DNA of 64,000 nt, from positions 1,860,001 through 1,924,000 of the forward strand of contig CM119372.1 of the NCBI GenBank assembly GCA_051294905.1, written 5' to 3'. Origin of the DNA: Botryllus schlosseri. Lineage: Eukaryota. Below, one piece after another: positions 1 through 64,000 of the stretch; position 1 is the stretch's first letter; every line of letters begins with the position of its first letter. The notes below the pieces were generated by a model. That model worked only from the letters and a program-made list of their open reading frames with translations. It did not search any database and was not told where the DNA came from. A program made the translations under genes and the position numbers.

Positions 1-1819
1 TTTAAAATCGAACATTTTCAGCATTTCAGATTAGAGTTCGAATTATAGCTACACAGTTTTTTTCCAAACCAGATTAGATTTAGGATTACTGAATACGGAC
101 AAACTTGGAAATTGAATTTCGAATTAGAACGAAATATCGAATATGAGTTCATACTCATAAGCATAACAGTGGCGAATGTCTGTACGCCGACCATGGCGAG
201 TTCGCACTAAAGTACACAGTTTTCCTGTAACATTATCGGGAAATCCGAAAATTAGATTAGATTTACATTACCGGCATTTCGCTCAAATCCAGATTGAGGG
301 CAAAATTTCTAGATCGCGGGCAGCATTCAACATCGGAATCCATTCGCGGACCGCACTATACGCAATTGCGATTATAAACCAAAACGCAATATTGGTATTT
401 GATTATATAGTGAGGATATCGAGATATGTATATTATATATTTAAAACAAACCAAACTTTAATTTGATGATAAGGTACACGCGTCAGAAACATTGACGAGG
501 TGTTATAAGCTGGTCGACCTGACCAATTTGTCAAAACTAGGGATGATGTTAGGTTGTCCGATTCTTAGGACAACATGGAAATTTGAATCTCTGAACAGCG
601 ATCTGTTCATAGATTTGCTGATTCTACTTTTGGTTCAACCCCAGTATAAAATGCTGACAGCATCATAGCCATGCTAGCTTCAAATACGCTTTTACAATAT
701 GTATACACTTTTATACATCTAAAATAGTACATTGAATGCTCTCTTAATTCGAAATTTCATGCTGGTGACGTCATATTTTGTGATACGATTGTTGATATAC
801 AATGCTCTTTCCAATTCTCTATTAGTTGCTGACGATTGTATTCGAAAATATTCGGGTTCGTTAAATATACTATCCAATCGCATATTGCAGTTCTGTACCT
901 CTTCTACACATAACAGAACGAATCTAGACCTAAAATCGTTTTTTTCTAGTACAACACTAAAATGAGTGCTGGATTGGCCAATGTAAAACCACACTCGTTA
1001 TCCGAGTTTCGTCATTCCCGTTTTGACTTTGTGATGTTAGCAGTTGAGGATGGTGCTATCGTGACAACAATGAAAAAAATACTATACCATAGTAGGAATA
1101 TAACTTATAATTATATCATGGTCAAATATATCATGAAAATCTTTCATCCAGTCCCTGCAGTAATTAGATTTTTAGTACAAATTTTACTAATATTTTCATT
1201 ACCCTTCTTGAGACTTTCCCGGGCCGCACAAAACAGTGTACGGACCGCAGTTTGCCCACTCCTGCCTAATCAGTCTAATCAGACAACTAGAATCGTCTAA
1301 ACTGATGTAGTCGGCCCGTCCCACTCTACTGGCGTTGGAATATTATAAGCAATAATCAGACACATTTTTGAGCATTTTATTACGAAACATGGAATACACC
1401 CGAACAGGTATAAAAATTGCACAACAAATGCGAGAGACACTGCAGTTATCATATAAAAACCAAAACAAAGCGATACATTACAGAATATGTTAACTGCAGA
1501 TAAACAATAAAACTGGCATAAGAAACAAAAAGAAATGCTGAGTCAGTTTCTATAGCAGACATTCACACCTTCGCATGTACTGGCAAGTGATCATACCTCA
1601 ATTTTGTCGAAAGAAAAACGTGTGGCTCACCTTTTGATATCACAGTTTACCCGCCGGATCATCGTTCGATAAGAATATTAATTTCAGAGGAGAGGACTTA
1701 GTTCATGATCATCAGAACCGTCGCTATTACAGGAACGGTATATTTTTGTATTAGTGCATCGAATATTGTAAATTGGACACCGGTTAACAATGAAGACAGA
1801 ATATTGAAAGCATATGCAC

Positions 1820-2242
1820 TAGGGTTGTTCAAAAATAAGATTGTCTAACTGTTAGGTTGGCTAAAAAACGTAGCACACCACATTTGGCCTGATTCCAACT
1901 AGTAGAGGCGAAGTTATAGGAAAGGAACATAAAAATTTGGGATTTGAAAAAAGTATTTATGGTGGGTATCCTTCCTAGAATCATAAATGAAAAACTCAAA
2001 TAACTTCACTTTTACGGGTTGGCAATGAGTCAAATATGTCTTCCATGAATTTTGTGTACGACTTAACAATTTCATGGCTTAGCCAGTAAAATAAAAAAAT
2101 GTATTATTTCATAAAGCAAAAGTTTGACAATCTTAATAGTTTGATTTGTAATAGTTAGTGTTCAACGTTTTTTAGCCAACTTAAAATTTATAATAAATAT
2201 CACTTAAGGTTTGAAGAAAACAGCTATTTTTGAACAACCCTA
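1820..2242. mobile_element. hAT-type MITE (423 bp)
   Basis: TIR TAGGGTTGTTCAAAAATA / TATTTTTGAACAACCCTA; near-perfect 8-bp TSD ATATGCAC / ATATACAC. Confidence 0.85.
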
Positions 2243-4088
2243 ATATACACGCAAAGCGATAGCATTGACCAGTCGATTTTCCCAGTTAAAGATGTATCCC
2301 GTTCATGGCTGCATATTAATATTGTTTGACCTCTTTGAGACAGGCTGGGGTAGTCACAGCGTGCCAATGTTAAAGATGTTGGTAAAAATAAGACCAACAA
2401 AAATTCGTAAAGTTTTGTCCGCCTAGTGCTGTGATAATATAATTCTCGTCTTCGCTCAGAAGTCCGTCAAAACACATTTTCGATTTCATGTTAATTTTGA
2501 CATTATTTATACGACACCAACTCCGTTTCCCACGTAATAACTGGATTTTGCAAGGCGACAATTTACTAAATTTCAACCGTGAAAAATGTGACAACAAAAA
2601 GTGGAACAACTAAATGTGCAACCTGCCATGAATGACCAAACTGATATAGTTTACGAAATCATGTTTGCCTTTATATTGTCATTAAAAACCGTCTTAAATA
2701 TAGTGATCATAAGATGTGCACATAGCACATTAATAGGGAGCAGGACCACTGCTTATTATTAACATGGTGTTCAGTGGGGGGTCCGTAACTCGCGACAGAT
2801 CGCCAAAATGACTGTGTCTTCAAACCAACATAAAATTTTACCAGCATCCAAGTTGAACAGATATAAATTTCGAATAAATAATGTGTGACCTGTTTTCAAG
2901 AAGGTGTACTCGTGTACATACTCAATACTCTATGAAAATTTGTGGAATTTGTGAATGCACAATTGCACATAAGTGAAAGCGTGAATGTTATCTGTGCAAT
3001 GTTTCGGTGCCCTCCTGGCTGTTACCTCACTAGCAAGGACGTAGAGCATTACATTTACTATGTGACCAAGTAACAGCATATGCACAACAAGCAGAAAGCT
3101 TGCACTCGTCCCAAGACGTGAATTTGAAGAGAAAAGGACCTTGGTGTGAAGGAAGAAAATGCATTTGAATGTAAGGAATGCTACATAATCCAATGTAACA
3201 TCTTCCCAATAAGCGGGGCTAGGCAAAACCGAGTACCCGGGTGATTCTAATCCGAGTCGTGAGCATTAAGCTAAGAGTCGAGTTGAGTGTCATTCATCAT
3301 GACTGTACAACATTAACAATAAGGCCAGGGAAATGATGCCAATGAAATGTCATATGAAATATAATCTCGTACTTTTGAACCATGACTATTTCGCAGCTCC
3401 TTTTGACCACTGAGAGAGTATAGATAACTAACCTACGTAGGTTAGTTATCCGTAGGTTAGTTATCTATAGAGAGAGGTAATCACTAATTGACGGAATTCA
3501 CGAACCATGAACATTACTAGCCTTGTGAATCACGTTTTTTAATAGTTGAACTTAGTTTAGCCTAGCGCCCAACAGTGAAAATACAGTATTGTAACTATAT
3601 TTGTCGGTTGAAACAAATACTACTCAAGTTGAGAAAGCGTATATTTTCGTTACTCATGAAAAATCGACTCTCAGTACCTGACCACCATTGTGATACTCGA
3701 CTTGGATTAAACTACTCGAATGGTTGTGCCCAGCCCTACCAATATGTCAATATCAAAAGAAAAAAAGTGACTCGATAGCATCAGTACAAAAATACTCATA
3801 TAAATACTCATACATAGGAGCGTACGACATAATACGGCCATACGGCACTTTAACATGCGGGTTGAATTCCAGGTTTGTATATATTTGAGGGTCAATTTCA
3901 GGGTTAGGAGTGGTGTAAGGGATAGTTTTGGGTTCACAAAGTCACATGCCCAAGTGTCGCGTGCTCAACTGTGGTTTATCAATGTGTTGCATGCTCAAAT
4001 GTTGGTCAATCCATACAGAATACCGGAAACGACATGGCCATCAGTTACTGCGCGAGGTAGGTATCGAGTTGCGTGAATAAATAAAATG

Positions 4089-5405
4089 TCAAGGATAATA
4101 ATGGTTCAAATTCCGACTCCCGGGCAGCTCAACCTGCTGCGCGACCGGGGCCTGATAGTCTTGCGGTAAAAACTGTTGGTAATAATCAAACATATCCCCG
4201 TTACGCGGCAGAGAGTTGTCGTAAATCGAGCTTCTCCTAATCTCAATCCACGAGTTGCGAGAGACGGCGCTGTCGTGCGACAAGTCCACGGTGCGCGCGT
4301 TAGCCGCTAGGTCTATAGCGCGCGCGTTCGACGGCGCGTGTCTGTATTGTACAGCTTCCACGAACTGATCACAATCGTAATTGGCAGAGGCAGGAAAATG
4401 CGAGAAATTACCGGGTTGGTAGTTGTTGTAAGGCGAAGAATTTGGACTGTAAGGAGACGAGTAGTCTCTCGGAGGAGGAAACTGTTTTCTTACGGGTACG
4501 CGCGATAAATCAGGCGCGTTGTCGTACTGTTCGTACGCGTCCGGAAACGCGGGATACTGCGGGCTGTGCGTGTTGAAGAAATGATTGGGAGGTGGCGTGT
4601 ACTTCGGCGTTTGAGGCGTTTTAGCACGCGCGCCTTGTAACATAGGCGAGTCGGACGGTAACGCGCGTAAGACGCGAGCGTCAACGCGCGCGTCGTTCGA
4701 CACGCGTGCGTTATTCTGATAATGTCGAGACACGGGCGACGTTGGCGCCGTCATCGGTTGCTGAACACTGTAGTGTTGCCGTACCGAATATCTGTTCAAA
4801 GCCGGATCGCTCCGTTGCGTCTCCGGCTGTCTCCGGTGCGGCTGAAAAGTATACTGTACGCGTTGCGACGCGTCCATTTCGGGCGTCACGCTCGCGTTAC
4901 GCTGCGCTTCTCTCGATATAGGCCTGAAGTTTTGTTGCGACTGACACAAAACGGACGCGTTCTGAGGTGTGGCGAAGGACGATTGTGTTTGGGACGTCAC
5001 ATTCGAACGTTCCGCATGATTCATTCTAGCCTCCAAGGCTGGAATAGGCGACGGGACACCGTTATCGACTTCCGTACGCCTGTCTGGCGAGCGTAACTCT
5101 ACTGTTAAGTCTTCTTCGTCTATGGAAGACGAATATCTGTGTCTGACGTGATACACGTTGCCGCGGTTGCGTTTCAGTATGCGCGTTCGCTGCCAGGGCG
5201 GGTTGCTGCAGCAGCAGTTGCAGCATATCTTGGCGAAGATTGACTTGGGGCCGCAGAGTTCTTGATGCGATTCGTCCGCTTCGGATTGTTTCGTGTTGGC
5301 GAGCACGTAGGATTCGTTGGGAGACGCGTGCGGCCGCGACACGGTGTTGGAGTCGACGGATCTCTGCAATATGGAGCCTAGAAGGGACATGTTTTCGTGT
5401 TCGTC
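4089..5405 (-). CDS. EVA1C: EVA1C-like exon 10, long cytoplasmic tail (438 aa)
   Basis: ccccttttttcag|GAC acceptor at 5405, phase 0, inside the 519-aa ORF; ends ...PGSRNLNHYYP-stop. Confidence 0.85.
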   Translation of the reverse strand, partial: DEHENMSLLGSILQRSVDSNTVSRPHASPNESYVLANTKQSEADESHQELCGPKSIFAKICCNCCCSNPPWQRTRILKRNRGNVYHVRHRYSSSIDEEDLTVELRSPDRRTEVDNGVPSPIPALEARMNHAERSNVTSQTQSSFATPQNASVLCQSQQNFRPISREAQRNASVTPEMDASQRVQYTFQPHRRQPETQRSDPALNRYSVRQHYSVQQPMTAPTSPVSRHYQNNARVSNDARVDARVLRALPSDSPMLQGARAKTPQTPKYTPPPNHFFNTHSPQYPAFPDAYEQYDNAPDLSRVPVRKQFPPPRDYSSPYSPNSSPYNNYQPGNFSHFPASANYDCDQFVEAVQYRHAPSNARAIDLAANARTVDLSHDSAVSRNSWIEIRRSSIYDNSLPRNGDMFDYYQQFLPQDYQAPVAQQVELPGSRNLNHYYP

Positions 5406-8400
5406 CTGAAAAAAGGGGTCGATGATGAATATTTGTCTTCTAACGGTACGGCTATCACGGAGAGTGATACCAGTGGCATAGGTATTTCCAAGATAATCGT
5501 GCAGAAATCTCCGGTTTACAACCGGATGTACTTGGCCAACAAAGGTAATACCAGAAGTCGGGTTTCTAACCAAGATGTAAGGTTCCGAGTCACAAGCCAA
5601 TCTCGCTATTATAGTTTTGACTCGAGAGTCAAATCGAGTCATTTTCAATTCACCACCGTGTCAAGTCCCAACTCCAAGCCAGTGAGTAGAGGGTCGAGTC
5701 TAAGTCATATCTAAACTTTCCAAGTATCAGGACTGATAGACGAAATACCAATAATGTGGTAACTTTACTATTCTTCGACGTTACAATGAAATGACCAGAT
5801 GTTACCAGAGGCACACTTACACAGCTGATACCGGAGGTGGTCAGTAACGAAGTACTTCTACTTTTTAAGAGTACTTCACAGGGTTGTAACCAGTAGTGGG
5901 CGTGGCATCTTCACGAAATTCGTGCGGAAGAGGGCGATCTCAACCAAGTATAAGCAGATATTATACCAAAATTGGTCAGTAAATAGGTTTTGTCTATTTG
6001 CTACAGTGGTTATCGTCGACGATGAACAGTGGTTAGACTACTTTCACCTCTTTTTGAATCTATACATCTCTAAAACTGCCGCACCTCTTCGGTTGGTTGC
6101 TCTTCCACCTCCTGAAACGAGTGATGCTCCTCCACGTTCTGCCGGTTATCCTCTCTCGTTTCTTCCGTCACTTGATCGTCGACGTCTTTGCCTTCTTTCC
6201 GCGTCGGAGACCTCTCGCGATGGTACACGAGGAAGCAGATTGTCAGCAGCAAAGACGCGATGATTCCCAGCAGCATCGCGATAATGATGTCATGATGATT
6301 ATCTGAAGGTGGTGAAATTGCTGTTTAAAACGGAGCTGCACATGTAGAAAATGTCCAGGTTTTACACATTAAACTAGAATTATAGCAATGAAATTATTAT
6401 CCAAATTTGATTGGAATCAAAATTATTGAACTCCTAAAAATCAAGTAGCCTACAGTTCACATTAGATCTAAACAGGAGAAAGGCGAATGTCAGTACATCA
6501 AGCTTAGCTCGTTTCGCCCTATACAGTTTCCTGTCACGATTTCAGGAAAACCAGCGATTAGATTAGAATTAGATGATCTGCATTTCTAATTCAGTTGTTC
6601 TGAACCTGTGGTAAAATTACAGTTTTCAGGAATCGTTACCGTAACTTTTTCTAATGCAAGAAATATCTGACTCGAATGCATAGTTGAATATCTTACGAGC
6701 CAGTCGATTCATTTGCACTCTGCCTGGTGCTGGAGAAGTTACAATTGCAACCATCAGCTAAAATCTTGCCTTGTTAGGGGCAGATTAGCTCATGTGCCGC
6801 ATTTATTTAGACATTTCTGGGCCAACGTACTTGCTAACCCGACCATGTCAATAAATAATAACCCTATATATTTGAATGAGATGACGCAGCAAAATCATAT
6901 AACCAACGGTGTAATCAAACAAGTAGAATTATCTAGCGCCCTCGTCTGATTACAATAGCATGAACAGACACTTACCCTCTAAGAACGTGAACAATCGCAG
7001 CATCGCGACGAAATCCCTGTCCAAATAGGACTCCGTACAGTTGACACACGCCGTCGCGTTCTCCATGGGGAAGTCGTTGCGGATGACCACGTAATCATCC
7101 GGCCGGAGTGTTTCGTCGGACCCCGCTACAGGCTGGTCTGTGAAGTTCGACGCAGACGACGGCAGCGATGTGTTGACTTTCAGAGATGTGACCGGGGTGG
7201 CGTTGGTTGCCGATTCTGAGGATGCGATGCGAGTGTTACTTGATATATTCTTACAAAAATGTGATAAGTGACCAATGCCGTTGTCTAATCCGAAGTTGGA
7301 AAAATAAAGAACTTTTCAGCATTTTCAAATTAGATTAGATTAGAATTATATTCCTAATTCTAAAAAATACAACACAATCAAAGTTCAATTCATATCAAAT
7401 GAAAGTTATTCTCATAAGCATGACAATGACAAACGTCTGTGCGCCAAGCTTGGCTCGTTCCGCACTGTATAGTCCTGCTGTTACGTTTTCAGGAGAACAG
7501 CACTTTAGATTAGAATTCAAATGATAGCATAGAAACATTTCGCAAAATTAGATTGGAATTACATCAGCTTTAGAACAAGAATTATCTAAATGTACATTTC
7601 TAGTCTCACCTGTCCGATCCGAATCGAACGCTGATCTAACAATTTTAATCTCCCCCGGATCAGTCACGGTATACCCAGGTAGGTGACCTGCAGCAGATAT
7701 ATATGTTCATTTACATGGCGGCCAGAGGAGGCGGAGGGGTCAGTCTCCGAGACATGTAAATACTACAAGTAGAAAATGGAGTCTGAAAATAACCCGTGAC
7801 TCTAGGTCTAGTAATAACTTACAAAAGTATATTAGGTGGTGGGGTCGCACACTCTAAGCCAGCGGTTCTCAACTACCGGTCCGTGGCAAGTTCCCTACAG
7901 TTTCAATGTCAAGATTTAAGAACGGAGTATCATCTATTCAGCACGAGCTTCTCCACCCATTGTAAGTCAACACGTTTCTATTACAGTACATCTGCAACGT
8001 TTCGACCAACACGTCATCATCACGTCATCACCAGATAATACTAAGGCCCGACGTATGTCTGAACATCTGCACATTAAATTTATGAGACCGAGTCGATATT
8101 TGTGTTCGAGATATGTAATGAGTCAAACAAACCCACACCTGTAGTACACATTTTACGCACGTGACATCATATCCAAACCTAACACCGCGTGAAGTTTCTT
8201 ATAACGATGGTTTACACAGCCGCGTTGTATCGATATTCAAAATGTAAGAATATAGCCATTGAAAACAGAAAGACTGGTTGAATACTATCGGAGGTACAGA
8301 ACCTCGATATACGATTTAATAATATATGCATATTGAATAAAACCGACTATTTTCGGCCGACACTCGTCAGGGGTAATCGTCAGCAACTTGTACCCCTAAT

Positions 8401-11162
8401 CAGTGCCAGCCTAGAATATTCGAGTTCATTTCAATATGAATTCACTGTTCAGTTGTAATGAAGTTCTGTACCTCCACTGGTCGATGAAGATCACCCCTGA
8501 CCTATCCTACAATATTCAGGTTTATTCCAATATGAATACATTACTCAACTCAATAGAAAACGTTCTATATCGTAATATAATAACATTACCGCGCCCTTGA
8601 TTGATGAGAATCACACTATAGAAATTGAACTTCTATAATCACACAGAAAACTCACTGTTCACGCTTGAACGAATATGCACAGTGGATTGCACAGTGGATT
8701 GCAAGGTGGAAAGTGATTCTTCTGTGGTCGTTGTCACAGCTACGCTTGTCGTCGGCAAACTTGTGGTTTCCGGCACAGTTGTGGTTCGCAGCCTTTCGTG
8801 CGTAGGCACTTCAGAAGTTAAGAGAAAGCTGGGAACTGGAAGTAAAAAAGAGAACGAGATGATTACGTATAATTCATCTCACCGGGAATGTCGTATTTAT
8901 GCATTGACACGCGGACGAAACCAGTGATTAACGATACTGCATAATTTCCGGATCGAATGCAAACAGTACGTGCCAGTAGACCGTACCTGGTGGAGTGATA
9001 ATGTCGCTCATACTTTCTATAGTAAATAGATGCCATAGAAGGCATAGTATTAGTTCTGCTTAACAATACGAAAGAATTAACCCACACGCATATCCGTCGA
9101 ACACCTTCGCCAACAGTGCAGTGGTTCTTAACCTTACTAACCTGACGAGCCCTTACGCTAATCTGCCAGCCTTCCGCCTATGCTCACAAAACCAAATCCT
9201 CCACCTCCACCACCTTACATCTAATACATTATTGTATAGAATAGTTGCGCACAAAATGAACTGTACATCAACAGCAGTGCTAAGGAAACCTTTTGAGTAT
9301 CTCATAGCTTACTAATTCAACAAAAATTATGAATGCAACTTTTGTCAAAATTAAGATCAACTTTCTTGCGATTTTAGCGCAACAAAACTTTCCCTACTAA
9401 TTACGCTATTTCCCTTGTATGGCCGTAGGGGTCCCCGCGAGAACAATATATGTGCTGTGAATACATGGCTATGTATCCCTCTCACAAAACTTTGTTGGAA
9501 GGATTGATTGAAAAGAAACAGAAAAAGAAATTGTTGCACTGCCAAAATCTCATTTTAAACCAAACCTTCAGACTTGAATACGCTACCCGGTTAAAATCTA
9601 AATATATCTAGCAGCATATGCTTATCATCACGAAACCGCTACCGGAAACATTCGACATTACGAACTAACTCAGTTATAGAAGTACAGATGTAGCGATTTT
9701 TTAGAGCTATCATTCAAAGAAAGATTATCCAAGGCAGATTGATTGATCGATGGTAAAGCTTCCGCAATTCAGCAGTAACTCGAATCAGGCCAATATATCA
9801 ACACGGAAACGTAATGAAAAATAACGACGTAGTCACGCCGGCTAGGCTCCACTCGTCGTATAAAAGACCTGTCTAGTTCAATCATAACATCCACTTAGGC
9901 ATATGGTTGGTTGAAATCATGTTCCGTCCGCGTTTTTCTCTGCACAGGAAAATTGTTTCGGTTTTTGAAAGCATTCGATCAGCAGAAACGCGCGGTTTAG
10001 CTCGATGTTTGCAAAATACGAAAATACCACATCAAGCTTTGACCATGATATTCATTATTCGTTTCTTCCTACCTTGTTATTGACTGATGAGGGGTGGAGC
10101 TATTGCTAGCGACATGCTCCGGTTTAAGAGCATAGAGTTAAGACATGTTTGCGCCATTTTTGGAGGAACAAAACTTCACTATGCAATTGAATAGTATATT
10201 GAAATAAACTGGAATATTTTCTACTGTAAGCGAGGAGCGAGCTATATGGAATCCTCCAACAAAAACATCGTTTCGGTGCTACGACAAGCCTTGGGAGCTT
10301 ACTTTCCTCAAATTACATAGGAATAATAATAAGATCTTGGTTGCTTTCACACCTTATTTAACGTCCACTTGCAAAGTAATAATTATATTTATTACACGAG
10401 CTTTCGGAGCGCCGCTCCTTCATCAGGTGTTAAAGTATAATAATAATAGAATTACTGAATCCGGAAATTCTGAATTAGAAAACTAAAAACTAAACTAGAA
10501 TTAAAATGAGAGAATAGAAACATTTCACAAATTAGATTAGAATTAGATTAGCGGCATTTCGCTTCAAATAATCTAATTAGGCAACAAGAATTATCTAATT
10601 GTCCAAATCGCCTATGGCAGCTTTTACAGGAGCTACAAGACAGCTAAAAGCTGAAATAGCGGCCAGCTTAGCTATTTATCTGCTTGTTGCTGGTAGGAAC
10701 TAGGAAGAATTCAACTCACCCAGTCGCACTTGCTATTTGCAAGGACTTAACCAGTATTAAGAAGGTGCTTTTATCTGGCATTTCAACTGCACCATCAATC
10801 ATCCATTATACGGACGGCCGCAAAACCGACACCAATATTGACAAACGTACGGAACGTACATAGGATATCGTCTCCGTAAATGCCACACACGACCCGTACT
10901 TAACTCTTGTCGGAAGACATAAATCAGACATCTCTAAACTTTCAATTGGATTGTTCGCGGACCGTCGATGCATTGTGAACGAAATTGATGTATACATACA
11001 ACTGCGTTGATACATCTATGCCCGAACATATTGTTGAATTTTTTTTTGAACCGAACTGAATCGAGAAAACATCGCGCAATTTCTTGATGCTATTTTGAAC
11101 GTTCATGCATTTCCGGAGCATGGGACGCATTTGTACACATCATCTATATACCATATATGTAC

Positions 11163-11200
<38 letters not shown>

Positions 11201-14200
11201 CTGAGAGACCGAGAGGAAGGATTGCATACAAAGCAACGACAGTCCTAATAACCGTAAGACTCTGTAGCATTGTAGCAAGCAAAGCCTGTTTCAGAATCTG
11301 TATGCCCCGTAATATTCTCTTTAACAAACTGGTACATAATTCTCCTCGCTGAAAACTAGATATACTAGCCTACACCTTAAATGTGACTAACCTACTCCGC
11401 CAATATGCTATATCGACATGGGATGCCTTTAGGAAACCCATCGCTTCAGAAAACAGTCCTTATCCGCGGCACGCATCCTGAAATATCGCTGGATGTATGT
11501 TTGTGTGGAACAATTTCGCAAATGTTTGCGTTGGCGATGAAATTTAATAAAGAAATCCAATTAAACGTCACATCCAACCATAAATAAACATACAACTCGA
11601 TTGTCCATCGCAAACAAGCCGACCCAATTTTTGACAAATTTATCTTACATCCTCGAATATGAGAAATGGACTGGACCGTTTCGCGCCAACAACACATTGC
11701 GTTATCTTATCATACATAAAGTATCTTCAAACATACTTCAACACCTGAGGTATAAGGTTACACTGTCAAATACGCAGAAGGACCTTCACGTATCAACGAA
11801 AAAACGGTGATAAAACAGTGTGTGTATTGGTGTATAGCGGTTGACATCGTTGCATTATGTCAGAAAACTTCAAGATAGATTTCAATAATATGATGCGATT
11901 GTTCAAATACAATGTTCTTTTCCATTCTCTATAGTTGCTTGCGAGTGACGATTACCCCTGGACGAGTGTCAGCCGAAAATATTCAGGTTTATTTCAATAT
12001 GAATGGGTCAATCAAATTGTATATTGAAGTTCCGTACCTCCACGAAGCTCTTTTAAATAATATATTTGTCACGTAAATATCTTAAAACTTGAATCCAGAA
12101 ACTGATTCAGGGAACTGTTTGTAATTTTAGCACAAATTCCGGGGCACAGAACTTCGTAAATACGTTAAAACCCGAAGGTTTATCAAGGAACTGTTTTTAA
12201 TATGAAGAATGACAATACCTTTTGGGGTACATAACTTCAAGATACATTTAAGTTTAAAATATATTCAGGGTTTCCATCGACACGAACCCAAAAATAAGGA
12301 CAGTCGAAAAATTAGATTGGCATTAAAAAGCGTTTTTGTACATACTGTGTAATTTATACGAGGCGTGGCATATCATTTTCCATACTTTCGCCAGAAAGAA
12401 TCGGCTCCAGCAACTCCTTGTTATCAGAAAGTGCTTCATTGATCTCGCGACCGCTCAGGTCTAGGTTTACCTTTACTCAGGGCCAAAACAGCACTTCGTC
12501 ACCCCCCCCAAAAAAAGCCATACGATGGTCTTGGGGCCCCATAGGGTGATAAACCAAACTTCTTCACCTCGCTGTGATTGGAGGCGTCAACCAATATGGG
12601 AAAAGAGTAAGACTGTACACCAAGTTCAGACAAAATCATTTTTGAGTGTATGGAGCAAGACCTCCAGTAACAATGCTTGTAGTCTTGGTCCTGACCGAAG
12701 CAAACTCCTTGCGATGTTAGAATCGGGGAATATTGCGATGTGCAATTGTTGGTGAGGAATGATTGCTGGCTTTTTGTCAGCATGGAATGTCCCAGGTATC
12801 CTCAGCAGCAGCTGACACACTTCCTGTGTTTTGGGGTATCAATATAAGTTGAAATAGCGGTCTTTTTCATATGGCCTCCAGGTCAATGTCACAATTGCAG
12901 ATATTGCAACACAGATACCAGAGGAAAATGATCGAAGTTCTGTAGTTGTTGAAAATAAGACAAAATAAGGACGCAACTCGAAAACATGGACATTTCTTAG
13001 AAATAAGGACAGTTGAGTTTTCTAAGACGTGGCTCTTCAAAATAAGGACAAATCTTAGAAATAAGGACGGTATGACAACCCTGAATATATTCAATATTCA
13101 TTATGCAAATAAAATATATCAAACCCAGGAGCTTTGAGTTTGAATATATTGACAAAACGAATATATTATTACAGTATCAAGGTTTTGTACCCCAAGACGT
13201 CTCTTAAAATGAAAAACAGTTCCCTGATTGCTAGGCGTGACAAAATGCGATGCAAATATATTAAAACAGGAAGCTTTGGGTTAAAATACGTTTACAAAAT
13301 GAATATATTAATAAACACGTTTTTAATTTATAGCCGTCTCGTTTACCTCGCATTGCAGAGCATGAATACGAACTTAATAAAACGCCCGAATATTACGCCC
13401 CATCCCGTTATATTTGAACGATTTAAATCATCATAGGCTAAATTTATTGCGAACGTCGCATTCCAGATCTTCCCGGTATAATGTAACGGCAAACAAAAAA
13501 TTCATCATGTTGTGGAATTCGTCATGATTCGACATATCAACATTTAACGGTCGAGCGGAAAAACGCTGAACAGATCATCCATCATAACTGCAGGCCCGAA
13601 ATGGTGAAATCACTAGTCTGTCACTGACACTTTTATTACGTGTGTTGTCACTAAAACGTGACATAATGTAACAGAAAATATCAATATCTGAAATATCTGT
13701 ACCACGGACTAGCTATTCAACGAAATCTGAGCGCGCGGAACTAAATTAATTCGTCATCAATTCACGGCAAGATTGCCAATATGCAATGTTCTTTCCAATT
13801 CTCTACAAGTTGCCGACGATTACGCCTGACAAGTGTTAGCTGAAATTTTTTCAAGATCATTATATTATCCAATTGTATATTTGAGTCCTCTGTACCTCCA
13901 AGAAACTCTTCAGGTGTAGCCTAATATTGAAGATTCAGCGATAACATACAACCACGATCGTTCACAATAACTACCTCGGCTATAATGAAAGTATGAACTA
14001 CTTTGAGTGTACAATACAAGATGACTCCCCTTGCGTTCCAACGTAAACTATTGCACTATCTGATGATAATTAATAGAACCAAAAGCAAATCTGGCTTACA
14101 TAGCCTTCATTCATGGTGCTATCCACGCATCGCTCAACGTTCCAGCTAGATAAATCTGCCGCGCGTAATACGGGATGACCTTACTTATGTTATCTTAGCA

Positions 14201-17200
14201 GCTGCCCGCATTACACAGCGCGCTCAAATGGATTTGACTCAAACCCATGGGTGAAGGATCGGTATTTACCAAATTCTATCTCTGCCCTATTGCCACTAGT
14301 TTCTCTACGATTACGGCGTTCTATACGTCAGCAATTACGCGGTTATCTTCTCAAGCTGAGCGAATGCGTTGAAGGAAGGCGAAGAGATGACTAACTCTAA
14401 CCATCTAGCATTCTAGCTAATAACTGAAATATAGACTCGACTCGTATTTCCTCTAAATATTGTCGACCAGCTTCTTTGAGGTACAGAATCTATACAATTG
14501 AATAATATATTCATATTGAAATAAACTCGAATATGTTCCGCTGACCCTCGTCATAGTAGAGATTTGGAAAGAACATTGTACATTACCAATGTCGAATGTC
14601 GCTGGTAGAATACAGCAACGTTACGATCAATTGTCCCTTCTGAAATAGAATTTCTGGCCAAAGAAATCGGTACCAACTTAACCGCACACCGCATCGTAAA
14701 TAAACTTTGAATTTTCCGGGCAATTATTAATTGCAAAGGCAAATTATCCTTAGCGCAATCGAGTGTTGGCTACGGCACTCGATCTCTTTGACCAGGAATC
14801 ACAATCTGGTTTATTTGCTTTGCGAGGTCAACTTTCGATTTCCTGTCCAATTTCAACGTTCGATATGGTATCCAAATAGAGCCACGCCCGCCAATAGTCA
14901 CAAAACGCCAAAATCAGTTAAAAGCTATTCTTGTAATTTTTAGGAAGACTGAACTGGCCCTAATGCCCTTCACGTGGGTATTTGTAATCGTCTAGTTTCA
15001 GGCCACATTATTAGCGAAAAGTGTGTGCAACTGTGCAATGTGCATTCACAATCACTATTTACACCGAAAAGGTGGTGCATGAAAACAGAACCCATCTTAG
15101 AATTACACCGCTGTATAAATCATTAATCAGAATGATGCTTGACAAATTAGAATAAGCACAAATGAAGTACGAAGAGAACCGTAGACACGTACGATTTAGA
15201 ATGCTTTACCACACTATGAATCAATCAGAACGGTCTCTTCTGCAAATGAACGATAAGAACTAAGCTGGCGATTAGATATATACAAAAATAAAACACCAAT
15301 TGATAATGACGATTTGCTCAAACCGTGCAATAATTTATTGAAACACACAAATAAGGAAACCTTCAGTCGCTATCAGGTGGGTTAAAATATTCGACCGATC
15401 GATACCTCGTTGAACGGTGTTTCTGAATTCTGTGGGAATTATATCCGGTCAACTACTTACTACGGGATTCTCCCAAGTTCTAACACTCTTTGAAATAGGC
15501 TTGCTCGAAGTCTACATTTACGGTGGACAATTATATAGAGAGATGATATAATTGGCAGTCGCGCAACGTATATCTGAGCACATACACTGGATACCTTGCA
15601 CGGTGTGAGACACCAATGTAATGGTACTGAGAGAATAAGTCACTAGACAAAATTATTTTTAAAGGCACTAAGCAGCAAATCTACACCAAACCTGATCAAT
15701 CTTCCCAACAAGTTTCATTCAAGACCTCCAATAAGCAAACCCGTCTAAGATTGCGCGGTCTGATACTATACTTGTACAATATGCGGTGCTGGTGTGTGCA
15801 GTTATATTCCTGGAGTCCACATAACATACGATGATACGTTACTACATTGTGCCGTCATCAAATCATGCTGCTTCAAAACATCGCAAATCCGCTTTATAGT
15901 ATTTCAATTGTGGTTTAACTTGCTTTACCCACTGTGAGAGTGCCTTTTCGCACAATAAGTATACGACGCAGAACTTCTATTACACTGAAACATGTTTGAA
16001 TCACTTTCTTCATTCCAATATCGGGGCCTGCAATTAGTTATCACCTGCAGCGTACAAATGGAGAAAGAAAACCGCATCGACGCACGTTATAAACCTCGGT
16101 GAGGTTTATGACACCGCTAAATACATGTAATGTACAAATTGCACATTGATTCCACCATACTTGAGAGAGAAATGACCTCAGAATCGATGTCGTACGGGTC
16201 GTTACCTAAATACGCTATTGTCATAACGGCTCCATCCGTATGATTTCAATATTGATGGACCAGGCATAGAAATTACACGATGGCGGAACGAATGAAGATA
16301 TAGAATAGTCTATATTCATATTGAAAAATACGAATATTTTCGGCTGAAACTCATCACGGGTCAGCAACTAGTAGTGAAGTGACTCTTTTCAATTCTCTAC
16401 TATAGTTGCAGGCGATTACCCCTGACGAGTGTCCGGCGAAAAAATACATTATTCAGTTGTATACTGGGGTTTTGTAATTCCGAAGGTCTTTTAATTAAAC
16501 AACGCCGATCGACGCCCTCAAATAAAAAAAACTTCAATGTCTTAGGGATAAACACACGGCTCGTTATGAATAACTCCTCACTTCGACCTCGACGAACTTT
16601 ATGAATGGAAATTTTTAACAGGCAATGTCCGCGGGAGTAAAAACAATGGGAGGTATTTACAGAACTTGGGAGTCTACAAAGCGTCAAGCCTGTTACGAGA
16701 TTGACATTGCGGGTCACAGACCGCGAGGTATAGTCTGAATTCGCTATTTGATATCAATAATTACACCGATCTATTGATTTGGCAGAGTGGCAAATTGGGG
16801 GTTATTCACCGTAAATCCACGGGCGGAAAATAGGCGTATCATCAGACTTCCATCATAGCGCAAGCTGTAAACCACGTAATACCACTTTCAAATACCACAT
16901 GCGTCCATGGGTGAAAATGAGTCAAATACACCAACTAACCCTTACGGAGATATATAGCATACGATGTACATTGCACACTAACAACCTTGACTCTCTACGT
17001 TCAAACCCAATACCACTAAATAATATCAAGATTTACGCAGATCACAGAGCTCCAACCGGTAATGTCGAAGGCAAATAGCAGTAATACAACCAATAGGAAA
17101 GTAAAACTTCAATTCTACACTAGATTACAGTGCTATACCTAAACACGGTCAATGACGCTCTTTGCTCGGTCGAAAATTAACGATGGTCAGTATTCAGGAC

Positions 17201-20200
17201 AGCGTTATTATAACATGCTCGATATATCATAAAAATACCTGCAAACCGCAAAACGAATACGTAGCCTGTAGAATTTAAAGACGAAATGCTTTATTACAAA
17301 AAACACACACACCTGCAGCATAACAAAATGAACTAATCAAACATAACTTGTTACTAGGTATTGTAGGTATGCTCTCAATCGTGATATATATCCAGTCAAC
17401 ACTCTGTTATTCGCGCAACGTAAACGTTTATCGCCTACACTCCAAAACGCGGAGATACTGTGGAATTTCCAGGGCGTGCTGGCGCATCGAAGTTACACTC
17501 GATGGTACACAACTTATCCACATGAAAGAGAACGTCTTCAAAGGAGACGTGGTTTTCTGAGTCAACTGTGTGCCGAGGCCGGCGAAAATACGCAACAGAA
17601 AAAGCGGTGACGTCCGTTTGGACTCTTTGAAATTGGTCAGTTCCCGTTACGCATAAAACAAATGTGTTGACAAGCTTTGATGAGCCGCTTACGGACGATG
17701 CTAACGAGAATGTGACGTTTGCAAGTGTAAACACACACCGAGCGAAGAGGTGATTAACTATAACAAATGTGTACTGCGCCTGTCAGTAGGCCTACATGCC
17801 ACACAACTACAGGCTACTCGGGGATTGAGGCTGCACTTGATACCAGGGATGGACTTCTACCTACCAATGCAGTTAGTTGATGGTCAACTAACTGCTATCG
17901 TTTTAGCAGTTCTAGTTGCTAGTTTTGAAAAGTGAGTAGTTCTAGTCCTAGTTGCGTATCGTGAAGAGCCAGTAGTTCTAATTCTACCGGCGTATTTTGT
18001 AAAGTGAGTAGTTCTAGGGTTCCAGTTCTAGTTTTCGAAAGTGAAAAGTTCTAGTTCTAGTTGAATATTTTGTAAAGTGAGTACCGGTAGTTCTAGTTGC
18101 GAATTTTGAAAAGCGAGTAGCTCCACTTCTAATTCTATAGTTGCGTATTTGGAAAGTTCAGTATAGTTTGTACAAGTCGGACTGGAGTGGGGATAAATTT
18201 ATTACCCGAGTGATTCGAGTCTGAACATTCTAAATATTCCGAGTATTAAGCTTCCGAGTCGAGTCAAGTATTAGAGCGTCACTCGTTATGAAATCGCAAG
18301 AGTTTGGACAGTGTGGAAAAGTTCGAATATGTACCAATTATGCGATCACAAAGAAAACAATGCCAGTTCTACAATGTACAATGAATGCCGCGTGTAATAA
18401 TGCCGCGTGTTAATATAACGTCTCGGAAGCACTACTAATTTCGGATGCTGCAATATGACCAATTGATGTTTTCTAGCCTGGTTTAGAGTGATCACTACGA
18501 TTATACAATAAGAATTGAGAAATTAAAGACTCCAAAAGCTGGATTACATTATATTTTACGACCGATTCTAACAAAAATTGTTTCTCTGAAATATACTACA
18601 GCTCGATTTGCTGAAGCATTCCTAGTTATTAAAACACCCTTTATTCCGTTCTACAATATATTTGATGACACTTAGTTTGACGGTCTTGGTTTCCACACAT
18701 TCAACATCAAGGATTTTCCCCAAAAGGGTAAATATTGAATTATGTTCAAACGTGCTTAACACTATTTGAATACGACTACCCCCTTGACCCTCTCGAACGT
18801 GTCGATCCCTATCCGGCTTCTTTGAAGGAACACAAATAAGATTCGACAGTGAATGGGGGGCTAAAGATCAATGTAAAATTCGCAATACCGCAACATCTAC
18901 TGGGACACTTGTGAAACAAAACGTTTTGAAGTCTCGCATTTTAAATAAGATACGATACTGTAACAATACGAAGGCGGTCCTCAGTAATGGGTACAAGAAA
19001 TCTCTGTAAATGCGTATTTTGGGCAATTCTCACAAACGATTGAGAAATTCACTTTTCCGAACCAACTATTAATGAGTGTCAATGCTCAATGGTGTATGGG
19101 AAATAGGGCTGTTCAAAAATAACTTTTTGTCAAATTTTACTGCATATCCTACGTACTTGTGAAGTTGTCTAATAAAACGATACACAGCAAATTGGACTCA
19201 ATTCCAACAGCAGTTACTGGAGTTGAAAATCTTGGATTAGAAAAAAAGGTATTTATTGAGGTAATCCCAATTAAAAACTTCGACGGGCAGGAATTGAGTC
19301 AAATTTGTTTCGCATGGTTTTGTAAACAACTTAACGATGTCGTGGGTACCGAGTAAAATTTTGAAATAAATCCAACTATCATAGTTTCACTTCTACCCGT
19401 TGGAATTGAGCCAAATTTGGTGTGCAGCATCTCTTTTTCAACTCAACGATTTTAGCTAATAGCCGCAAAAATTTGAAAAAAGTTTTTTTTCGAACAACCC
19501 GAATGAACGACCAAAAAGTGGCTGATTGAAAGAATTGACGATTGACGTTACGTGAAAATATACAATTGAATAGTATATCGGTCGTAGCTCGTAGGCCTCG
19601 AATATATTCATATTGAAACAAACCCGAATATTTTCGGCTGACGCTCGTCAGGTGTAATCTTCAGCAACTAGTAGAGAAGTGGAAGGAACATTGTATATCA
19701 ACAATCGTATCACAAAATATGAAGTCACTAGCAAGAAATTTCGAATAATCGAGACGCAGACAGCCTACATTACTTTGTTTAATGTGAAAATACAATTATA
19801 ACATTCGTTTCGCTGATGTTACCAAAAATTACCTTTGCCCAATGCCCTCAATGTGGTGTTGATGTGAGGTGAGTTGACATCACACGCAGAGACGGGACAT
19901 TAGTGGAAATGGTATTTCTGTAAGTTGCGGTCAATCCACAGCACTGTCACAAAGTATAGTGGAAATAAGTATATGGTCCACAAATACCAAGTTACCTTTA
20001 TCCGGTGTAGAGCTGGCAATAATTTATTTGTGGTCGCATGAAAAGAACTTATTTGAACTTTTCATATCATCCATACTCGTATGACATCGAAAGCAACATT
20101 TGTATACTAGACTAAACGCTTAATTCGAGATTCGGCGTACAGTCACTGAGGCCCTATCACTGCCCCCTCTTAACATCTTGCTGTCTCATTTTGCACCCAA

Positions 20201-23200
20201 GCAGAACCTACCAGGTGGCATTATACGGAGCATTCCAGAGGATGATTGAAGACGACTGCTATTTACAGAAACAGCTAAATTTAAACGATCCGCAGATAAA
20301 AGCAACACTCAAGGTACGTTCACACGATCGCCACTTTATCTCCGTCGATTATCAGTTCGGTTGTGTTGGATCATACGATCGCGGGTATTTTGGGGCAAAA
20401 CACAGACCCGTGAAAGTGTAATTGCCTGATAATTATTTAGATAACGGTCACTGATCACAAGGTATTTGTGATTAATAGTTACGGGCATTCATTTTATGCC
20501 GGTAATTCTAAGCGAACAGTGCGCTCAGAATGAGCAATCCTTTAAAGGCGTAGACGTGATCAAAGTAGCCATCGTTACTACTTGAGTAAAAGTAGAAGTA
20601 TGTCATATAATCCTGCTCAAGTACGACTAGCAGTAGCGATTTACAAGGAAGTAAAACCTATGTCCGTAAGTTTCAACATTTATGCAGATGTGGTCAATAG
20701 GACTCTTCCCCATTTTTTTTTATTCTAATGTAATTTGGAAAAATCTGTCAAGCTATAATTATAATCGAATTTGAAAAAAACACTGTAGCTTCAATTCGAA
20801 TTCTGGTTTAATTTGAAAACAACTGCACGACAATAATTCTTCTTCTAATCTAATTTAGAAAAGCTGAAAATTTTCTGCGTTTTAATTCTTGTTTAACTTC
20901 GAGCTCTCCTTAAAAGGCTACAGCAGAACTATGCAGTGCAAAACGAGCCTATCCAGGTGTACAGACATTTGCTATACTCACAATTATGAAAATGAACTCT
21001 GTTTGATACGAACTGAACGTGATTTTTTGTTGTATTTCTTTCTAATTCGAAATGTAAATCAATTTCCTAGTTGTGCGAATTCAGTCATTCTCAGTCTGAT
21101 CTAATTTGAAAAAGTGGAAAATTTTCTAGGTGTTCGACTCCGCGCGGAGTTTTATATAATCCAGACCAGAAATTCCTTCCCTAACGTACAGTCGCACGTC
21201 TTCGGATCGCACCTCTTTTCGAGCACTAGCGATTATTCGCGGATGAAATCTGAAAATTCTAGCTTTAGCTTCCTGTTCGTCTCACTCTTGAAGACGTCTC
21301 ACGGAATAAACGACATTCCGAGTAACGAACTTCCTCGCCCATCTGCTTTCGTAACGCAAGTAACGGTTACCCGCCGTAATTGCCATTTACCTTCCACAAA
21401 ACCTTAAACCAACGCCAAGCAGCCGACTTGATAAGAAACCTACCAATTACGCGAACCACAATTTCGCACGGCGCGGTATTAAATCAAGTCCTTTCCTCTA
21501 ACAATATCGCGTCGTCGACAGAGGTTTAAGTACAAAGCAAGTACCGTTGCGGAGGATTCGATGCATGACTCATTTCCATACACTGAAACGAAGTTTTATC
21601 GCAGAGATAAAAACGCTGTTTACTGTTACAGAATCTGAAGAGCTTCTTGGAGGTGCAGAACTTCTATATACAATTGAATAATATATTCGTATTGAAATAA
21701 ACCCGAATATTTCCGGACGTCACCCGTCAGGGGTAATCGTCAGCGACTAGTAGTTAAGCGGAAAGAACTTTGTACAGAATAACGTGGAGTGTGCGTCTCT
21801 ACTGCCGGTCTTCACACATTCGTGAAGTCACCAGCTGACTCAGTACCAAATTCGACAGCTTTCCCAAATAAAATTAGAATTACAGCTAGACATTTCTTTG
21901 AAAATTAGAATTAGAAATTCTAAACCCGCAAAAACTTGGAAATTGAATTGAATTCCGTATAAGAAGGGAATACAACAGAAATCATATCAAATCATTTATC
22001 GAGACCATAAATCAGATTAGAATTAACACTATTGAATAGAAAAATTTCACAAAGTACATTACCTGCCTTTTAATTGGTCTAAATATTAAACTAGAATTAT
22101 TTAGTCTTGTTGGCTCATTATACATTCCGATACGGCTGACGATTAGTACATCTCAACTTGCAGAGAACGGAAATCCTCCATTCTTGATGACCTGTTTAAA
22201 TTTCTCCTCCACCTTCGATTACACAGACTATCAAGTTTTCGTCTTTCAATACATCAACAGAGATCAATCATAACCTATCTTTAATTACTTCTCACAGACC
22301 TCGCGGCGTCGGTTACATACATTTTCGAGGCGTATTGCGTACCGCGTTAACAGCGACGAATGAGCGGTGTTGAAAAGAGATGATATTAGCGATATCAATC
22401 ATGTTACGGGAGAACACTGTAATAAGTTCGAGAGAATAGAAATCGTCAGCGCTTTGATTCTAACTGGCGTATACGATCACGGTCGGACTGGACACAAGGA
22501 CACAAGTACTCGAACCAAATTGAGTATTAAATGTCGCGATTCGAGCAGTGAGACACGATTTTACGAGTACAGAAATTATACGCCCCTATCTACGAACAGC
22601 TGCATTATCAACGAGAATTATACTTTTATACCACCACGGAGGCATCGAGATCTCAATTGGTCGTATCGCAGCATACGAAACACACGTACAACGCTATGCA
22701 CGTTAGCGGAAATGACATTTCTGTCAAGTCGCGGATCAACCCACATCATTGTCAGTTTCGTCACAAGTTCAACGGAGCGGGTATGGTAGAAAAATTATCA
22801 AAATTATCTTCATGTGGTGTAGATTCAGTGGTTCTCGACCACCGGCCCGCGGACAGGTGCTGGTCCAAGTTTCCTACCGGTCCGCCAGATATTTTACAAC
22901 TCAATTCTTAGGTGTAAGAAATGGTGTGCTTGTCCATCTTTTTAGAGAAATAAAACATCAAAATTTATATTCGTGTAGCAGTGTGGAACGTCTTTTGGCA
23001 TGGTGTCACAATATAGAGTTCATGGTCTACTTTGGGCACGCGTCACAATGGTACACGTGTAAAAATAAACTGTCATAAAGTAGCCTACAACTCGTTTCGG
23101 ACAAGGTATATGGGGAAGCTACGGAGTCTTTCAAACAACTTCAATAAGCAACTATTCGCAGTATAATAAAGTCTATTGCAAATACAAAAGTAACATTTCT

Positions 23201-26200
23201 TTTGAACGACACCGAACAATCACCAGTTAGTGATCTTCAACAAGACTTCGCGAACTTCGCATTGCAGAAACTTCAATAGAACCACCTATAAATATTTGTT
23301 ATCAAAAAGGCATCATGAAATGGAGTTTCCAATATTACACTCACATTGTCGTAGTTAAATTTTGGGTGAATTTTAGTTTTTGAAGATTCACCGGTCCGCA
23401 AGATTTGTTTTGAAGTTTTACTGGTCCGTGAGTACATAAGGTTGAGAACCGCTGAAGAGCGATACACAACAGCATTGTTTCACAATAAACGAAGACCAAG
23501 ACCACGTATAATATGTTACCGGTACTGCATGTAAACAATACATCACAACTGCACTTGGTACATCGCGCATCCGAAGCTGCCGTAAACAGTTGGTTGAATA
23601 ATTGAGAATTAAAACGTCTCGTATCTAAGTCACTAGACCAATGTCAGCAAGTCGTATGTAATTACGTCTAATCCTACTCATAAAATATCTTATCACATTC
23701 GCAGCACATCCGCAATGCTTAATTACAACGCCAAGCGGAACCCTTTAACCTGCTGTAAAGCAGACCGATTCAACGCCCGAAGCCATGAAGATAATTTCGA
23801 CAATTCGCGCCTCCATCAGCACCTCAAAAATAAGTCTCAAGTGTGAAACGCAAACTGTAACTTCAACTGCTTACCGAAAGCAAGCTTATCCTATTAAGCG
23901 TGCTGTGCGGTTTTTCATTCAGTGCCTCATTCAACGACAGACGCAATTAACACCCCACTCGTTGCTACTGCGCGAGGTTATTAAATCTAGAAACACGACT
24001 ATTTACCCGACTCGGACAACTATAGATAAATCTAGTTGTCAAATTAGACTAATTGGAGCCAATGGTTCTCAACTTTTTGAAAAAATGTGTAGCTATAATT
24101 CCAAATCTAGTCTAGTTTACAAAAGCTAAAAATGTTCCAGTAGTCCAAGTCTGCTATTTACTGCGTTTGAAGTGTTGTATAAGACTTAGGTCATATCGGA
24201 ATCCGGATGATGTTGATGGTTGGTCTGACGCATTTACATACATGAACCTCGAATGAACTGTTGTAAAGGAGTGTGAAAATTACCGTGGGCGATTATTGTG
24301 GCGAAAACGCCTCGTTTACGCTCGTATGTGGAACGAAACCGAATGAGTTTTACAACTAAGAACCGCAATGTCCCTTGTCATATTATGCTCGTGCTGGAAT
24401 CAAGCATAAGAAGGTACCCCTTATTTCACATTGTTCGGTGACTGCATTGCTCCTTATTACTGGCGCACAATATGAACTATATGCACTCGATATGTGTAAA
24501 GTGCAATCTCCCAGGAAAGCGATCACCGTCTCAACCACAAACTCGTTCGAACTTCGTTGGAATTGTATCTACTGTTGATGACATGTGGCGAAATCGCGTG
24601 CCACGCGTCAGTGTTGAATTGAGTGAGGTACCGACAAGGTAGCGTAATGGCGGAGTGTCCGTTTTTCTTTATCAGTGGGTCGTGGGTTCAATCTCCGGCT
24701 GGGTCAGACCAAAGACCTGCTTAGAACAAGCACTGACATCCATAACTTTCCCCTTGGCGCTTAGTATTATCGGGATAGCGTGGCAAGGTGGTGCAAGACT
24801 TGGAAAGACTTAGAATTCCTTCCAGCGGCATATGCATATCCTGTACTTATTGTATGTATATAGTATATGCCATGCAGTTATGCCCAGATGCTGTGAGTGT
24901 ATGTATATCACGGGTCGGTGTATATGCCGCAAAAACATCACGGATAAAAATACAGTTATTCCACAAAATACGCCGCAAAGTATAGTCACCCAAGTTTTTA
25001 CGTAATAGCTGGCGAACACAGTGCGCATTAACAACAGTGCTAAAAGAACAAAACCAGTTAACTATCATTTTCATACAAAAAAGATTATAATGAATATTCA
25101 TTGAAAATTAATGACACTTGTGCTGTAAGAGTCGTGTGCGTGTCTTGACCACCAGATAACCCCCGAGACTAGCCAGTAAACCCCGGTTCAAAACCACTAA
25201 CATGGCAGCATTCTTACCCAGAGAAAGGAACGACAACGTCTTGAAGATTCCTTGAAAATCCATGTCTTCAAGCATAATCCGCGAGGTACATTTATTGCAT
25301 GTAGATTGTATATCCTCTCCGATTTAGAAGTTCATTATTATACTCGAACGAATTAGAAAGCACTAGCATATATTACGATCTGGAAATGCCGGCGAGATCA
25401 TACAAATTTTGAGAATCCCCACACTTCACACTATATGCGTTGGATAGTTCCGTAAGTTAGATGTCATGTCTCGTATCAATATTGGCCGGTATCAATCGTA
25501 AGCTGCAACATAGCAAAAATTGGCATTGTATCTGTGATGATCGTAACTGGCAAAAGCATTCAGGAAGTAAGTATCGCCTGCAACAGTTCATACTCTCGAT
25601 ATCGTCAAGTTCATTGCGCAAACGATATTGGGATCATTAACACAGCCACTACTCAACTAGTCCGTCAACCTTGAGCATACACTATAAATAATACCGGCTA
25701 GATTTAGGTGTATTCACGGGATTTACATCATAGCGTATAGGGGGCTAATCTGGTATAGTGTTTTCCTGATGATTGAGGACAAGGTCAAGGCACAGCATGT
25801 CCATTGCCCATTTACCGCGAACATTAGGCGCATGTATTGGGGCTCATAGATGCGGTATCTTGTGCTGTATCGGACTCTCTAGGGGTGTTCAAAAATGACT
25901 TTTTTTTTTCTCAAATTGTACTGGCTACTTGATTAAATGTTTATTATAAGTGTGCCCACCGTAAATACTATTTTATTAAAATCCAAATTTTCCGACGGCA
26001 ATAACTCCACTCCCACTGGTTGGAATTGAGCCAAATTTGGTGAACATCGTTTCTATAGACAGCCTAACACTTTCATGGGGTGAACAAGAAATTTCGAATT
26101 CTTTATTCATTTATTTTTATATAATAAACAGAAACTTTCTTCTCCTGTAGCAATGTAGCTACTGGCTGGAATTGAACAAAATTTGGTGTGTAGGCTTAAA

Positions 26201-29200
26201 TTAGGTAACCTAACAATTTTATCAAGCAGCCAGTACAATTTGAGAAAAAAAGTCATTTTTGAACACCTCTACTCTACACATGCTATTGTCGTACTGCACA
26301 ATCGCGTAGGTAGTTTTTCTCGGATCATGAAACCGTATCAAAACATCTAAACCTCTAATAAAACATCTCTGGCAAAACATCTGATCAGCTATCATTCTTG
26401 TTCTAATCTAATTCAGAAAAGCTGAAAATGTTCTAGTTTTCCAAGTCTGCACGAAACCACATTCTAACAAATAAGCATGGCAAACTATCTCAGCAATTTC
26501 ACCTCAGACTCACACCGATATTCGCACAAAACGACTCTTACGCCGTGACATCTCGCCACGACTGTCGTCACACCAGCTTAGCCCTCACACAGGAAATAAA
26601 ACTAATCCCACCGTCGTAGGCATGTTTGTTGTAAGTTGATTTCGCTATCCGCTTTCTCGTAACCGGCGGCATTGACAGTGACGGAAAGATAACGCTACTG
26701 ATCGCGATACATGTCGCGCGAAGTCAATCATCTCGAATTGTTGATGGTTAAACTGATTCGCTCTCTTTGATCTGTCCTCGGAAAATGACTGTCATAGCAA
26801 ACGATTTCGCTCATGCTATCTTCACAATTACGCTTCGGCGGGAATTCTTTGTCGACAGTTGAGATTCGAGACTGGGACAACTATGGATAATTCTTTACGC
26901 AGAATTAAAATAATCAGAGCAGAATGCCGGTACTCTAATTCTAGCTTGCTGCAGACATTTTCGATTCTCGTGCTTACGAGAATGTGCTGTGGTTTGATGT
27001 GAACTGAAATTGATGGAATGTCAAAGTTTTCGCGAATTCAGCAATTCAAATTCGAATCTAATCTGGGAAAAATGTGTAGCTACTACCTATAATTCTAATT
27101 GTAACCTAATTTGGGAAAATTAGCAATAATTTTAATTCCAATTAAATTTGGAAAAAAAACTGTAGCTACTAGCTATAATACTAACTCTAATCTAATTTGG
27201 TAAAACTGTGTAGCTAGCTACTAGCTATAATTCTACTTCTAATGTATTTTAGGAATAACTAGCTATAATTTCAATTTTTTTCTGTTTTAAGAAACAACTG
27301 TGTTGCTACTTGCTATAATTCTGATTCTAATTAAATTTGGAAAAGCTGAAAAATTTTCAGTCGCCCAACTCCGTGAAATCCCGCTTGATGAGTTTGATGA
27401 AGTGAGAAATACTGCTACTGGGTAGCGTGCGCTAATCGTTTCATTAATCGCCGGTAAATGATCGCCCGTCAGCGTTACGACTTGGTTATTTCCTCCGCCA
27501 CGTATCGACACATTTAATATGCAGTAGGAGAGTTTATGACTGCGTCTTGATTGCTCGTAAATCAACGCCTGTGACTACGTTTACTATCTGGAAGTTGACA
27601 TGAGATTCCATGTGTCAAGTCTCGTACGGAGGAGTTGGATTTTTCGAGCGTCATCCGGAAATGACGCAATAATATGAATGGAATCGAGTAGGTTATAGCT
27701 TGTAGTTTAAATGTTAAAGAAATTTTTACATGTAATCTCATTACATGCTGTAATTTTAATACTAGTCCAATTTCTGTATATTCTTTGGCAAATGCTACAG
27801 AAGAGCTGTTGCGACAAGAGCCAAGCTTGTTGTACTGTACAGATATTTAGGATTGAATAGTATAATCATATTGAAATGAACCCGAATATTTTCGGCTGAC
27901 ACTCGTCAGGGGTAATCGTCAGCAACTAGTAGAGAATCGGAAAGAACATTGTATATCAACAATCGTATCGCAAAATATGACGTCACCAGCATGAAAGAGA
28001 GAGAGCGTTCAATGTACTATTTTTAGGTGGTAGACGAACTGACGAGTGTCAGCCGAAAATATTCGGGTTCATTTCAGTATAAATATACTATTCAATTGTA
28101 TATTGAAGTTCTGTACCTCCAAGAAGCTCTTAGAATATTTAGGAATATCAAGTTGTATATTTTATTATATATTTTTGCGGCATATACACCGACTCATGAT
28201 ACAGATACACACGATCTGTACATATACATATCATGGGTGCATGATGTGCAACGAGACAAGGAAGGTGCAGAAATAGCCTTGCCAGACTGATGAGAATGAA
28301 ATCTTATTTGATATGAATTGACCTTAATTTTTGCTGCATTTCTTGCTAATGCGGAATTTAATGCAATTTCGAGGTGCTTGCGAATTGTCCATTTATGAGT
28401 GGTTGCGATAAAATTTACAATTTACTATTGTATAGTCGCAAGGGTGCGAGTGTAGTTTCTGATAGGATGGAACGATCTTTCAACTCAGCACTTACCCAGT
28501 AGCCAGTACTACGATTGAATATTACGCGTGAATTACGAACGCGGGGTTTAAATTACTCAGTATCTAGTTTCATGGTCTCAAATTCTGAACCTTTCCGATC
28601 AAAAATAGATCGTGAAACCGGTTTTTGCTTGCTAGAGGATACACCTGAATAATCGCATTGCACTTATCCGTGGCCAGTATGTAGCATGCATTATTCATAC
28701 TATCGTATGCGTTTTAATATGTCTGTCGAGATGCAACGAAATTGATATTGATAGCAAGTATGACAAGCGAAATTTGCATTTCACCGGCAATTGTTCTCTG
28801 GAACAGTACTACACAGTATATATATGGTTATCGTGGACTCGCGGAATCAACCAATAAACGACTAATAGCTGCGGAGAAAATCTGAGGCGAAGAACCTCAA
28901 TATACAATTGAATAACATATTCACATTGACATAAACCCGAATGTGTTCGGCTGACACTGGTCAGGGGTAATCGTCAGCAACTAGTAGAGAATTGGAAAGA
29001 ACTTGCATATCAACAATCGTATCACGAAATATGGCTATTAGATTTATGCTAAATGTAAAATCAAGTATCTGATATCTGCACCCAGCTTTACATTCATCGC
29101 ACTTGACTCGGACTCAACAACATGGCTATCAATCTCAAATTTTACTGAACGTACATTTCTCAACGCTACTATAAAACGCGCCACGTCAGCACGGCTTTAC

Positions 29201-32200
29201 GAAAGACATTAAAGGAGTAAAATGTAGTACTATTTCGTTTTGAGACACTGTATAATGTAATTATTTATCGATGAATGATGTGCTCTGAGTAAGCATCGGT
29301 AGTTGGCCTCAAGCATCGCATCGGCATCTGGTAAGCAGATTGGGTTACGTTACGCAGATGCCAGAAGTAGTGCACAATTTGACATGCGTCTACCGTACGC
29401 AGGTGTCATCCATGCCTCCACAAACGCGTGTTCTAGTAATGTGGTAATAAGTTGAGAAGGTCACGCGATGTACGTAGCGTATATCGCGATGCGCGAATGG
29501 TGTCAATTGCATGAAACACAGTACGATATCGCGGGATGCATTACGACTTTCGACTGATGTTTAGCCACAGATGCACTGATGTAAAACCCAGAATTCCAAA
29601 CCCCATCTGGAAATGGAAATGCCCCCCAAATCAACATATATAGCTGTTATATTAACAACAGTATGGATGCAAATTTTAATAAGATCATTATATTGATGTT
29701 TCGCATACTGTATTACGACCATTGGAGGTTTAGAGGCTTTCACAGAAAATATAGAATCGATGAACAACCTCAGCAGCAAACCATGATGCTTTTGAACAGA
29801 AAGGGTAGTGATTGATCAATGATAGCAAATCTTGTCGACATCCGGAGTGGGACAATCTGAAAGTTCTCAGCTTTTCCAAGATAGATTACAATTAGAATGT
29901 TAGTTACAGTTTTTCTTCAGATTATCATAGAATCTGAATTTGCAGATGAAATACAACAGAAACCAAGTTCAGGTCAAGCCAAGACAGAGCTCATTCTTGT
30001 AGCACGGGAATGACAAAAGTCTGTACAGCAAGCTTGGTGCTTTTCGCACAATACAGTTCTCTTTATCATTTTCAACAAAATCAGTAATTAGATTTGCGAA
30101 TTATTTAGTTGTCCAAGTCTACAGAACAGAACATACAGGCAAGTTGACCCAGTTATCTGAAAACGTCAGAGTATAATCTAGCAATTCCGTACATCTTAAC
30201 GGAAATAGGTGACTCGAAGCGTTAAATACAATCCCATTCTTCGGGATCTTAAACGGGAAACCGCTGAAAGAAATGGTATTGCCCGCATTGTTGACTCGTC
30301 AAGAGATAATCCATCATAAGACGGAATGAAAAGGAATACAGAAAACAACAGACCATCTCCCTCGTCTGTTAGGAGATTAGGTACCTCGGTATTAGGAGCG
30401 CGTAGGAACAAAAGATGGGGCAACTGGAACGAAAACCGCGGATACAGGTGCCCAAAATCCATACGACATAGGCTACATGTACCATCACCTGCGAATAATT
30501 CTAGTGACTGTTTGCGTGTTTGTTTGTTATCACAACGAATATCTTGAACTGGTAAAACAACACAAAGCAGGAAATCTAGGAAATGGTCAGTGATTGCGAA
30601 TTGGATTGGAATTAGAATTGTAGCTAGTTATTTATTTCCAAATTAGATTAGAAATACTGAAACAGTGAAAACTTGCAAGTTGAATTTAATACCCAATTAC
30701 ACTTTAAAAGAAACACAACAAAAAATCAGGTTCAATTCAGAGTCCATTCACGTGAGCAGACTTTATAACCCGAAAACTTACCCTAACCCTATCATTGACC
30801 CTGAAATGAGCTCTTACATTTACATACATCCTAAACGCAATTCTAACGTTAATATATCCTTAAATGTAATCCTAATCAGAAATTTAAACAATATGCTCGA
30901 TAGTCGCGTGCGGACTGCGGAAGTGCCGCATGCTAATATGTCCGCGGACCGTCCAAGTCTGCCACAGAGCAAGGCAGACCAAGCCATAAAACTTTCGTGC
31001 TGTCTCATCGGAATCAGGTTCACATAGATCCATTACACACTGCTTCAATTCATCTACACGGCTGTTGTTCCACATTGCCTACTAATATTCTGCCCCCCCC
31101 CCCTCCACGAGTCATGCAAACCAACGCAGTTGAATAATTACAATGACAGGCACGACCTCAGGAGTCAGGATGCAGACGGAAATCCTGCATCCTGCCCCAC
31201 CATTTTCTTCCGCACGTCTAATATAAGTTAAGATATTTCCTACAATGAAAGGCGTGTGAACTTGAACACGGTAGAGGTATAATTCGAGGAAACCAGGCAC
31301 CGTTTTTCGGGCATTAGGATTTAACACGTCCGCCACACGCGTTGTTATCTCCGCATTACCTTCGGTCCTGACGAATAAGCTAGACTTTGACGAAAAAGCG
31401 ACCTTACCGTATAAGGTATTAAGGCTAGTCTCCCGTCTGGGTTATAAACATCATGTTCGATGCATTATTGCAATTATCGCATTATACACTTACGAAGCCG
31501 CATGCTCGAGCGGGGTATAGCCTACTTCTCGCGAAGTAATTGCAGTACAAGGATACCATCAACACTTAGGGTGGATTGCACAGATGCCGATTAAAAAGTA
31601 ATCACCGATTGCCTTAATCGGCGATAATTTAATCAGCGAGCAAGGTCAGCTGGTGACTCTGTGGTACAGATACGGATTCGCCTGTGAGTTATCTTATCGC
31701 GGATTACTGACGCAAATCGACGCAAATGACGTACGTTAGCAATCAGCTGTTTTCGGTCGGTGGCGATATTAACTGTGTCGTCAGAAGGGAGAGATGCGCT
31801 CTTCACAGATATGTATGTTTAGTTGATGTCATGTGCGTATAGCAGCTAACTAAACTGTTGCTACTGCACAGTGTAAGGTTATGAACGCCAGAACGCGTCA
31901 GAACAAACGTTTTGAGGTTATGAAAAGAGGTATTGTAGGAATAGCACACCAAAATCATCGTCTTATACCGGTATTGCTATGCCAGAAACTCTACTACAAA
32001 TTTCGTATATTGCAGGACATTTATCTCATTCCTCAGGGATAAACTACGTCCTTTCCTTTCCTTTAGTTAGATAGATACTTTTCAGATAGAATTTTATTTT
32101 CCGTTTATTGGTGCATTAGTCATGATAGTCGCTTCACCAATGTGAAGATATACAAATTGAGTTCATACACACACTTTTGCATACGATTTTGACTCCATAC

Positions 32201-35200
32201 CAATGACATTTGGCTCTGCAGGAGTGTAGAAGTAAATTTCAGCCATTGCAAGGATCTAACCGTTGTGCATCGTCACATTGCACAAGTCATATGCATACAT
32301 GTGCTCAAGTGCTGTACAAACAGTAATGCATTTATGTTAAAATTTTGCAATGCAAAGTTATCTGCTGTATCCAGTTGAGTAATCTTGTTTGTTGACAGCC
32401 AAACCTCACTTCAGTTTATCAAGAATTTGGTCAACCATAAAATTCAATACAACCTGTTTTATAGAGAGCTACATTAATATAGTGCAATATCGACTTAAAA
32501 TAACAATGGATCCATACCTCAATGTTCTTGCTACCCTCCAGATGTTAGAGAGCCTAGCAGAAGAGAGACTGCCAAGAAGATTGGTCAAAGACAGAGCAAA
32601 TCCATTGGAATATACCCTGGAGGTTAGCGACACCGATAACGTGACGGCACGACTTCAGCGCAGACAGATTGTTCAAAATCACTTCTCTGGAATGTCTTGA
32701 GTATTTCATCTCGTGTTTGAACACCAATAACCACACATTCAATTCCTCGTCAATTATTTTTATTACGAGATCCAGTAGCCTATGCTGTAGTCAGAATTGG
32801 ACAACTAGAAAATCAGCTTTTCAAAATTAGACTATAATGATAATTATGGCTGCATATTTTTCCAAATTAGAATAGAATTATAGACACAGTAGTTATTTTT
32901 CAATTAAATTAGAATAGGGATTACTGAATATGTGAAAATTTGGAAATTGAATCTGCACAACTCGCTTAGTATTGTAGAGTTCTACTGTAGAATTTTCAGC
33001 AAAACCAGAAATTAAGTTAGAATTATATTGCTGGCATTTTGCACTTACTATTCTAATTATACAGCCAACTAACTAGTTGTCCAAGTCTGGTTTTTGTGCT
33101 ATTTTGATTCGTTGCTGTATTTTCTCAATTTTGCAGTTCTTTTTCCATTTCCAGTTTCTGGTACTTGACATGCATCTGTAATTCAAAATATTTCATTCTG
33201 ATATCATGCTGCTCCTTTGCCATTTCCAGGACGCTCATTTCTGAACACCACATTTTGATCACCAACATTATAGGTAAAATATGATTTTTTTTCATCAACA
33301 CACCTGGCTCTCTTTTTCGCGACAATTGGCGTTGAGCTTTTTGTGTTCTCTGTTTCATCTTGCATATCTGAATGTAGTCATGAATAAACTGTGGGTTGCA
33401 TCACCATCATTGTATGCTAACACTTACCGGTCTGGTGTTCCATCCTGAAGTCTGTCGAGGGAACTGAAGGAAGCGTCACATCGCCATCAACAACGAAAAG
33501 GGCAGCAATTTCATTTGCTGCAAGAAAACTATGGTTAACAACAGTTGTATTGATTCAATAGAGTTCAAATTCAACAGAGCAATGTTAATGTCAATCAAAA
33601 CAACCCGCAATGTTCTATTTGAAGTATTCGTGTGGCTATGTTAGTACCAACACGATTCATATGGATTTCAAATTAGTACCTCAACTTACCATCGCTGTTG
33701 TGACATGAACAACCAGCCTCTGTGTTCACATCCTCGTCGATGATGAAGGTGCAAACTGAATCTTCGGAATATGCATCTGAATAAACATTTTATTTAAAAA
33801 TTTTAGTCAGAAATACATTAGAAAAGTTACTTTCAAATTATTTTTTCACGGTTTATCTTAACCTCGCGAAACATAGGAAGGATGGATGACTAAAATCATG
33901 ACTTGACTCGAGTTGGAATGGGATGAATGGATTTGACTCGAGTCACTGCTTCAATATGACATACGGTATGATTTATAGTCAAATCTTCAAGTCAAGTTGC
34001 AAGCCTAACAATAATATGGCCAACGATACTGCTCAGGCACCTGCACATCACAGTAGCAAAGCCAGACTGTTGCAAGTTAAAATTGGATGCAAGTTCCTCT
34101 GTTGTTGGTTGTAACATATTAAAAAAGTTTATGTCCTAAATGCACTCACCATTGTTCGTGTGACTATCGAATACGCAATCGTAGTCATACCGATGTTTCA
34201 AACATTCAATTTGAGATGGAATAAGGTCTGAAAAGTTATAATAAATATACCAGTGCTATAAAAATCAATTGCAGATTGATCAAGGAGCGTTTCAGATTAG
34301 GAATTTGCTGAGCAGTGTTCCCCATGTGTCGTTTTGTATAGCTGATGACGTGCAGCAGTCTCTGGATATGGTTAGTTTGTTGGGAATTACAAAAAGACAA
34401 TAAATCCATGTTTCTCATGATCATCACAATTTGTCTATTCAGTTCAAAACGAGCGTTAAAACGCGAGTATGAAGCACGCAGAGTGTCACGATAAACACAG
34501 ATGGAAACAATACATCTCCTACTGCGAATTTTAAAGAATTGTCAGTAAAATTACCTATCAAAAACCTTTTCCAAGGAGTTCGTCAACTGGAGATGGGCCA
34601 GTTTTGGCCCGTTCGACGCGTCGTGATGCATATAACTTTTTTGCTTTTCGTTTCAAAGTTTTCAATACATTCTGGAGTTGGCCAGTTGTACGGCTGCACG
34701 CGCAGGACCAGTATTCATAGCTGCATATTTCTTACTTATTACATCTCAGTCAGGCCGCATCTTTTTGTTATGCCGTCAGTCTTTTTGTCTTCTTTGGTTT
34801 CAATGTATTCTTCTATCAATTCAATTATTCTAAACTTTTCCTGTCTGTTGCAATTTTCCGTCCTCGTATTTTATTTCCAAAGTATACTATCGAATTCTGC
34901 ACAGTGTACAGTACAGTCTGTAAAAAATGTCATACCGGTAATCATAGCATAAGGTACTATCGGCTGTGGTAGGCCCACGCCCATAATATGCGCCAACAGT
35001 TGTAGTAGTGTCTGAGTACAATGTTTTCAGCTAATACCGCAACTGCACGTCAGAGCATCCAGTTAACACCATCTCAATACCAAATACTAGTGTACCTGTA
35101 GCCAGCCCAGACCGCAGTCAACGCGAAGCACACAGCCGATTAACTTTCTAGACACCTCGCTCGGCGGATAATATTTGGCCGATTAAAATTCACCGATTAG

Positions 35201-38200
35201 TGGCAAATCGGCATCTGTGCCACGGAAGCCAGCCGATTACTGACGTTTAATCGGCGATTAGGGTTTAATCGACATCTGTGCAATCCGCCCTTAAAGCCTT
35301 TATCGATACATAGTACAATGCGTCGCACCAAAATCGCTAATTTGAAAGACTTCTGCAAACCTCAAATTTTCGATGAGATTAACGAACAAATATCTAGCAC
35401 AATGCACATCTAATTACTATAGAATACTGGTACGCAAAATGAACGTTGCATCAACGACACTGTTATTATAACAAAACCATTACAATATGCTTTCAACAAA
35501 AAGCAGACAGATTACATATTGCAACTAATATTTACTGCAAATCAGTCCGTCTTCTGCTGTGCCAATCTAGTATGTGACTTGACCTCTGGCGTACCCCTGA
35601 CACTAGCTAAGTGATCCCCTGCTAAGAACCGCATTCATGACACGCGGCCTCCTGCACTACTAAATGCGAATGTTAAACCTGAACAACTCACCGCAAGTGT
35701 GTTTGATACGAACGCTGTTGAAACACGAGATTTTGGGGACGGAATACATGCACCTGGACTTGAAGTGACATTTCCTGCTGACCTGGTCGAATATATCCGA
35801 TTTGTTGCAAGTCGTTTCTGAAAACAAATTTCGTTCATGGAGTAGCAATGTGCGAAGAACAAGGCTGAGCGTAAGTATTTGATACTCAATCCAAGTCAAG
35901 TAATAATTGCATGATTCGAGTTGAGTATAATGTAAGTCCATGTTTTTCGAGTAATTATGCTCTATCGCGACTGTAGACTAGGAGTATTGATCTATTTTTC
36001 ATTGCGGTCAAAGTTGACATCGTTCGTACTCAAGTAGAAGTAGAATAGACCTGTAGATCTACTCGAGCACAATTAGAAATGGATGTTTGCATGTAAGTAA
36101 AAAGTCAATATTGTAGACATCGTTTGGCCTAAAATCTAAAAACTGTTAAGTAAAAAGTAGAAGTTGTCTAACAAGTGCAAGTAGGCAGTAAGTAGAATTA
36201 TCGATTTCAAATTATGTATGAGAGTAGCTATTTTCGGCGTCGTTTTCCCCACAAAAACCGAAACTTTCAAATAGGCCTAGTAGTTTAAAACCTCAACCTC
36301 TTGAGTAAATCCTCAACCTCTTTGAGTAAATATCACCACTGAGTACTAGGAAAAAAGCACACTCTAAATTCGAGGCGTGCAATTAGACACCACATTTCAA
36401 CATGTTTTATGAGCTAGCTAATATTGCGTGCATCAATGCACAGTGTGGTATTTATCCAAACGTCTCGGATGTAGAGTTAGACACCATATTATGCATTGAC
36501 AAACACAATATTGGCGAACACATACAAAATATGTGTAGAATTACTTCGTTAAAAACCACCTTACAGGTGTCCAACTTCAGCCTTTCTAGTTTGTTTCATG
36601 TCCGAGCATGTAACCATGGCTGCAGAGCTGCAGAGCTGCTCACGTATATGCTCTGAAGTTTCAAACAAATGCGCCTTAAGCTAGACCCAATTTCTTTAAA
36701 TATCGGAGGGATATATCGGGGTTCTCGGTGAAGGTGCTGGTCGTCGGTTTTATCGGTATTGGCTCAGAAATCCGACATCGGTCGGACTCTAGTTTTGACT
36801 AGTTTTGACGAAAACATTACATAATCTCACCTGATGAATTTCGCTTTGGTCTGCACCGTTTATCAGTAGTAGGCTCCACTTGATACACTGCTATAACAGT
36901 GTCCCGCCTGCAGCGTAGTCGCGTTATCTTATCCGAACACGACTTCTTTTCTTCGAATATTTCTGAAAAAGTATGGTGACTCCGTTTTCATGCACGACAG
37001 CAAGCGTACGGAGGTAATATACTCGAAGGCACGGACACTATAGCACTAGAACTACATGCAAGTCTTGTTCAGAGAAACGTTACAATTAGAAGCTGGTAAT
37101 GTCAGTGGTTCTTAACCTTTAATATCCTGTGGAGCCCTTACTCTAATCTTCCAGCATTTGGGAGTCATAAAAGCAAAAATCTACACCGCATTACTAATCC
37201 AACCACACGTTAATACAATGCAGTCAATTACCGCTGCACAAAATTGACTGTGACTCAGAAGGTCAAAGAATATAACCAATATAATGTGGTTTTAACACAC
37301 AATAAATACATTGTATTAAACATTTAGTGCGAATCAGTGTGACTTCAGGAATGTGACTTGAGAAATGTTTAGTGTTGTAATAATTCGAGTCATTTGTCTA
37401 TTGACTGTGCTCAAGTCAGCGCACATAACTTGACCAAGTCATAAGACTCGACACCTTTTGACATTTTTGAAAGTGTCCTCGGAGGACGCCAAATGTCCTC
37501 TTTTTGAGATTTTGTCCTCTTTTTTGGTAATTCTGGTTAGATGTAGGGCAAAATTCCACTGAAATACAGTAAATCAGCACCGAAGTAACGCTCCGGCGGC
37601 TACTTCGGGAGCTGAGCCGGAAAGTTGACTTTTTTTTATATTTCAGTAAACCGACCACGAAGTGGGAAGAATTAACCATTTTTTCAGAATTTTCCTCCGG
37701 TGTTGCATGTCAGAAAATTTTGAAAAACTGTCCTATTTTCAGATTTTCAAAATATGGTAACCCTAGTATATCAGAATCGATAATTGACAAATAGGCCCTG
37801 GAAGCGTCTTTTATCTGTTTTAATGCTGATAAATGAAGAGTAAACACTCGGACTAGGACTCGGGTCTTAACACTATGACTCGGACTCGACCCGTCGCTCC
37901 TTGAGATGGACTTGGACTATACTCCGTGGTGAATTGAAAATGACTGGCTTGAGTCAAATTTATAGAAGTCACATTGACTTGCGACTCGGGACCTTGTGAC
38001 TTGGTTACAACCCTGGAAATGCGAGACTTCACCATGAAAAATTACATCGTATTGTCCGGTCGAAACGCAAGAGCGTAATACCAAATGCTAAATTACAACC
38101 CCCATCTCCCCTTCGTGTTGTCACCGTACAATGTACATGACATATCACGAAAACAATCACAATTGTACAACTGATCATGCCTAATGTCCTGAAGCCAATG

Positions 38201-41200
38201 CTTGCCAAGACAGGCGTGTCACCACAAATCATATGTATGGGTCGAGCGTGCGTCTTGACCTCCATCGGAGCCATTAAGACTGTCTCGGTGAAACCCTGAG
38301 GATTCCGAGAACCACAGCTCCACACATTCTACATTAATGTGAAATAACAGTAATAAACGAATCATCGCGTACTTGGAATACATTGGTAGTCGAGAGTCAG
38401 ATATTTGCTAGTTCCCGGGCACGGATCGACCCCGAACACTCTGTGATAAACCATCAGCTTGCACTGACGGCGTTCTTGGCATTCTGCTCCGGCTTTCTGA
38501 ATAGAACATGGGGAGTTGAGAACCTGCGCAGCGTACATGCGTCTGTATTCAATAATCATCCAGAAGGGTGGCGTGCAATAGCACAAACAACACCAATGTC
38601 AGATCGTATATAGTCAATTCATACTGTGTGTTTTTCCCCAGTATATTATACATGGGAACGGCGTTTATGCACATTGCACAATCTACATGCCTTTTACGTT
38701 GAAGCAATATGGCCAGTGAATAGTGAATGGGGATGGGGAATCGACCCCTCGATTTCTCCCAACTTGCAAAACCGCATTGGTTCAAGCTGAGTTCAATTAA
38801 TCCGAACGACATAATACTAACTGTTTGTGTCAAACTATATTAGTAAAAAGGAAGCGCGAATTAAGGCGGCGAGCAATACCAGTAATTTCACTAGCATTTA
38901 AACTAGAGCCACCGCCAAAGCAACCACCTCAATAACCGTTACCGCTTCGCAGTTGATGTCTTCCGCAGAATGATTTTCTTCGCTTCCAGTATTGGTCGGA
39001 CATATTTCACTGCTGGGCACCTTTCTTCCGTACATGGCGTGCTGAAAGAAGCAACTCCGATTTACTTTGTACTGAAAGTTTACAGACCTAGCGAGCTTCA
39101 GTATTTGGCACGAATACACCGATATATTCTAGGCTTCTCCTCGTCATCTCATCCTTGTAAGCGGTGTCTTATAAAAGCCTACAGGTGGGCCGTGCTACAG
39201 GTCCGCAGCTACGGAGTGAAATGAAGAAAATTGGCCTGGTGTAAATGACCAATTGACCATAGTAGTCGACAAACACCATCAATACCAAAAACAACAATAA
39301 CCGATTTATTCATCACTTAAAGATATTTCGTTAAGGTACATTTATATAGGGTAACTCTGAAGCACCAAAACGAACAGCGTTATAGCCATTGCTATGCTTG
39401 GCTAATGGACATGAAATAAATTAGAAATACTGACTCAGGACACATGTAAGCTATAAGAAAATAGATCAATATTGCCAGTCTAGCATTCGCATATTTAAGT
39501 TATGACTCCCCACTCTACTACCATATTGTGACGTCCAGAATTTGCCGATATTTTTCTATCTCTAATCAGATCAGGTACGTGGTCATTAATGCCATCGCCA
39601 ATCATGCCTAAGAGGGTGCGTAATTGTGTATATTAGTACTATGTGATAGAGGACTTGAAAACCCTTTTCCGATATTCACAACACGTCGAGATAAGTAGGC
39701 CTTGAATCGGTCCAACTGTTTGCGTTTCAGATTAGGGAACCGCGAGAGAGGTACAATGATGGAAGAGTGTTCAATGCTGTGGGAAAGTTTTAAATCCATC
39801 TCCGAAAGCAAACGGTATTAGTCCCGACGCTTTCGACTAGGCCAACACCATCCCCGTTTTGTGATTACAATTGATGTTGATCAAATATTAGGCAGATTCG
39901 CAATAAGCACGTCAAATCAACCTTGCTCGAAAAGACAGGACCAGCATGAATGAGTTACGATCCGCCACATTCGCATTTGAGGCGATAAAAGCTATCTTGC
40001 AAGGTATGTTTGTAATGGTATCAGGAGCAATATTCCATCAACAATCTCAAAACAGCCATGCAGAGTATGCCAGACTGGACAACTTGAAATTTTTCAGTTT
40101 TCCGAATTAGACTAGAATTTGAACTATAGCTACAGTTTTTTTCTCCAAATATCTGAAAGTTTGCGGATTGATACAACATACAACAATCGGAAATGCCAAT
40201 AAATCTTGCTTTATAGCAGATATGATACAATTATGGATCAAATTGATAATTGGTTTCTCGCTTCAAACAATTTGCAAAATCAGACATGTGCAACGTAGCT
40301 GGTACGTGAATACTGTTCACAAGTTCAAGATTGGGTGAGTAAAAAAAGTTTGAGAATCGCTGATACAGGCTGCGAGGCTGAAATACCAGTTTAAAATCTT
40401 ACGAGGAAAGCCCCCTCTTCTGAACATTACCTCACCACGAGTTTCTAGCGATTCCAATTAGGCAATTAACGTCCAAGAAATAGAGAAGTGCTGACTTCCA
40501 AACTGCGTATCTGCGGCCTTTAATTTAATTGGTCGATGAGTTAGCTGGAACAAAATCTAAAGCCTATCCGACCGAACAGAAATTACTCGCCGATTATTGC
40601 CCTAAAGTTCACGTTCTCATGCCCGTTGGTAATACGATCGATCAAGTTCACAAAAGCGAAGCATTCAATCTCCATTTAACATCACCCAAATAGGTTCGAT
40701 TTGAATGCTTTTGCAAAGCTATGGGTGAAGCTAGCGAGTTGAATTTACGGATTTACGATTAATAGCATTCGCAGCTCTACGCTGATATCATATTGCAAAG
40801 CGTTTATTTACGCGATATACTTTAAGGTCATGTGTACGCTATGTCAAATATGGTAATGTCAACAAACCGCTAGAGCTTGGTGTTTTAACGCAAAACAAGC
40901 ACTCAGATATCAATCAATGCCTTGGCCGCTCGGTCGATGAGCACAACGCTCCAAGATAGCCACCCGGACTATGTATAAATAAGCATTCCATGTTTCCCGG
41001 TCGATAACAATGGTCATTCATCTACTAAATCGACATTCAGTGTGTTTATAGCGATATCTGGATACGTTATACCCGTTTTTATGATATATTCGTAATACTG
41101 AGTTTATACTCACCAAGATATCTATCGAAGTACCTTCGGGACAGTTGATAGTGAGATATTCCATTTCACAGGCAGTTTTCGTAAAATTCTTCATGGCTGT

Positions 41201-44200
41201 CGTAACGTAATCTAAATTCCACAAGAAATCAGTTTAAAACCAAGGTGATGATTAAATTCAAAGCTGCACAATGTTCAACGTATTTATTCAGCAACACGAT
41301 GCATGCGTAGTTAAATAGATAAGATATCGCTTTCGTGATAGCTCTCTTTTATTCCAAATGTTTCTATCCATGTCATCAAACGAGATTCAAATGTGTTCTC
41401 CGTGTGATATGTTACCACCAAGCATATAAATTACAATATCTAACACATTTCACATTGTTCTATTCCAAACGAAAATATGATAGCGGTAATCCACCAAATG
41501 TGGATGGTAAATCACACTAGTTGGTTCACTATGAGAATTAGAGTTACTCTGTAGTAATTTTTGAGAGCTAAAACCTCAAAGTTATGATGGACGGCATAGT
41601 TCTAGCGAGTGGCCTCCCGTGAAGAACAGACCAAGTAAACGTGTTTGTGCAAACATGAGTTACAAAGTTACAAGACTCTCGAGATTCTTATTTCTGTCAA
41701 TATTTGCGACGTAGTATTCGCATGTTAGTGCCATCCAAATAACGGTGGACCGATTCTTGGTCAATGCCGTGAGAATGTAACTCGAAACGTTGCCATAATT
41801 CGCCCGCAGTAATCAGTAGCCAACGAATAACGGCTTACACTTATGGTACAACAATGAACAAGTGCACCTTGCAAACCATTCCTATTCAGCGACTTCTTCA
41901 AGAATAACACCTGTTTATATGGTGTCCAATAGGAGCAGTAGATGGTTACCGACGTCCGACGACATGGACCAGACTAGCCAGCTTGTAATCGTTCGGTCTT
42001 TCAATGAGCATGGGCATGGGCATATAAATGGCATGTTAATACCAGTCTCAAGATAACTGACTCTCGAAAAGTCGGGGACTTCAGCAAACGAAGCAATGCC
42101 GATTTGAACTGTCGGCTCTTTTGTGGTGACGAAATAGTAAAATTATTTCAAAGACTCCTCTATTTCGTCATGGGATTGTGATGTCTGGAGTGTGGATTGA
42201 CAATCTTCCCAGTTGATGTGACCGCCCCACTTTTATTTCAAAGACTTCACAAGAAACGTGACCGTGACAACAGAACTAACATGATGGATATGGATAAAGG
42301 ATACTCTCTTGGTTAGGGCGTCTAATCTATCATCAGACTGACGGGTAAGTCACCGGCAGTTCACAGTTCAGATCAGTTTATATAACATTTCATAATTTCT
42401 AAACACCGCAAGATTACGATGGATTGGAAGGAGTCGAAACGACTTGAAGTAGTCTTACAATCAAACGCTCACCTTGGCATAGAACATGCAAACAATACAC
42501 GCTGAATTAAAAGTAACAGGAAAATGACATAGAAGGGAGAAGTGACAATGTAGTTGCATGTGTCTGTAAAAGACACAAATATGTCAGATCGTGGTCCGGT
42601 AATCTCGAGCTCTGACTAGTATTCTTTCAGATTTACCTGCTTGACTACTTGTATTTGGACTTCAATATCGACTAGAACTAGGACATGTTCGATGACTGCC
42701 TAATTGCCAGCGGACTGCGGCACCAGAGCCGTGGAACATGAGGTTGAATAATTGCGACTGGATGTATCAAATAGCTATTAAGTACAATGTACAAACTTAT
42801 GTAGTTCGTTGACGGTAAACTAGCCACTGGTTTTGGAGTAGTTCTAGTTCTATTCTTGCGCAATAAAGAAATGACTAGCCGAACGACTAGAAAACAAGTG
42901 TCGTCCTTTGGCGTGAATCGTGATACCGGCGTTCTGTTGCGTGATGTGCTAGCGGCCATTGCTAGCTCAGCAGACTCATTATTACTACAGTGGCGTATAG
43001 CCAAGAGGGTTGGGGGTCGAAACACCTCCCATTTCAAACTCGAAACCCAGTCATTTTGAAATACAGATTCTGTTCAGGTGGAAAGTCAATCTGATTCCGA
43101 TAAATAATGAATTATTGAGTTGCTGAGTTGCTTCGGAATGGAATCAAGATAGTTGTGTTCTAGTTACATGGCGGCGGATTTCTACGATTGTTAGGTGATA
43201 ATTCTACCTTTAGCTCTAGTTGCGAGTTCTTAAAATTGAGCAGTTCCAGTTCTAGTTCCAGTTGCGCATTTAGAAAATACGGTAACGCGTACAAGTCTGA
43301 TTACAGAAAACTTGACAAGACGTTGTTAGGGAAACAGTGCTTCGTTCTGCATAATGATGTTAAAACTCAAGTCAAGCCACCATAAACGCGTGACTCAGCC
43401 TTCCGCGCGATAACAGCTCTAATGACGCGACGCAAGAAAATGTACCTAACTTTTCAAACCCGAATATTTTATACCTTACTCATAAAGAGCCCGCGAAGTA
43501 GGCGACCGGGGGTCAGCCCGAGTTCGGAATGTCGCCGACAAAACGTTCACAGCGTTACGGCGATTGTCAAGAAAATTGCCGGTTGACTCATTCAAAGTGC
43601 AACCGCAGAGCGAAAATATGCTGCAAAACTTCGGGACACAGGGATTGTGTCAAATGAATATAAGGTCTACACAAGAAATTAATCCCAGATGATTGCGATC
43701 AAATGATAATATAGGACCGGGGCCTACGACACTTGATAAGTATCGCAGGCCCCGATAGGACGAAATAGACTGGTCGCAGTCTTTCAAACAGACACCCACA
43801 TTGTCATAGAAGATGGAAATAAGACATGCTCATAATATTAAAAATAACAGAAGATGACATCAAAAAGACCAGGGATAAAAATGTGTCGATATGCGAAAGA
43901 TATATGTCAGATCGTGGTCCGGCAATCTCGAACGCAGGCCAGTGTTCATTCAGTAACATATGCTTGCATTATGACTTAAATGTGGGCAATTGGACAGACA
44001 GTGGACACTGGAGTGGACACGATCGGCGACTGTTTGATTGCCTGTTGTTGAATGAAAGTCGGACTTTGGAATTATGAATCGTGCCCAAATAAACCGAAGT
44101 CACGCTGTCAATTCTAGTTCTAGTTCTGGTTGTGGTTGTGGTTGCGGATTTTGAAAATTAAGTACCGATAGCTCTGGTTCTAGTAGTGCCTTAAAAAAAT

Positions 44201-46018
44201 TAGCTGCCGTGCAACATGAAAACACGTATCGTTGTTCGGTGTGAATGTTGATGCCAGTGTTCTGTTGTGTGGCGTTCTTGAAGTCATTGTTAGCTAGGAG
44301 TCATCATTACTAACAGTGGGGCAGCCCCAGGGGTGAGTTTGGGGGTCGAATCGAAAACATTTCAAATCTAAGAGCCCGTCGATAAGTCAGGGAGATGCTT
44401 CGGTATTGAATCTAGCGAGTTGTGTTTAGTTTAGTTAGGCCGTTAGTGTTTCAGTAGTTCTAGTTATAGTTGCGCGTTTTGAAAATCGAGTAGTTTGTAT
44501 AAGTTTGGTGATGAAATACAGTTGTGTTCAAGTTTAGTTAGGCCGTTAGTTCTAGCTCTAGTTTGAACACTGAGTAGATCTAGTTCTAGTTGCGCTTCTT
44601 GAAAATCGATTAGTTCGTACAAGTTTGGTAATAAAATTCTCGCAAGAATTCGATTGAATTTGCCATTGGTAATGCAAGCTACGGTAATGTTGGACTAATA
44701 GACTTGTTTAGGCTAACGCTAAGCCTCGCGTTTTCAGAGTGTACGAAGCAACGCAATATATTGAACCGCTCACGCCAATCTCTCAGCAAGACTATTGTTT
44801 ACGAAATGATGTTCAGATGTCCCGCATTCGCGCTATTGACGCGCCCTGCGTGGGGTCCGCGTTCCATCAAAATTAAGAGCATCTCCAACACGAAAACACG
44901 GCGTGACTCCGTCGATAGGCAAGGATGAAGCGTATTAGGAAAAATAAATACCACAGTAATCGATTCCTGGAATGCGCAACCATTGCACACTGTGAGGATT
45001 GCGATGAAACAGCTCCGAATATTGCGATAAGGAATGGAAAACATTTCAACGACTTGAGTCAATTCAATTTCAGTAATTAGAACAAATACTCCCTCTATCA
45101 TCGAAAACACAATCCACGAGATTACGATACTCCAGTTGAAATTGTTTGAACTATACACGTATGGTTACAAGCTAAGCTACCCGCGATGCTGTATTACGAT
45201 AAAATAAAGTTTAAACCCAAACACTTGCAGTGAACCTCGATTGGTCCTATCGCAGCACACGAAATAGTACAAAGCTAGAAGCTACGCAGGTTTGTGGAGA
45301 TTTACACATGTGTGATCAACCCACCACAGCCTTGTCAGATAGTGTAATGAAATAGGCATGGTCAAAAAATACCAAATAATATTTAATGTGATATAAAACT
45401 GGCATCATATCATTTTTGGTCGAAAAAGGTACATATTTGAACTTAACAAGCACTGCTGTGGCATCAAAACGAATGATACTGGAATACTAGAGTCGAAGCC
45501 TCACACTGGATTCGAAATAAAATCACTCGGGCAACAGTGCCATCACGAATGGGTCGATATGAAATCCTTGAAAACACCCAGGACCACACACACCATCTTA
45601 TCGCACAATTTGCTCAACCGATCTGTGGACAATGTTTGGAAGATTTTATCGGTACTCTAAAAAGCAAACTTGTTTAGCACGTCTATTGTTATCTGTACTT
45701 ACGTTGGTAGTAATCCGCAGTGACTGGTGCCGGTGACATCATAATGAATACTAATATGACGAGATAGTATATCCCACACTTTAGTAATCCGAGGTTACAG
45801 TCGCGTAATCCGTACAAATTGCCATTTTTTGGAGACTCCAGAGGTAATTTTATGTACGATAGAAATATCCTTTCATGGTCGCATACTATGGACTTGGATT
45901 TGCGTTTCAGGTCGTGTAAATTGGAGCTATTTTGCTGACCATAAACCGGCGATTCACCGGTTGTGCAACGCAGATGTTGCGACGTCTTTGCATGTTCGTC
46001 GACCTTGATTATCCTCAT
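4089..46018 (-). CDS. EVA1C: EVA1C-like (eva-1 homolog C / FAM176C-like) type I membrane protein with two SUEL lectin domains; 10 coding exons, ~954 aa
   Basis: Manual exon chain with GT-AG sites and matching phases: 46018-45703, 41211-41114, 39041-38928, 38496-38373, 36962-36831, 35817-35692, 8835-8656, 7215-6976, 6302-6085, 5405-4089 (2865 nt, 955 codons including stop). SUEL motifs ACE..LTINCP, AMYGRK and FGVDPCPGTSKYL..YQC, then CVP, stalk, TM and tail. Domain order matches vertebrate EVA1C as recalled. Confidence 0.88.
6085..6302 (-). CDS. EVA1C: EVA1C-like exon 9, transmembrane helix (DNHHDIIIAMLLGIIASLLLTICFLVYHRE...) and acidic juxtamembrane segment
   Basis: ccttcag| acceptor, GAG|GTGCGG donor; ~20-aa hydrophobic helix followed by a basic/acidic stretch. 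Confidence 0.87.
6976..7215 (-). CDS. EVA1C: EVA1C-like exon 8 (KSATNATPVTSL...CVNCTESYLDRDFVAMLRLFTFLE)
   Basis: tcctcag| acceptor, G|GTAAGT donor, 240 nt, phase 1-1, open frame, GC-rich codon usage. Confidence 0.8.
8341..8374 (-). ncRNA. Minimal type I hammerhead ribozyme (family B)
   Basis: ACCC CTGACGA GTGTCGGCC GAAA ATAG TC GGTT; core intact, helix I and palindrome weakened. Confidence 0.62.
8656..8835 (-). CDS. EVA1C: EVA1C-like exon 7 (VPSFLLTSEVPTHERLRTTTVPETTSLPTTSVAVTTTTEES...), mucin-like stalk
   Basis: cttccag| acceptor, |GTGAGT donor, 180 nt, phase 1-1; joins exon 6 to give C-VP, as after the second lectin domain of EVA1C. Confidence 0.8.
10394..10430 (-). ncRNA. Type I hammerhead ribozyme of a second family (Penelope-like pLTR remnant)
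   Basis: ACAC CTGATGA A GGAGC-GGC-GCTCC GAAA GC TC GTGT: helix I ACAC/GTGT, 5-bp helix II, palindromic AGCT helix III. Confidence 0.85.
11164..11195. repeat. (AG)n microsatellite, ~16 units
   Basis: Direct reading. Confidence 0.95.
12556..13083 (-). mobile_element. hAT (Tip100-like) transposon relic: terminus plus transposase fragment
   Basis: Terminus CAGGGTTGTCATACCGTCCTTATTT (13083 inward) with repeated AAATAAGGAC motifs; frameshifted peptide IFPDSNIA / FASVRTKTTSIVTGGLAPY / ILSELG..SFPILVDASNHSEVKKF typical of hAT transposases. Confidence 0.72.
17896..18165. repeat. Degenerate minisatellite (~36-40 bp unit AGTAGTTCTAGTTCTAGTTGCGTATTTTGAAAAGTG)
   Basis: About 7 imperfect units; the same unit recurs at ~43200-43300, 44100-44190, 44440-44640 and inverted at ~46600-46680. 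Confidence 0.8.
19104..19502. mobile_element. MITE related to 1820-2242
   Basis: TAGGGCTGTTCAAAAAT ... TTTCGAACAACCCGA termini; TSD not clear. Confidence 0.7.
19622..19655 (-). ncRNA. Minimal type I hammerhead ribozyme (family B)
   Basis: ACAC CTGACGA GCGTCAGCC GAAA ATAT TC GGGT; core intact, one helix I mismatch. Confidence 0.72.
22826..23454. mobile_element. hAT/Charlie-like MITE
   Basis: CAGTGGTTCTCGACC ... GGTTGAGAACCGCTG TIRs with subterminal CCGGTCCG motifs; related end at ~7859-7900. Confidence 0.7.
24631..24810 (+). mobile_element. tRNA-derived SINE head and body
   Basis: A-box TAGCGTAATGG (24640-50), B-box-like GGGTTCAATCTCC (~24684-96), then GGGTCAGACCAAAGAC..CCTTGGCGCTTAGTATTA; not a foldable tRNA. 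Confidence 0.65.
25880..26271. mobile_element. MITE of the same group with ~55-bp TIRs
   Basis: TAGGGGTGTTCAAAAATGACTTTTT..CTCAAATTGTACTGGCT mirrored at the right end. Confidence 0.85.
27040..27360. repeat. Degenerate minisatellite (~40-45 bp unit CTAATTTGGAAAAACTGTGTAGCTACTAGCTATAATTCTAATT) expanded inside a family A copy
   Basis: About 6-7 imperfect tandem units visible. Confidence 0.75.
27880..27913 (-). ncRNA. Minimal type I hammerhead ribozyme, best-preserved copy of repeat family B
   Basis: Minus strand reads ACCC CTGACGA GTGTCAGCC GAAA ATAT TC GGGT: helix I ACCC/GGGT, CUGANGA core, G..C helix II closure, GAAA, palindromic AATATT helix III, UC cleavage site. Confidence 0.82.
28039..28068 (+). 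ncRNA. Hammerhead core (family B) lacking the 5' strand of helix I
   Basis: CTGACGA GTGTCAGCC GAAA ATAT TC GGGT; the copy is 5'-truncated exactly at the core. Confidence 0.55.
32506..32700 (+). pseudogene. Harbinger transposase remnant, internally deleted (N-terminus fused to putative C-terminus)
   Basis: MDPY...RLPRRLVKDRANPLEY resembles the Harbinger/HARBI1-type N-terminal R..RDR.NP motif; RRQIVQNHF resembles the C-terminus; no DDE domain. Confidence 0.62.
32792..33089. mobile_element. Family A MITE (AATTAGATTAGAATT-rich) nested in the Harbinger element; at least 15 copies or fragments in the window
   Basis: Termini CAGAATTGGACAACTAG / CTAGTTGTCCAAGTCTG. Other copies ~1-330, 6370-6660, 7295-7600, 10455-10610, 20735-21130, 21870-22110, 24040-24155, 26390-26450, 27040-27360, 29850-30120, 30590-30685, 40075-40180, 56590-57065, 57625-58020, 61100-61500. 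Confidence 0.8.
33125..34860 (-). pseudogene. Harbinger Myb/SANT-like DNA-binding protein gene, frameshifted, with introns
   Basis: Across frameshifts: RTENCNRQEKFRIIELIEEY..EDKKTDGIT / ISKKYAAMN / QLQNVLKTLKRKAKK..RRVERAKTG. Downstream GT-AG exons at ~33690-33776, ~33428-33518 and ~33125-33367 end LEMAKEQHDIRMKYFELQM. Confidence 0.8.
35692..35817 (-). CDS. EVA1C: EVA1C-like exon 6 (ETTCNKSDIFDQVSRKCHFKSRCMYSVPKISCFNSVRIKHTC), SUEL domain 2 second half
   Basis: ttttcag| acceptor, |GTGAGT donor, 126 nt, phase 1-1; C..C..C..C..C pattern. Confidence 0.87.
36831..36962 (-). CDS. EVA1C: EVA1C-like exon 5 (KIFEEKKSCSDKITRLRCRRDTVIAVYQVEPTTDKRCRPKRNSS), SUEL domain 2 first half
   Basis: tttttcag| acceptor, |GTGAGA donor, 132 nt, phase 1-1; Cys spacing of SUEL. 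Confidence 0.85.
37490..37765 (-). mobile_element. Partial Tip100-like hAT MITE
   Basis: Terminus TAGGGTTACCATATTTT..AAATAGGACAG with repeated TGTCCTC motifs; the other end is missing. Confidence 0.55.
38373..38496 (-). CDS. EVA1C: EVA1C-like exon 4 (KAGAECQERRQCKLMVYHRVFGVDPCPGTSKYLTLDYQCIP)
   Basis: attcag| acceptor, |GTACGC donor; canonical DPC and KYL SUEL motifs. Confidence 0.95.
38928..39041 (-). CDS. EVA1C: EVA1C-like exon 3 (HAMYGRKVPSSEICPTNTGSEENHSAEDINCEAVTVIE)
   Basis: tttcag| acceptor, YGR motif, 114 nt, phase 0-0. Confidence 0.9.
41114..41211 (-). CDS. EVA1C: EVA1C-like exon 2 (YVTTAMKNFTKTACEMEYLTINCPEGTSIDIL), start of SUEL domain 1
   Basis: tttag| acceptor, |GTGAGT donor, 98 nt, SUEL N-terminal pattern. 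Confidence 0.92.
45703..46018 (-). CDS. EVA1C: EVA1C-like exon 1 (signal peptide ...GIYYLVILVFIMMSPAPVTA-DYYQ)
   Basis: ATG at 46018; hydrophobic stretch; strong donor C|GTAAGT at 45703, phase 1, matching exon 2. The 5' boundary is less certain. Confidence 0.7.
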
Positions 46019-46789
46019 GTCACCATCTGTGACTTTTATTACGCGACACGGATATGCAATTCAACACGGACTAATCATAATACTGGAATGTTAAAGGCAA
46101 CATATGTTACGGTCAGACTTATTCGAACTGCTGGACTTTCAAAATGCGCTACAAGAAATAGAACTGCTTCTTAGAGGTATAGAACATCAATCTACAGTTG
46201 AAGATTATATTAATACTGAAATAAACCTGAATAATAATTCATTCTGACACTCGTCAGGGGTAATTCTCAGCAACCAGTACAGAATTGGACGGAACACTGT
46301 ATAATCGACCAAAAACTATTGAACCAACGACGTTTATAAATCCTCATCCAACTAACTAAGCACAACTAACTAATACGAATGACTGATTTCCAAATGATAG
46401 GCGTTTCAAACGGATGGGTTTCAGAGTTTGAAATGGGAGGCGTTTCGACCCAAAAAACCCACCCCTGATTATACGCTATACTGTTCGTAGTCACGACTCT
46501 GAGCTAGAAATGGCCCTAAGAACATGACACAGTAGCACACCGGTGTCATGATTCACGTCAAACGACGACACGCGTTTTCTAGTTGTTAAAATGTTCAGCA
46601 ACTATTTTTTATAAATGCGCAACTAGAACTAAAACTAAAGCTACACGCTTTTCTTTTCAAATCTCGCAACCTATAACTTCAGAAAACGCATTGCTCTATC
46701 AAGTATGCCGGCCATAATTGTGGAACAGCATATCGCCGACTATCCGACATTCGTCTAGCATGACAAGTCGAAATACAAGCAATTTCTTC

Positions 46790-49700
46790 TAAATGAGTAC
46801 TATAGTCAGCCTTCAGGATTACCAGACCACGACCCAACATATCGATCTCGCCTTCTGCCACATGCCACCTTGTTTTGTCGCTTGCATTTTACATTATCTG
46901 CTTTACTTTCATTCAGTGTGCAATGTGCATGTCTCTTCTCTACTTCGCCTAGGCAAAGACTACTCCAAGTCGTTTTGACACCTTCCTATCTTTTCATCGT
47001 ATCGCAGTTTTGTGGTGTTTTGAAATGAAAATGTTTTACTCAAAAGAACATTAGTCAGTCGACAGTCAACAAACTAGAGCCAAGACAGATTTGAAGCAGA
47101 GGTGGAACAGAGCATGCGATTATTACAGCCCAGACGAACCGCGACGCTTGAAAACACTCAATACTGACAAGAGACCGCGGATCTGGACAACGGTCAAGGA
47201 GGAAACTACAGAAGACACTCGAAAATTGTAATTTCAGAGAGAGACACCAAGTCTGCTTGTAGTCGTATTGTATAACACGCTTTCACCGGCATGTAGAGAA
47301 ATATCTTCATAGATATCGAGATCTACTGCAATTCCGTGGCATTGCATTGGCGTGCCACTCTTCACAATAAACCATATTACAAATGTACCCTCCAATGTGA
47401 AATCCGATGATGAAGATGCCCACACTGTTCGGAGGCAGCTACAAAACTTCAATGCACACTCGAATAATGTATTCATATTGGAATAAACCCGGATATTTTC
47501 GGCTGACACTCGACAGGGGTAATCGTCAATTCATACCGATTACACCCGTGGTTTTATTTTAATCTGAATGAATACATCATTAAATCCTGCACTGTTCTCG
47601 GATTGCCTTCGATTCACGCGTAGCGGAGACCAGTGGTAGCAGGAAAGTTCCAACCTGACCTTGACGACAAACTCCTATGTGGTAATGACACAAGAAGGAT
47701 GTGTTGCATCATGACCAGCAGACTGACACGCGCCTCGCTGATTAGTGATTAATCTTTGTAACTGTCTGCCTAAGCCTAGCAACTCATCCCAATTCTCTGC
47801 TAGTTGCTGACGATTACCCCTGACAAGTGTCAACCAAAATATTCGGGTTTATTCCAATATGAATAATGAATATATCATTCAATTGTATATTGAAATTCAG
47901 TGCCTAGCTATTCGAAACGAGCTAGTAAAAGACATGCATAAATAGTTAGAACATTCGACCAGTAAGGAACATTTGGATGTGGCGCCAAAACATCACCAGG
48001 AGGCGTGGAAACGGTCTACAGATTATAGTAGCGACACCCGCATATGAACTGCCTGCGGGGGTGTAGCTGGCGATCGAACCACATAATTGACGTATCCGAT
48101 CTACGAAATTGATGGGAACGATAACCTTCGTCGAAGGAGCAGAACACCGGCTTTATGACGCCGTCAAGTGCAATACACGAAAGTGAAGATAAAGACTGAT
48201 GCAGGACACGCGGTTTTACAGCACCGACCGGTTGTGAAAATGGCTGCGCACAGCCCTACGCTGTAGCCCGTCGTACGCACCGGGACACAGTATTTACCGA
48301 GATACTCTTGGAGGTACGGAACTTCAATATACAACTGAATAGTAGGCTATATTCATGTTGAAGCAAACGCGAATACTTTCGTCTGGCACTCGCCAGGTGC
48401 AATCGTCAGTAACTTGAAGAGAATTCAAAATTTCAATATGAATATACTATTCAATTGTATATTGAAGTTCTGTACCTACAAGAAGCTCTTCAAAATAGCT
48501 TTGTATATCAACAATCGTGTCACCGACGACTGTTGAAGTTGATATACGAAGTTCCTTTGAAGTCTCCTATCGCGCGGGTGTCAGCCGATCAGATTCATGC
48601 TTGTTACCATTTCGATATGAATAGGCCTATATTATGCAATTGTAGATATCCTGCGGTGGATGGGGTGCTCTGAGATCGCCTGATAACTCGGCAGTGTCGT
48701 CGGTGGAGGCATCCCGAACACACCATAACACATTCCGATCGCGCATTGTCAACTGAGGCATGTTTATTACGGGCAGACTAGAATTAGTTCGGAGAAGCCA
48801 GATCTAAACTATCCCGAACTTCGTCAGTTACACGACTACCCACGACTTTATTTGGACAACATCAACCATAACTTTGTAATCTGTTTGTTTTGAATGCAAT
48901 GCATGTCAACTCTATCTGATAAAACATAATCCTTTAAATTCAACTATCCTCAAAACTGTACACTACATCACGTTGAAACACGCGACGTATCTTTAGAGCT
49001 GTATGCTGCATCTCATCCTCAGCAAACTATACTTGTGCTGTGTGCGAAGGAAACAGTTCGGCAAATGCGGAACGACTTTTGACCGCATGGGTGGTGTTCC
49101 AAAACCGGCGTACATTCGAATGCGTTAGGCATCGGCACTAGCATTGCGTCATCGCGGTTGATGGTGATAAATTCAACCAATAGAGTGCTTCAATAGCGTC
49201 AGTTATACCACCCGCAGTGAAAAGTCGAGGAACTAATTAAGCATCACTTACGCATATTGGTGCATTGTCATTTATAAACTTTTCTGAAGTGCGAGTGTCA
49301 GTTACAGACTATACAATATGCATCACTGCGAAAAGGTGTTTACTCTAGCCTAGCCTAGTCTGGTCTATTCTATTTCGCGTGAGCGGCGTCTTAAAAAGCC
49401 TAGAAATGAGCCGTGCTACAAGTCGGCAGATACGGAATCATATTAAAGAATATCGGCCTGTTGTAAATGACCATTGCAGTCGAAAACACCTTGAAAAGTC
49501 ACAAAACAATCTAGTTTAGGCAGCGTTCGACAGTTAACGAGCATGTCGATTGTCCAATGTCCATGTCCACATTGAAGTCGAAATACGAACGATTTCTACT
49601 GACGCAATACTAGTCAGCTCTCGGTCTTACCGGACCTCGACCTGACGTATCGATCTCGCCTTCCGTCACATGCCAATTCATTTTGTCGCTTGTTTTTTTT

Positions 49701-50420
49701 AGCATCATCTTCTTTAATTTTCATTCAGTGTGCGTGCATGCCTCCTCTTTACATCGCCTATAGGCCCGGGTGGGTGTCTGTCTGACTTCAAAGACTACTC
49801 CAAGCCGTCTCGACACCCTCCTATCTTTTCATTGTATCGCAGTCTTGCAGTGTTTTGAATTGATGAAAATTCTTAATAAACTGAACTGAACCACGATCTG
49901 ATATATCGACCGCGCCGTCCGTCGCATGCCTCCTCATTTTATTTAGCTTGTCCATTTATGCTATATTCAATTGCTTTCAGTCAGTGTGCAATGTGCGTGT
50001 ACCGTGCATGCCTCTTAGTGACATCGCCTATAGACAAAGACTATGCTCCAAGTCGTTTCGACGGTTGCCCGACATATGAGCATGCGACACAATGGAAAAC
50101 GACAGTTCAGCATGGAACACATCAGCATGCGTCACTTCAGCATGTGACTGTATAACCCAAAAACTTACCCTAACCCGAAACATAGCCTAACCTAACCTAA
50201 CCTAGCCTAACCTAACCTAAACCCTAACCCTAACCCAACCATAAACCTAACCTAACCTACCCCTAACCCGTAATTTAACCCACATGCTCATGTGTCGCAT
50301 GCCAAATTGTCGCATGCCGAAGTGTCGCATGCTGTAATGTCGCATGCTCATATGTCCACGGATCCGTTTCGACACCTCCTACCTTTTCATAGTATCGCAA
50401 TGCTACGGTGTAAATGAAAA
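46790..50420 (+). repeat. Three copies of a ~280-bp repeat (~46790-47035, 49570-49865, 49890-50420; the last two tandem, the last interrupted by the Merlin-like MITE)
   Basis: Shared ATCGATCTCGCCTTC..TTTCATTCAGTGTGC..AAAGACTACTCCAAGTCGTTTYGACACC..CTTTTCATNGTATCGCA. Confidence 0.8.
50063..50365. mobile_element. MITE with GG termini, 8-bp TSD and (CCTAA/CCCTAA)n core; Merlin-like
   Basis: TSD GTTTCGAC at 50055-62 and 50366-73; arms GG..GACATATGAGCATGCGACA / TGTCGCATGCTCATATGTC..CC with tandem TGTCGCATGC units; related partial copies ~3800-4010 and ~30745-30960. Confidence 0.75.
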
Positions 50421-53400
50421 AAATAACAATAAACTCAACTCGTTGTCTGTATCAGATACGACCGAATAGACATCGCGAACGATTGATTAATTCTATCCAT
50501 AATCCTCTGTTTCGATTACGAATCACAACTGGAAAGAGGTTTTGCGCAATTTATACACAGGATTGAATTCATTCGCATGATTTGCTGAAATTGCAGACCC
50601 TGTTATGATGGGGTAGGGCGTTTTGACGGTAATCGTTATACCACCAAAATTCAAGTATGATTAGGGCACATCAAATTCAAGTCGAATAGTGCGAGTCGAT
50701 TTGTACGAGTAACGTATATATACGACTTCACACCAGGATAGATATTTTATCTGCGCAAAACAGAGTTTCAATACTTTATGACCATACCTTGCCAAAGGTT
50801 GCGAATATTAACGGCACGACATTTCCTGTCAAGTAATCATAGACTATCACAATGGTCACAGATAGTTTTGGTGCTTGCAGAAACACCAGATTACTCTGGT
50901 CTCTGGCTGACATGTAATTGGCGTCACATGAAACTAATTCCTAACATCATTTTCCATGGGGCCGATAAAAGATTCAGCTTTCAAGTTCGAAAGTCATTAT
51001 TATTATAATTTCACGTCATAATAACTGGTGCTCGAGTACTCGAGGCTTAGTATTCGACTTGATTCGAATCGTTCAGGAACTAGATTTTACCCAGTTATGA
51101 TTTGACTGCCGAATTTACTATTTTATCATTCGTCAGCGACATGCACTATAGATTACTACCATTCATGTGCTGTACCTACACAGAAGCATACGACATAATG
51201 ACCAACATCGGATACTGATGGTAAGTGTATTGTGATTGCGATATCTCACAAGGTTTTCCTACGTTCGTTTTATGAATAACGACTGCACGTAATGAAACCA
51301 ATTTGAGAGTTATTAAATATCGTATTTTACGTCAGTGGTTACTCAAGCAAACCTTGTCAATATATTTTAGGCCTAGTTTACAACATCAAATCATCTCATT
51401 TACCAAAGCTTCGTAAACAGAAATTTGTCACGAAAGATGACATCCACCGGATCCACGGATCGAAAATATTGGGAATAAACATCAACTTCAATTTCGCAGT
51501 GGTATTGATACTACAACCGAGATGACATTGTAAGCTGAGTGCAGTCACCATGACTAAGCTTGCACAACGATGGAATTCGCCACACACACATTGTGATGCA
51601 TTCGGAATTGATATTGGTAAGACACTCATTTACTAGAAGGAAGTTATCTAGTTTGTCAGTTTAGTGAAGTTTATCAGAAGAGCTTCTTTATAAGTAATTT
51701 CATCATCTCAAAACAACGCAAAATTGCCTTAATCGGTGATTCTGGACCTTTACTAACCCGGGAAACGGGGAAACCCTTCCTCTAATCTTCAAGTCTTCGG
51801 GAACCCGAAATTTTCACCGAGTCATAAAATAAAAATCTACTCCACTACACATTTGATATATTACTAGAATACCGGTGAGAAAAGTACTGCGCATCAACAA
51901 AAAACTGTGCATCAACAAAGAGGTATAAGAGCAAACCATCGAAATAGAATTTTCGCGTAAAACGAAAACCTTAAAATGAATAACAAATTATATGCAAATG
52001 TAAGTGTGTTGGCCCGCAGGGAACACTAGTTAAGAAACGCTAGCTTAAATGAAAAAGATAGCAAGGGGTGACGGGAAGGACTTGGAGTAGTCTTTCAATC
52101 AAACGCACTGATTTCAAAGTAACAGAGTAATACATGAAAAGGACAGTTGATTTGATATACAATGTTCTTTCCAATTCTCTACTATAGTTGCTGACGATTA
52201 CCAGCCGAGAATAACCGGGTACGTATAAACATAAATATACTAGTCAATTGTACATTGAAATTCCGTACCTCCGAGAAGCTCTTTGAAAAGGCCAAGAGAT
52301 GAAAAAACACTGTAAGTATTAAACTCAGAATACAGTGGAACAATTAGCATTTACAACTAAACCGACTCGCGAGTTCTCGCTGCATTCATACCGGTGTACG
52401 AAATAAGAAGCTTATCACATAAGTCATTATATTTGCGTGATAAAACTCCATAATATCTAATGCGAGCCGACATGATTGCAATTTTCGGTGAAAAGTAGAC
52501 GATTTACTGACGTAATCCGGAATCGCCTTTTTGAAAACGCGATCGGTATTCTGTTTACTGTTTACAATTGACAACCTTAATTCGATAATTGTGGTAGATA
52601 AGAAACAAAGCTAACGCCTTCAAACGTAACAGAGTGAGAATTTGTGGTCACGCCCCAGTTCTCAACGAAGTGAATCAAGCGGAAATGCTTCGATGTGGAT
52701 ATATGGTTTTCGAAGGTATTTTATACACGCAGATGTACCGACGAGTCTGATCAGTAACTCCGAAGATTCAATTCAACAGCTGTAGTCAAGGCAGAGTAAT
52801 GTATATTTAATCAACACCTCGTTGGATATGTTCTGCATGTCTCTACAAGACTTCTCTCAATCCCAACTATTCGACTCACAATCGCAATTAAAGACAAACA
52901 ACAAGAAGTCAAAACGGCATTTTACGACTCTAGACCGCTATATTAGCCGTTAAATTAGTATCACTCATATCAATGAACGATTTCATGTGTGTGTGTAAAC
53001 TGTGTATTCTGTACTTGTTGCTGACGATTAACCCTGGCGACTGACAGCCGGATAACCCTGGCAACTGACAGCCGAAAATATCCGGGGTCATTTCAATATG
53101 AATATGCATTATACTAAATTTCTGTACCTCCAAAGGTATCTTCAAATATATGTTTAACTCCTCATCAAAAGACAATTTTAAGGAAATCGAAAATTTCCTC
53201 CGAGGATGCCTCAATTTCATCCTTTTTGGCAATTCGTCCTCCTTTATAGCTGTGACAGCGAGGCCACAGGACGACCACAACAACGCAAAACGACATAAAT
53301 GAAGCGAAATCTGTAATGTGGATATTCGAGCGGGTAATAATAGTGGGTCATGCGGGAGTCGAGTTAGATAAACGATTTTTTAGTCAACACAAGAGCATTT

Positions 53401-54030
53401 CCCGTGAAACTGGGGATTTCGTTTCGTAGCTCGAAATATTGGCTGCACAGTGCACAACTCTAAATCCACGTGCAATGAAATGACACGCGATGTTATGTCG
53501 TAAATAACACTCGCCTCTTTCAAACTGCAGGTGCCAATATAGTGATGATTACTAAACGCAAATACTTCCTATCCTATGCTATAGGGTGACCGTGCCATCT
53601 AAAGTTTATAGATCTCAATACAATACTTGATGACATCACCATGACCTTTTTGTTTACAATATAACCTCCGACGATGTAACTATACCAACACGTGCATTGT
53701 CAATATTGGACTTTTGGACTTGGAGACACGCAATGAGTTAGAGATGCAAGATGACTGTTCGTAAACGTCACAATGACAAGGATAACCTAGCGATTAATCG
53801 GGCATTGAATAGGCTATCTGATCGGAAATCATGGCACGCGTGCCAATTACGACATGTGATATCTCCCACTTTCCCTTTATAAAATGAAACATGCATTTTC
53901 AATATGGAATTTCGTGACACTTCCGAGACTCGAGCCAGTCGTATCAAGCTTCTCGTGATAGGTATACTAGAAAACACGACTTTTTGAGGATTAAGTGGGA
54001 GGTTCATCCGCTTTCAAATCCTGATGAACC

Positions 54031-54086
54031 TAACTGTGCTTCCCAAGAAATATTCAGTTAACTGTGCTTCCCAAGAAATATTCAGT
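54031..54086. repeat. Perfect 28-bp tandem duplication
   Basis: TAACTGTGCTTCCCAAGAAATATTCAGT x2. Confidence 0.95.
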
Positions 54087-55442
54087 AATACATAGAAGTG
54101 AATTTTGCTATGTAGTTCGTGGCTAAGTGTCAGTAAATTGGTAAAACCGCCAAAGCGCATCGAAGCAGTCATAAATTGCTCAAGACCACTCGGAAATCCC
54201 ATAGGATAAGTATGGCCTCAGAATAGAATCCAATTGGAATGTCTGGGTATTCAATGTACTTGCTAGCACACGCCTTACACGTGATGGCTTTTCACTGTAA
54301 AGAAATTCTTGTTGTGCCTAAGAAGAAACAAATAGGAATATCCAGGGAATTATGGATAGTATCTTCTGTTGCTGTTTCATCTGAACAAATGATCAATCTC
54401 ATATACTGTCTGTTACTTAAGTTGCAGGTGTAAAGAAACAGGCTGCATACTCAGCGTAGAAAATATATACAGAAAACAACCAAGCTGCACCCACGTCTTC
54501 TCGCTTGTACCTTGCTCTCGTCAAGTATGCGTTAATGTAAATGGAGACTAGCGTTTCTAACTTGTCAGATGATAATTGCCGTATCTGAACCTAGCAATTT
54601 GTACATATTATAATCAATTCGTTCCGATTGTTGTACAGTACAAATTTACGAACATGCCCGCAATCAACTAACTTTACATGCACCGTTGACGCATCAAATA
54701 ACTTCGTTTGTTACTATATAATTGGCGTTGCAAGATTACGGTTTTACTGCTTACTGTACGATTCAACCATCTATTCGCGATCGATACGAATCGAGCGACG
54801 TAGATTTAAATGTAATGCTGTTACGAAACGCCTGGTAAACTAAAAATCTCAGTAAGTTGACCATTATCTCAGCCACCCTGAAGCAGACTCTTATCAACGC
54901 GTAATGTGACCGTGCTGACGGACTACAGTAAATGACCCATGCCAAAAACGTCCGCAAATGAACGCATGTAAACTTTACGTCGTCACTCAGCGAAAACACC
55001 TTGCTATTATCAAGCGGTTCGATTGAGAAGGTTGGTGATTCATCGCACTATCGCTGCATTAAGATTACGGTACGATGTGTATCTTTTTCGGTTCAATCAC
55101 ATGGGAGAAAGGAATCCGGGGCAAATTAAAGAAGATCGGCGACACTGTCGCCTATAACGTGATAAATGACTTGTTTGGTAAATATTTTGATGGGTGAATG
55201 TATAATCCCGATTCGCCTTCATCAAATTGATGTAAGCTAAATGCGTATGTTCATGGCCTACTAGTAGGCCATGGTATGCTTAAGCGCGGATTTATTAAAC
55301 CAGTTATTTCGTACCAAGAAAGCTGGTACGGTTCTCGGTTAGGACTTCACACACGTAATACAACTTTTGTTTCGGAAACAATTACGTACTTGAAGATACG
55401 ATAGGACGAACAGAACTTCCATGTACAATTGATTAGCTGATT

Positions 55443-55476
55443 ACCCCTGACGAGTGACAGTCGAAATTACTCGGGT
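55443..55476 (+). ncRNA. Minimal type I hammerhead ribozyme (family B variant)
   Basis: ACCC CTGACGA GTGACAGTC GAAA TTAC TC GGGT; all core positions and helix I intact. Confidence 0.68.
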
Positions 55477-58400
55477 ATATTTCAATAGGAGCATATTATT
55501 CAATTCATTATGTACTTATGCACAGATTGTAAACTCCGCCACGCAGTTATCTTTAATACAGCCAACTCCCTCTGTCATGAGGTCTTTTATGGGGATCAAC
55601 AAACAATATTGCACAGATCTGAATCTTAGCGCGTCTAATATGATGAAATTCCGCGATTGCATCTGGCACCAACACGATGAAATCACCATTCTGAGAAAGC
55701 TGTAATTGGATAGGCGACTTCAGGAAGAGAATCCCGTAATCATACAATACCCAAGTGACGCCCATGGTGACACCGGGGTATCCCGTCTTGACATCGACGT
55801 ATAAACCGACTTTCGTTTCATTATTCATTATGTAACTCGAGACGAATAAGCACTGAAGATTTTCCGATCAACTTAATCTTGTATGTAGCATAGCTCTACC
55901 AAACCAATATATTTATTATTTTGCAAATCGTGAGTTGGGCTCGGCAAATCGAGTACCATATCGAAAATCGAGTCGATGAACTAGTGCAAGTAAACAGTAT
56001 GGAATACAGACATTGTTAACAGAATAAGACTCGTAATGAACTTAAATCGTAACCAAAATATACAGATTTACTCTCAGCACGAGATTATAATCAACCATGA
56101 AATGGCACTGTTGGACTTCTTACCATCACCGCTGCACATATACAAATGTTGTGGTGTCATCGATGCCGGCGAAAATAAACCAATCATTACTAACGAGACG
56201 ACAAATCATCAACAACATACTTAGTAAGTCTAATCCACATCAGTCGTATTCCGATAACTCGTTGCTCAAGGCAACGTTAGCACAAATCGGCTTACTGTAA
56301 GGTGGGACGAAAGCCCGGCGGTTCATTAGCAGGTTTTTATTGATCAATGGCAGTTTATTTTATCGCAGCCACAGCGGGTTACAAATGTCCGCAGAACTGG
56401 ATTTCGGCGACCCAATTCCCACACTCGATCAGCACGCTAATTGGCATTACAATTACAGCAGTGATTTCTGATGAAGATCTGACTGCATTTTACCTTGTGA
56501 ATAGCTAGCCATTTGGAAGCAATCTGATAGAAGTGCTTACCTCATGGATATGTTATTCATCTTATAGTAGATTCACAGCAAACCTTGACTATTTTAAGCT
56601 TTCCAAATTGTATTATATTTAGAATTCCAGCTACAAACCCTTTTTCCGAATCAGAGTAGAATTGGAATTATAGCTCCACAGTTGTTTCCAAATTTGATTA
56701 GAATTAGAATTACAGCTACACAGTTATTTTTCAGATTAGATAACAATTACTGAATTCCCGAAAATTTGGACATTAAATCAAGTTCCGTTAATATCAAATC
56801 ATAATTCATTCCTGCGAGTATGATAATAGCAAATGTCTGTACGGCAGGCTTGGCACATTTCGCAGTACGGTATATACTTCTCTTGTAGCATTTGCAAGAA
56901 AGCCAGAAATTAGAATGAAAATTAGAGCATGGAAAGATTTCACGAATTACATTAGAATTAGAGCAAAGAAAGATTTAACAAATTAGAATAGAATTAGATT
57001 GCCGGCAATTCGCTCTAATTAGTCTAATTCGACAACTAGAATTATTTAGTTGTCCAATGTCCATGTCTGGTTCACGTGACCTATAAGCCATCAGATACAC
57101 AGCGAAAAGCTCAATAATCCATTATAAATTACTGCGCAGTGCATGATGGCGATAACGATTTTTAACCGACCGGGCAATACCTTACATTTCTCGTTAAATT
57201 CCGGTATTTTTCAGTAATCACAACATCAATGATCAAAATTCCTTGCATTTCAACTGTGCTGCGGTCGCAGCGAAGGAAATTCAACGCAAAACTAACATCA
57301 ACATTGAACAGTGTGACGTAATAAATTACACCTAGTTTTGATAATGTAGCTTGGTATGTCCCACAATTTTAGTTGCTAACAGTAAAATGACTCGCTTCCG
57401 TTGATATTAAGTTTTTTGGCTTGTAGGCCTTTATATTCCCGTGTAGCGGTAGAGACGTGTTAAGACGGAAATGGTATAATTGCTTGGAATTTGCATTGGC
57501 ACGTTACGTTATAAATCCATAGCCGCGTTCATAGAGAACATTTAATAGAAGTTAGTGTCGCTATACCTCTGTAATCTGATACAATATCTAGGACGCTATA
57601 CTGTAGCGTAGCCACTAGCCTGCCATGGAGAACTAGATAATAATTCCAATTGTCTAATTAGAGAAATTACAACGAAATGCCGGTAATATAATTCTAATCT
57701 AATTTGTGAAACGTTTCTATCCTAATTTTGATTCCAATCAAATTTCCCTGAAAATGCTACAGAAGAACTGCGTCGCGCGAAACGAGTCAAGCTTGCTGTA
57801 CAAAGACATTTACCATTCTCATGTTTATGATAATTCACTCTGATTTGATAAGAACTTAACTTGATTCAAGTTTTCGCGAATTCAGTAATTCTAATTCTAA
57901 TCTAATTTGGAAAAACCTGTGTAGCTATAATTCTAATTCTAGTCTAATTTAGAAAAATTGTATTGCTATATTCTAATTCTAATGTAATTTAGAATAGATG
58001 AATATTGTCCAAGTTTGACTGTAGCCTCCTATATCATTATAATCGGCATTGCAACTAATTTAATGGAAAAATCTCTGCGTTGCCCAAGACTCTCTCTGCA
58101 AAACGACATTACCTACTGCACTGCACACAGATCCCGCAAAATATTTGCGTCCCCTCACAATACTGCGACATTCGAACCGCATAAACGCGAGGATTTTACA
58201 CTCGCAATCTGCATTTACGCAGCTGCACCAAAACAAGACCGGTCAATCTGTGTCTACGACACGCTCCTTCGCATTTAACCTTTCCCTGCACCTGACGGGA
58301 GGCTGGCGATCTACGCGTTCCTGCCGTGCGGCTCAAGTAACGTAAAGGTTCTGTGTAAACAGAGAGCTCGCACCGATAATGTCCGGTTGTAGAAGACGCT

Positions 58401-61400
58401 CGACAAGCAACGAGAGTAAACAGTGCGTTTTGAGAGAATGCGTACGACGCGCTTCGTTTCAAACAAGCCGCGCGAAGACGCGAAGACGCGATTCCCGTCT
58501 CGGGGTTATAGGGTGCCGCCAGTCGATCGCCGGTCCAACCCAGTGTTGATAATTGACACGTTTGAGTGCCAAATTTACAAATTTTAGTACTCTTATTAAA
58601 GCTCATTAGCGTCAGAATTTTAACCTCGACACTATTTGACACTGTCCACTTCGTTATCACGATGATAACACGCTTTTTGCATATTTTACCTGGGTTGTAA
58701 GTACTTCTATAGGGAAGTACAGTACTTAAGTCCAACTACGACCGCTCAGGTTGTAGAACTGTGGACTACGACTGCTTTAAAGCTCAGTCACCTTATGCAA
58801 AGAAATAATTAATTTCCCCAGACCCCGACGAGCCTATTCTAGTCGTAATTGAATTGCTGAATCTTCTTCTTTTTGTATAAGGAATAAGGATATTTGAAGT
58901 ATATAAACATAAGTATGGCACTGTATCGGCCAATTTGACATTGTGTTGTGATAGATTTGGTACCCACAGCCACAACCATTCAGTAGTTGACAAGACTGGT
59001 CTAACTCATCCGGGTAGGGGACTCGTGAAACGACATTGCCTGTAATAGCGCAACTTGGCGAATTGTACGACCATTCGATGATATGCTTCACTAGTATTAC
59101 TCGAAAGTTCGGATAATATTACTGGGTACGGCTCCAATCATTTATGTTGCTTCCAGGCAGTCGTTTCAATACTCTTGGACGAAGCGGTGTCTCCTGAAGA
59201 GAGGATTATAATTCTTTCTATTACACTACGTAACTAGCTATATATGCCTTTAGCGGAATTAGCAATAGTTTGAGTTTCAGCGTATCCGTTATCACCATAA
59301 TTGCGCATATGCAATATCGTAAATATACACTAGGCGCAGGGGCGCAGTAGCACCGTACTAGTTTATGCTTTACTTACTCCTGCAAGATCTCGGAAAAAAA
59401 ATTGCGAACACATCTCATAGCTTATGTGGGAAAGAATATCGACTTATGATCAGCATTACCAAGATGCCGCATTATTTTGGTTAAATGACTTTCGGCGAGA
59501 TTTGTTCAAGGTGGAACACGGGTCGTGCTCTGAGCATTTCTAATGGTCAGTAAGGTATCCCGTTGCTTTACATATATTCTTCGTGGAACTTCAGTACACA
59601 AAACAGTTCATAAGCGAGTATGAATTAAGATCGTATAGGAAGTCGAGAATACAATACTATATAACTCCTAGAATAATTTTCCTAATCCGGACTACACATT
59701 TAACAGAGACTGCCTTGTGATCGTTCAGTCGATGCATGATATCACATAAGTCGCATATATTTCGGTGCAAGATTGAACTTATATTGCGAGAAATGCATAG
59801 AGGGAATGCTGCTGCGTTGTCCCTATTCGAAATGGCTTTAAAGCTTATCCGAGCTTAGCCTAATCGGTACAATCTCTCTATTCGAATTATTGTCCTCGGC
59901 CCACTCTCAAACACCATGAACGACACTGTCTGTCTTATTGTGATGTCACAATTCGACATGTGTAACCTGACTTCCGTATCGTGCTAAACCTTCGATATAC
60001 TCACAATAACACAAATATATTAGGCTATGAGTAAGATCCTCCCACCTCCCAGACAGTCGCGTGGCTTTGTTCCGATTTTAAATAGCTTTGTCCCCATAAT
60101 GCTGCAACCTGACCCGAGCCGGTGGCACTCAATCCAGTTCAAACAATTCGTCGCGTGTGAAATCACACTGCGTCGCATCCGATTGGTAATTAGGAGAAAC
60201 AAGCATACTGTATCAACACCACCGCCAAAACAAAAGAAATTAATGGCTTAAATTACTGCAACATGGTAATGGCATGTCTGGAATTGCAAGGTGTCGTCGC
60301 CGATTGAGTCATTTCAATTTTGTTGAAGATCAACGCGATAGGTATTAATTCCCCAGAGATAGACGAGATACAGTGGCTACATCAATTGATACACGCTAAA
60401 CTAACGCATGTTGTACTATGTTTGATGATTCTATTTAAATATCCAATGCATTACTGAGACTAACCCTGTATATATATTATATATATATTGCTTACAGTTC
60501 TATATATCCCTCGACTGACCCTTCGCATATCAAAGCGATGATTCTCAACTTGTTGTCAATTATGTCCATGGAGTTTGTAGCACGAGACTAAAGGCAATCC
60601 CATAAAGAGGAAATGGAAATTACCACATTGCCACGCAGTCGGTGTGGGCACAAAGATTCGAGTTCTTGAATCCGGCCCAGTATCAATAGCAATGATTTGA
60701 GTCGAGTAACAAAAATACTGGTCTTCACACTGGAATAATACTTTATTAACGGAAAACATAGCTCCAGCACTTCATCTCCAGCGCTGCAGCCGCTAAACAT
60801 CGGTTGGCAGTATCACATCATTGAAAAACACGTTACATAAGGCTACCAATGTTCATGGAGCAACATATCTGTCAATTAATGATCAAGCTTCACAATCGTC
60901 ACAAAATGCTACGAAACAGGAAATTATTTGGTATGACTCAAACGCGTAACTAGCAAGATTTTACTTGAGTCCGCAAAAAAAAGATACATATTTGAAATTT
61001 TAAAGTCGTTATTACGATTATACCATCTTAATAGGGGGCTGGAATACCATATTTGAAATCGAATCGCCCACGTACTAAGATTTTACCCAACCCCCTTCAG
61101 CCCAGACATGGACAATTACATCATTCTAATTAGAGCGAAATGATGGTAATCTAATTCTCATCTAATTTTCGAAATGTTTCTTTCCTGTAGTTTTAATTCT
61201 TGTCGAATGTATGAAATGTTTCTATGCACTAATTTTACTTCTAATCGAAATCACGCCTGTCCTCAAAATGCTAGTGGAAGCTATAGTGCGAAACGAGCCA
61301 AGCTTGGTGTAGGCGACATACATTTGCTATTCCAAGGCTTACGATAATGAACTCTGATTTGATATGAACTGAGCTTGATTAAATTTCTAAGTATTCGCGA

Positions 61401-61554
61401 ATTCAGTAATTCTAATTATAAGATAATTATAATATAATTAGAAAAAGACCGTGTAGTTATACTTCTAATTCTGATCTAATTTGGAAAGGCGGTAAATGTT
61501 CATGTTCATTGTTCATGTTGTCTATCGTTGCCACCGCCCAACATGGGTTTGTTT

Positions 61555-61825
61555 GTAGCATTCATGCTGTCTGTCGACTACCACGGTCATTTACACCAGC
61601 GGATTTTCTTCATTCATATTCAGTAGCTGCTGACCTGCAGCACGACCCTCTTCTAGGCATTTATAAGACACCGCTACGGGCTACGCGGATGATATGGCGA
61701 GGAGGAGCCTAGATAAACCTCCAACACTTCGGTAGGAGTTCTGGAATCGACCTCAGCCGGACTCGAACCCACAACCCATTGGTGTTGTAGCTGTGGACAC
61801 ACCACGTCACACGCCAAAGATGGGT
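61555..61825 (-). mobile_element. tRNA-derived SINE, near full length
   Basis: B-box GGGTTCGAGTCC and a degenerate A-box; body shared with 5'-truncated copies at ~39125-39300 (+) and ~49380-49515 (+); CAAA-like tail. Confidence 0.7.
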
Positions 61826-64000
61826 TGAAAATGAGTTGAGTAATTTGGGCCGATATGCGAGATAATAGACGCGCCAATGCAACGTCCAATCTTGGTTAAT
61901 CACTCCTACAGTCATCACGCCTGCCGTAATTAGTTTTCGAAATGTGAGTAAGTAATCCCTCGTGACGTCACCCATAACACAGTCTCTGCTGAGCACAATT
62001 TTCGGTTTTTGTTTCTGAGCTAATTGCCGCGTCGCCGGACTAAACGGATTATCTTGCAACAACGAGGCAAGGTAACTACGACTCGTCGAAATTATAATGG
62101 CCGTGTGTCTCATTCATAAAAAAAATAAGTACTACAATCGCACTTGGATGGTAGTAGTGCAAACGTAGCGATTTCTATCAGGTTGAACTCATCCGGTACG
62201 GTCTTACTAGTTTTAAATCGTAAGAACTTGAAGAACAGAGGCGGTCAATGTTGTCAGCGTGGCTACTCTGATAGAGGTAGAAGAGATGTCGTAAATCACT
62301 ACTCAATTGCAAGTAGAAGTTGCAGTTTCCAAGACACATCTGTAAGTGGAAGTAGAAAATGAAGGTTTAAATGCTACCCGAGTAAGTAGTCTCAAAAAGT
62401 AGATTTGGTCGGGGAGTCGCATACTTTTTGCGGTTAATCGATGGTGACTGGCTACTTCTGAAATTGCTGGATCTTTCGTGCCCCTGACTAATTGCACTAC
62501 CAATATGTACACTGTACAGCACAGTTTCCAATTTACAATTGCACAGCATATTCATATTCAAATAAACTCGGATATATTATCTGTAAGAGTATCTTCATGT
62601 ACAATCTTCGAAAAGCTGGGGAGGTAGCGTTGAGGCGAGCGTCGGTGCCATCTACGCAGGCGGTCCGCGCTCGATTTCCGCAGTCGGAGGTTATTCTGGG
62701 CCCCCGGGTCCCCGTGTCGCTGTTCTTACGGCGACCAAAAAGCCCAGAAATAAAAGACCCGATAAAGAAAGAAAAGGAAATAGAATATAAAAAGGGCCGA
62801 CGAAGAAAGAATGGCATCGAAGAAGATTACGACATCGCGCATACATCGCATTGTGTTTGTACGCGGCGGATGAAAATATAATCTGATGCTGGGCCTACGT
62901 AGGCCTCGTCTGATGATTAGTGAAATATACTCAGTTGCCGTGATATTGGGCTGATTAGCCACATCTGTTCCTAATGTTCCGTATATAGGCCCTATCTTTG
63001 ATGCTTTTTATGTTTTAATTAAGGGGTCATTGGCCTTTTTGAAATCAGGAGCTACGTCTTGTAACTAATTAATGCGACAGGCCACCAGTTACTGCTGCCG
63101 TCCATCCGTGCTCGGTTGGATTTCCTTCCACCCCTTACCAATAACAGATTATTCTCACTCACCGGGACTTACATCTGAGTCTCCGTGTTCAGCTACGTGG
63201 CCGCACTGCGCGTCGAAGCGCCAATCTCAGCATCAAGATTCAGCAATATGAACTAGTTTCCGGTTAAGCGTCGGCGAAAATGTGCACCGCCCCGATCGAA
63301 AGCTGCGTTCGTATGTTCTTTAGGGTCGACTGACCCATGTTCAACGGCTGATCATATAAAACTCTTCTCCGCTTCGACCTTCTAATCTCATTTGAATATT
63401 TGCTACTGTGAGCGGGGATTACTCATTTGGCCCCGCGTTGGTGAGCCCTATTTAATCCATTAATCTTTGCGATTACAATTGTAATGCATAGATGATCCAG
63501 TGGACCAGGTCCAGATACTATCAATTTTTCAACCGAAGATGGCAACTAATCGCAAGGGTTATCCTACAACACTTATGGCTGTAATGTATTCCCGAGGCGA
63601 CATTTTGATGTGATGCTTTACACGTGCGGAATGAAATAGAACTGAAATATGCAGTTATATACATTTAGAATGGAACGCCCCTCTGTTCATCAGAGTTGTC
63701 CGTCATGTGTGCTGGAAAACTGGATAAATTTGGAAATGTAATAGCGCCTTACAGTGGCGAAGCTTCTGTACCGTACAGAATCGCAACGATCACAGCAATG
63801 TGCTGCTGTATATTTCAGTGTAAAAGCTCGGGTCCTGCACATCCCTAAACTGAAACATCCCAACCGATACCGACTTTGATACCAGGAATATACAGTAATC
63901 TCATAGTGGCGAACAACTTGAAGTGAATTCTGTAAATTATGCGTACTCTTTTCACTTCTATCTATCAAATTGAAATTAAGAAACGAAGTTATACTAAATC

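What the first reader, a model, noticed from the sequence alone, without database searches (positions are those of the whole stretch)
720..62600. High-copy dispersed element carrying a minimal type I hammerhead ribozyme (retrozyme / Penelope-like non-autonomous family)
Seen: a ~170-230 bp repeat occurs about 23 times in 64 kb. Its best-conserved block reads ACCC-CUGACGA-GUGUCAGCC-GAAA-AUAU-UC-GGGU, with every hammerhead core nucleotide, a 4-bp helix I, a 1-bp helix II and a self-complementary AAUAUU helix III, ~70 nt from the element's 3' end. Established: minimal type I hammerheads with palindromic helix III that fold as dimers are typical of Penelope-like retroelements and metazoan retrozymes. 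Inference: this is a non-coding, ribozyme-processed retroelement family mobilised in trans, since no RT or GIY-YIG ORF is in the window. It would look like anonymous intron sequence in a standard annotation and may be undescribed in this genome.
Basis: partly seen in the sequence, partly recalled or inferred. Interest (0 to 1): 0.9.

Follow-up and report, generated by a model that had tools for sequence, protein, structure and literature searches.

The report
Penelope retrotransposon tails with pseudoknotted hammerhead
The roughly 23 short repeats are broken-off 3' ends of a very abundant, still intact-looking Penelope-like retrotransposon. They carry its hammerhead ribozyme motif, an ordinary association, except that the ribozyme's second helix is built by pairing with an upstream box instead of by a hairpin.

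Summary
About 22-24 fragments (31-202 bp, 72-96% identity) lie between 721 and 62578, and their shared block holds every hammerhead core nucleotide.

The fragments are not a separate non-coding retrozyme or SINE family. They are 5'-truncated 3' tails of an autonomous 2.68-kb Penelope-like element (RT plus C-terminal GIY-YIG) found elsewhere in this genome, with dozens of open 857-860-aa ORFs. They show the known PLE hallmarks:
- scattered 5' break points
- head-to-head inverted pairs inside one target-site duplication
- an optional ~35-bp tail

The 29-nt motif occurs 3,736 times exactly in the genome and 12,833 times at up to 3 mismatches.

The less ordinary part is the ribozyme. Helix II is one local pair (G10.1:C11.1), plus a 5-6-bp pseudoknot between the "loop" and a box 13-17 nt upstream of the core. 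Eight related PLE families keep this pairing perfectly with different sequences. Helix I, the palindromic helix III and the C3-G8 core pair also covary. More distant PLEs have the classic hairpin helix II.

RNA-seq showed no read ends at the predicted cut site, so catalysis is untested. Only one window copy (27880-27923, minus strand) is intact.

Two earlier follow-ups in this scan reached the same pseudoknot reading on other DNA of this genome.

The parts
27852..28040 (-). Youngest and longest window copy. It matches unit positions 364-558 of the 596-nt reference tail, at 93% identity, and has no 35-bp tail. It is the left half of a head-to-head pair.
27880..27923 (-). The only fully intact 44-nt ribozyme module in the window: box GCUGAC (27923-27918), linker GAUU, helix I ACCC, core CUGACGA (27909-27903), G10.1, U, loop GUCAGC (27900-27895), C11.1, GAAA, AUAU, U, C17. 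The predicted cut lies between 27884 and 27883 and is followed by GGGU.
   Evidence: 0 differences from the family motif
28039..28133 (+). Right half of the same pair. It starts exactly at CTGACGA, so it lacks the box and the helix I 5' strand, and it carries the 35-bp tail. The pair is flanked by the direct repeat ATATTTAGG(A), which marks one insertion event.
721..901 (+). 5'-truncated tail copy (83% identity) with a 13-nt deletion inside the motif.
8291..8474 (.). Head-to-head pair (8291-8392 minus strand, 8393-8474 plus strand) joined without a spacer. A further diverged partial copy follows at 8472-8538 (plus strand).
10157..10221 (-). Short, old tail fragment (77% identity).
11891..12052 (+). 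Single tailed copy with the TSD AATAATAT. The motif has 3 changes.
13771..13912 (+). Single old copy (77% identity). The core is broken (G8 to A without a matching C3 change).
14469..14590 (-). Single old copy (77% identity) with an internal deletion upstream of the core.
16304..16445 (.). Head-to-head pair (16304-16381 minus strand, 16384-16445 plus strand). Both halves are decayed.
19603..19746 (-). Single copy (92% identity) without the tail. The box and helix I are each hit by one change.
21636..21774 (-). Single tailed copy (86% identity) with the TSD TACAGAAT. The loop is disrupted.
28883..29033 (-). Single copy (89% identity). Changes G8 to C and A15.1 to C would inactivate the core.
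46166..46303 (-). Single tailed copy (81% identity).
47437..47905 (.). Inverted pair (47437-47528 minus strand, 47789-47905 plus strand) with about 260 bp between the halves. The core is broken in both (A6 to U in one; G8 to A with loss of G12 in the other).
48306..48523 (.). Head-to-head pair (48306-48425 minus strand, 48430-48493 plus strand, the latter being tail only) plus a 31-bp piece at 48493-48523 (minus strand).
52152..52283 (+). Single tailed copy with a 13-nt deletion joining the box region to the loop; TSD TGAAAAGG.
53006..53133 (+). Old copy with an internal partial duplication of the motif.
55404..55505 (.). Head-to-head pair of short fragments (55404-55436 minus strand, 55439-55505 plus strand).
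62529..62578 (-). Short, old tail fragment (80% identity). It is the last copy in the window.

Best explanation
The repeats are dead-on-arrival, 5'-truncated 3' ends of an autonomous, canonical (C-terminal endonuclease) Penelope-like retrotransposon that is abundant and apparently still active in this 495-Mb genome. The unit is 2683 bp and sits in tandem (pLTR) arrays.

Shown: the copies have scattered 5' break points, 6-10-bp target-site duplications, frequent head-to-head inverted partners made in the same insertion event, and two alternative 3' ends about 35 nt apart (the PLE 'tail').

Inferred from published PLE biochemistry: the two 3' ends reflect reverse transcription that starts at two internal sites of an uncleaved RNA.

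The conserved block is the element's hammerhead ribozyme. It is a compact module of about 45 nt lying 3-19 nt upstream of the ORF start codon in most relatives (66 nt in one). It is a type I, dimer-style minimal hammerhead with helix I of 4-6 bp and a palindromic helix III. Its helix II consists of the local pair 10.1:11.1, presumably stacked on a 5-6-bp pseudoknot between the 'loop' and a box 13-17 nt upstream of the core. A single nucleotide crosses the groove. The conservation of this structure is shown by covariation.

Still inferred: that the module cleaves, probably as a dimer or with helper factors; that cleavage trims tandem or read-through transcripts to give a near-leaderless ORF RNA; and that cleavage is not needed for insertion.
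For: Origin as PLE tails:
- The tandem 2683-bp unit carries an 856-aa open frame (845 aa from the likely ATG) with a Pfam RVT_1 match.
- The ORF has a C-terminal GIY-YIG/CCHH motif. The Pfam GIY-YIG match is weak, E 0.026, but homologues carry PF01541.
- At least 87 RT matches were found, many at 98-100% aa identity with open 857-860-aa frames.
- All window copies align to the last 232 nt or less of the unit, with 5' ends anywhere from reference position 364 to 533.
- TSDs flank both single copies and an inverted pair.
- Among the first 100 exact motif sites on contig 1, neighbours closer than 3 kb are 12 head-to-head, 3 direct and 0 tail-to-tail.
- Two classes of 3' end are seen in the DNA and as loose read ends at 3153-3161 and 3193-3201. 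This matches the PLE tail and internal RT initiation described in PMC11167929 and PMC8557442.

Ribozyme structure:
- The invariant columns across relatives are exactly U4 G5 A6, A9, G10.1, C11.1, G12 A13 A14 and A15.1.
- The box:loop helix is 98.6% paired, and 5 of 6 pairs change on both sides; 0 of 500 shuffles reach this.
- RNAalifold predicts the same helix unaided.
- Eight families carry different but perfectly Watson-Crick box/loop pairs at the same offset.
- Helix I and the helix III palindromes covary, and the core pair C3-G8 changes to U3-A8 or U3.G8.
- PLEs with the split helix II form one branch (SH-aLRT 100, a single change on the tree) among PLEs with the classic hairpin helix II.
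Against: - No Rfam hammerhead model matches, even at E up to 10 on 131 nt.
- In three RNA runs, reads run straight across the predicted cut site with no pile-up of ends. They come from both strands and mostly continue into unrelated flanks, so they are host read-through of dead copies. The ORF has almost no coverage. Cleavage and element expression are therefore unshown.
- Dead genomic copies show no extra conservation of the core (0.92 against 0.915 in the flanks).
- Published PLE hammerheads cleave poorly in vitro and are dispensable for insertion in vitro (PMC4209133, PMC11167929).
- The steric fit of the pseudoknotted helix II was reasoned from pseudoknot geometry, not modelled.
- The relatives are unannotated metagenome or assembly contigs. 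The structural table was built with the hypothesis in mind.
Confidence: 0.8

Rival explanations
1. One reading: the repeats are a distinct non-coding, non-autonomous retroelement family (retrozyme-like or SINE-like) that is processed by its own hammerhead and mobilised in trans by a PLE.
For: There is no RT or EN in the window. The short copies are very numerous: 12,833 motif sites. A 2026 preprint argues that vertebrate non-LTR retrozymes derive from PLE pLTRs. One short direct pair, 212 bp apart, is seen on contig 1.
Against: The 5' ends are scattered over about 170 nt, with no common boundary. Every base of the copies is colinear with the autonomous unit's 3' end. The copies are dispersed singles or inverted pairs, not tandem arrays. 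No circular junction at the cut site appears in the RNA reads. Many copies lack the box or the helix I strand that the ribozyme needs.
Confidence: 0.06
2. The conserved block is no longer a working ribozyme. The box:loop stem and its surroundings serve as a structural signal, for example for RT binding, priming or translation, and the hammerhead core is an inherited relic or serves only as a fold.
For: No read ends lie at the cut site. The hammerhead is dispensable for PLE insertion in vitro, and the anole study likewise found no RNA-seq ends at the site (PMC11167929). PLE hammerheads have low activity in vitro (PMC4209133). Naiad PLEs thrive without canonical hammerheads (PMC8557442).
Against: All catalytic-core nucleotides are invariant across families that share only 40-64% protein identity, while everything else varies. 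The C3-G8 pair, which matters only in the catalytic fold, covaries to U3-A8. H17 is never G. The helix III palindromes are kept with different sequences.
Confidence: 0.13
3. The repeats are MITE-like DNA transposon relics with long terminal inverted repeats and target-site duplications.
For: Five or six units look like inverted repeats flanked by a short direct repeat, for example 27852-28133 with ATATTTAGG(A).
Against: Most copies are single arms. In the pairs, the two arms have different lengths and different inner break points, and one arm may carry the tail while the other does not. The outer ends are the PLE 3' end. The sequence is the 3' UTR plus ORF start of an RT-encoding element. Genome-wide, neighbouring copies are head-to-head and never tail-to-tail.
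Confidence: 0.01

Closest known systems
Minimal hammerheads (min-HHR) in the pLTRs of canonical Penelope-like elements (Cervera & de la Pena 2014, PMC4209133; Lunse et al. 2017, not readable here)
   Same: Both are type I with a CUGANGA...GAAA...UH core, a short helix I (4-6 bp) and G10.1-C11.1. Helix III is reduced to a palindrome, which implies dimers. The U3-A8 core variant is shared. Both sit in the pLTR of an RT plus GIY-YIG element, and both occur massively as single motifs or as close pairs on opposite strands derived from truncated copies.
   Different: The classic form has an unpaired nucleotide followed by a 6-8-bp hairpin helix II; more distant relatives found here show it. In this clade only 8-9 nt separate CUGANGA from GAAA, and the 5' strand of helix II is supplied by a box upstream of helix I, which makes a pseudoknot.
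Poseidon element of Anolis carolinensis (PAc), biochemically characterised (Frangieh et al. 2024, PMC11167929)
   Same: Both have tandem pLTR-ORF units, a hammerhead at the ORF start, two alternative 3' ends (the tail) explained by internal RT initiation, and no RNA-seq ends at the hammerhead site.
   Different: In PAc the ORF starts inside the ribozyme, with the cut 26 nt after the ATG. Here the cut lies 3-19 nt before the ATG in most relatives. The tail here lies 26-63 nt after the cut. PAc has a hairpin stem II.
Hammerheads in which a helix (pseudoknot) replaces the loop I/loop II tertiary contact, and the non-circularly permuted type-SGC hammerheads (PMC10085705)
   Same: A Watson-Crick helix ties the stem I and stem II regions together. 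A short linker joins one side of stem I to one side of stem II, which is thought to hold the two stems side by side.
   Different: Those ribozymes keep a full stem II or reorder the three core blocks. Here the block order is the ordinary type I order, and the pseudoknot itself forms most of helix II.
'HHR_core' motifs of Naiad PLEs (Craig et al. 2021, PMC8557442)
   Same: CUGANGA and GAAA are separated by only 7-17 nt and do not fit stem/loop descriptors.
   Different: These motifs were reported in N-terminal-EN Naiads and left unexplained. Whether they have an upstream complementary box was not tested here.
Metazoan non-LTR retrozymes (PMC7229834)
   Same: They are short hammerhead-bearing repeats that probably derive from, or depend on, PLEs.
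   Different: Retrozymes are tandem non-coding units that give circular RNAs and carry canonical loop-loop hammerheads. The window copies are dispersed truncated ends of a coding element.

Membership tests
Penelope-like element (canonical, EN+) | Single ORF with a reverse transcriptase domain | tested here: met
   Pfam RVT_1, E 7.7e-9, on the 856-aa ORF L029:4814-7384. Homologues carry RVT_1 plus DUF8422 plus HTH_animal.
Penelope-like element (canonical, EN+) | C-terminal GIY-YIG endonuclease with Cys/His insert | tested here: met
   The C-terminal motif VVYEYRCHCDCGYVGRT..R..QH is present. The Pfam GIY-YIG match is below cutoff (E 0.026, 15.2 bits). Homologue clusters P0011 and P0092 carry PF01541.
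Penelope-like element (canonical, EN+) | Partial tandems (pLTR), inverted 5'-truncated partner, heavy 5' truncation | tested here: met
   Tandems of 2683-2692 bp. Five or six head-to-head pairs in the window. On contig 1, 12 head-to-head against 0 tail-to-tail neighbours.
Penelope-like element (canonical, EN+) | Optional 30-40-bp tail at the end of insertions | tested here: met
   Copies end either after ...TATTCAAT or about 35 nt later after ...GAAGCTCTT. Loose read ends form two clusters about 40 nt apart.
Hammerhead ribozyme, PLE minimal type I | Core C3 U4 G5 A6 N7 G8 A9 / G12 A13 A14 / A15.1-U16.1 / H17, in type I order | tested here: met
   Present in the intact copies. These are the invariant columns among relatives, with C3-G8 covarying to U3-A8.
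Hammerhead ribozyme, PLE minimal type I | Helix I closing the junction, with covariation | tested here: met
   ACCC/GGGU, UUCCC/GGGAA, CGCUA/UAGCG, CCCA/UGGG, CAUACU/AGUAUG, ACAG/CUGU, CUCA/UGAG.
Hammerhead ribozyme, PLE minimal type I | Hairpin helix II of 6-8 bp after an unpaired nucleotide | tested here: not met
   Only 8-9 nt lie between the core and GAAA. They are replaced by the 10.1:11.1 pair plus a 5-6-bp pseudoknot with an upstream box. The classic form is seen only in relatives at 38% protein identity or less.
Hammerhead ribozyme, PLE minimal type I | Minimal palindromic helix III (dimer-type) | tested here: met
   AAUAUU, AAGCUU, AAAGCUUU, AAUAUAUU.
Hammerhead ribozyme, PLE minimal type I | Self-cleavage 3' of H17 | tested here: inconclusive
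   No accumulation of read ends at the site in 3 raw-read RNA runs. However, the reads come almost wholly from dead monomeric copies in host transcripts, and the element itself is barely expressed. A bench test is needed.
Rfam hammerhead families | Match to a curated covariance model | tested here: not met
   No match at gathering score, none at E up to 10 on the window, and none on a 131-nt stretch.
Retrozyme (metazoan non-LTR) | Non-coding unit in tandem repeats, each with a hammerhead, giving circular RNA | tested here: not met
   The window copies are dispersed singles or inverted pairs with variable 5' ends. They are colinear with a coding element. No circle junction appears in the reads.
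MITE / DNA transposon | Fixed terminal inverted repeats with a TSD and related transposase termini | tested here: not met
   Arms are unequal with variable inner ends, most copies are single arms, and the ends are the PLE 3' end.

The most novel reading that the evidence does not exclude
The split (pseudoknotted) helix II defines a catalytically competent new architectural class of natural hammerhead. It is specific to one PLE clade that is widespread in marine metagenomes. Cleavage 3-19 nt upstream of the start codon would produce a near-leaderless 5'-OH RNA that drives cap-independent translation of the RT-EN protein. The same upstream-box logic may also explain the unexplained 'HHR_core' motifs in other PLEs.
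Probability: 0.3. Interest if true: 0.7.

Novelty: new variant of a known kind. Interest (0 to 1): 0.5.

Why it matters
As genome annotation, the result is ordinary. It assigns thousands of anonymous intronic and intergenic repeats to one young Penelope-like element, and it shows that MITE-like inverted pairs with a TSD can be PLE insertion products.

The interest lies in the ribozyme. It is a natural hammerhead of about 45 nt in which most of helix II is a pseudoknot with a strand 5' of helix I, supported by eight independently covarying families. This would extend the known structural range of the most studied small ribozyme.

It also shows why descriptor searches and Rfam models miss part of the PLE hammerheads. 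It suggests a concrete, testable explanation for hammerhead cores with spacers too short for a hairpin. The constant position just upstream of the ORF start makes the debated function of PLE hammerheads (processing versus translation) open to direct test.

Tried and rejected
- Rfam scans at gathering score and at E up to 10 gave no hammerhead. The only hits were chance matches to snoZ159, mir-124 and Entero_CRE.
- A local hairpin CUGAC-GAGU-GUCAG, which would sequester the core, was considered as the real conserved structure. One window copy (48306-48425) even shows a compensatory change for it. It was rejected because this pairing is lost in four of eight families while the box:loop pairing stays perfect.
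- Using the upstream CUGACGA box as an alternative core gives no helix I or helix II, so it was rejected on inspection of the sequence.
- Within-genome conservation of core against flank showed no difference, as expected for neutral decay.
- RNA-seq showed no ends at the cut site and no circle junction. The few 'opposite strand' joints are the inverted pairs.
- The single-sequence fold energy is not unusual (z -0.05).
- L150 (P0045) has a reduced and degenerate motif and was left out as ambiguous.
- The look-up of P0113 failed because the service was busy.
- Lunse et al. 2017 (PMC5785218) and the supplements of Cervera 2014 could not be read. The claim that the pseudoknot is undescribed therefore rests on the papers that could be searched.
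- The organism was not identified. Five window ORFs gave no Pfam match.
- Left out of the RT tree because their longest ORF is under 330 aa: L069, L070, L079, L097, L098, L119, L126, L129, L135.


Full report

Yes. The 20-nt core block occurs 13 times at up to 3 mismatches in the window, against 0.01 expected from shuffles. Blastn with the last 596 nt of the full-length unit gives 27 pieces. These make about 22-24 insertions between 721 and 62578, on both strands, 31-202 bp long and 72-96% identical.

In the whole 495.5-Mb assembly (the window is C2:1860001-1924000), the 29-nt motif occurs 3,736 times exactly and 12,833 times at up to 3 mismatches. The reversed-pattern control gives 0.

**2. 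What are the repeats?**

Copies elsewhere in the genome extend much further upstream. They lead to a 2683-bp unit arranged in tandem, for example at C3:10.30 Mb (L029), C17 (L030) and C16 (L033-L035). Each unit carries one long ORF: 856 aa as an open frame, or 845 aa from the likely ATG.
- It has a Pfam RVT_1 domain.
- It has a C-terminal GIY-YIG/Cys-His motif. The Pfam GIY-YIG match is weak, E 0.026.
- Its homologues carry RVT_1, DUF8422 and HTH_animal, and some carry GIY-YIG.

This is a canonical EN+ Penelope-like element (PLE). At least 87 RT matches were scored, many with 98-100% aa identity and open frames of 857-860 aa, plus a second subfamily at 87-88%. The family is therefore young and probably active. 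The nearest full-length head-to-head pair is about 140 kb from the window (C2:2064991-2068831).

All window copies align only to the last 232 nt or less of the unit, that is the 3' UTR, the motif, and the first ~28 codons of the next unit's ORF. Their 5' ends are scattered from reference position 364 to 533. A tblastn of the ORF against the window finds only those first codons.

**3. Insertion anatomy**

Five or six of the insertions are head-to-head inverted pairs with unequal arms: 8291-8474, 16304-16445, 27852-28133, 47437-47905, 48306-48493 and 55404-55505.

The youngest pair is flanked by the direct repeat ATATTTAGG(A), so both arms arrived in one event. Single copies show 6-8-bp duplications.

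Among the first 100 exact motif sites on contig 1, neighbours within 3 kb are 12 head-to-head, 3 direct (two of them at full-unit spacing) and 0 tail-to-tail.

Copies end either just after ...TATTCAAT or about 35 nt further on, after ...GAAGCTCTT. RNA reads show the same two clusters of loose ends.

Heavy 5' truncation, an inverted 5'-truncated partner and a 30-40-bp optional tail are the published hallmarks of PLE insertions (PMC8557442). The tail has been traced to reverse transcription starting at two internal sites of the RNA (PMC11167929). The inverted pairs with a TSD mimic a MITE, but they are PLE products.

**4. The motif**

No Rfam model sees it. Helix II would be a single G:C pair closing a 7-nt loop, whereas published PLE minimal hammerheads have a 6-8-bp helix II (PMC4209133). 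A local hairpin, CUGAC-GAGU-GUCAG, could also sequester the core.

Comparison with relatives settles this. Contigs encoding ORFs 40-64% identical to this one carry the same module just upstream of the ORF.

In all of them, 5-6 nt of the 'loop' are perfectly complementary to a box that starts 13-17 nt before the core. The eight families have different sequences:

| Family | Box | Loop |
|---|---|---|
| this genome | GCUGAC | GUCAGC |
| L064 and a large family | UCUGAC | GUCAGA |
| L065 | ACUAAC | GUUAGU |
| L067 | UCCGAC | GUCGGA |
| L073 | UGACGC | GCGUCA |
| L147 | UCAAGG | CCUUGA |
| L148 | CGUGC | GCACG |
| L149 | CUGGA | UCCAG |

Further support:
- On a 12-row alignment, the box:loop helix is 98.6% paired, and 5 of 6 pairs change on both sides. 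None of 500 shuffles, and none of the slid controls, comes close.
- RNAalifold finds this helix without being told.
- The rival local hairpin is lost in four of the eight families.

The other features also behave as in a hammerhead under selection:
- The invariant columns are U4 G5 A6, A9, G10.1, C11.1, G12 A13 A14 and A15.1.
- Helix I covaries.
- Helix III is always a palindrome, but with different sequences.
- H17 is C, U or A.
- The tertiary core pair C3-G8 changes to U3-A8, or to U3.G8 in one family.

**5. Structural reading (inferred)**

The loop strand runs directly into C11.1, so the box:loop helix can stack on the 10.1:11.1 pair. Together they give a 6-7-bp helix II, close to the 6-8 bp of classic PLE hammerheads. 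The single nucleotide after position 10.1 would cross the deep groove, as loop 1 does in H-type pseudoknots.

The 3' end of the box is joined to the distal end of the 4-6-bp helix I by a linker of 1-5 nt. The total distance from box to core is 7-11 nt, and 8 nt in 9 of 12 cases. This fits the side-by-side position of helices I and II in the active hammerhead. It resembles what was argued for type-SGC permuted hammerheads (PMC10085705). I could not model this in 3D.

**6. Distribution**

More distant PLE relatives (38% aa identity or less) have the classic form: an unpaired nucleotide, a 5-8-bp hairpin helix II, and a palindromic helix III.

On an RT tree of 20 rows (quick IQ-TREE), the eight split-type elements form one branch with SH-aLRT 100. 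One change explains the trait, and the branch is nested among classic-type elements under midpoint rooting. Rows with ORFs under 330 aa were left out.

**7. Function**

The predicted cut (UC^GGG) lies 14 nt before the ORF ATG in this genome. In most relatives it is 3-19 nt before the ATG, and in one it is 66 nt.

The DNA copies run 26-63 nt past the cut, so the RNA that is reverse-transcribed is not cleaved at its 3' side. This agrees with the finding that the hammerhead is dispensable for insertion in vitro (PMC11167929).

The most likely role is therefore trimming of tandem or read-through transcripts just upstream of the ORF. It may be coupled to cap-independent translation, as shown for HDV-like ribozymes of non-LTR elements and for viral hammerheads (PMC13725137). 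This is inference.

**8. RNA evidence**

Reads from one bulk and two single-cell RNA runs, plus one contig set, were laid on a unit junction (L034:2300-3700; cut at 3125|3126).
- Depth is high only over the 190-nt tail region, on both strands.
- Between 60% and 96% of reads run on into unrelated sequence.
- Depth is near zero over the ORF.
- No place was found where molecules begin or end.

So what is transcribed is mostly dead copies inside host transcripts, and they are not cleaved. This is expected for monomers, most of which are mutated. It neither shows nor excludes activity of the intact element.

**9. Dead copies**

In the window, only 27852-28040 keeps all 44 nt of the module. Among 46 diverged copies, the core is no better conserved than the flanks (0.92 against 0.915).

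**10. Novelty**

PLE fragments with minimal hammerheads, including close pairs on opposite strands, are known (PMC4209133). I found no description of a pseudoknotted or split helix II in PLE hammerheads in the papers I could search.

Craig et al. noted hammerhead cores with 7-17-nt spacers in Naiads that fit no descriptor (PMC8557442). The arrangement found here might explain them; this was not tested.

Lunse et al. 2017 could not be read, so prior description cannot be excluded.

Two earlier follow-ups of this scan on other pieces of the same genome reached the same pseudoknot reading. I reached it from my own comparison before seeing them, but they are not independent evidence.

Noticed in passing
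L004:313-855 (G000:C1:29776236-29776778): An unrelated repeat of about 540 bp lies next to a PLE copy. The first look found 4,020 candidates genome-wide, and scored copies are 87-93% identical. It is another high-copy element of unknown type.
   Followed up: no
G000:C9:107941-109107: A tandem array with a 151-bp period is made from an internal piece of the PLE (the part just upstream of its 3' UTR), next to a normal PLE tail. It looks like a satellite derived from the element, and it does not include the hammerhead.
   Followed up: no
L069, L070, L079, L097, L129 and others (metagenome contigs): One abundant related PLE family has the core UUGAAGA, which is a U3.G8 wobble in place of the C3-G8 pair. 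Single copies (L127, L128) have U3-A8. This may be an intermediate in the known C-G to U-A covariation.
   Followed up: partly
L149:1405-1450: In this relative (41% aa identity) the 10.1:11.1 pair is U:A instead of the nearly universal G:C. The pseudoknot (CUGGA/UCCAG) and helix I are kept.
   Followed up: partly
window 4089-5648 (-): A 519-aa open frame lies in the only GC-richer stretch of the window (46% GC at 4001-8000). It is rich in Ser, Pro and Gln and has no Pfam match. It is probably a large coding exon of a host gene.
   Followed up: partly
window 53006-53133 (+) and 8472-8538 (+): These are old copies with internal rearrangements of the motif. One has a partial duplication (CTGGCGACTGACAGCC...CTGGCAACTGACAGCC). 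The other is a diverged copy that directly abuts another copy in the same orientation.
   Followed up: no
L034:3154 and genome-wide reads: A T/C polymorphism in the tail (ACTATTTAAT against ACTATTCAAT) splits the copies roughly in half. Full-length copies of the main subfamily have T, while most window copies and the 88% subfamily have C. This points to several waves or source subfamilies.
   Followed up: partly
window 31602-31656 (-) and 33229-33305 (-): Sub-threshold Rfam matches to mir-124 (20.5 bits, gathering 49) and snoZ159 (23.2 bits, gathering 39). The mature mir-124 sequence is not kept, so these are taken as chance.
   Followed up: partly
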